A stretch of 64,000 nt of DNA from Mustelus asterias. Lineage: Eukaryota. The number at the start of each line of letters is the position of its first letter. Position 1 is the stretch's first letter. Both the position numbers and the translations under genes were made by a program. The stretch spans positions 49,538,001-49,602,000 of the forward strand of contig NC_135823.1 in NCBI RefSeq assembly GCF_964213995.1, given 5' to 3'. Shown here in pieces: positions 1 to 64,000 of the stretch. The notes beneath the pieces are model-generated. The model saw only the letters and a program-made list of their open reading frames with translations. It searched no databases and had not been told where the DNA came from.

Positions 1-1769
1 AAAAGTATTGTTTCTTGCACGCTATACAGAAAAAGCATACCATACACAGAAGAGGAGAGGGTGCAGAATGTGTCATTTGCCTATTTCTTATATTCTTCTG
101 TGTAACAAGCTAGAAGTTTTAAGAATAGTGTAGTTGAGGTTGAGGGTTGTAGGAAGAGAGTCAAGAGCTGGAGGGTAAAGTGGGGTTTAGGGCTGCTCCT
201 TTCCTTCATTAGCTGAGGTATTGAATGCAAGAGCAGGCAGGATATGCTGAAGCAACATAGAACATTATTTAGGCCACAACTTGAATAGTGTGCGCAGTTC
301 TGGTCACCTCATTACAGAAGGGTGTAATTGCACTAGAGATGCTCCAGAATAGACTTACAAGGATGGTGGCATGACTTGAAAATTGCAAGTATGAGGAAAG
401 ATGGGGTAGGCTAGGGTTGTTCTCCTTGGAACACAACAGGCTGAGGGGAGATTTGACTTAGGTAGATTTAGTGATTGGTAGAAGGATTAAGCAGGGAGAT
501 TAGGGAAACCTTTTGCATCCAGAGGGTAGTAAGGGTCTGGAACTCGTATCTGAAAGGGTAGTAGTGTTAGGTACTCTCATTTTAAAGGTGTCTGGATATG
601 CACCTGAAGTGTCGTAACCTGCAAGGCTACATATAAAATGCTGGGAGATGGAAGATTGTGGCAACAAGTAAAAGTAAAGATTGCATTTTGAAATTGTATT
701 CGAACATTCATAAGGTTACCTTCAAATTTTTCTGTCTTATCCACCAATTTGAAGTCGTCTGATAATCCAGATTTATGTTTCTTAACCTGCCTAAAAACAT
801 CTGGTATCAAGTTTCTCTTCCGATTCATTACTGTAATTAATAGAAAAAGATAGGAATTGAAACATTACACAGTAAAAGAATCTCATCTGCAATGGTGTCA
901 GTTCTAAGTGCAATATTTTCACTAAACAACCATCCATAATAATATATCATATGCTGCTCAGTACAATCAAAACTGCTCTAAAAGGACTTGACCATTTCAC
1001 CTAAAGACTTGCATTTATATAGCACATTTCATGACCTCAAGACATTTGGTTGAGACATGAATATTGACTCGGACACCATTCAAATGGCATAATAGGATTT
1101 TTATGTTCACCCGAGGACAAGGGTTCCATCCAAAAGACAGAACGTCTGACAGCATCACACAGACACATTGACAATAAAAGCTGATTTACGTGTCTTTTAT
1201 TCTCCTCATAGTTGAATCTTGGATGAAGGAATTTTCATTTGCACAATCACCTGTGCTTTTTGATCTTGGGCGTTAACTTGTACACACCTGCCATTGTGAA
1301 TGGCACCACAGGGAAGATAACACTGTTTTGTTAGGACAAGAAGTGTTTTGAGCTCAACATTCACTAGCTCTTAACAGTTTTTATTTCCCCTTTTTGGGTG
1401 TCTCTAAACTCTGTGCATGTATAATCTTGCTCCCATTGGCATATTCCAACCAAGCCTTTGCTTAAACTATAACTGCACTGAGTGTATCAGCCTGGATGTT
1501 AAGCTCAAGTTCCTGAAGCAGAGCCTGAACCCATAACCTTCTGACTCAGAAGCTGAGACAAGAAACAAGTAAAATGGGGTCTTTAATTGGTCCAGGATAG
1601 AACCACTCAGTTACTATTGCATTAATGTTAACAAAGCATTATAGATTTCTGACCAATCAAGTGATTGTGAATTCAAGTAAACTTAACAGGAGTTATCCAT
1701 CTTGCAATTTGGGAAATTGCCCAGGTAGGTCCAATCCACATGAGCTAGGACAAATCCAGTAAGGCCAAT

Positions 1770-2075
1770 TAAGTTAATTTATTAGTGTCACAAATAGGCT
1801 TACATCAACACTGCAGTGAAGTTACTATGAAAATCCTCTAGTCGCCACACTCTAGTGCCTGTTCGGGTACGCTGAGGGAGAATTTAGCATAGCCAATGCA
1901 CCTAACCAGCACATCTTTGGACTGTGGGAGGACAGCGGAGCACCCGGACGAAAAACACACAGACACGTGGAGAATGTTCAAACTCCACACAGACAGTGAC
2001 CCAACCCGGGAATCAAACCCGGGGTCCCTGGAGCTGTGAGGCAGCAGTGCTAACCACTGTACCACCGTGCTGCTC
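1770..2075 (-). mobile_element. tRNA-derived V-SINE (HE1-like head, tail type B)
   Basis: Pol III A/B boxes (tggtacagtgg; ggtttgattcc), conserved central domain, tail ...ttcatagtaacttcactgcagtgttgatgtaagcc. Confidence 0.8.
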
Positions 2076-4639
2076 CAAGTGATGGAAAGTGATGTATAGT
2101 GCTATCCAGCAGCACCTATCAATAGTCTGCCCATTGCTCAGTTTGGGTACCCCTCAGCTCTTCACTTCATTAGAGTTGGTAAATGCCAAGAATTGGGGGA
2201 GTAATTATGAAATGTACAAGACCATGGAGAGATTTTTAAAAATTCTTTGACAGATGTGGGTGTCACTGGCTAAACCAGTATTTATTGCCCATCCCCAATT
2301 GCCCTCGAGAAGGTAAGTCACCTTCTTGAACCACTGCAATCCACGTGGTGTAGGTACACCCACAGTGCTGTTTCCATGATTTTGACTCAGCAACAGTGAA
2401 GGAATGGCAATAAGACGGCAAGTCAGAGTGGTGTGCAATTGAAAGGGAACTTGCAGGTTGCAAAGTGGGGGGGGGGGTTACCATTTACCGGAAACTGAAC
2501 TGAACCAGCTACAAGAGAAGATCAGAGGCTAGGAATCCTGTAGCAAGTAACTTACCTTTCGATTCCCCAAGGCATGCCCACCATCTAATAAGACAAGTCA
2601 GGAATACTTGGAATACTCTTCACTTGCCTGGTTGAGTGCAGCTCCAATAATACTCAAAGCTCAACACCAGCCAAGAGAAAGAAGCCCACTTGATTGGCAC
2701 CCCTTCCACAACATTCACTCCCTCCACCACGGACGCATAACGGCAGCAGTGTATACCATCTACAAGATGCACTGCAGGAACTAACCAAGGCTCCTTAGGC
2801 AGCACCTTCCAACCTTCCAAACCCAGGACTACTATCATCTATAACGACAAAGGGAGCCGATACAAGGGAACACCACCGCTTGGAGGCTCCCCTCCAAGTC
2901 ACTCACCACCCTGACTTGGAAATATATCACCATTCCTTTACTGTCACTGGGTCAAAATTCTAGAACCTCAACAGCACTACAGGTGTACCTAAACCACAGG
3001 AACTGCAGCAGCTCACCACTACCTTCTCTAGCCAACAATGCCCAGATCCCATAAATGATTTTTTTTCTAAGTATGCTGCCCTTGTTCTTCTAAATGGCAG
3101 AGGTCATGGGTTTGGAAGGTGCTGGGGAAAGAGCCTTGGTGAGTTGCTGCATCTTGAGATAGTACCCACTGCTGCCATTGTGTGTCAGTAATGAATGTTG
3201 AAGATGGTGGATGAGGTGTCAAGCAAGTGGGCTGCTTTGCCCTGGATGGTGTTGAGTTTCTTGGGTGTTGTTAGAGTCGCACTTATATAGTTAAGTGAAG
3301 AGTACTCCATCACACTTCTGAATTGACCTTTATTTCTGAACAGGCTTTGGGGAGTCAGGTGAGTTACTCACCACAGACCTGCTTTTGTAGCCATTGCTGG
3401 TCCAGTTAAGTTTCTGCCCAATGGTAACCTCCAGGATGTTGATGGTGGGGATTCACTGATTGGAGTCAGGACATCACTGCAGGCATTCCACAGATAGTGC
3501 CCTAGGCCCAAGCATCCTTAAGCCTTCCCTCCATCACAAGGTCAGAAGTTTATTTAAGTTTACTTATTATTGTCCCAAGTAGACTACAGTGTAATTAAGT
3601 TACTGTGAAAATCCCCTAGTTGCCACATCCAGCACCTGTTCAGGTACACTGAGGGAGAATTTAGCACAGCCAATGCATCTAACTAAGTGGGAACTTTTGC
3701 TGATGATTGCACAATATTCAACACCATTCACAACTCAAATATTGAAGGAGTCCATATCTATAAACACCAAGACCTAATCAAGATCCAGCACTGATAAGCG
3801 GCAAACAACATTTACATCACGCAAGTACCAGGTAGTGACAATCTCCAATGGGAGAAATTCCCTCACCTTGGCATTACCATTGTTACCAACATGATGGAAC
3901 TATAATAACCATTCCTTCACTGTCACTGGGTCAAAATCCTGGATTCCCTTCAGAACAACACTGTGGATATTCCCAGGCAACATGCAGCAGTTCAAAAAGG
4001 CAGCTCGCCATTCTCCCAAGCACAATTAAGGGGTGGGCAATGAATCCTCAGCTAGCCACTGACATCACAGGAACATACATATAAGATCAGCAGCGGTAAT
4101 GCCATTGAATTCGATGCATTTGAAAGCAAGGACGAGAGTTTGAATCAGGACATTTGTTGACTGGAAGCCACTGTAGGTCTGGGGTGACAGGGGACGGAGG
4201 CTTGCTGCAAGTTAAGGTAAAGACAGCAGATTTTTGAATAACCTTAAGTTTCTAAAAGATAAAGAGAGACCAGCTAGGAGTGCATTGGAATAACCAAGTC
4301 TAGAGATACCATCCGATGTTGAAAGTTACCTGAACCATCCAAGCTGCTGGACTCTGACTGCCTCTCCCCTCTGCTCACATTTAACACTGGGGCACCAACG
4401 CAATCACTCCGCGACATACAAACATCGACGCACCGAAATGACGTTTTACAGTGTGCGTCTCTAATTGATGTCCGGCCAACCTGACTGAATTATTCATTTC
4501 CACCCATTAACCAAGATACGGAAACAAAACAAAATAGCTGTCGTGTTATTTAAGTGCGCTATTTCTCGAAGTATACACGCATTTGTTTTCAGAGAACTAA
4601 AACATGGACTGATCCTGTATTTAGATTAAATTGCTTCTT

Positions 4640-4930
4640 GAGTGGATGATGTTTCCGCCCGGAAGCTGAAGGCGGTGGTACTGGTTTTTCGGCGCCATTT
4701 TGCGCTGCGGTTCCCGCTCGGCGGCGGCGCCTCCTCCTCCCGGTGTGGCGGAGAACGGTACCGTGTTCAAGCTGGACGCGCGGGTTTGTTTCTCTCCCCT
4801 CCTCCCTTTTCTGCGAATAAAGCCGTTAATGGGCTTCGGGAAACAGGCTGCACATTCACCGCTTCTCCACAGTCCCGGGAGCAAAGGAGACTCCGACCTC
4901 TCGGCGGCTGAAAGGCCCGAAAGGAATCCG
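4640..4930 (+). promoter_or_regulatory. CpG-rich promoter and probable non-coding first exon of DXO
   Basis: Only CpG-dense unique stretch upstream of DXO; ETS-type CCGGAAG near 4660; YY1-type CGCCATTTT near 4694; candidate donor gtgaga at 4930. Confidence 0.6.
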
Positions 4931-6779
4931 TGAGAGAGAGAGAGAGAGAGGGGGGGGGAAGGGGCGGACAGGCCGATTTCCTGAATTCTACCCCTGACTG
5001 CTCTTGGGGGAGGGGAGGTCTAGGCTCAGATGCAGATTAAATTCCCAGCACCTGTCCTGTCGCCTCACTGAGGGAGAGTGACAGTTTTTAGCTGCGAACT
5101 CACTCACCCGCTTGAGATTTTACCTAAACCCATTTATCGTGGGGTTTTTGCAGCGGAAAAGGGCTTTGATCCCGTCAGCCGCGACTGGATTTGAACCAAG
5201 TTTGAAACTGAAAGGCTAGTGTCACTAAACTCTCGTCTTTTTAAAAAAAAACTTGGACGTCTGTTTTTTTTTTAAACTGTCCTTTGAAATTATGGGGACC
5301 GTTGTTGACCTGGCTGTGTTGCAGAGATCCTTCACTTTTATGTCTGTGCAGCCTGTAATTATGTCACACATTTTGACATTAACAGCTTTTGTTGGTGTTA
5401 TGTTGTTCCTGGACATGGTTTTGTCAGAATTGTAAGTCTTTTTTGGTAAGTTGCAGTCAGGGATTTTTAATATTTTTTCTAGTTTAAACATATGACAACT
5501 ACTGTAAATAAGTCAATAAATAACATTTGAGAAATGATGGTTGTGTTTGTTTCTTGGTAACAAGTAATGAATCATCTGGTTACCCAGTCACTGAGATTAT
5601 ACAGAGGTAGAGAAAGTGCTGTTTGGCCCAGATGCACCTTATTTTAAAAGTGCCAAACTGACCACTTGGGTGAAGTATTTCTCATCCTGCCAGACATGTA
5701 TCCCATATCAATTCATTGCATTTGGCAGAAGAGAATTGGAAATGCTATGGGGAGTTTGTTCTGAGTGCCTTACCAACTAATTGTAAAATAAGGGAAGTGT
5801 TGTGGCTTCAGCACTGCATTTTAACTGCGGTACTAAATTATTTTAATTGATCTTTTGCAAAGAAAAGGTTCAGTCCCTTGGTGATAACCAGTTGATTTGA
5901 ATTTATGAAACTGACAAAAGAAAATAATGCATGTGACTACTAAGAAACATGATTTTCCTTTGCGTGCATTACCGAATATTAATTGAGCTGATTGTTGAGA
6001 GGGAGATTAATATTTTTCATAAAATGCTGAAAAAAAACTTTGGGTCTGGCAGCATCAGCAGAGAGATTGAGTTAACATTTCAGATAGATGATCTTTCATT
6101 GAACTCTGATCATTGTCCAGCAACCCATATTAGAAAGTGAATCGTTGATGGCAGGATTGAGCATGAGTGTCCATAGTCAATTAGCTTGTTGAAATTCAGT
6201 ACCTAGGTTTATAATGTGAAGAATGCCCAGTCAGAATGACACACTGAGGGCAGCCATTGGTGGAGGAACCAAGCTCAGCAGAATTTAATATCTTCAATCT
6301 AAACAATAGTTCACTGATATTAAAATTCCATACATTACTCTAAAGCAAAAGCTAATCATCTTGGTAATATTTTTGTAGCATTAACTAGTACTGCAAGTAT
6401 GGGTTACTTGGCTTATCTTCATATACTTATTGGACAATCCAATTATTTTGCTGCAGTTTGATAGATTTTCTTTGTGGTTCAGAGAAAGACATGGTTAAAA
6501 TCTTTAAAAGAGCCTCTAAAAAGTAATCTGATGAATAAATTATTATTCTCTCTGTTTCCACATTTTCCTCTGGAACAAACCAAGATCATTCAGGCCAATT
6601 GGGTCAAAAGGTTGCATTTATTTGTGAAAAGAGAGCAACAATGCTTGGCAGTAAACTGTTGGCACCATCAACTGCAGTGTCCATGGCAATGCCTCCACCA
6701 ATCAGGAGTCCACCTGCCAACGAATCATCACTCATACAGTATTAATTTGTTGATTTCCCTTGCATTGTATTCTTGCAAA

Positions 6780-6813
6780 TGTCCTGATGAGTGCAAGATG
6801 AAAAGCTTTGACA
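6780..6813 (+). ncRNA. Minimal type I hammerhead ribozyme motif in a retroelement remnant
   Basis: TGTC-CTGATGA-GTgcaagAT-GAAA-AGCT-TT-GACA: catalytic core boxes, 4-bp stem I, 2-bp stem II and palindromic stem III. Confidence 0.6.
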
Positions 6814-7269
6814 AAAAATCTTTTTTCAGGAATACTCAAGTTACCAAACAACTTTTTTGAGGGATGGAGTAAGTATAAGGCAGGTCCAAGTCAGATGTTG
6901 TGACTGAATAATTTTGCATCTTGCAGTTCATGAATATTTAGATTTCATTAGATTTCACATTAGATTTCACTGTCATGATATCTCAAAATTCACATGCATT
7001 TATATCTGTACAAAACAATTACAAGACTAACAAGTAGAAGTTTTCATGCAGATTTGTTCTTGACTAATTTCTTGAGACTGCATAATTCAAATTCTTTCCA
7101 AAAATAAAATCAATTTTATAGTTTTTATTACAAATAGTTTTACTTTTGGATCTTTTCAAAGATTAAAAATCTACATTGTACACCAATAATCTCTGTTATC
7201 GCCAATATTCAGGTTGGTAAAAAAGACACTGACACCTTAAATTTTCAGCTGATCAGATTGAGCCTGACA

Positions 7270-9400
7270 GACCTGATTGAATTTTTGGAGAGATGACTAA
7301 AGTAGTGGACTGGGGAATGACTGTGGATACTATTTATTTGGACTTGCAGAAGGCATTTGATATAAGTCCCAGATCAGAGACTGTTAGTTAAAGTTGAATC
7401 TCATGGAATTAAAGGCAAATTATTGACCTGGTTCAGAGACTAGCTGAGTGACAGAAAATGGAAAGTAGGGACAAAGAAAGGGTACTCTAATTGGCAGCAA
7501 GTGAATAGTGGTGTCCCATAGGAAGGTGTTTTAGGACCTCAACTATTTTTCTGTATTTATTAATAATGGTGTTTCCAACTTTGGCAATGACAAAAAGATA
7601 GATGGCATTGTAAGCAGTATAGATGGAGCAGAAACATACAGAAGAATGAATAGATGGACAAAACTGTCAAAAAAGACTTCATTGTGGGCATAGGGGAGGT
7701 CATGTACTTTGATATAAAAAGGATAGAACTGGCTGCTTTCTAAATGGTGAAATTCTAGATCTGTGGAGGTCCAGAGATATTTGGAGATCTATGGACATAG
7801 ATCATTAAAATGTCATGAATAGGTACAAAAAATGAATACTGATCTTTATATCTAGAGGACAATACAAGGGGGTAGAAGTCATGCTTCAGCTACAGAACGC
7901 CCTGGTTAGATCCTGCCAAGAGTACTGTGTTCGATCTGGTACCACACATTAAGAAGGATAAATTGGCCTTGGAGGAACTGCAATGTAGATTTACTGGAAT
8001 GATCCCTGGCATTCAAGGGTTAAATTATTAGGAGAGATGATATAAACTAGGGTTGTATTCCTTGGAATGTAAAAGGTTAAAGGTTGAAAACTCATCTCCA
8101 AACTCCGTGGCTTGGGGCTCAGCTCCTCTCCCTGTGACTGGATTCTAGACTTGCTAACCCACAGACCGCAATCAGTAAGGATAGGCAACAAAACCACCTC
8201 CACGATTATCCTCAACACCGGTGCCCCACAAGGCTGTGTCCTCAGTCCCCTACTATAATCCTTATACACTTATGACTGTGGCCAAATTCCGATCCAACTC
8301 CATTTTCAAGTTTGCTGATGACACCACCATAGTGGGTTGGATCTCAAACGACGAGACGGAATACAGGAAAGAGATAGAGAATCTGGTGAAATAGTGTGAT
8401 GACAATCTCTTCCCCAATGTCAGTAAAATGAAGGAGATAGTCATCAACTTCAGGAAGCATAGTGGAGGACATGCCCCTGTCTGCGTCAACGGTGAAGAAG
8501 TGGAAATGGTCGAGAGCTTCAAGTTTCTAGGTGTCCAGATCACCAACAACCTGTCCTGGTCCTTCCACACTGACGCTATAGTTAAGAAATCCCACCATTG
8601 CCTCTACTTTCTTAGGAGGCCAAGGAAATTTGGCATGTCCGCTATGACTCACCAATTTTTACAGATGCACCATAGAAAGCATCCTTTCCGGATGTATTAC
8701 AGCTTGGTATGGCTCCTGCTCTGACCAAGACCGCAAAAAACTACAAAGGGTTGGGAACATGGCTCAGTTCATCACGCAAACCAGCCTTTCATCCATTGAC
8801 ACTGTCTACACTTCCCGCTGCCTCGGAAAAGTAGCCAGAATAATCAAGGACCCCACGCACCCCGGACATGCTCTCTTCCGGCGGGAAAAAGATGCAAAAG
8901 TCTGAGACCACCTACCAACCAACTCAAGAACAGCTTCTTCCCTGCTGCCATCAGACTTTTGTACACTATATTCTGCACCCTCTCCTCCCCTATGTACTCT
9001 ATGAAAATATGCTTTGTATAGCACGCATGAAACAATACTTCTCGCTGTATACCAATACATGTGACAATAAATAAAATTTAAAAAGGTTTGATCAATGTTT
9101 TCAAAATATGAAGGGGAAAAAGAAGGGTAGATAGAAACTATTTCAGCTGTCTGGGGATAAGGGAACATAGTCTAAAAATTAGAACAAGACAGTATAAGAG
9201 TGAAGTGAGTAAAAACTGGCCAGTAGATGTTTGAAACTCACTTCTGCAAACAGTTTAGTGATGTTAGATGAATTGTTAATTTTAATTCCGCAATGTCAAA
9301 TATAGGATATGTAGGTGTGAGGAGTTAGGTCACAGATTAGGTATGACCTCCTTGAATGGCAAAGCAGATTTAAAATGCTTCATGACCTTCTCCTATGTTC
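7270..9400 (+). mobile_element. Degenerate CR1-type LINE fragment (interrupted by the Rex-type LINE)
   Basis: RT remnants (IYLDLQKAFD, SGVP..GVLGPQLF) and a CR1-like 3' end. Confidence 0.7.
8088..9075 (+). mobile_element. 5'-truncated Rex1/Babar-type LINE nested in a CR1 fragment
   Basis: RT remnants [24 protein letters not shown] and KEIVINFRK with stops and frameshifts; 3' end ...atacatgtgacaataaataaa. Confidence 0.75.
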
Positions 9401-10484
9401 CTAACTCAGATTTGTTGCCACTAATGTAGTTAGCATTTGCAGGCCTATAATAGGTTACCACTAATGCCCCCTTTTATATATATATTTTAAAGTACAGGCA
9501 GCAGCAGCCCTCTGCTACCTCATTCAATGTGATCTGGAGTCACATGTTAGGAAACAATCTGACATTGCTTGGAGCTCTGCAGGGGAAAGTGGTGTATCGT
9601 GGCTGAGCCCAGTCCTATCACCTTTTAAGGTCCACGTGCACTTAAGAACAGAGGTCATCGATCAGAAGCCCTATTGTTCCCCTTCCTGGTGCAGGAATAC
9701 TGGGGCTAATTCCCACCCCCCAGCTGCCCTATCGTAAGCTACCGCTCCCCCCAACTACCCCATCACGAGGATTTTCCTGGTCAGCTGCAAACCACATGAT
9801 GGATTTCACCAGTGAGTGCCTTTTAATTATAAACCAAATTGCTCCAAAGGAAAATATCTACTGGAAGTTCAAGTTTGAGGACTTAGGAAATTGTTAATGA
9901 TGAGACACATTCCATTCTGTTTGTTAGGGGAAAGGTAAAGTGATTGACACCAACCCTGATTATTGGGTGGAGTATGATGAGGACTTGTGAATAGTCAAAA
10001 TCTGTTACAATTAATTTTAGTAATGATCTCAATTCTATGTCAGAAGATATTGTAGAGTGCAAGGATGCGGAATTGAGTCTGAATAATAGATGAGTAAGAC
10101 CACACTCAATATTGGATTAACTTTGGTCACCAAAGGGAACAGAGGAAAGCAACAAGAATGATCATTTCCAGCAAGATAGGGTAAAGAGGTAAGATTAATG
10201 AGAATGGAAGGTCATGCATTTTGAGGGGAATACTTGCATATCCCACTACCAAGCTTGGCTTGTGCAATATACAACCAGAAAGAATCTTTAGAAAAAGGCA
10301 CTAGACAATGGTGCAAAGCAAACTAGACAAGATTGTGATAAGTCTTGTTCAAAGGGAGGGAACTTGGAGGAAGGATATCAATGCATAGAATCCAACTGCT
10401 GCACTGTAGACCGAGCTTGCGTGAACAAGGCCTAACCTCAAGCCACAGATTTCTGAAGTGTGGTTTGTACAAACTTTTTTTAAA

Positions 10485-10806
10485 ATTCATTCATGGGATG
10501 TGGGCATCGCTGGCTGGGCCAGTATTCATTGCCCATCCCTGAGGTCATTTAAGAGTTAACCACATTGCTGTGGATCTGGAATCACATGTAGGCCAGACAA
10601 AGATGGCAGATTTCCTTCCCTACAGGACATTAGTGAGCCAGGTGGGTTTTTACAGCAATTGATTATGGTTTCATGGTCATCATTAGACTTTTAATTTAAA
10701 TTTCACCATCTGCCATGGTAGGATTCGAACTCTGGTTCCCCAGAGCATTACCCTGGGTCTCTGGATTACTAGTCCAGTGACAATGCCACTATGCCACTGC
10801 CTCCCC
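10485..10806 (-). mobile_element. tRNA-derived SINE of a different (DeuSINE/SacSINE-like) family
   Basis: Minus strand ggggaggcagtggcatagtgg...agttcgaatcc (A/B boxes); family name is inferred. Confidence 0.6.
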
Positions 10807-12026
10807 TTGATTAGATCAAGACCACACATACTACTTAGCTGCTTGTTCAATTTATAGTCTGAACAATAAAAAACATCAGGAATTGCTTCTCGGCCTGTAT
10901 TCCCATTGCTGACAATCACAGGATCATTATGGGTCACTACAGTATAATTGACCACCCTTGTCCCAGATGAGACAACATTGACATAGAGCAGTTGGACCGA
11001 ATGGCCTATCTGTGATGGAATTTATGTAACTCATGCATGAAATGCCCTTTTTTGTAATTGGTACAAAATATTTACTAGTTCCATTTCATCAGTACACTGT
11101 TAATACAAGTTACCAGTTATTCAAATATTTTTGTGCAAAAAAGGGCTTTGAATTGGCACAAGCATTCCACTAACACAAAAAGTTTATTGTTTTAATAAAT
11201 AATAGTTTTAAATTGTATTTTATTGTTTAACAATCACCTGTTCTTCTTAAACTGCTGTGGAGTTTATTGTAATTATGGGAGTTGAGAGAGGATATTAGAA
11301 AATAGTTCACTGTGATACAGGATAGTAGTGTAATTACATGCTCATTTTAGTTGACTTAACTGTTTTTTGTCAATGTGCTGAATATCTTTATGCCAGTGTT
11401 CTGGATGTTTTTCTCATCCTCACCATTATTAGATATTATAAAATATTATACTTTGTGTGAAAGGTGACTTTGCTTGTGTGTGAATGTATCTGCTTGCCTG
11501 TTTAAATCTATATTTATTTCATATTTTAATATTTCATCAAGAATAACCCTAGATGAATGTGAACCATGTTCCTCTCCTCTGTTGAAGGCAGTTACTCAAG
11601 TTGGGATACAGTTCCACAATTACCCATTCTTCATGTCTGAAAATAGACAGTTTGTAGGAATCAAAAGCAAGTCCACCCTCTCCTCACCACCAGCCCTACC
11701 CCCCAAAACACCCTACAGCTAACAGGTGACTGAATAGCAACCGGGTGCCCTGGCTGATCATTTTTCTTCTCCCTCTCCCAGAGGCAATGAACTCAAATCA
11801 CCAGAACTTGTCAATTAACTCATCATTGACAGCCAATCAAACATGAGATTTTATGGTTATTGTTTAGTTACACTCTGCCTTTACCAGCTGAGCCGCTGAA
11901 AGAATCTCCCCAAGTCTAAACTAAACACGTCACACAACTTAGCTGCTTTCTGTCAATTACACTGAATCTGTTATTTTTTCTTAATTTCTTGCAGGTATTT
12001 TAAATTAAATCGAAAAGTGTGACAAC

Positions 12027-12487
12027 ATGGATCGACAGTTCAACACCAGTAGGGAATCGTCAAGTAGGGAAGTCTTTAAACGAAAAGCAAGTGACACACA
12101 AGAGAGCGAGATCAAATTACTGAGGACGGACGCTGAGAAACAATGCATTTCTCACACGAACAATGAGGACAGTTGTGAACGTGTCCTTCCTGTGCAGCCA
12201 GACTATTATGACAAGAGCTTTCCTGATTATAGGCAGCCTGTAGAGATTGGCTGTTTCTCATTAGATGCACGTCGCCAGCTCTACAATGATGCCAGGCAGC
12301 TAAGGTACTGCATGAAACCCACCAACAAGAATCCAAACTTCAACCTGCGGGATGGTTACAAAGACCGATACATCAAAAGGAATGACAACGTTAAGGAAAA
12401 GCTGGATCATATCCTGAAGTGGATACTACTGAACAAACACAAATTCCCTATGCTGTCTGGGGATGACAAACCGCCTGCTTTGTCAAA
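12027..12487 (+). CDS. DXO: DXO coding exon 1 (exon starts at 11995)
   Basis: Acceptor ttcttgcag ends at 11994; ATG at 12027; encodes FPDYRQPVEIGCFSLD; donor gtaagt at 12488. Confidence 0.9.
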
Positions 12488-15400
12488 GTAAGTTGTGATG
12501 TTAGCTGTGAAATAATATATTTGTAGCAAAAATCATTGAACATTTTCAATTTCAGAATCCATTCCAGCAGTCTGCAGTTAAATGCCGAGTGATGTTCCTT
12601 TGTTACTGCCCTGAACTATATCCTCAGTTTCCACCTGAGAAGAGGTTCCCCCAAGACCACACCAGCCACTAAGTGGAAGTGCAGTTTAGTGTTGAATTAG
12701 GAGCAGATTTCCCATTTTACCATCAGGAACTGATCCAGCTCATTTTCTAAATGACTCTTACAATCGGCTAGGGATACATTTGAACCCTGACCCAGAGCTG
12801 AAAAGCCAAAAATGAATAATACTTGACCTAAGGAGGAAACGTTTAACCTCCTTCAGGCTCAGGTGATGCCAGGAGCCGATGTCTTGTCCAGGAGGTTTAC
12901 TATGCTAGCCATCCCCTCCAATTAGGTAATACAAGCACACATAACATTTTAAATTATATAGCCGAATAGTTCATTATGTCTTTTTATGAAAATATCACCC
13001 ACTAATAATCTGTTTTCTGCCTGGAACTATATGTTCCTGAATTCCTCATTTTCTCTCCCTTTGCTTTATGTTCTGATGGATACTTGAGTGACACTTGCTC
13101 AATAAGTGAACAAAGTCAAACTCGTGTTGTGAAAATCAGAAATTAAAGCTCCAACTGATTGCAAAGTAAAGTGAGATTTACTGCACCAGGGAACATTACT
13201 CTGCCATTGCCTTGTGCTCTGATTGAATTCAGGCAGCACTATAACCAGATGGGTGCTGTGAAACAAAGGGTTTGCAGTTATGCAATGAATGCTCTTTAAA
13301 ACTACAAGTCCCAATATTACCTCAGGAAGAATGAAACTGTATGACTGTAACACTACATTCTGCACTCTCTCTTTTCCTTCTCTATGTACGGTATGTTTTG
13401 TCTGTATAGCACGCAAGAAACAATACTTTTCACTGTATGCTAATACATGTGACAATCATAAGTCAAAAAGAAACTCGTCAAAAGAAAATGGAGGAGTCAC
13501 TCAGCAGGCCAGGCAGCATCTGTTGAGCAAATAGGAGTGAGCTGACGTTTTCTTAATAAACTCTTCCTTAGTCATAGCTCTTTCCGGACAACGCAGTTTT
13601 TCTCTAAAAGAATCCAATTGTGTTATATGAAAGGAGAGAAGGTTAGCCCTCCCCTTGATAAGGATGGAAGGGGCCCTAGTGGCCTTACAACACTCAAATC
13701 GTTGAGGCATTGCCATCTACTTAGTGATAGGACAGCACGGTGGCAGTGGTTAGCACTGCTGCCTCACAGCGTCAGGGACTCAGGTTCAATTCCGGCCTTG
13801 GGTGACTGTCTTAGTGGAGTTTGCACGTCCTCCCCGTGTCTGCGTGGGTTTCCTTCGAGTGCTCCGGTTTCCTCCCACACTCCAAAGATGTGCAGGTTAG
13901 GTTGATTGGCCATGGAAAATTGCCCCTTAGTGTCAGGGGGATTAGCAGGCTAAATACATGGGGTTGCAGGGATAAAGTCTGGGTGGCATTGTGGTTGGTG
14001 CAGGCTCAATGGGCTGAATGGCCTCCTGCAGTGTAGGAATTTTATGTAATGAAACTTAGATCTATTTAAAATGTGCAGAAACAAAATTAAATGATATTAC
14101 AGTACTCTCTCCTTCATAAATCTGACTCCAGTGACAATTCCAAATCTCAGTAGTCTGCCCTTCATCCTACTGTGGTGAATAAGAAGTCATATTTTAGGAA
14201 GATGAATAAGCAGGGAATTGTGCACTTTGCATTCCTGACTATTACACTCAGTGATGTGGAGATTACACTTAGACTTATTACACTCAGTATCAGTAATACA
14301 GTATCTACCTTTGCTTAGCCCTGGCGGTTTGGCAATGGGAAGAGATCAGCTGTTGCTGGGTTTTTTTCTTGTGTGTGTGTTTTACTGGTTGGAGAAATTG
14401 TCCATTTCTACTTACAGTCAGCTACATACAGACTTCATCACGTGGAGAGGACATCTGACTAAAATTCTAACCACCCCTTACGAGAACCGGGAGGGCTGGA
14501 TGTTGGCAGTGACTCGATTTAATGGAACCTATTACATGAGTGAGGTAGAGACCGAGGAAGCCAGACGGCAGAGAGAGCAGAGGACTGAAATGCAGGAGGA
14601 GTTGATGTATGGAGGATACAAGTTTGAGCAGTATTTGTGTGCAGGTGAGAGATTTCTCCAGAACCTTCATTGCTTTGGACTAGACCGGATGTCAAAGAAT
14701 TGTAACGATTACACGAAATTAGTTAAGATAACTTTACCTTTTCAGCAGCAAGCTGATCTTTGTATTAATTGTTAAGACCTCAAAAAACTTCAAGAACACT
14801 TTTAAAGTGTGGAGAACAGTTAAAAGCTGCAACAAAAACAGAAAATGCTGGAAAATCTCAGCAGGTCTAACAGACCTGCTGAGATTTTCCAGCATTTTCT
14901 GTTTTTGTTTCAGATTGCAGCATCCGCAGTAATTTGCTAAGTTAAAAACTGCACACTGATCACCCATTGGTGTAATGAATATCACCAGCTCATTCAATAT
15001 ATCAATATCCAAATGCTATTTGGAGGAAAATTGCATTAAGACACAAAATGCTTGAAGATATTCTTAATTAATTCGCATTCGTTTTGCACTAAACCTCCTG
15101 CAGCTACCAATATTTCAAACCCGTGTTATAAACTAACCCTAATCCTAACCCAACCACAATCAAGTTTGAAAGGACATAATCTATAGCTGTGTTGCTGGGT
15201 GTTTTTCACATTGCAAGTAGATAAAGTATGAAACTTTCCCATTATTGCACTTTACTGAAATCCAAACAAAGATGGGTGCTTATCCAAACTTATTTAAAAG
15301 ACAAGAGGATTGAATTTTCAATGTGACTGAACGGTAGGTACAGCTGCTGTTGTCTGAAAACACTGTTAGGAATGGGGTTACATTTATAAAGATAAGCACA

Positions 15401-18400
15401 GACAGAAGTATATAAATTCCTCACGGAATTCCCCAGATAATTACCGAAAGACTATACTATCAAAAAAGAAGGATTTTGTTTGAAGTTGTCTGGCAATCTT
15501 ACTTAAATCTTATTTGTCATAGGCCAATAATGATCCCAGTCTGTGCGCAATTAATTGTCCTCAGTTAGGGCAGCATCCAAGGCACTTTGATTGCTATTCA
15601 ATGATCACCACTGGAATATGTACATATGTAGATAATGGGTATAAAAGCAGAATATGATGGAAATACTCATCAATCAGGCAGCTTCTCTGAGGAGAGGAAT
15701 GTAGTTACTGTTTTAGACATTAACTGTGTTCACCCACTGCAGACACAGCCCGTCCAGCATTTTCTGTTTTTATTTCAGCATCCAGAGTATTTTGCTTTTG
15801 TGTCGATATTGGATAGTGCTTAACATGATCAAATAGCAGACAACACTCCCCTCCATCACAAGGCCAGAAATGGAGATGTTTGCTGATTATTGTACAATGT
15901 TCAACTGTATTCACAACTCCTGGATGAGTACAGCTCCAACAACATTCAAGAAACCTTGATACCATCCAGGACAAAGCGGCCCACTTGATGGGCACCCCAT
16001 CCACCATCTTCAACATTCACTCCCTGCACCACAATACACAGTGGCGGCCGTGTGTACCATCTACAGGATACACTGCAGCAACTCAAGTCTTTGTCGACAA
16101 CATCTTCCTAACTCACAACCTCTTATCACCTAGAAAGATAAGGACAGCAGATATATGGGAACACCACCACATGCAAGTTCCCCTCCAAACCACGCCTCAT
16201 CCTGACTTGGAACTATATTGCCGTTCCTTCACTGTCACTGGTCAAAATCCTGGAACTCCCTCCCTACACAACATGGATTGCTGTGGTACAAGAAGGCAGT
16301 TCGCCTCCAGCTTCTCAAGGGCAATTAGGGATGGGCAATAAATGCTGATTTAGCCAGCGATGCCCACACCCATTAAAGGATTTTCAAAGACTCACAATGC
16401 AGCTTTACATGAACAGTTAGAAAAATAACCACATAAGCAAAACCGGTTCTCTTGGAGTTACACCCTAGCAAGAATGAGTATGACAGAAAATGAGAATAGG
16501 AAAGTGGAAAATTGACTCATATTCACACTATTTCTTTCAGATAAACCAGGTGGCAATCCTGACCCAGCAGGCGTGGTAAACACCAATGAAGCATTTTGTT
16601 GCGTGGTTCGAACTCGGCTGAATGGCCACTCACTCGTGTTTTCCGGTGAGGTGGACTGCAAAGATGATTCGGACCCAAGGTTAAAGGCTCCACAGTGTTA
16701 TGTGGAACTCAAAACGAGCAGGGAGATTTACAGTCCAAACCAAGAGAGGAATTTTCACAGGTTAGTAGCCTTTGTCTCCTGCACCACCACGACAAAGATT
16801 AAATTAAGCTCTTCTAAGTGGCAGCCTGCCTGTTGCACATCAGCTAATGAATGTATTCCTGTAAACACCTGCAGGGCACAGCTGCAGTGTTGTTTGAGAT
16901 GCTTGACTGAAGTCCTTTTAGAGAATCTTATAAATAGTAAGTAAGCACGTTTGTGCTCTGCTACAGCATGAGCTCAGGATAACATTGCTGCAGCTTTTCA
17001 AAAACCGTCGAAGTGGAACTGAACCATCGGTGATCTCTTGTTTCCCAGACATTTCTGAAATGGGGAAACACTTTTTAAAAAATAACAGAATCATGGGTAC
17101 ATCTTTTGGTCTTTTATTGATACATTTTCAAAATTACAACACAAACATCAAAGAGTATTGGTGTCAATCATGGTTATAGCTGAAAAAACTCAAAGTAACA
17201 GATCAGTACAGAAATACTGATTATATAATTACTTGGCAGGACTAATCCCAGTGAAAAGGTGGGAGTCTGAATAAAAGAGTCACAATTCAAAGGGTGGGGC
17301 GGGGGGTGGGGGGGGGGGGGTGGTGGGGAGAAGATGGCAACTCTGCAGAGAGATAGATGTTTGTGAGTGTGTTCATTAGCTGAATGATCACATGAAGGAA
17401 AAGTATAAGTAATGTAGACCTATTTTTAAAAAGAAACTTAATTTAATTCTTCTCCAGTATAGTTCACAAGACAAATCTGCTCCCTTAATTTACCTGAATT
17501 TGTATGCAAACTAACACTGAACTCCTGAGGGGGAGATAGTGATTGTTCACCAGTGATTGTTCCAAGCAACGCTTAGGGGGACCCCTCTTTGGATCCTTGA
17601 ACCCAAAGTATACTTTTTTCCATATTGCGTTTCCAATGCTATCAGTGATCGTAAGTCACCATAAACACACCCTTCACTCCCACTATTGCGTCGTTGCTGC
17701 AGCCCTGTTTTGTCTACACTGAAGCTGTAGGAATGAGCTCCAGTTGTCAAATGTAACATTCACTAAATTAGATGCATCTCAGCAGTGGGAACAGCAAAGG
17801 CATTTGGAATTTCTGACTCTGTCAACCTTGTCTTTGCAGATTTAAATTGATTAAATGGTGGGCACAGTCCTTCCTGCCTGGAGTACCTCGGATAATCGCA
17901 GGCTTTAGAGATGACAATGGAGTGGTAGTTTCACTTCAGTCTTTCGAAACAATGAAGATTCATCACCTCATCAAGGTTTGCACATTTAAATTCAACTACA
18001 TTTTAAAATAATTCTCAAAGTTACGCATCAACAGCTGCAGGAATAAAAATAACAATCAGAACAGTGAAGTTTACCACTTCCTCTCATCTGTAAAACCCAC
18101 AAAACTATTGGAGTAAACTCATTAATGGAAAGAATTGCCGAAACAGATGAACAAAAATCTTGTGTCCTGAAACCCTGCCCAATGTTCTAGCTCACTCCAG
18201 TTATCGGTAAAAGATATTTCCAATTATAAATCTATCTTTGGAATTAAAAACCAACTTGTCCCATTTCTCTGTAGTTTCTGGTATAGCTCAGAGTGGGAAC
18301 AACCAATTTGTGATGCCTCTCACACACACACACACAGCAAATACACTCTCTCAAATAATATAGGTTCACATTAACTCCAGCCTACATTCCCATCACTTAT

Positions 18401-21400
18401 CATAGAACCCCTACAGTGCAGGAGTAGGCCATTTGGCCCATCGAACCTGCACCGACAACAGTCCCACCTAGGCCCTGTCCCCGTAACCCCACATATTTAC
18501 CCTGCTAATCCCTCTAATCCCAGGACACTAAGGGGCAATTTAGCATGGCCAATGCACATCTTTGGACTGTGGGAGGAAACCGGAGCACCCAGTAGAAACC
18601 CACGCAGACACGGGGAGAACATGCAAACTCCACACAGACAGTGATCCAAGCCGGGAATCGAACCCAGGTGTCTGGAGCTGTGAGGCAGCAGTAAACATAC
18701 AGAGGTCATCGGACAGTGCGATTCTATATAGAATTTCCGTCGATAGTGAAAACTGGAACTTCCCAGATATACAGATAAATGGATCAGAATCCCTGTTGCA
18801 TCAAAGATATTTAATTTAAATAGGTTTCCCTATAAATTCAGTGTGAAATGACCATGTAACAGATTACCTCTAATTAGTATTGAACATTTTACAATAGCTC
18901 TTTTATTTAAAAAAGACATGGCGGCAGCATTTGAACGAAGCTTGATAGGATCTCGGATCCTGTCATTGGACTATGGTGCACAAGTACGGTACAACTGTTG
19001 CCTTTTTCTAGGAGGTGGTTTTCCCTCCAGAAGGAGATACTCTGTTCCCATCCTCACCCCAATGCAGGCTGCTTTAACTAAGCCAAGTGAGTACTCCTCT
19101 GATGGCACAAACATGAATTAAGAGCAGGGGTAAGCCACTCGTCCTCTTGAGCCTGCTCTGCCCTTTAATCATATTGTAACCTCAACTCCACATTTTACCT
19201 TCCCCCACGCTTACCAAGAATCAATCTACCTCGGCCTTAAAAGTATTCAAAGACTCTGCTTCCATCGCCTTTTGAGGAAGAGAATTCCATAGGCACACGA
19301 CCCTCTGAGACAAAAAAAATTCTCCTTATCTCTGGGTGACCACCACTAGTTGTAGGATTATCCCACAAGGAAAAACATCTCTCCACATCCACCCAGTCAA
19401 GACTCCTCAGGATCTAGACGGAGATGAATAGGTGATCCCACATTTGACACTCACAATATAGATCAGCAGTTGGGATACTATGTTTGGCCTGTGCTCAATA
19501 TGGAGATGTTCGATTCCTCTGCAAGTTTGATTCTCGTTCGTTGTCCTCACTTCATTGAATAGCTTGGACACATGCTACAATGATAGTGATGAGAAGTAAT
19601 GAGGTGAATGGCCTATTTCCATATTCCTGGAATGGAGTTTTATGTAACAATACGGTGACTGGAGCAGCCCTATTGTTAATGCCAGACTTAAGGATACAGA
19701 TACTTACATTTTGTTCCCATCTCAAACAGAACGAACGGAATTGCTGGAAGCCTGCAGTGTGTCTAAATTTCTGCAATGCTTTTCTGTCCTTTGTGAGGAA
19801 GGTGGTGACTCGAGATGATCACCGGTAGGAATTGATTTAACTTTCCTTCAGAATTCTGAGAGCTTTCTATTTTCATTAACAGATTATTCCAATTGTTAAG
19901 CGCAGTTCTAAAGGAGTTTGCGAGAGTATATGTGTGTGTAATTTTAAAAAGTCTATTTTGACTTTTATCTTGGTTCGGAGCAATTGGGGTGGACAAAACC
20001 ACCATTCAGTCCAATGATTTTAATTCAGCGACTAACACATTATACATTCAATGTAGGAAAATATTAAAATAAATCTGTGACTAATCAGGTCAAACTTCAA
20101 AACATCTGATTGGCTAAAAATATTGAGAACACTATTGATTTCAGCCAGAAATACATTTTCAGCGAGTTGTTGTTGGGTTCAATGTTGAAAACCAAACTGG
20201 GTAAGTTCTGCAAACAACTTTATTTTTAAAACTGTCATAAAACAAGAATCTATAGGAAAAAGATTAGATAGCAAAAGAAGAGATGAAATAAATAATTACT
20301 CTTTATCTTAAGACTGTTATGGTTGAGGTCAGAAACGCCAAAGTTTTTTATGAAGCCCGCCTGAATCATACGTTTTGCACCTTGAATTTGGCTGGGATAA
20401 GCATGAGATGTTTCACTTCACGTATGATTCAATTGACCTATGAGGGAGCTTTTATCAAACAAAGTTTATTTAAGAATATAGTTGACATGTATAGTAAGAA
20501 AATTAGCAAGACCTTTTATCAATTACAAATAAGAAACAAAACAATTATAATGTATAACTCTTTAATTAATATCTGTAATGTGTTCCGATTAAAACCAAAA
20601 CCCATAGACAATAAAAAACATTTTCACAGGTTTAGCACAGGCTACTGCTCACATGATTATGGAAATTTGAGTCCCTTGGTTGAAGTCTACCCTTCTCTGG
20701 ATTCACTCCACAAACAGTTTGAAGACAAGACAGCTTCCCAAAACACCAGAGACACTCTGGTCCAGCCCCCAACAACAGCAGGTTTTCGCCCTTCAGGAAA
20801 ACAAGATTTTGTTCTCCGCTAACCAGCAGAATTTTCAAAACAACAGGGAAAGAGGGAAAACATTTCTTTTTAGTTTGCTGTCCCTTCTAAAACTCAACTC
20901 TAACTTACAGCTCCAAACTGAAACCGAAAAATCAATCCTTGTCACCTGACCTGCCCTGCCCAGTTTTTTTCTTACTCCCAACAATGACATCACCTAAGAC
21001 TAAGCATGATTCTTTTTTTAAAATCTCTTAAAGGTACACTAACCTCACAAGGTTTAGTAACTTTAGAACTAAAATGCATTCTGATGAGGAGTTATTTTCT
21101 CTGCCCCTCATTAATAAAGGAAAGCCCAAAGGATATAGAGCTATCAGAAACAAATGATCCAGTTAGTCTAATCAGCCAACGTAATTACAGCACATCCTCA
21201 CTTAAAGTTGTAATTGCATTCCTGAAAAATGCAACTTTAAGGGACATGTATTTAAGTGAATCAGATTTTCCTGTTAAAACCAATCTAAAAAATCCTGTAT
21301 GGAACCTTCCTCGTCAGAAAAAAAACATACCCTGTAAGTTGAGATACTACAGATTGCTAAATTCTTATATTGGTAAGTGGAATAAAATTGATATTAAAAT

Positions 21401-22173
21401 TTAAAAGTTATCTTGTAAGTTAAAATACAAAAGTACTAACTTTCTGCTTGTCTCTGGCTCACTGCTGATCTTGCTTCCCAAATCTCTCACTTTCTGCGAA
21501 CCCTCTGGGTTCTCAGCCTCTCCCACTACCTAACCCATTCTCTTGCTGCCAATCCACCAGGCTCACATCCTGACTCTCCCACTCACTGCTTCCCTCTTCT
21601 CAATCCTCGCTGTGAGCAAGGACTCTGGAAATGAGCAGCAAGAGGCATAAAGAACAGTTTCAAACCACAGCAGGTAAGTTGTGAACCAGAGTGTCGGCAG
21701 TGAGAGGGTGGGTCAGGGAGTGGGAGAGCCCATGAGCTGCAGGGTCAGCAGTGAGAACAAAAGAGTGGCCACTACAAAATGACAGTGATTGGGTAACACA
21801 GCCCTAGGTCAGACCAGTGGCATACAACTTTAAAACAAAACCCATGGCACTAAATCAGAATGCAAACCCCCTTTAATGACAGACGGTAAAGCAAAACGCC
21901 GTAAAATGGGGACTTGCTGTAGCAGTAGTTACTGTGCATTGTAATTGTGGCGATATCTCGGTTCTGCGCTATTGCTGTTATGCTCTTGTGCAGATCGGTA
22001 CCACTGTTTTTTGATCCACTCGGGTTAATATTCTCTAATTTGTTTTTAGGGTGGTGACTCTTTTCTCCTGGGAGCCTGGTAAAGATATTTCATATACAGT
22101 GCACACAGATGACACATATACTTTCATACCAGACTGGTATGTGGAGAATATGATGGTACAGGAAAGTAACTAG
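12027..22173 (+). CDS. DXO: Decapping exoribonuclease DXO (Dom3Z/Rai1 family), join(12027..12487,14418..14644,16541..16760,17840..17975,19730..19824,22050..22173), 420 aa
   Basis: All introns are GT-AG with consistent phases; 1263 nt = 420 codons + TAG. Family motifs are intact: FITWRGHLTKIL, GYKFEQY, SGEVDC, YVELKT, KWWAQSFLPGVP. Confidence 0.95.
13730..14045 (+). mobile_element. HE1-like V-SINE (tail type A, CR1-like)
   Basis: ggacagcacggtggcagtggttagcactgctgcc...ggttcaattcc...gggctgaatggcctcct. Confidence 0.85.
14418..14644 (+). CDS. DXO: DXO coding exon 2
   Basis: Acceptor cttacag; QLHTDFITWRGHLTKILTTPYE...GYKFEQYLCA; donor gtgaga. Confidence 0.93.
14832..14939 (+). mobile_element. Palindromic insertion derived from a second Penelope family
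   Basis: Perfect 38-bp stem (14831-14868/14872-14909) plus a tail similar to ~50900-50945; 14-bp TSD with one mismatch (14818, 14940). Confidence 0.8.
16541..16760 (+). CDS. DXO: DXO coding exon 3
   Basis: Acceptor tttctttcag; VVNTNEAFCCVV...SGEVDC...YVELKTS; donor gttagt. Confidence 0.93.
17840..17975 (+). CDS. DXO: DXO coding exon 4
   Basis: Acceptor tctttgcag; FKLIKWWAQSFLPGVPRIIAGFRD; donor gtttgc. Absent from the ORF track. Confidence 0.93.
18400..18692 (-). mobile_element. HE1-like V-SINE (tail A)
   Basis: Reverse-complement copy of the 13730 family. Confidence 0.85.
19730..19824 (+). CDS. DXO: DXO coding exon 5
   Basis: Acceptor ctcaaacag; NERNCWKPAVCLNFCNAFLSFV; donor gtagga. Confidence 0.9.
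20315..21316 (-). mobile_element. Putative solo LTR
   Basis: ~1 kb block bounded by TG...CA, with minus-strand AATAAA ~150 bp from the left end; no clear TSD. Confidence 0.4.
22050..22173 (+). CDS. DXO: DXO last coding exon
   Basis: Acceptor tgtttttag; VVTLFSWEPG...FIPDWYVE...SN*; AATAAA at 22301. Confidence 0.9.
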
Positions 22174-22710
22174 AGCACTGTGGCTGGAAAAACAATCCCA
22201 TCGTCTGATTGAGTATCGAAGGAAGAGTGATCCTGAACTGCTGTCCTTTAATTTGCAGTACTGTACAAAGTGACACTTTAAAAATGTACATAGTCTTCAT
22301 AATAAAAAGTTTTAAAATGCAAATAACATTCCCCAGCCATGGAAACAATCTGTTTTATTTGTTTTTGCTTCAATAACATACAACTTCCATAGTTATCTTC
22401 TCTATTTTGAGGAAACTATTACAGTCCATAAAGTAACAGTCAAACATCTGAGAGAAAGCATGTTCTATTAACACCCTTATAAATAATTCCATCCTTAACA
22501 TTGAAAAAAAACTGAGGTTCTCACTACAATTCCATTTCAGACATTAGCTTGGATTACATCCAGTGAAATGTAATAAAAATACAACTTAGAAGCACAGAGC
22601 CAGTGTTAACGCAGTATGGAAACATCCATAGAGATACCCATACTTCTTAAAAAGTGCTCACTTCGCCACCAAAAATCCACAAGAGTTCTATCCTGCATGA
22701 AAAATAGACA

Positions 22711-22850
22711 TGATGTGGAGATGCCGGCGTTGGACTGGGGTAAACACAGTAAGAAGTTTAACAACACCAGGTTAAAGTCCCAACAGGTTTACCAACAGGT
22801 AAAGTCCAAACCTGTTGGACTTTAATCTGGTGTTGTTAAACTTCTTACTG
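22711..22850 (-). mobile_element. 140-bp Penelope-derived hairpin insertion
   Basis: Same tail and pLTR end as 50341-50423; TSD TGAAAAATAGACA at 22698 and 22851. Confidence 0.85.
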
Positions 22851-23179
22851 TGAAAAATAGACACCACAGCACTCCCAGCCCCACTCCCCACCTTTGCCAT
22901 TGTGGAAAGTAAATTAACCTGGTAGCTGCATTATTTCCTATGCTGTCTTTGACATGACATCTCTTTTTTTTCAGTGTGTGTTCCTCAAAGTTGCAACAGC
23001 TTTGCAAATTCTCTGTACTGTATATTGGATGCATCGTTTAACAGTGCAGCCTTCCCATGTTAATATAAACCCTTCAAGGAAACAAGATGGTGTCCCTCGT
23101 CATAATGCCACTGCAGCAACACATCAGAGGCTGAATGGTCTCCTTGCAGAGTTCTTGGGTCAGTTTTCTGACTGCTCCC

Positions 23180-23327
23180 TTAGTGCTTGGCCACCTTAGA
23201 TAATCCCATGATTTTGAAGGTAATCCCTGCGATCCTCTCGTAGATCAGAAACATAAGAGCGGCAGTAAAAACCGTCTGAAGTAACTTGGCTTCAAGACCC
23301 TTGTAGAGCCCTGAGAAACCACCTTTC
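23180..23327 (-). CDS. SLC25A17: SLC25A17 exon 9 (last coding)
   Basis: [31 protein letters not shown]...AKH*. Confidence 0.92.
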
Positions 23328-26300
23328 CTGTTAACAAGAAAAAAAACTCTTAAAAATGTTCATTGTACATAATTTACACTGAAAATTACAGAGACTGTTG
23401 GAAATTATCACTTGCTAGCAAGAGCAGTGCAAAATTAAATGATGCAAATCAGATTAATATCCTGGGCTAGTTCTTACTTAATTCTCATGGATATCAGGTT
23501 AATAAGCGTCTGGACACTCTCCTGTAACGTATTTGACTTCCTTTTATTTGGTTCAAACTGCAAAAGAAGGGGGATAAAGTAAAAGACAAGACAATTGTGT
23601 AATTGCCAATATTTGACCTGCATAACTTGCTCTCCATACCCGTAATATAGCCTGCACAATCTGCAAGGGGTAGGTTGCGGTTGTGGCAATCGCTTTTGCT
23701 ATGGCTCCAATCATGAATATTTCCCAGGACGGTATCTGCAGAGAGATTCATCATATGTGTGTTAAAGTCTAGTGTTGTTTTGTAATAGTGCTGTAATTAA
23801 CATGACTTTAATGCAAGAAAGATCATCATCTGTCCCCCCATAGCTCAAGGAAGAAAAACTTGATAGTTCTTTGATTGAAATATCACAGCTCAGGCAGTGA
23901 GACCAGGAGCTGAAAGTGCTAAACCCCCTGCACCTACCCGTCTCCCTGCTTTGCTGGCTTTTCGTTTCAACCCCTCATAAAACATGAACTGGATTCCAGG
24001 ATTACAGACCAAGATAAGGGATGGTAGGATCCCATTCCAGAGAGTTCCCAGACCTTCATTTGTGATGATCTGTTGAAAGGCATCTAAAGAGAAAGGGACA
24101 GTTAAGTTTGACAACACTGTCCCTCCAACATGCCCTATCATTCAACCCACTGCACATTGATGACAAATCCCCCCCCCCCCCCCATGGAACAAATATAATG
24201 GCCAGTAATTTTCCTCAATACAGTATAGCTTGGCATTCTGCGTGACCAAGATCTTATTACATTGAATATAGAGTCATAGAGGTTTACAGCATGGAAACAG
24301 GCCCAACTTGTCCATGCCGCCCTTTTTTTTAAAAAACCCTGAAGCTAGTCCCAATTGCACGCATTTGGCCCATATCCCTCTATACCCATCTTACCCATGT
24401 AACTGTCGATGCTTTTTAAAAGACAACATTGTACCCGCCTCTTTTACTACCTGTGGCAGCTTGTTCCAGACACTCTCCACCCTGTGTGTGAAAAAATTGC
24501 CCCTCTGGACCCTTTTGTATCTCTCCCCTCTCACTTTAAACCTATGCCCTCTAGTTTTAGATTCCCCTACCCCAGCAAAGCAAAGAGGGCCAAGGCAAGC
24601 ACAACAGTTCGCTGAGATCAGCTCATTTAGAACAGACTGAGGACCTTATCTGTACTGCTTAGCCCCTCAGTGATGGATAAAATCAACTCAGCAGACAGCA
24701 AAACCCTGCACACTATTCTCACCTTGTAAATGCCTCACCCAATTAAGTTGAATGTTGAAAAAGTTTATTAGTGTCACAAGAGGATTTACATTAATACTAC
24801 AACAAAGTTACTGTGAAAATCCCCTAGTTGCCACACTCCGGCGCCTGTTCAGGTACACTGAGGGAGAATTTAGCATGGCCAAAAGATATTGACTATTTAG
24901 CTGATCTATGCCCCTCATTATTTTATAGAATTATAGAATATATGGTACAGAAACTCCAGAACAACCAATCAATACCAGCACTGGTCCATTCGAGCTTCCT
25001 CATCCTAACGCTCAGCGTAACTCTATTCCTTTATCCCTTGTGTTTTTCTGGCTCCCCTTAAATGCAACTATAAAATTTTCCCCAACTACTTTCCTATAAC
25101 AGCAACTTCTACATAGTATTATGGGGATAGGGCCTGGGTGGGATTGTGCTCGGTGCAAACTCGATGGACTGAATGGCCTCCTTCTGCACTGTAGGATTCT
25201 ATGATTCTCACCACTTCCATATTCGCACCATTCTCTGGGTGGCAAAGAAGTTGCCTCTGAATTCCTCATTCGATTTCTTCACTATCTTACGGTGATGTTC
25301 TCTACTTCTGCTATTGCCCGCAATTGGAAACACATTCTCTACTCCATCAAAACGCTTCACAAATTTAAAATCCTATATTAGATCCCTATTAATTGAGGAT
25401 TTCTGGGAGCTGAATATCAACTTGCTTTTCAAACTCAGAATTCAGTTAAGCCAAAGAGAAGGTAAATAACTGGATAAATAGTTTAGATTGCGAGATTTAA
25501 AGGTCAAGTTGCCTCTTCTCTCTCTCCCAATCCTCCCTTCACCATCTACCTCAACAATACCACTTCTATCCTTCAGCCTAATGCTGCAAATATTATTCAT
25601 GAAAATTCTTTTTATTAAAAATTATACTTTGCTGACTTTCATCTCAGAATCCCTACAGTGCAGAAGGCGGCCATTCGGCCCATCCAGCCTGCACTGTCAA
25701 CAATCCCACCCAGGCCCTATCCCTGTAACCCCACGTATTTACCCTGCTCATTCTCCTGACATTACGGGGCAAGTTAGCACAGCCAATCAACCCAACCCGT
25801 ACCCATCTTTGGAGCGTGGGCGGAAACCGGAGCACCCAGAGGAATCCCACGAGAAGAAGTGCAAACTCCACACAGACGGTCACCTGAGGTCAGAATTGAA
25901 CCCGGGTCCCTGGCGCAGTGAGACAGCAGTGCTAACCCCTGTGCAACCATGGCACCCACAACACTATGCCACCTTACTGCCCACATTTGACATTTAAAAC
26001 AGGTGCTAGTTTGGTGCACATCGTCACACTGAGCGGTCACACTGTTCTCAATCTTAAACAGAGACAAGCGCCAGAATGTCTGAGACAAGAAAAAGGATGA
26101 GAATCACAATTGGGCAGCTCTCTAGTACCTCAGGAGTTTGGGGAGTTGATCAGCTATGACTTTGCTGTGGCAGGTGGACAAGAGGCAGCGAATATATAAA
26201 CTAAACAGTTGATAATTTCCCTAAATTAAACAATCAGCTGGATTTTCTCTTTGGAAATTGTGGCTATAATCTACTTTTAATTATGTTACTTCCCCATTCA

Positions 26301-29300
26301 GTTAAACCAGAATTGAAAATGAGGTAAAGATTAAGATATAGTCTGATCCGATCATGCAGTTTGATCAGAGTGCAAGAGTATTTTATTTTCAGATATTGGG
26401 GGTACGATGGTTTGGAGAGGGAAGGAGAATCCAACTTGAATGTTAGTTTATATTTACAGATCCAATTTTCAAGATTTTTGCACAAAACAAAATGGTCGCA
26501 TGTAAAGAGTGGTTTTTCACACCATCACATTCACTCTCTCCCTTTCGTCAATATGACAATTTAACAGTGAATGGGTTCCATTTCTTTTTCCTTGCTGACA
26601 TATCCGCAGCGCACAATAATTGTTGTGTGTGTTTCGGAGCGCTGATGCAGAAAGCAGTTAATTTACCAGTGGGAAGACTCACCTAGAATACCTTTGTACT
26701 CAGTCCGATGGATATCCTCCTGTCTAAACTTTGCTCCTTGCAGTTTCAATCTTGTGTTGACTACCCACATTGGTGTTGTCAGGAAAACATTGGTCGCACC
26801 TAAAAAAACAAATGGGCTATTTAAAGTTTATTTATTAGTCACAAGTAAGGCTTACATTAACACTGCAATGAAGTGACTACGAAATTCTTCGAGGCGCCAC
26901 ACTCTGGCACTTGTTCAGGTCAATGCACCTAACCTGCATATCTTTGGACTGTGGGAGGAAACCGGAGCACCCGGAGGAAACCCACGCAGACACGAGGAGA
27001 ATGTACAGACTCCGCACAGCCAGGAATCGAACCCAGGTCCCTGGCACTGTGAGGCAGCAGTGTTAACCACTGTGCCACCCACAAATTCAACATTAATTCT
27101 ACGAATCCCCATTGACGGTGTTTCAGTAAGCACAGGTTGGCTGTTGTTCCCAGTGTACAATATATAACTCTTGGATTGCTCTTTTATACAATCACAGTTT
27201 GCAGCACAGGAGTGGGCTTTCCCTTCTAAACAATTGTCATATTTTAGATGGAGATTTAATGGCTGCTTTAATTGAAACACAACATCAAGATCTGTACCAA
27301 AATTTTGGATTTCGTTTCAGAATGGGTTGTGCCAGCAAAGCAAAGAGGACCAAGGCAAGCACAACAACTCGCTGAGATCAGCTCATTTAGAACAGACTAC
27401 TTACTATTTCTGAGTCCATCCGCTATCATGCATTTCATCACTTACAATCCTTCTTCAGTTCCACAGGCCACCTGAGATTTTACTGTTCAAATACAAACTT
27501 CCTTTCTTTTGAGATCAGCACGAGGCCGGAAAATCCCACCCGAGGCCAACGAACCTTTGCATGGTCCGTGTCCCGCCCGCTATAATTCCCGTGGCAGGTG
27601 GGACGGGAAAATTCTGCCCTAGATGTTTTAGTTAGTTAAAGACACAATATAAATACAAGTTGTGTAGCTGTGAAGATTCATTCTCTCAGCATTTGTCATT
27701 ATCAGTCAGAAACTATAGATCAAATTCTAGGAGCGATATTCTAGCACAGTTCTCAACTGATTAGGAATCGATCACGGAATGCCTAGAACCTAGGAATTCA
27801 CATATTACAGTCTGGATATAGGACAAGTTGCAATCCCGTTAAGCATCATTTTCTACCTGCAATGCAAGCCATCAGCAGATCTTTGCCTGGCGTAGCCCTC
27901 ACATTACCCTTCTGTAACATTGCTTTCAAGCTGTTAAACGTGTAGAAGTAAACAAAGTTTGAACAGCAGAGACTGGAAATGACAGGAAACCATCCACGAT
28001 ACAGAGCCAATCTGAAACAGAGATTAAAGAGAGTCTCCGCATTCTGTACTTCACAGCGTGAATCCCTTCCGGCAAATCATCCAAACCAGTTAGAAATGGC
28101 ACATTCCGACTAGTGACTCGGTCAAGGTTCAGAGCAGCTAAACCTGCCAGACATTATTTCTTGTTTTTATTTGAATCATTTATAAATGGAAACTATTTAT
28201 GAAAGTCAACCAGCATCTGCAAAGAGGGAAAATATGCTTCTGGAATTTTCCGTGTATATCATAGAATCATAGAAACCCCACAGTGCAGAAAGAGGCCATT
28301 CGGCCCATCGAGTCTGCACCGACCACAATCCCACCCAGGTCCTACCCCCATATCCCTATATATTTACCCACTAATCCCTCTAACCTACGCATCTCAGGAC
28401 ACTAAGGGCAATTTTAGCATGGCCAATCAACCTAACCTGCACATCTTTCGACTGTGGGAGGAAACCGGGGCACCCGGAGGAAACCCATGCAGACACGAGG
28501 AGAATGTGCAAACTCCAAGCAGACCGTGACCCAAGCCGGGAATCGACCCCAGGTCCCTGGAGCTGTGAAGCAGCACTGCTAACCACTGTGCTACCGTGCC
28601 GCCCTACATTCTGGTATATATTCTGGTTGTCATCATAGAATCCCTACAGTGCAGAAGGAGACCATTTGGCCCATCGAGTCTACACCGACTCTCCAACAGA
28701 GCACCCCACCCAGGCACAATACTCCCCCCCCCCCCATCCCTGTAACCCCACATATTTACCCCGCCAATCCCCCAACATGCACATTTTGAACACCAAAGGG
28801 CAATTTACCATGGTCAATCCACCTAACCTGCATATCTCTTTGGAGTATGGGAGGAAACCGGAGCACTCAGAGGAAATGCACGCAGACACGGGGAGAATGT
28901 GCAAACTCCAAGCAGACAGTGACCCAAGCCGGGAATCGAACCCAGGTCCCTGGAGCTGTGAAGCAGCAGTGCTAACCCACAAATCCCACACAGACGGTTG
29001 CCCAAGGACAGAATTGAACCCGGGTCCCTGGTGCTGTGAGGTCCCTTGTCCCTGGTGCTGCAGCAGTGCTAACCACTTATGAAGGCTGAACATTTGAAAC
29101 AGCAGAATCTGTCGACTCGGCCAGACACTCATTGATTTCCTTTCTTATTTGAGTGAGCAATTATTTTTTAAATAAGCTAATCTGTCTGAATTACATTGGT
29201 GCAAAGTACACTGCCATACTTAAACACACTACTTATTTCCGAAACTTAATTCCTAACAATTACACTGAAGCAGGAACAAAAAGATGTCGCTTTGCACGCG

Positions 29301-32300
29301 TGTAAAAGGCATCACATGGTGAACATCACCTGACAGAATAATAAGCTGTTAAAAGATCAGCACTCTTTAATAAGATAAGCCTAGATAAGCACAAGGGAGA
29401 AAGGAAGGGAACTATATGTGTGGTGGAGAGTCCAGCAGGGAGCAGTCGGGCCCAATGGCCTGCTTTAGTGCTGTGGATTATGTAATACTCACAAGCCTTC
29501 CTCTTTCACAATTTCTGCCAGTATCACAGGTGTGGAGCGGGATTTGCGTTTTTCATCAACTAAAGCAAATTCAGGCCAAAACGAGAGGGGTTAGAAACCA
29601 GCAGCACCACAGACAAGTAGACGCTCTATCTATCAGAATGTGGAAGCGTTTGGACCCACGTAGATATTTCAGAAGTAAATCTCCAGAAAACTACACACAT
29701 TTCAGTTAAAATAAATCAATTTGTCCTTTGCTGCCTGCTGTGAATGTTATTGTTTGTGCACCCTGCTGTCTATAGTTAGTGATCCCAGTCCAACGCCAGC
29801 ATCTCCACATTATAGTTAGTGACACATAAAAGATAACCTGGGAATTGATTAAAATACTCCACTGTCCTCCCAATGAGTTTCAAATGTATCCTACGCTTCA
29901 CCCCTACTCTCCAGTCTTCATACAGGCTGTTCAATGAGCAATTCATCTATGAGAACTGCACAGTGTAAAAACAAATAAAAGATTAAACACCGTTCCATTT
30001 AAACATTATCAAGTGACTATTATTACGCGATATACATTACTGGCCAAAAATGGGTGTATATTGACTTCAAAGTTTGGACAAATGTGTTTAATTTCTTTGC
30101 TCTTACTAGAATACCTCCCGTCCTATAGTCAATCTGGTGCAGACTACACCATTGAGTAAACTCAGTAAATATGCCTAAGCAGCTACATCAATGCATCGTC
30201 GAGTGTCTGAGGTTTCTCTTTAGTGGCAGAATATTTATTTATCCTGGTTTGACAGCCAAACTTTTCCAGACAGAGCTGTCGGAGGGAAATCAAGGACTCA
30301 GAGTTCTGTTATCCAAACAGATGGTCAAGACCAGAACTCATTTGTTTAGAAAACGACAGCTGGTTCACATCTTGGGGAGGGGAAAACATAAGATCGGAAG
30401 GGCTGAAGGGCCTTCTTCATCCAAAGCAATCTTATGGTCATGAAATAAAGGAAAGAAATGGAATGTTGCAAAACAGTAGTCGAGTTTGGACTGAATTCAT
30501 TTTTCATTAGTGAAATTAGAGGACCATTAAAGAATAACTATCACAGAGTCAGTAACATTCTAGACATAAGCGACTGAAAGGTTGGGAATTTGTTGATCTT
30601 AAATCTGTTCTACTAACCTACAAATACATCTCAAGATCCTTATTTATGTTCAAACATGTACATGGCTTACTTTTACTTAAAGTTTATTAGTCACAAGTAG
30701 GCTTACATTAACATTGTAATTAAGTTACTGTGAAAATCCCCTAGTTGCCACACTCCAGCGCCTGTTCGGGTACACTGAGGGAGGCTTTAGCATGTGGGAG
30801 GAAACTGGAGCTCCCGGAGGAAACCCACGCAGACACGGGAAGAATGTGCAAACTCCACACAGACAGTGACCCAAGCCGGGAATTGAATCCGGGTCCCTGG
30901 CGCTGTGAGGCAGCAATGCTAACCACTGTGCCACCATATTGAAATACCAGCGGTCATCTCAGTGACCTCCTTCCAGCCCCATGTCCCTATTTACTAACCT
31001 GCACTCATCCCACCACAACCCAGCCCTCAGGAATACCCAGTCAAAATCTGGGAATCACTTCCCCAAAGGGGGAAAAGGGTTGGGGGGGGGGGGGGGGGGG
31101 GGGGCGGGGGAAGGGGATAGATGAATTATTTTTGTTCAGTAATCTTATTTAGGGTTTCAAAACAAAGACAGGTAAACACAGTTAAGATACAGATCAACCA
31201 TGATCTAGCTAAATGGCTAACTAGGCTCGAAGGGCTGAATGGTCTCATCTGCCTGTTTGGCCTAGCCACTAATCTCCCTCTACCGTGGTGTCCGTTTTAC
31301 TCTCAAAAATCGATACAACTCTGGAGCATCCCAACACAGTCAGGGCTACTTAAAACATGAGCTGTTGGATGAATTATAAATAATGGTTATTCGATATACT
31401 TTAATCAAAAATTATTTCAATAATGAATAAACTCATGACAAAAAAAAATCCAAATTGCCACAACATAGGGGCAATTTGCTTTGTAATTCTATGCAGTGAT
31501 TGGGGGCTGTAAATAGTGTATTTTACTGCACAAATTTTAAGTTCACGATAAACTGGATGTTGTGTGTTTCAATTCCTACCTTGAAGTCTGATCCTTGCGG
31601 TGTCCAAAGGGAAAAATGTTGTTGTGGCAGTCACACTACCCTGCAGAGAGAATAAAAAACATTGGGGGAACAAAAGTGTTAAACTGTACTTTCCAAATGG
31701 GTCATGTAAGAGAACAGGGAATGCGGACATATGAATCACTACAGTGCAGAAGGAGGCCATTCGGCCCATCAAGCCTGCACTGATCACAATCCTACCCAGG
31801 CCCTATTCCCATAACCCCACATATTTCTCCTGCTAATCCCCTGACACTAGGGTCAATTTAGCATGGCCAATCAACCTAACCCGCACATCCTTGCACTGTG
31901 GGAGGAAACCGGAGCATCCGCAGAAAACCCACATATTCCTCTCTCTTGCTCAAGGACACTGGCCTGGCTCAACTAATTCCAAACCATTACCATTAAATCA
32001 TTGGGAGAATGTCCCATCTGTTTGGTTTCAGCTGATTTTTGAGGATTAACCAGTCACACCCTGGGATCCACAGGCTGAACTGAAATTTAGAACTGGTGCA
32101 GGATCAAACCATATTTTAAAATCGACATTGCCCTCATGTAAACTACAGAGTTGCACAAGCATGTTATTGACAGGTACACATAAACAGGAGGGGGGAGGGG
32201 GGCGGGGGGGAATGGGTGGGGGGGGCTGGGGGGGGGAATTGGGGGGGCGGGGGGGAATTGGGGGGGCGGGGGGGAATGGGGGGGGCGGAGGGGAATGGGG

Positions 32301-35300
32301 GGGGCGGGGGGGAATGGGGGGGGCGGGGGGGAATGGGGGGGGCGGGGGGAATGGGGGGGGCGGGGGGGAATGGGGGGGGCGGGGGGGAATGGGGGGGGCG
32401 GGGGGGAAATGGGGGGGGCGGGGGGGGAATGGGGGGGGCGGGGGGGGAATGGGGGGGGCGGAGGGGGAATGGGGGGGGCGGGGGGGGAATGGGGGGGCGG
32501 GGGGGGAATGGGGGGGCGGGGGGGGAATGGGGGGGGCGGGGGGGGAATGGGGGGGGCGGGGGGGGGAATGGGGGGGGCGGGGGGGAATGGGGGGGGCGGG
32601 GGGGAATGGGGGGGGGCGGGGGGGGAATGGGGGGGGCGGGGGGGGAATGGGGGGGGCGGGGGGGGAATGGGGGGCGGGGGGGGAATGGGGGGCGGGGGGG
32701 GAATGGGGAGGCGGGGGGAATTGGGGGAGGCGGGGGGGATGGGGGGGCGGGGGGGGATGGGGGGGCGGGGGGGGATGGGGGGGCGGGGGGGGATGGGGGG
32801 GCGGGGGGGGATGGGGGGGCGGGGGGGGATTGGGGGGCGGGGGTGATTGGGGGGCGGGGGGGATTGGGGGGCGGGGGGGATTGGGGGGCGGGGGGGGATT
32901 GGGGGGCGGGGGGGGATTGGGGGGCGGGGGGGGATTGGGGGGCGGGGGGGGATTGGGGGGCGGGGGGGATTGGGGGGCGGGGGGATTGGGGGGCGGGGGG
33001 GATTGGGGGGCGGGGGGGATTGGGGGGCGGGGGGGATTGGGGGGCGGGGGGGATTGGGGGGCGGGGGGGATTGGGGGGCGGGGGGGATTGGGGGGATTGG
33101 GGGGGCGGGGGGGATTGGGGGGGCCGGGGGGGATTGGGGGGGCGGGGGGGGATTGGGGGGGGCGGGGGGGGATTGGGGGGGGCGGGGGGGATTGGGGGGG
33201 GCGGGGGGGGATTGGGAGGGGCGGGGGGGGATTGGGGGGGGCGGGGGGGGATTGGGGGGGGCGGGGGGGGATTGGGGGGGGCGGGGGGGGGATTGGGGGG
33301 GGCGGGGGGGATTGGGGGGGCGGGGGGGATTGGGGGGGGCGGGGGGGGATTGGGGGGGCGGGGGGGGATTGGGGGGGGCGGGGGGGGATTGGGGGGGCGG
33401 GGGTGTATTGGGGGGGCGGGGGGGGGATTGCGGGGGGGTATTGGGGGGGCGGGGGGGGATTGGGGGGGGGATTGGGGGGGCGGGGGGGGATTGGGGGGGC
33501 GGGGGGGGATTGGGGGGGCAGGGGGGGATTGGGGGGGCGGGGGGGGTTGGGGGGGCGGGGGGGGGTTGGGAGGGGAGGGGGGGGTTGGGGGGGCGGGGGG
33601 ATTGGGGGGGCGGGGGGAATGGGGGGGCGGGGGGAATTGGGGGGGGCGGGGGGAATGGGGGGATTGGGGGGGGCGGGGGGGAATTGGGGGGGGCGGGGGG
33701 GAATTGGGGGGGACGGGGGGGAATTGGGGGGGGCGGGGGGGGAATTGGGGGGGCGGGGTGGGAATTGGGGGGGGCGGGGTGGGAATTGGGGGGGGCGGGG
33801 GGGGAATTGGGGGGGGCGGGGGGGGAATTGGGGGGGGCGGGGGGGGGAATTGGGGGGGGCGGGGGGGGAATTGGGGGGGGCGGGGGGGAATTGGGGGGGG
33901 CGGGGGGGAATTGGGGGGGGCGGGGGGAATTGGGGGGGCGGGGGGGGAATTGGGGGGGGCGGGGGGGAATTGGGATGGGCGGGGTGGAATTGGGGGGGCG
34001 GGGGGGGAATTGGGGGGGGCGGGGGGGAATTGGGGGGGCGGGGGGGAATTGGGGGGGGCGGGGGGGGAATTGGGGGAGGCGGGGGGGGGAATTGGGGGGG
34101 GCGGGGGGAAGGGAGGGAATTGGGGGGGCGGGGGGGAATTGGGCGGGCGGGGGGGGTGGGGGGGAATTGGGGAGGCGGGGAGGAATTGGGGGGGGCGGGG
34201 GGGAATTGGGGGGGCGGGGGGGAATTGGGGGGGCGGGGGGGAATTGGGGGGGCGGGGGGGAATTGGGGGGGCGGGGGGGAATGGGGGGGCGGGGGGGAAT
34301 GGGGGGGCGGGGGGGAATGGGGGGGGCGGGGGGGAATGGGGGGGCGGGGGGGAATTCGGAGGGCGTGGGGGTGTGAGTGGGAGGGGGAAGTGGCGGGGGG
34401 GCGGGGGGTCGAGGGGGGGCGGGAGGGGGAGGGAAGGGGAGACGGAAGGGGCGGGAGGGGGGACGGAGGGGGCGGGAGGGGGAGACGGAGGGGGCGGGAG
34501 GGGGAGACGGAGGGGGCGGGAGGGGGAGACGGAGGGGGCGGGAGGGGGAGACGGAGGGGGCGGGAGGGGGAGACGGAGGGGGCGGGAGGGGGAGACGGAG
34601 GGGGCGGGAGGGGGAGACGGAGGGGGCGGGAGGGGGAGACGGAGGGGGCGGGAGGGGGAGACGCAGGAGGCGGGAGGGGAGACGAAGGGGGCGGGAGGGG
34701 GAGACGGAGGGGGCGGGAGGGGGAGACGGAGGGGGCGGGAGGGGGAGACGGTGGGGGCGGGAGGGGGGGGAGGGGATGGGGCGGGAGGGGGAGACGGAGG
34801 GGGCGGGAGGGGGAGACGGAGGGGGCGGGAGGGGGAGACGGAGGGGGTGGGAGGGGGAGACGGAGGGGGCGGGAGGGGGAGACGGAGGGGGCGGGAGGGG
34901 GAGACGGAGGGGGCGGGAGGGGGAGACGGAGGGGGCGGGGGGGGGAGACGGAGGGGGCGGGAGGGGGAGACGGAGGGGGCGGGGGGGGGAGACGGAGGGG
35001 GCGGGAGGGGGAGACGGAGGGGGCGGGAGGGGGAGACGGAGGGGGCGGGAGGGGGAGACGGAGGGGGCGGGAGGGGGAGACGGAGGGGGCGGGAGGGGGA
35101 GACGGAGGGGGCGGGAGGGGGAGACGGAGGGGGCGGGAGGGGGAGACGGAGGGGACGGGAGGGGGAGACGGAGGGGACGGGAGGGGGAGACGGAGGGGAC
35201 GGGAGGGGGAGACGGAGGGGGCGGGAGGGGGAGACGGAGGAGGCGGGAGGGGGAGACGGAGGGGGCGGGAGGGGGAGACGGAGGGGGCGGGAGGGGGAGA

Positions 35301-38226
35301 CAGAGGGGGCGGGAGACGGAGGGGGCGGGTGGCGGGTGCGCGGGCGGGGGGAGTGGGGGGTGAAGTGGCGGGGGAGTGGGGTGTGAAGTGGCGGGGGGTG
35401 GGGGTTGAAGGGGCGGGGTGGTGGGGGGTGAAGGGGCGGTGGGGTGGGGGGTGAAGGGGCGGGGGGTGGAGGGGTGAAGGGTGTGGGAGGTGAAGGGGCG
35501 GGGGGGTGGGGGGTGAAGGGGCGGGAGGGTGGGGGGTGAAGTGGCGGGGGGTGGGGGGTGAAGGGGCGGGGGGGTGGGGGTGAAGGGGCGGGGGGCTGTG
35601 GGGTGAAGGGGCAGGGGGGTGGGGGGTGAAGGGGCAGGGGGGTGAAGGGGCAGGGGGGTGGGGGGTGAGGGGGCGGGGAGGTGGGGGGGTTAAAAGGGCG
35701 GGGAGGTGGGGGGTGAAGGGGCAGGGGGGTGGTTGGGTGAAGGGGCGGGGGGTGGGGTGGCAAAGGGGCGGGGTGAAGGGGCGGGGGCGGGGGTGAAGGG
35801 GCGGGGAGGGGTGAAGGGGCGGGGAGGGGGGTGAAGGGGCGGAGGGGAGGGGGGTGAAGGGGCGGTGGGGAGAGGGGTGAAGGGGCGGAGGGGAGGGGGG
35901 TGAAGGGGCGGAGGGGAGGGGGGTGAAGGGGCGGGGGGGAGGGGGGTGAAGGGGCGGGGGGGAGGGGGGTGAAGGGGCGGGGGGGAGGGGGGTGAAGGGG
36001 CGGGGGGGAGGGGGGTGAAGGGGCGGGGGGGAGGGGGGTGAAGGGGCGGGGGGGAGGGGGGTGAAGGGGCGGGGGGGAAGGGGGTGAAGGGGCGGGGGGG
36101 AGGGGGGTGAAGGGGCGGGGGGGAGGGGGGTGAAGGGGCGGGGGGGAGGGGGGTGAAGGGGCGGGGGGGAGGGGGGTGAAGGGGCGGGGGGGAGGGGGGT
36201 GAAGGGGCAGGGGGGTGGGGGGGTGAAGGGGCGGTGGGTGGGGCGGTGAAGGGGCGGGGGGGAAGGGGCGGGGGAGGGGGTGAAGGGGCGTGGGGGAGGG
36301 GGGTTAAGGAGGGGGGTGAAGGGGTGGGGGGGAGGGGGGTGAAGGGGCGGGGGGGAGAGGGGTGAAGGGGCGGGGGGGAGGGGGGTGAAGGGGCGGGGGG
36401 GAGGGGGGTGAAGGGGCGGGGGGAGGGGGGGTGAAGGGGCGGGGGGGAGGGGGGTGAAGGGGCGGGGGGAGGGGGGGTGAAGGGGCGGGGGGAGGGGGGG
36501 TGAAGGGGCGGGGGGAGGGGGGGTGAAGGGGCGGGGGGAGGGGGGGTGAAGGGGAGGGTGGAGGGGGGTGAAGGGGAGGGTGGAGGGGGGTGAAGGGGCG
36601 GGGGAGGGGAGGTGAAGGGGCGGGGGGGAGGGGAGGTGAAGGAGCGGGGGGGAGGGGGGTGAAGGGAGGGGGTGAAGGGGCGGGGTGGAGGGGGGTGAAG
36701 GGGGAGGGGGGAGGGGGGGTGAAGGGGCGGGCGGAGGGGGGTGAAGGGGCGGGGGGGAGGGGGGTGAAGGGGCAAGGGGAGGGGGTGAAGTGCGGGGCGA
36801 GTGGGGGTAAAGTGCGGGGCGAGTGGGGGTGAAAGGGCGGGGGAGGCGGCGTGAAGGGGCGGGGGGAGGGGGGGTGAAGGGGCGGGGGGAGGGGGCGTGA
36901 AGGGGCGGGGGAGGGGGCGTGAAGGGGCGGGGGAGGGGGGGTGAAGGGGCGTGGGGGTGAAGGGGCGGGGGGGAGGGGGGTGAAGGGGTGGGGGGAGGGG
37001 GGGGGAGGAGCGGGGGGGAGGGGGGGTGAAGGGGCGGGGGACGGGGGGTGAATGGGTGGGGGGTGAAGGGGCGGGGGAGGGGGGGTGAAGGGGCGGGGGA
37101 GGGGGGGTGAAGGGGCGGGGGAGGGGGGGTGAAGGGGCGGGGGAGGGGGGTGCAGTGGCGGAGGGGGGTGCAGGGGCGGGGGCTGGGGAGCGGGCGGGGG
37201 CTGGGGAGCGGGCGGGTGGGGGCAGGGGAGCGGGCGGGGTAAGGGAGCGGGCGGATGCAGGGGAGCGAGCGGGGGCGGGGGAGCGGGCGGGGGAGCGGGC
37301 GGGGGAGCGGGCGGGGGAGGGGAGCGGGCGGAATCGGGGGAGCGAGCGGGAGGGGGCGGGGAGGGGGTGGGGAGGGGGCGGGGAGGGGCGGGGAGGGGGC
37401 GGGGAGGGGCGGGGAGGGGGCGGGGAGCGAGCGGGAGGGGGTGGGGAGGGGGCGCGGGAGGGGGTGGGGAGGGGGCGCGGGAGGGGGTGGGGAGGGGGCG
37501 CGGGAGGGGGTGGGGAGGGGGTGGGGAGGGGGCGCGGGAGGGGGTGGGGAGGGGGCGCGGGAGGGGGTGGGGAGGGGGCGCGGGAGGGGGCGCGGGCGGG
37601 GGCGCTAGCGGGGGCGCTAGCGGGGGCGGGGGCGCTGGCGGGGGCGGGGGCTGGGGTGGGGGCGCGGGCGGGGGCGGGGGCGCGGGCGGGGGCGCTGGCG
37701 CGGGCGGGGGCGCTGGCGGGGGCGGGGGCGCTGGCGGGGGCGGNNNNNNNNNNNNNNNNNNNNNNNNNNNNNNNNNNNNNNNNNNNNNNNNNNNNNNNNN
37801 NNNNNNNNNNNNNNNNNNNNNNNNNNNNNNNNNNNNNNNNNNNNNNNNNNNNNNNNNNNNNNNNNNNNNNNNNNNNNNNNNNNNNNNNNNNNNNNNNNNN
37901 GCGCCAGGGTGAGTGAAGCTGCTGAGTGTTTGTTCCGGGACCCCCCGCTCCCGAGTTGCAGCAGCTTCTCCGGGGCTGGTTTGTGAGCCGCTCCGCTCGG
38001 AATCTGCCTTTAATCTCTGGGACCTCCCGGCAGATCCCACAGCACATTTCCGCATTGTCAAAGCCAGTGTGAGAGTCACTGTGTCCAAACTGAACAGCAG
38101 CCGCTGCCGCCTGGGCTCAGGGTCAGCCCCGGGTAAACTCACACCCGCCCCACTTACCACAACCCCGGCCACAGCGTGGACAAGAGTCTCATAGGAGGCG
38201 AGGGGGGAGCTGCCAGAGGCCTTCAT
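23180..38226 (-). CDS. SLC25A17: Peroxisomal carrier PMP34 (SLC25A17 or SLC25A17-like), complement(join(23180..23327,23478..23557,23640..23735,23938..24083,26683..26799,27857..28011,29493..29559,31580..31640,38158..38226)), 312 aa
   Basis: Nine GT-AG exons in frame (939 nt). Matches PMP34: [75 protein letters not shown]. Confidence 0.92.
23478..23557 (-). CDS. SLC25A17: SLC25A17 exon 8
   Basis: [26 protein letters not shown]; AG/GT flanks; phase fits exon 9. Confidence 0.85.
23640..23735 (-). CDS. SLC25A17: SLC25A17 exon 7
   Basis: [32 protein letters not shown]. Confidence 0.92.
23938..24083 (-). CDS. SLC25A17: SLC25A17 exon 6
   Basis: [18 protein letters not shown]...[14 protein letters not shown]. 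Confidence 0.92.
25645..25956 (-). mobile_element. HE1-like V-SINE (tail A)
   Basis: Same family consensus. Confidence 0.8.
26683..26799 (-). CDS. SLC25A17: SLC25A17 exon 5
   Basis: [28 protein letters not shown]...YKGIL; 117 nt. Confidence 0.93.
26820..27080 (-). mobile_element. V-SINE (tail B)
   Basis: Same family; its tail ends ~20 nt from the SLC25A17 exon 5 acceptor. Confidence 0.8.
27857..28011 (-). CDS. SLC25A17: SLC25A17 exon 4
   Basis: [29 protein letters not shown]...KDLLMACIA. Confidence 0.93.
28260..29077 (-). mobile_element. Two adjacent HE1-like V-SINEs (28260-28604, 28633-29077; the second has a duplicated head)
   Basis: Family consensus occurs twice. Confidence 0.85.
29493..29559 (-). 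CDS. SLC25A17: SLC25A17 exon 3
   Basis: [23 protein letters not shown]; 67 nt; donor gtgagt. Confidence 0.92.
29783..29810 (+). mobile_element. 28-bp Penelope tail-only insertion
   Basis: tcccagtccaacgccagcatctccacat flanked by the 12-bp direct repeat TATAGTTAGTGA (29771, 29811). Confidence 0.8.
30678..30936 (-). mobile_element. V-SINE (tail B)
   Basis: Family consensus. Confidence 0.8.
31580..31640 (-). CDS. SLC25A17: SLC25A17 exon 2
   Basis: [20 protein letters not shown]; 61 nt; AG/GT flanks. Confidence 0.92.
31733..31935 (-). mobile_element. 5'-truncated HE1-like V-SINE
   Basis: 3' half of the family consensus. Confidence 0.75.
32188..37743. repeat. G-rich compound minisatellite in SLC25A17 intron 1
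   Basis: Successive unit types: G(n)AATG(n)C, G(n)ATTG(n)C, GGAGACGGAGGGGGCGGGAG, GGTGAAGGGGCG(n)AG, GGGGAGCGGGC and GGGGCGCGGGAG. Confidence 0.95.
37744..37900. other. Assembly gap (157 N)
   Basis: N run. Confidence 1.
38158..38226 (-). CDS. SLC25A17: SLC25A17 coding exon 1
   Basis: [23 protein letters not shown], then donor gtaagt. Confidence 0.88.
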
Positions 38227-38295
38227 TGTTCCAGCAAAGCGAAAGGCAGATTGTTCACCAAGTGCCTGAGAGCAGAGACTTCCCCCAGCAGCGGC

Positions 38296-38495
38296 NNNNN
38301 NNNNNNNNNNNNNNNNNNNNNNNNNNNNNNNNNNNNNNNNNNNNNNNNNNNNNNNNNNNNNNNNNNNNNNNNNNNNNNNNNNNNNNNNNNNNNNNNNNNN
38401 NNNNNNNNNNNNNNNNNNNNNNNNNNNNNNNNNNNNNNNNNNNNNNNNNNNNNNNNNNNNNNNNNNNNNNNNNNNNNNNNNNNNNNNNNNNNNNN
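38296..38495. other. Assembly gap (200 N), probably spurious
   Basis: Identical 26-mer on both sides (38270-38295, 38496-38521). Confidence 0.95.
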
Positions 38496-38578
38496 GAGCA
38501 GAGACTTCCCCCAGCAGCGGCTCCTCCCCCCGCACAGCAACGGGGAATACTCAGCAACTCCCCCCGAGCAAAAACCAC

Positions 38579-41500
38579 ACCCCCCCTCCCCCAGTACAGC
38601 CCCCCCCCTCCCCCAGTACAGCCCCCCCTCCCCCAGTACAGCCCCCCTCCCCCAGTACAGCCCCCTCCCCCAGTACAGCCCCCCCTCCCCCAGTACAGCC
38701 CCCCCTCCCCCCAGTACAGCCCCCCCCTCCCCCAGTACAGCCCCCCCCTCCCCCAGTACAGCCCCCCCCTCCCCCAGTACAGCCCCCCCCTCCCCCAGTA
38801 CAGCCCCCCCCTCCCCAGTACAGCCTCCCCCAGTTACAGCCCCCCCTCCCCCAGTACAGCCCCCCCCTCCCCCAGTACAGCCCCCCCCCTCCCCCAGTAC
38901 AGCCCCCCCCTCCCCCAGTACAGCCCCCCTCCCCCAGTACAGCCCCCCCTCCCCAGTACAGCCCCCCCCCTCCCCCAGTACAGCCCCCCCCTCCCCAGTA
39001 CAGCCCCCCCCTCCCCCAGTACAGCCCCCCCCTCCCCAGTACAGCCCCCCCTCCCCCAGTCAGCCCCCTCCCCCAGTACAGCCCCCCCTCTCCCCCAGTA
39101 CAGCCCCCCCCTCCCCCAGTACAGCCCCCCCCTCCCCCAGTACAGCCCCCCCTCCCCCAGTACAGCCCCCCCCCTCCCCCAGTACAGCCCCCCCCTCCCC
39201 CAGTACAGCCCCCCCCTCCCCCAGTACAGCCCCCCCCCTCCCCCAGTACAGCCCCCCCCTCCCCCAGTACAGCCCCCCCCTCCCCAGTACAGCCCCCCCC
39301 CTCCCCCAGTACAGCCCCCCCTCCCCCAGTACAGCCCCCCCCTCCCCCAGTACAGCCCCCCCCCTCCCCCAGTACAGCCCCCCCCTCCCCCAGTACAGCC
39401 CCCCCCCTCCCCCAGTACAGCCCCCCCCCTCCCCCAGTACAGCCCCCCCTCCCACAGTACAGCCCCCCCTCCCCCAGTACAGCCCCCCCCTCCCCCAGTA
39501 CAGCCCCCCCCTCCCCCAGTACAGCCCCCCCCTCCCCCAGTACAGCCCCCCCCTCCCCCAGTACAGCCCCCCCCTCCCCCAGTACAGCCCCCCCCCTCCC
39601 CCAGTACAGCCCCCCCTCCCCCAGTACAGCCCCCCCCTCCCCCAGTACAGCCCCCCCCTCCCCCAGTACAGCCCCCCCCTCCCCCAGTACAGCCCCCCCC
39701 TCCCCCAGTACAGCCCCCCCCTCCCCCAGTACAGCCCCCCCCCTCCCCCAGTACAGCCCCCCCCCTCCCCCAGTACAGCCCCCCCTCCCCCAGTACAGCC
39801 CCCCCCCCTCCCCCAGTACAGCCCCCCCCTCCCCCAGTACAGCCCCCCCCTCCCCCAGTACAGCCCCCCCCTCCCCCAGTACAGCCCCCCCCCTCCCCCA
39901 GTACAGCCCCCCCCCTCCCCCAGTACAGCCCCCCCCCTCCCCCAGTACAGCCCCCCCCCTCCCCCAGTACAGCCCCCCCCTCCCCCAGTACAGCCCCCCC
40001 CCTCCCCCAGTACAGCCCCCCCCTCCCCCAGTACAGCCCCCCCCCTCCCCCAGTACAGCCCCCCCCCTCCCCCAGTACAGCCCCCCCCTCCCCCAGTACA
40101 GCCCCCCCCCTCCCCCAGTACAGCCCCCCCCCTCCCCCCAGTACAGCCCCCCCCCTCCCCCAGTACAGCCCCCCCCCTCCCCCAGTACAGCCCCCCCCCT
40201 CCCCCAGTACAGCCCCCCCCCTCCCCCAGTACAGCCCCCCCCCCTCCCCCAGTACAGCCCCCCCCCTCCCCCAGTACAGCCCCCCCCCTCCCCCAGTACA
40301 GCCCCCCCCTCCCCCAGTACAGCCCCCCCCCTCCCCCAGTACAGCCCCCCCCCTCCCCCAGTACAGCCCCCCCCCTCCCCCAGTACAGCCCCCCCCCCTC
40401 CCCCAGTACAGCCCCCCCCTCCCCCAGTACAGCCCCCCCCCTCCCCCAGTACAGCCCCCCCCCTCCCCCAGTACAGCCCCCCCCCTCCCCCAGTACAGCC
40501 CCCCCCCTCCCCCAGTACAGCCCCCCCCTCCCCCAGTACAGCCCCCCCCCTCCCCCAGTACAGCCCCCCCCTCCCCCAGTACAGCCCCCCCCCTCCCCCA
40601 GTACAGCCCCCCCCCTCCCCCAGTACAGCCCCCCCCTCCCCCAGTACAGCCCCCCCCTCCCCCAGTACAGCCCCCCCCTCCCCCAGTACAGCCCCCCCCT
40701 CCCCCAGTACAGCCCCCCCCCTCCCCCAGTACAGCCCCCCCTCCCCCAGTACAGCCCCCCCTCCCTCCCCCAGTACAGCCCCCCCCTCCCCTCCCCAGTA
40801 CAGCCCCCCCCTCCCCTCCCAGTACAGCCCCCCCCTCCCCTCCCCCAGTACAGCCCCCCCCTCCCTCCCCCAGTACAGGCCCCCCCCTCCCCTCCCCCAG
40901 TACAGCCCCCCCCTCCCCTCCCCCAGTACAGCCCCTCCCCTCCCCCAGTACAGCCCCCCCCTCCCCTCCCCAGTACAGCCCCTCCCCTCCCCCAGTACAG
41001 CCCCCCCCCCTCCCCCAGTACAGCCCCCCCCCCTCCCCCAGTACACCCCCCCTCCCCCAGTACAGCCCCCCCCCTCCCCCAGTACAGCCCCCCCCCCTCC
41101 CCCAGTACAGCCCCCCCCTCCCCCAGTACAGCCCCCCCTCCCCCAGTACAGCCCCCCCCTCCCCCAGTACAGCCCCCCCCTCCCCCAGTACAGCCCCCCC
41201 CCTCCCCCAGTACAGCCCCCCCCCCTCCCCCAGTACAGCCCCCCCCCTCCCCCAGTACAGCCCCCCCCTCCCCCAGTACAGCCCCCCCCTCCCCCAGTAC
41301 AGCCCCCCCCTCCCCCAGTACAGCCCCCCCCCTCCCCCAGTACAGCCCCCCCCCTCCCCCAGTACAGCCCCCCCCCCCTCCCCCAGTACAGCCCCCCCCC
41401 TCCCCCAGTACAGCCCCCCCCTCCCCCAGTACAGCCCCCCCCTCCCCCAGTACAGCCCCCCCCCTCCCCAGTACAGCCCCCCCCTCCCCCAGTACAGCCC

Positions 41501-43740
41501 CCCCCTCCCCCAGTACAGCCCCCCCCTCCCCCAGTACAGCCCCCCCCCTCCCCCAGTACAGCCCCCCCCCCTCCCCCAGTACAGCCCCCCCCTCCCCCAG
41601 TACAGCCCCCCCCTCCCCCAGTACAGCCCCCCCCCTCCCCCAGTACAGCCCCCCCCTCCCCCAGTACAGCCCCCCCCTCCCCCAGTACAGCCCCCCCCCC
41701 TCCCCCAGTACAGCCCCCCCCCTCCCCCAGTACAGCCCCCCCCCTCCCCCAGTACAGCCCCCCCCTCCCCCAGTACAGCCCCCCCCCTCCCCCAGTACAG
41801 CCCCCCCCTCCCCCAGTACAGCCCCCCCCTCCCCCAGTACAGCCCCCCCCTCCCCCAGTACAGCCCCCCCCTCCCCCAGTACAGCCCCCCCCCTCCCCCA
41901 GTACAGCCCCCCCCTCCCCCAGTACAGCCCCCCCCTCCCCCAGTACAGCCCCCCCCCTCCCCAGTACAGCCCCCCCCTCCCCCAGTACACCCCCCCCCTC
42001 CCCCAGTACAGCCCCCCCCCTCCCCAGTACAGCCCCCCCCCTCCCCCAGTACAGCCCCCCCCTCCCCCAGTACAGCCCCCCCCCTCCCCCAGTACAGCCC
42101 CCCCCCTCCCCCAGTACAGCCCCCCCCTCCCCCAGTACAGCCCCCCCCTCCCCCAGTACAGCCCCCCCCCTCCCCCAGTACAGCCCCCCTCCCCCAGTAC
42201 AGCCCCCCCCCTCCCCCAGTACAGCCCCCCCCCCTCCCCCAGTACAGCCCCCCCCCTCCCCCAGTACAGCCCCCCCCCTCCCCCAGTACAGCCCCCCCCC
42301 TCCCCCAGTACAGCCCCCCCCCTCCCCCAGTACAGCCCCCCCCCTCCCCCAGTACAGCCCCCCCCTCCCCCAGTACAGCCCCCCCCCCTCCCCCAGTACA
42401 GCCCCCCCCTCCCCCAGTACAGCCCCCCCTCCCCCAGTACAGCCCCCCGCCTCCCCCAGTACAGCCCCCCCCTCCCCCAGTACAGCCCCCCCCCTCCCCC
42501 AGTACAGCCCCCCCCCTCCCCCAGTACAGCCCCCCCCTCCCCCAGTACAGCCCCCCCCCTCCCCCAGTACAGCCCCCCCCTCCCCCAGTACAGCCCCCCC
42601 CCTCCCCCAGTACAGCCCCCCCCTCCCCCAGTACAGCCCCCCCCCTCCCCCAGTACAGCCCCCCCCTCCCCCAGTACAGCCCCCCCCCTCCCCCAGTACA
42701 GCCCCCCCCCTCCCCCAGTACAGCCCCCCCCCTCCCCCAGTACAGCCCCCCCCCTCCCCCAGTACAGCCCCCCCCCTCCCCCAGTACAGCCCCCCCCCTC
42801 CCCCCAGTACAGCCCCCCTCTCCCTCCCCCAGTACAGCCCCCCTCTCCCTCCCCCAGTACAGCCCCCCTCTCCCTCCCCCAGTACAGCCCCCCTCTCCCT
42901 CCCCCAGTACAGCCCCCCTCTCCCTCCCCCAGTACAGCCCCCCTCTCCCTCCCCCAGTACAGCCCCCTCTCCCTCCCCCAGTACAGCCCCCCTCTCCCCT
43001 CCCCCAGTACAGCCCCCCTCTCCCTCCCCCAGTACAGCCCCCCTCTCCCTCCCCCAGTACAGCCCCCCTCTCCCTCCCCCAGTACAGCCCCCCTCTCCCT
43101 CCCCCAGTACAGCCCCCCTCTCCCTCCCCAGTACAGCCCCCCTCTCCCTCCCCCAGTACAGCCCCCCTCTCCCTCCCCCAGTACAGCCCCCCTCTCCCTC
43201 CCCCAGTACAGCCCCCTCTCCCTCCCCCAGTACAGCCCCCCTCTCCCCTCCCCCAGTACAGCCCCCCTCTCCCTCCCCCAGTACAGCCCCCCTCTCCCTC
43301 CCCCAGTACAGCCCCCCTCTCCCTCCCCCAGTACAGCCCCCCTCTCCCTCCCCCAGTACAGCCCCCCTCTCCCTCCCCCAGTACAGCCCCCCTCTCCCTC
43401 CCCCAGTACAGCCCCCCTCTCCCTCCCCCAGTACAGCCCCCCTCTCCCTCCCCAGTACAGCCCCCCTCTCCCTCCCCAGTACAGCCCCCCTCTCCCTCCC
43501 CCAGTACAGCCCCCCTCTCCCTCCCCCAGTACAGCCCCCTCCCCAGTACAGCCCCCCTCTCCCTCCCCCAGTACAGGCCCCCTCTCCCTCCCCCAGTACA
43601 GGCCCCTCCCCAGTATAGCCCCCTCCCCAGTATAGCCCCCTCCCCCAGTACAGCCCCCCCTCCCCCAGTACAGCCCCCCCTCCCCAGTACACCCCCCCTC
43701 CCCCTCCCCCTCCCCCAGTACAGCCCCCTCCCCCACCCCC
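38579..43740. repeat. C-rich ~20-21 bp minisatellite (CCCCAGTACAGC(n)T), roughly 250 copies
   Basis: Near-invariant AGTACAG core with variable C runs; a CTCTCCCT sub-variant from ~42815. Confidence 0.95.
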
Positions 43741-44174
43741 AGGAACACTCAGCTAAATCTTCACACTCCCCTCTCGCCCATACTCAGCAAAACCCCCACA
43801 CAGCACAGCCCCAGGAACACTGGCGAAAACCTCCACCCCACACCATGGGCAGAGATCCCAACTCAAAACACACCCAGAGTTTCCCAAGAACAACTCATCA
43901 ACCAGCCAGAGGGAGATTATAGATACAGCCACAAGGCAACTCCAGTAAAAAAGTACAGGTGAATGTTCCTCGTGTTATTGTGACAAAACACCAGTGACCA
44001 TGGTAATCATACCAAATACACCCAGATGCTGGACTTTCAATTTCATTATGCAGAGTTAAAGTTTACCTGGTTATATATATTAGTCATACAGCACACAAAA
44101 GGCCATTCAACCCATCAAATCCACACCAATAATATCTACCACGGATGGCACACTAATCCCATTTTCCTGCTTTT

Positions 44175-44451
44175 TTTTATTGTCACAAGTAGGTTTACAT
44201 TAACTAACACGGCAATGAAATTACTGTGAAAATCCCCTAGTCGCCACATTCCGGTGCCTGTTCGGGTATACTGAGGGAGAATTTGGCCAATGCATCTAAC
44301 CAGCACGTCTTTCAGACTGTAGGAGGAAACCCACACAGACATGGGTAGAATGTGCAGACTCTGCACAGACAGTGACCCAAGGGCGGAATCGAACCCGGAT
44401 CCCTGGCACACAGCGGTAGCAGTGCTAACCACTGTGCCACTGTGTCGTCCC
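44175..44451 (-). mobile_element. V-SINE (tail B)
   Basis: Family consensus. Confidence 0.8.
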
Positions 44452-44910
44452 ACTTATCCCATAGCCTTGAATGTTATGATATTTCAAGTGCTCACCCCAA
44501 TATGGTTTAAAGGTTGTAAGGTTTCTGGTTTTCAGTACCTTCCCAGGCAGTGCATTCCAGATTCCTACCACCCTCTGAGTGAAAAAGGTTTTTCTCAAAT
44601 CCCCTCTGAATCTCCTGCTCCTTACCCTAAAACTCTGCCCCCTCACAACTGACCCCACAACCAAGGGGAACAGCTGCTCGCTCCCTGTCCATACCCCTCA
44701 TAATCTTCTACACCTCAATCACCCTTCTCTGCTCTAAAGAAAACAATTCAGGCCTATCTAATCTCTACTTATAGCTCAAATGTTCTATCCCAGGCAACAT
44801 CCTGGTAAATCTCCTCTGTACCTGCTCTATAGAGCTATCACATCCTTCCTACGTTGAGGTGACTAGAACTGCACATAGTACTCTAGCTATGGTCTAACCA
44901 ACGCTCTGTA
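44452..44910 (-). mobile_element. CR1-type LINE 3' fragment
   Basis: Minus-strand RGDLRKTFFTQRVVGIWNALP. Confidence 0.7.
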
Positions 44911-46633
44911 CTTTTTTCGCTTACTAATTAGAAAATTTGATTTGATTTGTTACTGTCACATATATTGGTATACAGTAAAAAGTATTGTTTCTTGCATGCT
45001 ATACAAAGCAGACCGTTCATAGAGTACATAGGGGAGAAGGGTAGGAGAGGGTGTAGAATGTAGTGTTATAGTCATAGCTAGGTGCAGAGAAAGATCAACT
45101 TAATACAACTCAAAAGTCTGATGGCAGCTGGGAAGAAGCTGTTCTTGAACGGTATCAGCCATCAATTCTCTACCTCTGGCTGATAATTGGAAAGCACTTC
45201 AGGGGAGAAAGGGATGTCTTTGTAAATAAAGATTGCGCTTCGGACGCTACTGAAGGTTCGCAGTCACCTGGACTCATCTTCATTTATTTTTAGAAGATGC
45301 AAATGTCGGAATTCTGAAATATCGATGGAAGAAATAGGGGGTAGGAGCAAAGGAAGGCCATTCTGCCCCTCGAAGCTATTCAATGTCACAGACATATGAG
45401 TATCTGTGAGAGAAAATACAAGGGAACGCTCGATCAGGGGGCAGAGACATTAATCTTATTGTTCTCTTTCTGGAAGAGACAAGGGCCAGCCAGGCTGTTA
45501 ACAGCAGCTATCACTGGGAGAGGTCAGTGCGAAGCACCCCCTGGTCCAATTGCCTGACCCTTTCACATCGCCTGGCTGGATCAGCATTCATTTAGCGCCT
45601 TTCACAACCTCAGAACACCACAACCCATTTCACAGCCGGGAAAGTGCTTCTGCAATGTAATCATTGCTGTAATTAGCATCTAATTTGCGCACAGCAAGAT
45701 CCCACAAGTCACGGGACTTGCAAATTGGCTGCTTGTTTCCCACTTCAGTGTTGGCATTCATTAAGTGTACGCGTAGAAAATGTACAAAAAAGGGCTCGGG
45801 GAGGTGCCAAGGACGTGAAAAGTGTTAGATAAATATTTTGTAATGTAGACTGCACTTGCTTTCTGTGTCATGTTGGGAGCTTCTTATATTGTGCAGCCAT
45901 TGAGTGTTTTTTCTAGTTAGGAACAGGGTCTTCCTGTTAAATGACTGAATCACTCTTTAATGGTTCGGTGACCACCTTCCCCTCCCCCCGGGTTGCAAGC
46001 ATCTCCTTCCGAACAGAAGAATATAATTATGAATACATTATGCTTCTCAACCGGAATAATTCACCGCAATGCAAGAACATCAAATGGGGAAAGAATTTCC
46101 AGTCTTGACATCAGCCTATAATTCAAAGGTCGGCTGTTTATAATGTTATTGCTCTTTAAGGTCGTTCTGGGGTTTTTTTTGCTCTACGAATAAGGCAAAC
46201 TAAAACTACATTAAAACCTGCTGAGGATTTAGTTATAAATATTGGAAAGGATCGATTAAAAATAACGAGAATGTTGCATTGGAAAACGATGCAAAAGCAA
46301 ATGAGAGCTTCCCCCCCCCCCCCCTCTATGAGCAGACAGCTGAGATGCAAACACACACTTGTTTGTTTCAGTTTAAAAGGACAAATTGTTTTTTCTTTTT
46401 GCAAAATGCACCTTTTGCCAAACAAAACAAAATGTGCCGAAGAAACGTGGGGGGATGGAAGGGGAAATAACACCTGAGCTCAGTTTGCCAGCTGGGCTAC
46501 CTTAACTCGCAGTTTCTGGCGAGTGGACTTTTGTCCTGAATGTCCCACCCTGGGCGGTGCCCCCGCTACATCCTCGGGTCCTCTCATTCACCGGCTGCAC
46601 TGGGAGCTCCGAGCAGCCCTGAGGATTTGAACC

Positions 46634-46797
46634 ATGACTGACAGGTACCACAAGGCAGCCAGGGATGGCTACCTGGGTCCCCTTAAGGAGGCCACCAGGA
46701 GAGACCTCAACAATCCGGATGAGGATGGGATGACCCCGACCCTTTGGGCGGCGTATCACGGGCATCTGGAGGGCCTTCAGCTCATCTGTAGTAGAGG
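46634..46797 (+). CDS. ANKS4B: ANKS4B exon 1
   Basis: [55 protein letters not shown]; 164 nt; donor gtgagt. Confidence 0.9.
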
Positions 46798-49700
46798 GTG
46801 AGTGTCACAGCCTGACTCTTCGTGTTTTTTTGTTTCTTGTCAAGTGATAAATGGCTTCTGACACGTCAGCTGTTTCAGAAGGAGCAAAACACGCTCCGAA
46901 GACTTGGGCACATTAATCCTGATTGAGCAGTACTGAGGGAGTTCTGCACTGCCCGAGGTGCTGTCTTATAGATGAAACTGAGGCCTTCTCAGGTGGATGT
47001 AAAAGATCTGAAAAGAGCAGGGTAGTTCTCCCTGGTGTTCTGTCCAATATTTATTCCTCAACCAACCTAGAATCATAGAATCCCTACAGTGCAGAAGGAG
47101 GCCATTCAGCCAATTGTGCGGAATTTTCCGGTCCCGCTCACGACAGGAATTGTAGCGGGCGGGACACGGACCATCCAAACGTCCGTTGACCTTGGGCAGG
47201 ATTTTCCGATCTTGGGGCGAGCATGACCGGAAAATCCTGCCCATTGAGTCTCCACCAACTCCGACAGAGCATCTTACCCAGGCCCTAACCCCCATAACCC
47301 CACATATTAACCTCACTAATCCCTCTACACGTCTTGGGACACTAAGGGGCAATTTAGCATGGCCATTCCACCTAACCTGCACATCTTTGGACTGTGGGAG
47401 GAAATTGGAGCACCTGGAGGAAACCCACGCAGACACGGGGAGAACATGCAGACCCCACACTGACAGTCACCGGAGGCCAGATTGAACCAGGGTTCCTGGC
47501 GCTATGAGGCAGCGGTGAAAACCACTGTGCCACCCTTATTAGTGACATCACAAAAACCTTCCATTTGTCGTCCTTTGTTCTCAGTCGAGGACTCCCCCGC
47601 CGTGGTCGACAGGGCTCTCAACTGCGTCAGGGCCATTTCCCGCATTTCTGCCCTCACTCTTTCCCCTCCCTCCCAGAACCACAGGAGAGTTCCCTTGTCC
47701 TCACTTTCCATTTCCCCAATCTCTGTATTCAATACAGATTCTCCCCCGTCGACTCCAGCATGATACCTCCACCAAACTCATCATCCCCTTCCCTACCCTG
47801 TCAGCATTCTGAAGTCTCACAACACCAGGTTAAAGTCCAACAGGTTTATTTGGTAGCAAAAGAATAGTGAATAGAACTCCCACTCACCCGACAAAGGGGC
47901 AGCGCTCCGAAAGCTAGTGGCTTTTGCTACCAAATAAACCTGTTGGACTTTAACCTGGTGTTGTGAGACTTCTTACTGTGTTTACCCCAGTCCAACGCCG
48001 GCATCTCCACAGCATTCTGAAGGGCCTTTCCCTCCACGACACCCTGGTCCACTCCTCCGCAATGCCTCATCTTCTCTCAGCACTTTTCCAGGCAATCGCA
48101 GGAGGTGAAATACCTGCCCATTTACCCCATCCCTCCTCACCGTCCAAGGCCCCACATACTCCTTCCAGGTGAAGCAGAGATGTACTTGCACTTCTTCCTA
48201 TTTAGCATTCATTGCTCACAATGCAGTCGCCTCTACTCTGGGGAGACTAAGTGCAGACTGGGTGACCTCTTTGCAGAACACCTTCACACAATCCACAAGA
48301 CCCTGACCTTCCTGCTTTTTGCCATTTCAGCTCACCATCTAACTCTCACGCTTCTGTCCTTGGCTTGCTGCAATGTAAGAAGTTTAACAACACCAGGTTA
48401 AAGTCCAACAGGTTTATTTGGTAGCAAAAGCCACACAAACTTTCGGAGCTCCAAGCCCCTTCTTCAGGTGAGTGGGAATTATGTTCACAAACAGGGCATA
48501 TAAAGACACAGACTCAATTTACATGAATAAGGGTTGGAATGCGAATACTTACAGCTAATCAAGTCTTTAAGAAACAAACAACGTGAGTGGAGAGAGCATC
48601 AAGACAGGCTATAAAGATGTGTATTGTCTCCAGACAAGACAGCCAGTGAAACTCTGCAGATCCAGGCAAACTGTGGGGGTTACAAATAGTGTGACATGAA
48701 CCCAATATCCCGGTTGAGGCCATCCTCGTGTGTGCGGAACTTGGCTATCAGTTTCTGCTCAGCGACTCTGCGCCGTCGTGTGTCGCGAAGGCCGCCTTGG
48801 AGAACGCTTACCCGAATATCAGAGGCCGAATGCCCGTGACCGCTGAAGTGCTCCCCAACAGGAAGAGAACAGTCTTGCCTGGTGATTGTCGAGCGGTGTT
48901 CATTCATCCGTTGTCGCAGCGTCTGCATAGTTTCCCCAATGTACCATGCCTCGGGACACCCTTTCCTGCAGCGTATCAGGTAGACAACGTTGGCCGAGTT
49001 GCAAGAGTATGTACCGTGTACCTGGTGGATGGTGTTCTCACGTGAGATGATGGCATCTGTGTCGATGATCCGGCACGTCTTGCAGAGGTTGCTGTGGCAG
49101 GGTTGTGTGGTGTCGTGGTCACTGTTCTCCTGAAGGCTGGGTAGTTTGCTGCGGACAATGGGCTGTTTGAGGTTGTGCGGTTGTTTGAAGGCAAGAAGTG
49201 GGGATGTGGGGATGGCCTTGGCGAGATGTTCGTCTTCATCAATGACATGTTGAAGGCTCCGGAGGAGATGCCGTAGCTTCTCCACTCCGGGGAAGTACTG
49301 GACGACGAAGGGTACTCTGTCCACTGTGTCCCGTGTTTGTCTTCTGAGGAGGTCGGTGCGGTTTTTCGTTGTGGCGCGTTGGAACTGTTGATCGATGAGT
49401 CGAGCGCCATATCCTGTTCTTATGAGGGCATCTTTCAGCGTCTGGAGGTGTCTGTTGCGATCCTCCTCATCCGAGCAGATCCTGTGTATAAGGAGGGCTT
49501 GTCCGTAGGGGATGGCTTCTTTAACGTGTTTAGGGTGGAAGCTGGAGAAGTGGAGCATCGTGAGGTTATCCGTGGGCTTGCGGTACAGTGAGGTGCTGAG
49601 GTGACCGTCCTTAATGGAGATGCGTGTGTCCAAGAATGCAACCGATTCCGGAGAGTAGTCTATGGTGAGTCTGATGGTGGGATGGAACTTGTTGATGTCA

Positions 49701-52700
49701 TCATAGAGTTGTTTCAGTGATTGTTCACCATGAGTCCAAAGGAAGAAAATGTCATCTATGTATCTAGTGTATGGCATCGGTTGAAGGTCCCGTGCGGTGA
49801 AGAAGTCTTGTTCGAACCTGTGCATGAAGATGTTGGCATATTGAGGTGCGAATTTGGTCCCCATGGCTGTTCCGTGTGTCTGGATGAAGAACTGGTTGTT
49901 GAAGGTGAAGATATTGTGGTCCAGGATGAAGCGGATGAGATGTAAAATTGCATCTGGAAATTGGCAGTTGTTGGCGCTGAGCACTGAGGCCGTTGCAGCA
50001 ATGCCAGAAACTGATAGCCAAGTTCTGCACACACGAGGACGGCCTCAACCAGGATATTGGGTTCATGTCACACTATTTGTAACCCCCAGTTTGCCTGGAC
50101 CTGCAGAGTTTCACTGGCTGTCTTGTCTGGAGACAATACACATCTTTTTAGCCTGTCTTGATGCTCTCTCCACTCACGTTGTTTGTTTCTTAAAGACTTG
50201 ATTAGTTGTAAGTATTCGCATTCCAACCATTATTCATGTAAATTGAGTCTGTGTCTTTATATGCCCTGTTTGTGAACAGAATTCCTACTCACCTGAAGAA
50301 GGGGCTTGGAGCTCCGAAAGTTTGTGTGGCTTTTGCTACCAAATAAACCTGTTGGACTTTAACCTGGTGTTGTTAAACTTCTTACTGTGTTTACCCCAGT
50401 CCAACGCCGGCATCTCCACATCATTGCTGCAATGTTCCAGTGAAGCTCAACACAATATTACCTCATGGGCACTTTATAGCCTTCTGGACTCAACATTGAG
50501 TTAATCAACTATACACTATGTAATCAGTCCTCCATTTAATTCTTTTTCCCCAAAAACTGCCAGTTTGTAACAAGTCCTCATGTTTTTGCGTTCGGACAGA
50601 GCTAATGGTTATTCTGCTATTCACACCTACTCTGGATCGAATCTTTGTGTCTTTAATTCTATCATTACCACTCCATTTGCCGTTGGTTCCTTGACAACTT
50701 TGGCATTTAGTCACCTCTACCCTCTGGCTAAACCTATCCCTTTTGCTCCACCTGTTCCTCTACCCCTTTTCAACAATGCAAAAACCCGTCGCATTCCTGC
50801 CTCACTTGAGTTCGGAAGAAGTCATATTGGACTCAATATGTTAACCCTCTTTCTCTCTCCACAGATACTGCCAGACCTGCTGAGTTTTTCCAACACACTC
50901 TTGTTTTTATTTCAGATCTCCTGCATCCGCAGTATTTTGCTTTTATCACAAAAAAATTGCCTGGGTCATTATGTCATTGTTTGTGGGATCTTGCTGTGCA
51001 CAAATTGGCTGCCAAGTTTACTATTTTAACACCAGTGACCACACTTCAATAATAATCCTGGAAAATTGGCTGGAAAATGTTTGGGACATCTGGAAATTAT
51101 GGAAAAGCTCTATGTCAATGCAAGCCTTTAAATTTACACAACAGTTGAATCGTTGTTAAATATTTGCATGTTGTATCGTTGCCTTTATTGGTTGGGAAGT
51201 AAGTATTGTAAATGTGTTTTGAAATGATGGAGATTGAGAAAACTGCTACAGGTTGTTCAGGCTCTAAGTTGACAAGTTTTCCCCGAATCCTGTGTCATTT
51301 GGGGCAAAGACACAGACATAAAAATCAAAGATGGATCTGAATTAATGTAAAATGGATATTTCTGAATTAAGCAGTAGGTCAGTTTGTAGAAAGAAGTTAT
51401 GTCTTAATATTTCAAAGGGGTGTGTCCCTCATCAACCTGAATTGATGCTACAACCCCTGGTCTTAAAGTCATGGTTCAGTATTATCTGCCAGCATTATTG
51501 ATGGTAGTAACTGTAAATAGATACAGGTTATTGCCCGTCACTGTCAATGCATGGAAAGCTCACTGGGGTTCAAAGTGCACAAGCACTCCAGTCACACCCT
51601 GGGAGAAAGAAGAAACAACATATTTTCATTTTTATCACACGGTCAACCACAACCTCAGGTAATGAAGTAATTTATAAAGTGTAGTCACTGTTGTAATGTA
51701 TGGATCACAGCAGCTAAATTACACACAGCAAGCTCCCACAAAGAGCAACATGGTAATAACTAGCTAATAATGACCACTACTGTTTCAGTCATATTGTTTG
51801 AGGGGTAAATATTGGCCAGACAACAGGAAGAACTCCCCTGTTCTTCTTTGAATCATAGAATCCTACAGTGCAGAAGGAGGCCATTCGGCCCATCGAGTCT
51901 GCACCAACCACAATCCCACTCAGGTCCTATCCCCATGACCCAGGCATTTACCCTAGCTAGTCCGCCTGACACTAAGGGGCGATTTAGTATAGCCAATCCA
52001 CCTAACCCGCATATCTTTGGACTGTGGTAGGAAACTGGAGCACCCGGAGGAAACCCACGCAGACACGGGGCGAAAGTGCAAACTCCACACAGACAGTGAC
52101 CCGAGGCCGGGAGTCGAACCCGGGTCCCTGGCACTGTGAGGCCACTGTGAGGCAGCAGTGCTGGCCACCGTGCCGCCCCAATCATTTACGTCCACCTAAG
52201 AAAACAGACAGGGCCTTGATTTAACATCTCATCTGAAGGACCAGCACCGCTGACAGTGCAGCACTCCCTCAGTACTGCAATGTCAGCTTGAATTTAAGCA
52301 TTCGGATCTCTGGGGTAGAATGTGAACCCACAATGTTTGCCAAAAGCTTTAATTAGTGGGCACAGTCTGTCCCACAAGTTGTTAAAAGTGTTAAATGTGT
52401 CTGGTAGATTGGTTATTCATTGTCTTGCTCAGTTTGACTCTTGCCTAGACTCCAGTCCCAGTCTGAACTGAGCAAGCTGGTCTTTGGTAACTTTGATCTA
52501 CTGGGGAACTGGTGAAGCTACTGGTGGCTTCAGAGCCCGTGAGGAGGAGGAAATCAGCTTGTTTTCTGCTTCTGCTCCACTAAATCTTTCTGGTGGCAAA
52601 TTAGTGCAGATCACAAGTTAGTTCAAGCCTGGCCATTATGGCTTCATGATCTGTGCTTGTTGAGGGTGAACTTGGCATTAGTTTTGCGAATCGTGACATA

Positions 52701-54467
52701 AAGCTTACCTAATTTACCCAGCCAGCTTTGCAATACATGATTAGCGTAGTTTAGAATGTTCTAGTGAGTTAACGGGTTCAAAAAGGTGATAATTGAGTAA
52801 GGAGATGGTTTCTTATGCAAGAGGGAGCTGGGGTGGTTCCAAACAGAGGAGACAGGTCAAAACAAGTCATGTAGACAAGAGTATAAAGGTTGGACTCTAG
52901 GGATGATTGGGAGCAAAAACGCCAGGAACCAGCATTTGAACAAGGAACCCTGAGTCAGGGACTCAGTGACAGAACTGACTACTCCGAGACTGATCACCTC
53001 GGCTAGACATGGTAGTATTGTGTGTGAATTGCGAAGTTTGCACATTTTTTGTAACTTGTTTCTTATTGGACTTATTAATAAAATATATTGTACTCACTAT
53101 TGGTGTCTATAATACTTGCTGTTACCTTGCTGGTTCTTGATGTTGTTGGCCAGGAGTTGGCCAACAGGCTAAAGTAGCAAAAAAATGTCCGCCAGGGTAA
53201 AGTATCAGGGAGCCAGAGCCCAAAATGTGTCACCAGCTCCAGGAAAAGATGGGTATGGGGATAAGGTTTGAGAGCCTTGCTACGTATTGTAAAACCCTGT
53301 ATTTAATCAACCCTTTACGGTTTATCTTTCAGAGGTGATCCTGATATATGTGACATCTGGGGCAATACCCCCTTGCACCACGCTTCAACCAATGGCCACC
53401 TTCACATTGTCACTTTCTTGGTCAACTTTGGAGCCAACATTTGGGCTTTGGACAATGATTTCCATTCCGCCATGGACGCTGCAGCCAATAAGGATCGAAT
53501 GGAATGTGTTCGCTTTCTGGACACAGCTGCCACCAAGCAAACCATCATGAATCCAAAGCAGGTCGCCAGGCTGAAGGACAAGGCAATAAAGGACTGCGAG
53601 AAACAGATCAAAGTGTGCGAAAGACGCAAGAAAAAGCACCAAAATCGGATGAACAAGAAATATAGCCGAGAGATGGAAGGCCAGAGCAACAGCGCTGCCC
53701 CAGTACAGAGTGGGACTGTATCTAGTGTCAGCGACCTCTTCAAATTAGGGGGATCACATCACAAAGGGAGCATTTCTTCCATCATGAAAGGATCCCTGCA
53801 GAAGAGACTTCAGAAGAAGGGTAGCAGCAAAGGCAATGTGGAGCAGCAACTAGGAAAAGATGTCATCTTTGTAAGTCAAGAAGGCAGCAGCGGGACTCGG
53901 GCCAATGTATTCGATGTGTTTAATGAAGGAGATGAGGAGAATGCAGCCTCTCCTGATTTGAAATGCTCTGAAGATGGTAATGTTTTCGGTCAGGAGTCGC
54001 TCTTCAATCGACCTGGTTTGGGGAACATGCTCTTCAGAAGGAACTTTGTCTTGGGTTTAAATGTGGAAGAGGAAATGTTCAGCAGTAATGAGGTGGAAGA
54101 CGTTGGTTCCAAATTGCGTAGCGAAGTATTGAAACCCAAGGAAAGGTTCACAGAGCCTGAAACCTTGGACGAATTCAATGAAGAACAGGAAGACGATCTG
54201 CCCTGGAATGAGGATGACATCGGTCTAGATGATGACGAGCCGGAGACAACACCACTTGAAACTTTCTTGGCATCTCAGAACATGACAGAGTTTATCCCTA
54301 TCCTGGCCAGAGAACAGATAGACCTGGATTCCCTCGTGCTGTGTACCGACGGAGATTTGAAAAGTATCCATCTGCCACTCGGACCACGGAAAAAGATTAT
54401 TTCTGCAGTAGAAAGAAGGAAATTAATCTTGGAAGCACCAAACAAACTAGCGGATACTGTATTGTAA
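46634..54467 (+). CDS. ANKS4B: Ankyrin repeat and SAM domain protein 4B (USH1G/SANS family), join(46634..46797,53333..54467), 432 aa
   Basis: N-terminal ankyrin repeats ([19 protein letters not shown]), central [10 protein letters not shown] motif, SAM domain (LETFLASQ...LGPRKKI) and C-terminal PDZ-binding DTVL. Convergent CRYM neighbour matches human ANKS4B synteny. Confidence 0.88.
47068..47535 (-). mobile_element. HE1-like V-SINE interrupted by a MITE
   Basis: Family consensus split at 47116-47242. Confidence 0.8.
47116..47242. mobile_element. 127-bp MITE with 3-bp TSD (Harbinger-like); truncated reverse copy at 27522-27619
   Basis: Imperfect TIRs gtgcggaattttccggtc / gaccggaaaatcctgccc; ATT on both sides. 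Confidence 0.75.
47815..48009 (+). mobile_element. Short non-autonomous Penelope-derived inverted-repeat insertion
   Basis: Inverted pLTR end plus tail ...ccagtccaacgccggcatctcca; 13-bp direct repeat CAGCATTCTGAAG at 47802 and 48010. Confidence 0.85.
48377..50423 (-). mobile_element. Young 5'-truncated/inverted Penelope-like retrotransposon (RT + GIY-YIG endonuclease) with inverted pseudo-LTRs
   Basis: Open frame 48680..~50003 with [24 protein letters not shown] and VVYLIRC...YIGET. Arms 48377-48757 and 50005-50385 are inverted copies. Tail at 50386-50423. 12-bp TSD TTGCTGCAATGT at 48365 and 50424. Confidence 0.93.
51850..52178 (-). mobile_element. HE1-like V-SINE (tail A)
   Basis: Family consensus. 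Confidence 0.85.
53333..54467 (+). CDS. ANKS4B: ANKS4B exon 2
   Basis: Acceptor tatctttcag; [15 protein letters not shown] through the SAM domain to DTVL*. Confidence 0.92.
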
Positions 54468-54677
54468 GTATCACTGTATCAATAGCATATAATGGTGTTT
54501 GCTAACCTGTTAGAGACATGTTGTGTTCTCCTTTAACAAGTATTAAGTATCATTTATTCATTACATCCTCCTTTAACTGGGGTATCTACAACTAAAGATC
54601 AATAGCCTTTATGTGACTTTAGTGGTACCATAAGGTGCTTCAGTTGGTAGCACTTTCATCTCTGAGTCAGAAAGGTA

Positions 54678-54977
54678 AAAGTTTATTTATTCGTGTCACA
54701 AGTAGACTTCTATTAACACTGCAATGAAGTTACTGTGAAAATCCCCGAGCCGCCACACTCTGGCGCCTGTTCGGGTACACTGAGTGAGAATTTAGCATGG
54801 CCAATGCACCTAACCAGCACGTCTTTTGGACTGTGGGAGGAAACCGAAGCACCCGGAGGAAACCCACGCAGACACGGGGAGAACATGCAGACTCTGCACA
54901 AATAGTGACCCAAGCCGGGAATCGAACCTGGGTCCCTGGCGCTGTGAGGCAGTGGTGCTAACCACTGTGCCACCGTG
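54678..54977 (-). mobile_element. V-SINE (tail B)
   Basis: Family consensus. Confidence 0.85.
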
Positions 54978-56019
54978 GTGTAGGTTTAAGTCCCACCGCA
55001 GGACTTGGCCACAGGGACTGCAGCAGTTCAGGAAGGCACCATCTTCTCAAGGGTAACGAGGGATGGGCAATAAATGCTGGCCTAGCAAATGACACCCTCG
55101 TTCTGTAAATAAATAAAGCAAAAGTTGAGACTCATTGTCCAGCGCAGTACAGAGGAAACTGAGGTGTGGAGTGTCAGATGGGACGTTTATCCGAGGCCCT
55201 ATCTATCTTCTCAGGTTTTACGTAAACAGTTCCACAGCCACTTTTCAAAAAAAAGTGAGATCCTCACAACTGACTTTAGTCTACACTGGTTGAATTTTAT
55301 TGTCTGCTGAAGTGGTCTAAACAAACTGTGCTGATTCACAAACAAGGCAGCTCACCACCACCTTGTCAGGGTGGATGGAGATGGCGATCATTGCAACTCT
55401 ACTCGTGAAGCCCACATCCAAGAACTAAATGTTACCTTGGTTTCTCCCTCTACTCAGGAGTTCTAGGACAGGGGGACATTTGCTTTGCTCAATCAATGGA
55501 TTATGCTCTGTATTTGGTTGCCTCAGTAAATCTCCAGATCCCTGATGTCAGGTTTGCTGGGTTTCATGTGGCTGTGAGCCAGATGTGCATTTTTCTACAC
55601 AGGTGTCTCCTGGAATCTCCACCTGTAGGTGCAAGAGTGGAACTCCTTTGGCAAGATGATGAAAGTCATGCAATGTTTTCCTTGCACCCAATTATTAATG
55701 TCTAAAATATTCTCCCTCTTTGACTATGTTTGGAAACAAAGGCAATGGAGAGAAACCTGATTTAAGAAAAAATGCCATAACAGTCCATGAAAAAAACCCA
55801 AACAAAGGGAGAAAAGATTGCAAACTAAAACAGAGGAAGGTAGGTAAGAAACAAGAGATAAGTGATCCTATGAAAGGGGACAACCTATCTCGTGTGTCTC
55901 AGGTAGGGTATCAAGTCATAATCACAGCCACAAGTTGTAGAATGCATCCAAGCCTGAGAGACCCAGATCAGAACCAATTTACAACAGTTGATAACTCCCT
56001 CAGGCGAGGTAAGAGTGAC

Positions 56020-57040
56020 TGCCATTGACTACGAGCCAGCATCTGACCAAGCATGGCATCAAAGAGCCCTAACAAAATTGAGGTGTTTGGGAATTGAGGA
56101 GCAAACTCTTCACTGGTTGAAGTCGTGCCTGGCACAAAGGAAGATGCTTGTGGTTGTTGGAAGCCAATCATCCCAACCCCACAGCATCACTGCGGGAGTT
56201 CCTCAGTCCCCCCCCCCGCCCCCACCACCACCCCGCCCCGGCCATCATGAGATCAGAAATGGGGATGTTTGCTGATTTTTTTTCCGTGTTCAGGACCACT
56301 TGCAACTCCTCAGAAACAGAAGCAGTCTGTGTCCATAGGCACCAAGACTTGGAACATTCAGGCTAGGGCTAATAAGGGGCAAGTTGTTTCTCACAGTTGC
56401 CAGGCAATAAGTATCTCCAGCAAGAGAGAATCTAACCACTTCCTGACATTCAATGTGTTAAACCATCAACATTCTGAGGATTACCAGTGACCAGAAACTG
56501 AACTAGACCAGCCGTATAAATACAATGGCAACAAGAGCTGCACAGAGCCTAGGAAATCTCCAGAGAGCAACTAACCACCTGACTCCCCAAAGCCTGTTCA
56601 CCATCTATAAGGTACAAGTCAGGTGTGTGATAGAAAATCCCCGCTTGCCTGGATAACTGCAGTTCCAACAACACTCATGTTCCACATCATCCAGGACAGC
56701 CCACTTGATTGGCACCCCATCCACCACCTTAAACATTCACTCCTTCCACTACTGATACACAATGTCAGCAGTGCCATTTACAAGATGCAGTGCAACAATG
56801 CTCCAAGCCTCCTTCGACAGCCCTTTCCAAACCTGCAACCTCAACCATCTAGAAGAACAAAGACGCATGGGAAAACCACTACCAGGAAGTTCTCCTCAAA
56901 GTCACGCACCGCGCTGACTTGGAACGAGATCGCCTTCACCGCCACTGGGTCAAAATCCTGGAACTCTGTCCCTTACACCAGATAGATGGCAGCAATTCAA
57001 GAAGGCAGTTCGCCACCTCCTTTTCAAGGGCAATGAAGAA
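56020..57040 (+). mobile_element. Degenerate non-LTR retrotransposon 3' fragment (related pieces at ~2470-4070 and 15840-16375)
   Basis: RT remnants (DQAWHQRALTKL, ITAGVPQ, MFAD) and a shared 3' segment ...ttctcaagggcaattagggatgggcaataaatgctgg seen in several copies. Confidence 0.65.
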
Positions 57041-57493
57041 TATTCAATGAACTTGCTGCAAGCAGGCCTCAAACTTGCATCAGGAAACCCCACCGGATTT
57101 CAAGTCTGAAGTCTGAACCATTGAGCCATCGCAAGATGGGCAACAAATTCCACTCCCATAAATAGTAAACAAGTGTAAGGTTAGACCCTGTCATAGTGAT
57201 TGCTACAGTTTAATGGGAAATGCAACCAGTACTTGAAACAAATTCTTCACCAAAGTGACGAGCTTTAGAACATGAATGAGAAACAAGAGGAATGAATTGT
57301 GATACTACAATGGTTGTGTGTGATACTATTAACACTTATTTATTTATCTGTTTCCATTGGCTCTGTTTGTAAAATGGAAGAAAATTGCCTGCTGGGAATG
57401 TGCGTTGCCTGCTGGGAATGCGCGTTGCCTGCTGGGAATGCGCACTCCCTGCTGTGGTACTGATCCAGAGAAACACCAGGATGTTCTGTGCTC

Positions 57494-57802
57494 TGTTAGC
57501 CCTGCCCACCTGGACAGGTGTTAGCCCTGCCCACCTGGACAGTTGTTAGCCCTGCCCACCTGGACAGGTGTTAGCCCTGCCCACCTGGACAGGTGTTAGC
57601 CCTGCCCACCTGGACAGGTGTTAGCCCTGCCCACCTGGACAGGTGTTAGCCCTGCCCACCTGGACAGGTGTTAGCCCTGCCCACCTGGACAGGTGTTAGC
57701 CCTGCCCACCTGGACAGGTGTTAGCCCTGCCCACCTGGACAGGTGTTAGCCCTGCCCACCTGGACAGGTGTTAGCCCTGCCCACCTGGACAGGTGTTAGC
57801 CC
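57494..57802. repeat. 25-bp tandem repeat TGTTAGCCCTGCCCACCTGGACAGG, ~12.4 copies
   Basis: Near-perfect copies (one G>T); preceded by three copies of a 20-mer at 57385-57443. Confidence 0.95.
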
Positions 57803-57898
57803 CAATGTTTCCTATATTCCAACAGCAAATTCTTCAAAAAATAGTTCATTGGCTGGAAAGCACTTTTGGGCCTCCTGAGATCATGAAACACACTTTAA

Positions 57899-58206
57899 GT
57901 TTAAAGATTATTTATTAGTGTCACAAGCAGGCTTACATTAACACTGCAATGAAGTTACTGTGAAAATCCCCTAGTCGGCACGCTCCGGCACCTGTTCAGG
58001 TACACTGAGGGAGAATTTAGCATGGTCAATGTACCTAACCAGCGTATCTTTCGAACTGTAGGAGGAAACCGGAGCACCCGGAGGAAACCCACGCAGACAC
58101 GGGGAGAACGCGCAGACTTCGCGCAGACTTCACACAGACAATGACCCAAGTTGGGAATCGAACCTGGGTCCCTGGCGCTGTAAAGCAATGCTGCTAACCA
58201 CTGTGC
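57899..58206 (-). mobile_element. V-SINE (tail B)
   Basis: Family consensus. Confidence 0.85.
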
Positions 58207-60309
58207 ATGCAAATCCTTCTTTTTCCCTGACCAAAAATATCTAAAAGATGCGATAGGGTGAAATTAAACCCCTTCAGTCGCCGACATTTTCAGTATAAAG
58301 TTTTGTTTAGTTTTCGCTTTTAACGTGTAACTTTCTTTTAACATGGAACAGGTAAACATGGAACTGTCAAAGCAATCGCCAGCATTTAATCCGGGACCAC
58401 CATCATTCCCTGGAAGTGGCAGAATCAGCCAGTATGATGTGGAACAGAGACGATCACAGAGCCTCCATTATCCATTGCATTGGGGAAAGGAGAAATGGAT
58501 ATCAGAGGATTATTAAAAGTATCCAAATTTTTGTCTTGCATGTTTAGATTTAGCAAATGGGAATTAAGATGTGTGCGCTATGCCCAATTAGAAAGTCTTG
58601 GTGTCTTGCGTATGGATACATTCTAGAATATTCTGGCAAATAATTGCAACACGGAGAACCAAGATTCCAATGTACGAGAAATTTCTTCAGAATCCATGAC
58701 TCGAATCCACAGGTGTTCATGTGCTTTAACTGGGGTTAGAAACTGCTCCTTATCCATTCCTTTGGGACTTATTAAAGCAGGACCGATGCATGTTGTTGGG
58801 ACGAACAGGGAAGGTTTTACCCGGTGTCTGGGAGTTCTTGGTGCTGACACTAAGAAGCTGAAATGGGAAACATTCACTCCTTCAGCACTGGCATCTCTCA
58901 TCTAAACCAGCAGAATCGTTCAAAGGAGTTCAGCCTGAATGACAACTCTCTTGCACGTGACCCTTTTGAATGCTTCTTCCATTGTTTAATCCTTAACATT
59001 TATGACAAACTGTTCTGTAACAGAATTGTTTGCCCTCCTCTGTGGAGAGTTTGCTGGTGGTGGGGGATTTAATCTGGCAGGAGGGAGGATGGTGGGTTGG
59101 GATCCTGTCACCTTCCCACCTCCACTCAGGTTAAATCCACGATGGGCAACCTTCTTACCTCATTGCCAATTGAGGCCCGTAAGTGGGCAAATAATGCCGA
59201 CTATAGGGGTTCACCTGTTGGCACTGGGGGCGCTCACTATGCAGGTAAACACCAGCAAACAAACCCTAGAGTGTTTACTTGTGGGCTCCAGGAGGGGGGG
59301 GGGGGGGGGCTGGTCGCCCTTTGTTCAAAGGCACAGTGCCTGATTGAGAGACCTGGAATTGGGAAATGGGGAGGGCGGGGTCGCTGAAAACCAGCCTTGC
59401 CCCTGCTGCTGACCCCCTCACCACTCCACCAACTCCCTCACCCCATGACTTCCCCTCCCACCATTACTCACCTGTCGGCCTGGGTCCCTCCTCGATCTGA
59501 GGCCTCCCCGGTGGCACTGCTGTGTGCAGTGGTTCATTGCTCTCAGCAGACAGTACCTCTGCCCCTAGGCTCCTTTATCCCGGGGAAGGCCCATTGCCAA
59601 CCTGTTAAGTGCCTGAATTGCACAATATACAGTCAGCCCGCTCTATAAGAGGTGACACAGGTGTATCACCAGCTCTCATGCAGGCGCCTGAGACCCCCCA
59701 TCACCTCCACAAGATTCCAGTCTGCGGATCTTCCAGTTTTATTGGGACTTCTCACTCCTTTAAACTGCTCTTCAGTCAGTCACTTGGATATGTTACATTA
59801 AAAGTGTAAATGTGACCAGTTTCAAGTCACCCAGATCCAGAGACGAGGAATTGTAAAATGATAACTTTGTGGAGTGCATTGCACGGTCCTCTAATATAAA
59901 TATGCTGGTCACCAATAACTCCAATCAGGAATTCAGGAGAAACTTATTTACCCAGAGAGTGGTGTGAATGTGCAACTCGCTGCTGCAAGGTTGAGGTGAA
60001 TAGCATAGGTGCATTTAAAAGGAAGCTAGATAAATACATGAGGGAGAAAGGAATCCAAGGCTATGCTGACAGAGTGAGATGAAGAGGGATGGGCAGAGGC
60101 TCATGGAGAGCATAAATGCCAGCACAGACCAGTTGGGCAGAATGGCCTGCAGCAAATGGCTGAAGACTCCATGTAATTCTCATTTCTGTTGCTAGAATTT
60201 ATTTTTTTAATGTGAAGAATCACTTCCAGTTATTCTCTCCTGAAGATGATTTGGCCTCTAACCCCTGACATGTTGCACCCTCATCTCCCTCTGATCTGGT
60301 GTTCAGAAA

Positions 60310-61750
60310 AGGTTGTAAGAACAAGCCTAGCAATTATAGTTAACTTCAGTGGTGGGGAAGCTTGTAAAAACAATTATTCACAATATAATTAATAATCACT
60401 TGGCAAAATGCAGCTTGATTAGGAAGAGGGTGCGTGGATTTCTTAAGGGAAAATTGTGTTTAACTAACTTTCTGGAGTTGTTTGAAGAGGTAACAGAGAG
60501 GGTTGATGAGGGTAATGTTGTTAATGTGGCACGGTGGCAGAGTGGTTAGCACTGCTGCCTCACAGCACCAGGGACCCGGGTTCGATTCCCAGCTTGGGTC
60601 ACTGTCTGTGGGAAGTTTGCACATTCTCCCCGTGTCTCCCTGGGTTTCCTCCAGGTGCTCCTGTTTCGTCCCACAGTCCAAAGATGTGCAGGTTAGGTGG
60701 ATTGGCCATGCTAAATTGCTCCTTAGTGTCAGGGGGACTAGCTAGGGTAAATGCTTGTGGTTATGGGGATAGGGCCTGGGTGGGATTGTGGTCAGTGCAC
60801 ACTCAAAGAACAAAGAACAGTATTCTGGGCTTTGTTAATAGCGGCATCAAATACAAGAGCAAGGAGGTTATGCTGAACTTGTAGAAAACATTAGTTAGAC
60901 CTCAGCTGGAGTATTCTGTACAGTGGAGCGGCACGGTGACACAATGGTTAGCACTGCTGCCTCACAGCTCCAGGGACCTGGTTCGATTCCCGGCTTGAAT
61001 CACTGTCTGTGTGGAGTTTACACGTTCTCCCCATGTCTGCATGGGTTTTCTCTGGGTGCTCCAGTTTCCTCCCACAGTCCAAAGATGTGCGGGTTAGGTG
61101 CGTTGACCATGCTAAATTGCACCTTAATGTCCTGGGATGCGTAGGCTAAAAGGATTAGTGGATAAATATGTAGGGTTACGCGGATAGGGCCTAGGTGGGA
61201 TTGTTGTCAGTGCAGACTCAATGGGCCGAATGGCCTCCTTCTGCACTGTAGAGTTTCTATGATTCAATGAGTTCTTGGCGCCACACTATAGGATGTGAAC
61301 GCATTGGAGAGAATGCAGAAGAGGTTTACAAGAATGGTTCCAGGGATGAGAAAGTTCAGTTGTGAGGATAGAGTGGAGAGGTTGGGACTATTCTCCTTGG
61401 AGAAAAGGCTAAGAGGCGATTTGGTAGATGTATTCAAAATCATGATGGGACTGGATAGAATAGATAAGAGAGAAACTGTTCTTGCTTTTAAAAGGGTCAA
61501 GAACAAGAGGGCACAGATTTAAAGAGAAAAGACTTCTTCACACGGCGAGTGGTTTGGGTGTGGAATACACTGCCTGTAATTGTGGTGGAGGCAGCTTAAT
61601 CGAGGTATTCAAGAGAGCGCTAGATGATTATTTGAATAGAAACAAAGTGCAGGGGTATGGGGAAAGGCAGGAGAGTGGGGCTAAGTCATAATGCTCACCT
61701 GGAGAGCCAGTGCAGATGATGGGCCAAATGACCACCTTCTGCAAGGTAAC
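60310..61750 (+). mobile_element. CR1-type LINE fragment with two nested SINEs
   Basis: GFLKGKLCLTNFLELFEEVT; ALERMQKRFTRMVPG; LGLFSLEKRLRGDL. Confidence 0.8.
60527..61266 (+). mobile_element. Two HE1-like V-SINEs (60527-60803, 60927-61266) nested in CR1
   Basis: Family consensus on the + strand, interrupting the CR1 frame. Confidence 0.85.
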
Positions 61751-62892
61751 AATTCTGAGAGACTCCTTTATGGCCTCAGCCCCACCAGGGGATATCTGGG
61801 ATGGTAATGCTTGTGTGGGATACACGATAAAGAAACTGGAGCTGGTTCTGGTGAAGTTGATGGTGCTGCCAATCTGTCTCCGTCCCTCTGCCCATCCTTC
61901 TACCATTAATAAATGGTTTTCTGCTCGGCAAAGTGCTTGGATCTGGATTTGATTAATTTGTGTCCAAAAGTGGAAAACTCAACGTTGCAAATGGACACAG
62001 TCTAAATGGACAAGCCAAGCAGTCTCACTAAGGATGGTAACAAATCAAAAGCAAAAATAGCAACTTGGATATTCCATTGTTGGAATTGTTCCATATCCCA
62101 GGAGCAAGAAACTTTTGTCTGAGTTTTTGACAATTTTCTGTTGATGTTACGCAACAAAACTGTGTTTCACCCGGGAATCCAGTTATGGAATGTGATCCCA
62201 AATTAATTCCATAACCTTTATCCAGAGCCCTAATCTTCCTAATTTCCACCATAACTACACCCCATCTACAGAACCTGCTCTGTGTGCTCCTCACTGCATG
62301 CAACTGGAATCCCACCTCTCCAAATGCTGATAGATTGTATCATTGGACCGGCATTCAGTCTCATGCTAAGACCGTGTTAAAATAAATCTTCACTCGAGAC
62401 AAGAAGGGACAGTAATGGTACAAACCAGAAAAACCTGAGGCTTTTTATTTCTACTTGGATGTAAAGTCAACTGGTAATCTCATTAATAACTTGATCTACA
62501 TATATCATAAGGCTAGGGTGTCAGTTTGGCTGATTTTTGCAGCTGTCTCCTCTTTGAAATGTTTTGACACAGTGTCTGTAAGCACAATTACTAGAGATTA
62601 ATTTGAAAGCAGATATTATGGGGAAGAGAAGGGGTGTGGGACTAATTGGAACAGCTCTTTCAAAGGGCTATATGATTCTAGAAGATGTTGAAATCTAAAC
62701 ATGTAACAAACATTAGTAACAGTTGAGTTGCAATTCCTGTACTGTGTACAAGAGGGGTTTCTAACTTGTGAACACCCAAAGCTTTTAGCAAATGCATCAT
62801 TCATTTCTTTTAGCTGTCTCATTATTCTGATTCAACCTCATCCAATTCAGCGAAACAATCTTCGGCAGAAGGGAAACTGCCGCCTTTTGATG

Positions 62893-63800
<908 letters not shown>

Positions 63801-64000
63801 TCAACAAATACTTTACAATCAGAGATTGTTTATGGTTTTAATTGAAAGAACAGTTAAAATCCAAACAAGTGGAAAATGAAGGGCAAGTCAATGCTTGTAC
63901 ACAATCAGGATTTCACTTCAGTAAGTATCGGTTTGGGATATATTACAAACTCACTCGGATTTCCCTTTTAGATCTTACTGCACTAATTTTCCTGCCCTGA

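Follow-up and report, generated by a model that had tools for sequence, protein, structure and literature searches.

Head-to-head insertions of a Penelope-like element in Mustelus asterias and their probable origin by reverse transcription from both ends of a staggered cut

Penelope-like elements (PLEs) are the sister group of telomerase. A stretch of 64,000 nucleotides of the genome of Mustelus asterias (the window) holds four insertions of one PLE family, which share a tail and, in the three larger ones, join a tailed copy of element sequence to an inverted tail-less one. How does a single event come to place two oppositely facing arms and a one-sided tail between the copies of a short direct repeat? 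The origin of the inverted ends and tail of PLEs is stated to be open in PMC8557442. The answer that we favour, and consider probable from comparison of many finished genomic copies, is that these are truncated insertions of a Neptune/Nematis-type element, made mostly at a spaced palindrome, (C)TG-N16/17-CA(G), by reverse transcription of element RNA primed at both ends of a staggered cut.

The four insertions and their family

The insertions, of 28, 140, 195 and 2047 bp (Table 1), are flanked by exact direct repeats (TSDs) of 12, 13, 13 and 12 nt, just where a preliminary description of the locus had placed them. The tail that it saw in all four is borne out by a search with 26 nt of tail sequence, which matches the window four times (at up to 3 mismatches) and not once in 100 shuffles; the copy in the 28-bp insertion has 1 mismatch. 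The inverted tail-less arms do overlap the TSDs as described, by 2, 4 and 2 nt in the 140-, 195- and 2047-bp insertions; overlaps of 2, 2 and 1 nt at the tail ends of the same three are new. What had been called a fixed tail end is only approximately so, the four copies ending at different bases of the native continuation (family range 0 to +12).

All four events are true insertions, and the proposed check for empty sites with a single TSD copy came out positive, in contigs of relatives for the 28- and 140-bp insertions and in host-repeat paralogues for those of 195 and 2047 bp. At the 140-bp site a contig of run X1 joins 22697 straight to 22851 and so skips 153 = 140 + 13; run X11 likewise has a contig that spans the site insert-free. 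At the 28-bp site a contig of relative run X7 lacks the tail and has a single TSD copy, skipping 38 with 3 other letters between, and thus comes out 5 nt off a perfect empty site; run X6 gave no informative bridging there, and the contigs of run X1 end at the TSD. The two remaining sites each have a single TSD copy in 12 of 19 host-repeat paralogues, with flanks in register (gap 0 at the 2047-bp site and a constant 1-nt offset at the 195-bp site), the other paralogues aligning poorly on one flank. By eye the host repeat, which has no Pfam match, carries a decayed GIY-YIG-like frame, and we take it to be an older PLE.

Table 1. Parts of the four insertions and neighbouring features, in window positions
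Feature	Position	Strand	Remarks
TSD left copy, 140-bp insertion	22698..22710	.	13 nt
Tailed arm, 140-bp insertion	22711..22791	-	81 nt
Junction insert, 140-bp insertion	22792..22807	.	16 nt, partial copy of adjoining arm sequence
Tail-less arm, 140-bp insertion	22808..22850	+	43 nt; start offset -33; 2-nt TSD overlap
TSD right copy, 140-bp insertion	22851..22863	.	site matches TG-N16-CA
TSD left copy, 28-bp insertion	29771..29782	.	12 nt; TG 4 nt before
28-bp tail-only insertion	29783..29810	+	one unassigned base and 27 nt of tail
TSD right copy, 28-bp insertion	29811..29822	.	CA 2 nt after
TSD left copy, 195-bp insertion	47802..47814	.	13 nt
Tail-less arm, 195-bp insertion	47815..47862	-	48 nt; 4-nt TSD overlap
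Tailed arm, 195-bp insertion	47867..48009	+	143 nt; preceded by 4-nt junction insert
TSD right copy, 195-bp insertion	48010..48022	.	paralogous empty sites
Older repeat hosting the 195- and 2047-bp insertions	48023..48364	+	72-77% identity to best paralogues
TSD left copy, 2047-bp insertion	48365..48376	.	12 nt; site matches TG-N16-CA; paralogous empty sites
Tail-less arm, 2047-bp insertion	48377..50006	-	1630 nt: 3' UTR/pLTR and ORF 3' half
5'-truncated ORF, 2047-bp insertion	48683..50005	-	441 codons; RT core (YIDD), thumb, CX4CxxC linker, GIY-YIG nuclease with CCHH
Tailed arm, 2047-bp insertion	50005..50423	+	419 nt; 2-nt overlap with other arm
Candidate minimal hammerhead-like motif	50293..50323	+	CUGA-GA core, stem II, GAAA; spotted by eye
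TSD right copy, 2047-bp insertion	50424..50435	.	

In the 2047-bp insertion the tail-less arm outreaches the tailed one by 1251 nt in the 5' direction of the element; the two are 97% alike across 383 nt and have two variants in common that are absent from every other sampled copy. The truncated ORF is 97% identical to a near-full-length copy, L081, with an open frame of 915 codons. The junction insert of the 140-bp insertion has a 9-nt match nearby (shuffle p 0.01).

The family numbers at least 68,355 copies. Its single ORF joins an RT to a C-terminal GIY-YIG endonuclease, as in EN+ PLEs; Pfam matches RVT_1 and not GIY-YIG on the ORF query, with PF01541 listed for many homologues. A VVYLIRC..YIGET motif is kept across 42 aligned relatives, in all of which the CCHH residues (C, C, H, H; the two cysteines between GIY and YIG) and DKG are invariant, as are the three cysteines of a C-X4-C-xx-C linker before the nuclease. 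The Neptune/Nematis C-terminal EN+ PLEs of PMC8557442 likewise combine RT, a CX2-5CxxC linker and GIY-YIG with CCHH, the linker being absent in Penelope/Poseidon. On linker and domains the family is assigned to the Neptune/Nematis type; a quick tree puts it beside a Heptranchias protein and other relatives, with no named Neptune/Nematis references among the matches, and a PDB sequence search returned no solved relative. The pLTR/partial-tandem layout is present in the form of 853 exact tail-to-ORF read-throughs and of L110, along with inverted arms and TSDs. Two subfamilies have a hammerhead-like core motif, at about -126 to -96, in by-eye agreement with a published descriptor (PMC4209133); Rfam finds no hammerhead in 47700-50600 or in the whole window. 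The cut of such a ribozyme (-95/-96) was considered as the main stop of the arms and found unsupported: sense arms end at -90 to -99 in 4 of 71 cases versus 21 of 71 at -110 to -139.

Target site and start sites

The unbiased sample comprises the first 100 exact-tail copies on one contig (C1, its first 4.4 Mb) and is skewed to young copies. TSDs are present in 75 (16 of them chosen by inspection) and are 10-14 nt long in 68; with 1.5 or 5 kb fetched, none was called for the other 25 tails. The target is a spaced palindrome, found at 56 of the 75 unbiased and 18 of 21 held-out sites, as against 11% of random places. Over 95 TSD sites the spacing is TG-N16-CA in 56 and TG-N17-CA in 24, other spacings scoring 2-13, and where the TSD is exactly 12 nt (n=27) both half-sites occupy their exact positions in 22, with background frequencies of 7.5% for TG and 7.9% for CA. 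The duplication is centred between the half-sites; its core is 12 nt at 45 and 13 nt at 12 of the 57 motif-defined sites, which upholds the 12-13 nt staggered cut proposed earlier. The full motif is absent at 19 of the 75 unbiased sites, among them the 195-bp window copy, at which the left half-site (CTG) alone matches. The literature searched does not describe a spaced palindromic target for PLEs, and the supplementary figures of PMC11167929, beyond its available text, may bear on target sites. The preliminary description overlooked both the palindromic target and the coupling of arms.

What is observed here is the symmetry of the target, and a nuclease dimer is its likely reader. In the mechanism that we propose, two GIY-YIG domains, probably dimeric, would nick one strand apiece, some 2 nt 5' of CA(G), to yield 3' overhangs of 12-13 nt. 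From each overhang a cDNA would be primed on the RNA of the element, at one or other of two start sites bracketing the tail, 1-4 base pairs being a help and not a requirement. There is a biochemical likeness in the anole Poseidon PAc, whose protein cleaves and extends both strands in vitro from two internal RT starts that bracket the tail, and is predicted to be dimeric (available text of PMC11167929). The anole element has a hammerhead in its pLTR, where the Mustelus family has the candidate motif.

The tail end is one of these internal start sites, spread over 0 to +12 at the ATG of the ORF, with 49 of 55 clean tail ends at 0 to +5; at the other, the window of -30 to -39 takes in 39 of 40 clean tail-less arms. 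The earlier wording, in which the tail-less cDNA is the one primed internally and by microhomology, is not supported on either count. At the 57 sites tested, which are not limited to the unbiased set and from which 38 of 95 were dropped for lacking an unambiguous motif, microhomology averages 1.38 nt at the tail end (n=55; 0.46 by permutation) and 1.33 nt at the tail-less end (n=40; 0.48 by permutation). At each end this microhomology, of 1-4 nt, exceeds all 10,000 permutations, and at either end it is absent in about 27% of junctions. Tabulating copies, as had been suggested, thus upheld a consistent TSD length and the microhomology, and removed the specificity of the latter for one end. No poly(A) was found after the tail. 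Single-sequence folds of the tail region do not surpass those of shuffles (z -0.37 to 0.25), and we therefore make no stem-loop claim for the start sites. In two of the three tail-region folds 8 bp pair around the -35 site.

A tail and an inverted arm might also be left by nucleolytic resolution of a branched intermediate, with no need of two start sites, and EN-mediated resolution is, according to the available text of PMC8557442, the most likely source of the tail. However, the microhomology of the overhangs with the native continuation at both ends points to priming, the in vitro starts of the anole protein coincide with tail ends (PMC11167929), and the element sequence at both ends is, by inspection, unlike the target motif. 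Resolution as the source of tail and arm accordingly seems to us quite improbable.

Pairing, reach and likeness of the arms

A tailed arm is paired with an inverted tail-less one in 66 of the 75 TSD-flanked copies, the other nine being tail-only; tail-less-only insertions with TSDs also occur (L217, L234). No two-tailed pair was found among the 62 two-armed copies mapped (four complex ones, #9, #13, #48 and #69, being omitted), and no tail-less/tail-less pair in 30 tail-less-anchored copies (15 tailed, 3 with tail remnants, 12 that the script left unresolved), about one-third of those loci coinciding with insertions of the tail-anchored set.

Short palindromes between TSDs, at a target that is itself palindromic, look like insertions of a DNA transposon, and a cluster of sizes at about 180-290 bp would suit a ready-made MITE-like family copied whole from master palindromes. 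That reading is scarcely credible. It is already contradicted by the central junction, which is specific to each insertion (1 shared pair among 75); in addition, lengths range from 28 to 3820 bp, neither terminus is constant and the arms enter the RT/EN ORF. Fixed termini and a uniform interior, the marks of a MITE or cut-and-paste transposon, are lacking. That only one pair of the 75 junctions is shared speaks for a head-to-head structure made at insertion. The 56 junctions called divide into 24 with overlap, 3 blunt ones and 29 with inserted bases; these calls take other copies as reference, may singly be off by a few bases and set no formal null beside the overlap counts. Six of the 21 inserts of at least 6 nt match nearby sequence at p <= 0.025. 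Error-prone end joining of the cDNA 3' ends, head to head, followed by filling in, would complete the proposed sequence of events.

A further alternative is fold-back: a tail-primed cDNA would snap back, copy itself to about -35 and be joined to the other DNA end, later central deletion producing asymmetry. Self-priming has been proposed for PLE inverted repeats (PMC3846280, in its available text), and it accounts for identical arms, shared private variants and matched 5' limits. Near-perfect palindromes, with arm ends no more than 15 nt apart in 32 of 62 pairs (7.9 expected; rho 0.74), are equally expected from fold-back, and also from a hybrid route in which both ends are primed and one cDNA snaps back onto the other; at any single locus, moreover, a later deletion at the palindrome centre could create asymmetry either way. 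But the arms overlap in most copies and not in all (L045 has 496 nt of tail-less and 28 nt of tailed arm, L046 299 and 26 nt), and a reach greater by more than 15 nt belongs to the tail-less arm in 15 and to the tailed arm in 15 of the 62 mapped copies, the tail-less arm being more than 50 nt longer in 9 (maximum 2774 nt). Fold-back alone cannot yield these longer tail-less arms, the non-overlapping arms or the tail-less-only insertions, and it does not explain why tail-less arms start so sharply at -30 to -39 and show as much primer-side microhomology as the tail end does. That either arm can be the longer, that arms need not overlap and that each occurs alone therefore argues against fold-back, which we judge unlikely, and for priming from both cut ends; the preliminary proposal of two cDNAs, primed separately and then joined head to head, gains support from the same arm lengths and the same non-overlapping and single-arm copies.

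The two arms are coupled. Long pairs have ends within 30 nt of each other in 6 of 16 cases (1.3 expected), subfamily agrees in all 49 pairs that could be classified (14 of 63 could not), differences at polymorphic sites amount to 6.6% within an insertion versus 42% between insertions, and 13 private variants are shared between arms in 6 insertions. That the arms usually have one haplotype and one 5' limit suggests a single RNA, and under double priming the same RNA would usually template both cDNAs, with a frequent stop at a common 5' limit. The trailing polymerase must then displace the first cDNA, which we count against our proposal. The idea that it catches up with the leading one, leaving the tailed arm slightly shorter, was dropped on finding no bias (28 versus 31).

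Displacement would not be needed if, with the same cut and starts, each DNA end copied an RNA of its own, mostly from one source locus, and dual priming has been proposed for L1 (PMC2837659, in its available text). A few arm pairs do differ at linked polymorphic sites (5, 3 and 2 sites in #29, #55 and #71), so some events may have used two RNAs or undergone conversion afterwards; like arms would be expected from cis preference or if each cell had one active source. Yet two RNAs provide no reason for the tail site at one end and the tail-less site at the other, same-type pairs being absent, nor for long arms that stop together, and their general use is in our estimate rather unlikely.

Under double priming on one RNA, a priming that fails or stops early would give a single-armed insertion or a micro-insertion. 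The 28-bp event would be the tail-side cDNA alone: no second arm is detectable in its sequence, so its earlier reading as a minimal two-cDNA product is not demonstrable. Two-armed products of 29-35 bp do occur elsewhere (L172, L181, L179 and L187, with antisense arms of 13, 10, 8 and 6 nt). A class of micro-insertions thus exists, as had been surmised, and is rare, none of the 75 TSD-flanked copies in the unbiased sample being shorter than 50 bp.

Known elements and what the family implies

The inverted layout of PLEs is already published. Adineta Pen2/Pen2a (PMC3846280), D. virilis Penelope (PMC2377424) and other EN+ PLEs (PMC8557442) likewise have an inverted 5'-truncated copy beside the main copy, a one-sided tail of 30-40 nt that runs into the ORF start, and a TSD (8-10 nt in Adineta); in the available text of these papers self-priming or nuclease resolution is proposed for this layout. 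In the Mustelus family, by comparison, the layout is the main product, the TSD of 12-13 nt is set by a spaced palindrome, and copy number permits the counting of starts, microhomology and arm coupling. Whereas PMC8557442 ties the linker to microsatellite bias, this family targets TG-N16/17-CA. Anole PAc belongs to another clade, prefers AT-rich ATT sites and starts 111-118 nt into the ORF at places non-homologous to the target (PMC11167929); the preference and the non-homologous starts differ from what the Mustelus copies indicate, and we count them, too, against the proposal. The available text of that paper gives no derivation of the inverted arm from two-sided priming and no TSD length. In L1 twin or dual priming (PMC2837659, in part) a top-strand 3' overhang likewise primes a second cDNA, to give an inverted segment between TSDs with microhomology at the outer junctions; there it is a variant route that follows poly(A) priming and entails an internal deletion between the inverted fragments, and here it would be the main route, without poly(A), from starts about 35 nt apart and with arms that usually overlap. 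The L1-type structure was rejected for this family on the last of these differences and the lack of poly(A) after the tail, although the workings would be alike. The available portions of PMC9977147, PMC5718144, PMC12910113 and 10.64898/2026.07.22.740005 hold nothing on mechanism. Double priming as a source of inverted pLTRs, like the target rule, was met nowhere in the literature searched.

A broader reading, to which we give even weight on present sequence comparisons, is that the element encodes a cutter of bipartite palindromes, resembling a dimeric restriction enzyme with two RTs attached, in which each DNA end would be served by one start site, a single RNA would normally be copied twice, every insertion would consist of two first-strand cDNAs head to head, and the inverted pLTR and one-sided tail of PLEs in general would have this origin. 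If the proposal is true, it would explain the long-known and so far unexplained back-to-back shape of Penelope-like elements. The family supplies predictions at the level of the base: a CTG-N16-CAG substrate, the places of the nicks, a window for each of the two starts, and a pair of cDNAs from every event, the one tailed and the other tail-less. Those who engineer retroelement insertion would have an interest in a double-strand cut that is defined by sequence and primes at both of its ends. In annotation, the short palindromes of this genome, tens of thousands of them and with scraps down to about 30 bp, are to be read as stubs of one PLE family and not as MITEs.

Four insertions and the family to which they belong

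Four insertions of one Penelope-like (PLE) family lie in the window. Their sizes and positions, and the exact direct repeats of 13, 12, 13 and 12 nt that flank them, are as the preliminary description had them; the tail that they share occurs four times in the window and not once in 100 shuffles, and in the three larger ones the inverted arm overlaps the target-site duplication (TSD) by 2, 4 and 2 nt. All four are insertions, for relatives or paralogues carry empty sites with a single TSD copy. At the 28-bp site, a contig from one relative's sequencing run (X7) shows no tail and a single TSD copy, departing from a perfect empty site by 5 nt; at the 140-bp site, another (X1) skips exactly 140 + 13 nt and a third (X11) also bridges the site. 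The 195- and 2047-bp copies reside in an older repeat, of which 12 of 19 paralogues, for each copy, have one in-register TSD copy.

Features of the window and their positions
Feature	Position	Strand	Remarks
U6atac snRNA match	13620-13744	+	full length, 82.9 bits; gene or retrocopy; SINE-like repeat directly 3'
140-bp insertion	22711-22850		
28-bp insertion	29783-29810		
Long G-rich minisatellite arrays	32190-43704		19-46 nt units; opposite, a C-rich 21-nt array beyond two N runs
195-bp insertion	47815-48009		
2047-bp insertion	48377-50423		
Substitution adjoining GAAA of putative hammerhead	50320-50323, 48439-48442		common to both arms of the 2047-bp copy; absent from other sampled copies
8-nt inverted match in pLTR	about 50351-50405		
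386-codon open frame	53307-54464	+	ankyrin repeats and SAM domain; we take it to resemble a USH1G/ANKS4B-type exon

The 2047-bp copy retains 441 codons of RT, thumb, linker and GIY-YIG nuclease, with 97% identity to a near-full-length copy elsewhere; the nearest named proteins to the family ORF are from sharks (84-94% identity). Because its CX4CxxC linker, CCHH and DKG motifs, invariant across 42 aligned sequences, mark Neptune or Nematis and not Poseidon in the accessible text of PMC8557442, the family is assigned to one of the former two.

Genome-wide, a 25-nt pattern from the tail matches exactly 68,355 times and its reversed control not once. In 853 exact matches the tail continues into the ORF's ATG; the tail end therefore lies inside a partial-tandem RNA, as the accessible text of PMC3846280 describes for Adineta. 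In one group of sampled loci (L191-L210), many such read-through copies start only 10-25 nt upstream of the ATG and several skip from the first codons directly to the 3' pLTR, which may reflect the RNA 5' end or template jumps inside one RNA. A tandem pair of tail copies 32 nt apart (G000:C1:197180826-197180891) and the reiterated short segments of another locus (L228) could possibly come from an RT that primed again on one stretch of RNA.

An unbiased sample, the first 100 tail matches on one contig (C1), gave a consistent TSD length, contrary to the inconsistency that would have refuted the preliminary description: TSDs were found in 75 copies, 68 of them 10-14 nt long and 42 of them 12-13 nt, the other 25 copies having none in the fetched sequence. 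The 75 range from 58 to 3820 bp (median 275); 66 are two-armed and nine tail-only.

A spaced palindromic target and the ends of the arms

Target sites reconstructed from TSD-flanked insertions have TG 4 nt upstream of the duplication and CA 2 nt downstream. The spacing is TG-N16-CA in 56 of 95 sites and TG-N17-CA in 24 (2-13 for other spacings); where the TSD is exactly 12 nt, both half-sites are in position in 22 of 27, the dinucleotide background being 7.5 and 7.9%. A set fetched later has the motif in 18 of 21 sites, against 11% of random places. Three of the four window sites match, the 195-bp site having the left half only. We infer two symmetric nicks that would leave 3' overhangs of 12-13 nt. 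Five sampled loci (L001, L024, L027, L110, L204) are independent insertions, with similar flanks and different arms, at apparently one host-repeat position, in keeping with the motif being part of that repeat.

With the cut position set by the motif in 57 sites, clean tail ends fall at 0 to +5 relative to the tail end in 49 of 55, none lying beyond +12; of the clean tail-less arms, 39 of 40 begin between -30 and -39. The preliminary description ascribed microhomology to the tail-less end, but the tail end equals it: against the element's native continuation the means are 1.33 nt (0.48 with permuted targets) and 1.38 nt (0.46), respectively, and neither was reached in any of 10,000 permutations. 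Since microhomology is enriched at both ends and is zero at 15 of 55 tail ends and 11 of 40 tail-less ends, pairing helps both and is needed at neither. In contrast, starts in anole Poseidon are reported as non-homologous in the accessible text of PMC11167929.

Probable priming at two ends, fold-back and the RNA template

A fold-back hairpin is templated by the tailed cDNA, and its reach is therefore limited to the extent of that cDNA. Among 62 mapped arm pairs, 15 have a tail-less arm that outreaches its partner by more than 15 nt, and 15 show the reverse; in the window's 2047-bp copy the tail-less arm exceeds the other by 1251 nt. Fold-back alone could not produce those 15 longer tail-less arms, and priming at both ends of the cut is the likelier route, although fold-back followed by central deletion may account for single loci. 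Two targeted searches for copies whose tailed arm is short gave 592 and 48 matches, and 30 loci were read from each; they yielded 26-28 nt tailed arms joined to tail-less arms of 299-496 nt with zero overlap, as well as insertions of 29-35 bp that have both arms and are complete. One form of 51-56 bp recurs; with its arms joined across an 8-nt match, it accounts for 11 of 30 targeted loci and its exact junction occurs 22 times genome-wide; it could also have arisen by later deletion. The inverted match at that junction (about -69 to -62 and -22 to -15 in the pLTR) flanks the -35 start, is almost invariant among copies and forms a pairing in two of the three folds. Of 29,060 matches to the tail-less end, 30 were read: 15 have tailed partners, three have tail remnants and 12 are unassigned, two of the 12 being insertions of a tail-less arm alone between exact TSDs of 11 nt. 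No tail-less/tail-less pair was seen among the 30.

The 28-bp event, previously read as the minimal joined product, is a genuine insertion, at a perfect TG-N16-CA, but consists of one unassigned base and 27 nt of tail; no second arm is visible, and its sequence suggests a tail-side cDNA halted early. The proposed class of micro-insertions is real and rare: insertions below 50 bp number 2/30 and 6/30 in targeted samples and 0/75 in the unbiased one, as counted from exact patterns that shorter or decayed copies escape.

The two arms are coupled. Their 5' limits lie within 15 nt of one another in 32 of 62 pairs (7.9 expected) and, for long pairs, within 30 nt in six of 16 (1.3 expected); all 49 classifiable pairs share a subfamily, and 6.6% of polymorphic sites differ between arms of one insertion as against 42% between insertions. 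A single RNA copied twice would fit these sequence comparisons best. Two RNAs from one source may instead have served, and in three insertions the arms differ at 2-5 polymorphic sites; a snap-back step in joining may likewise have given matched arms. The central junctions are almost all unique, and overlaps are mixed with inserted, sometimes templated, bases, as error-prone end joining would be expected to give.

An inverted pLTR, a one-sided tail and a TSD make up the published PLE layout, and for another clade in vitro work has shown that both strands are cleaved and that there are two start sites. In the accessible, non-subscription literature searched, neither a spaced palindrome as PLE target nor an origin of inverted arms in two-sided priming is reported. 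The window family makes the mechanism by which PLE ends form directly testable.
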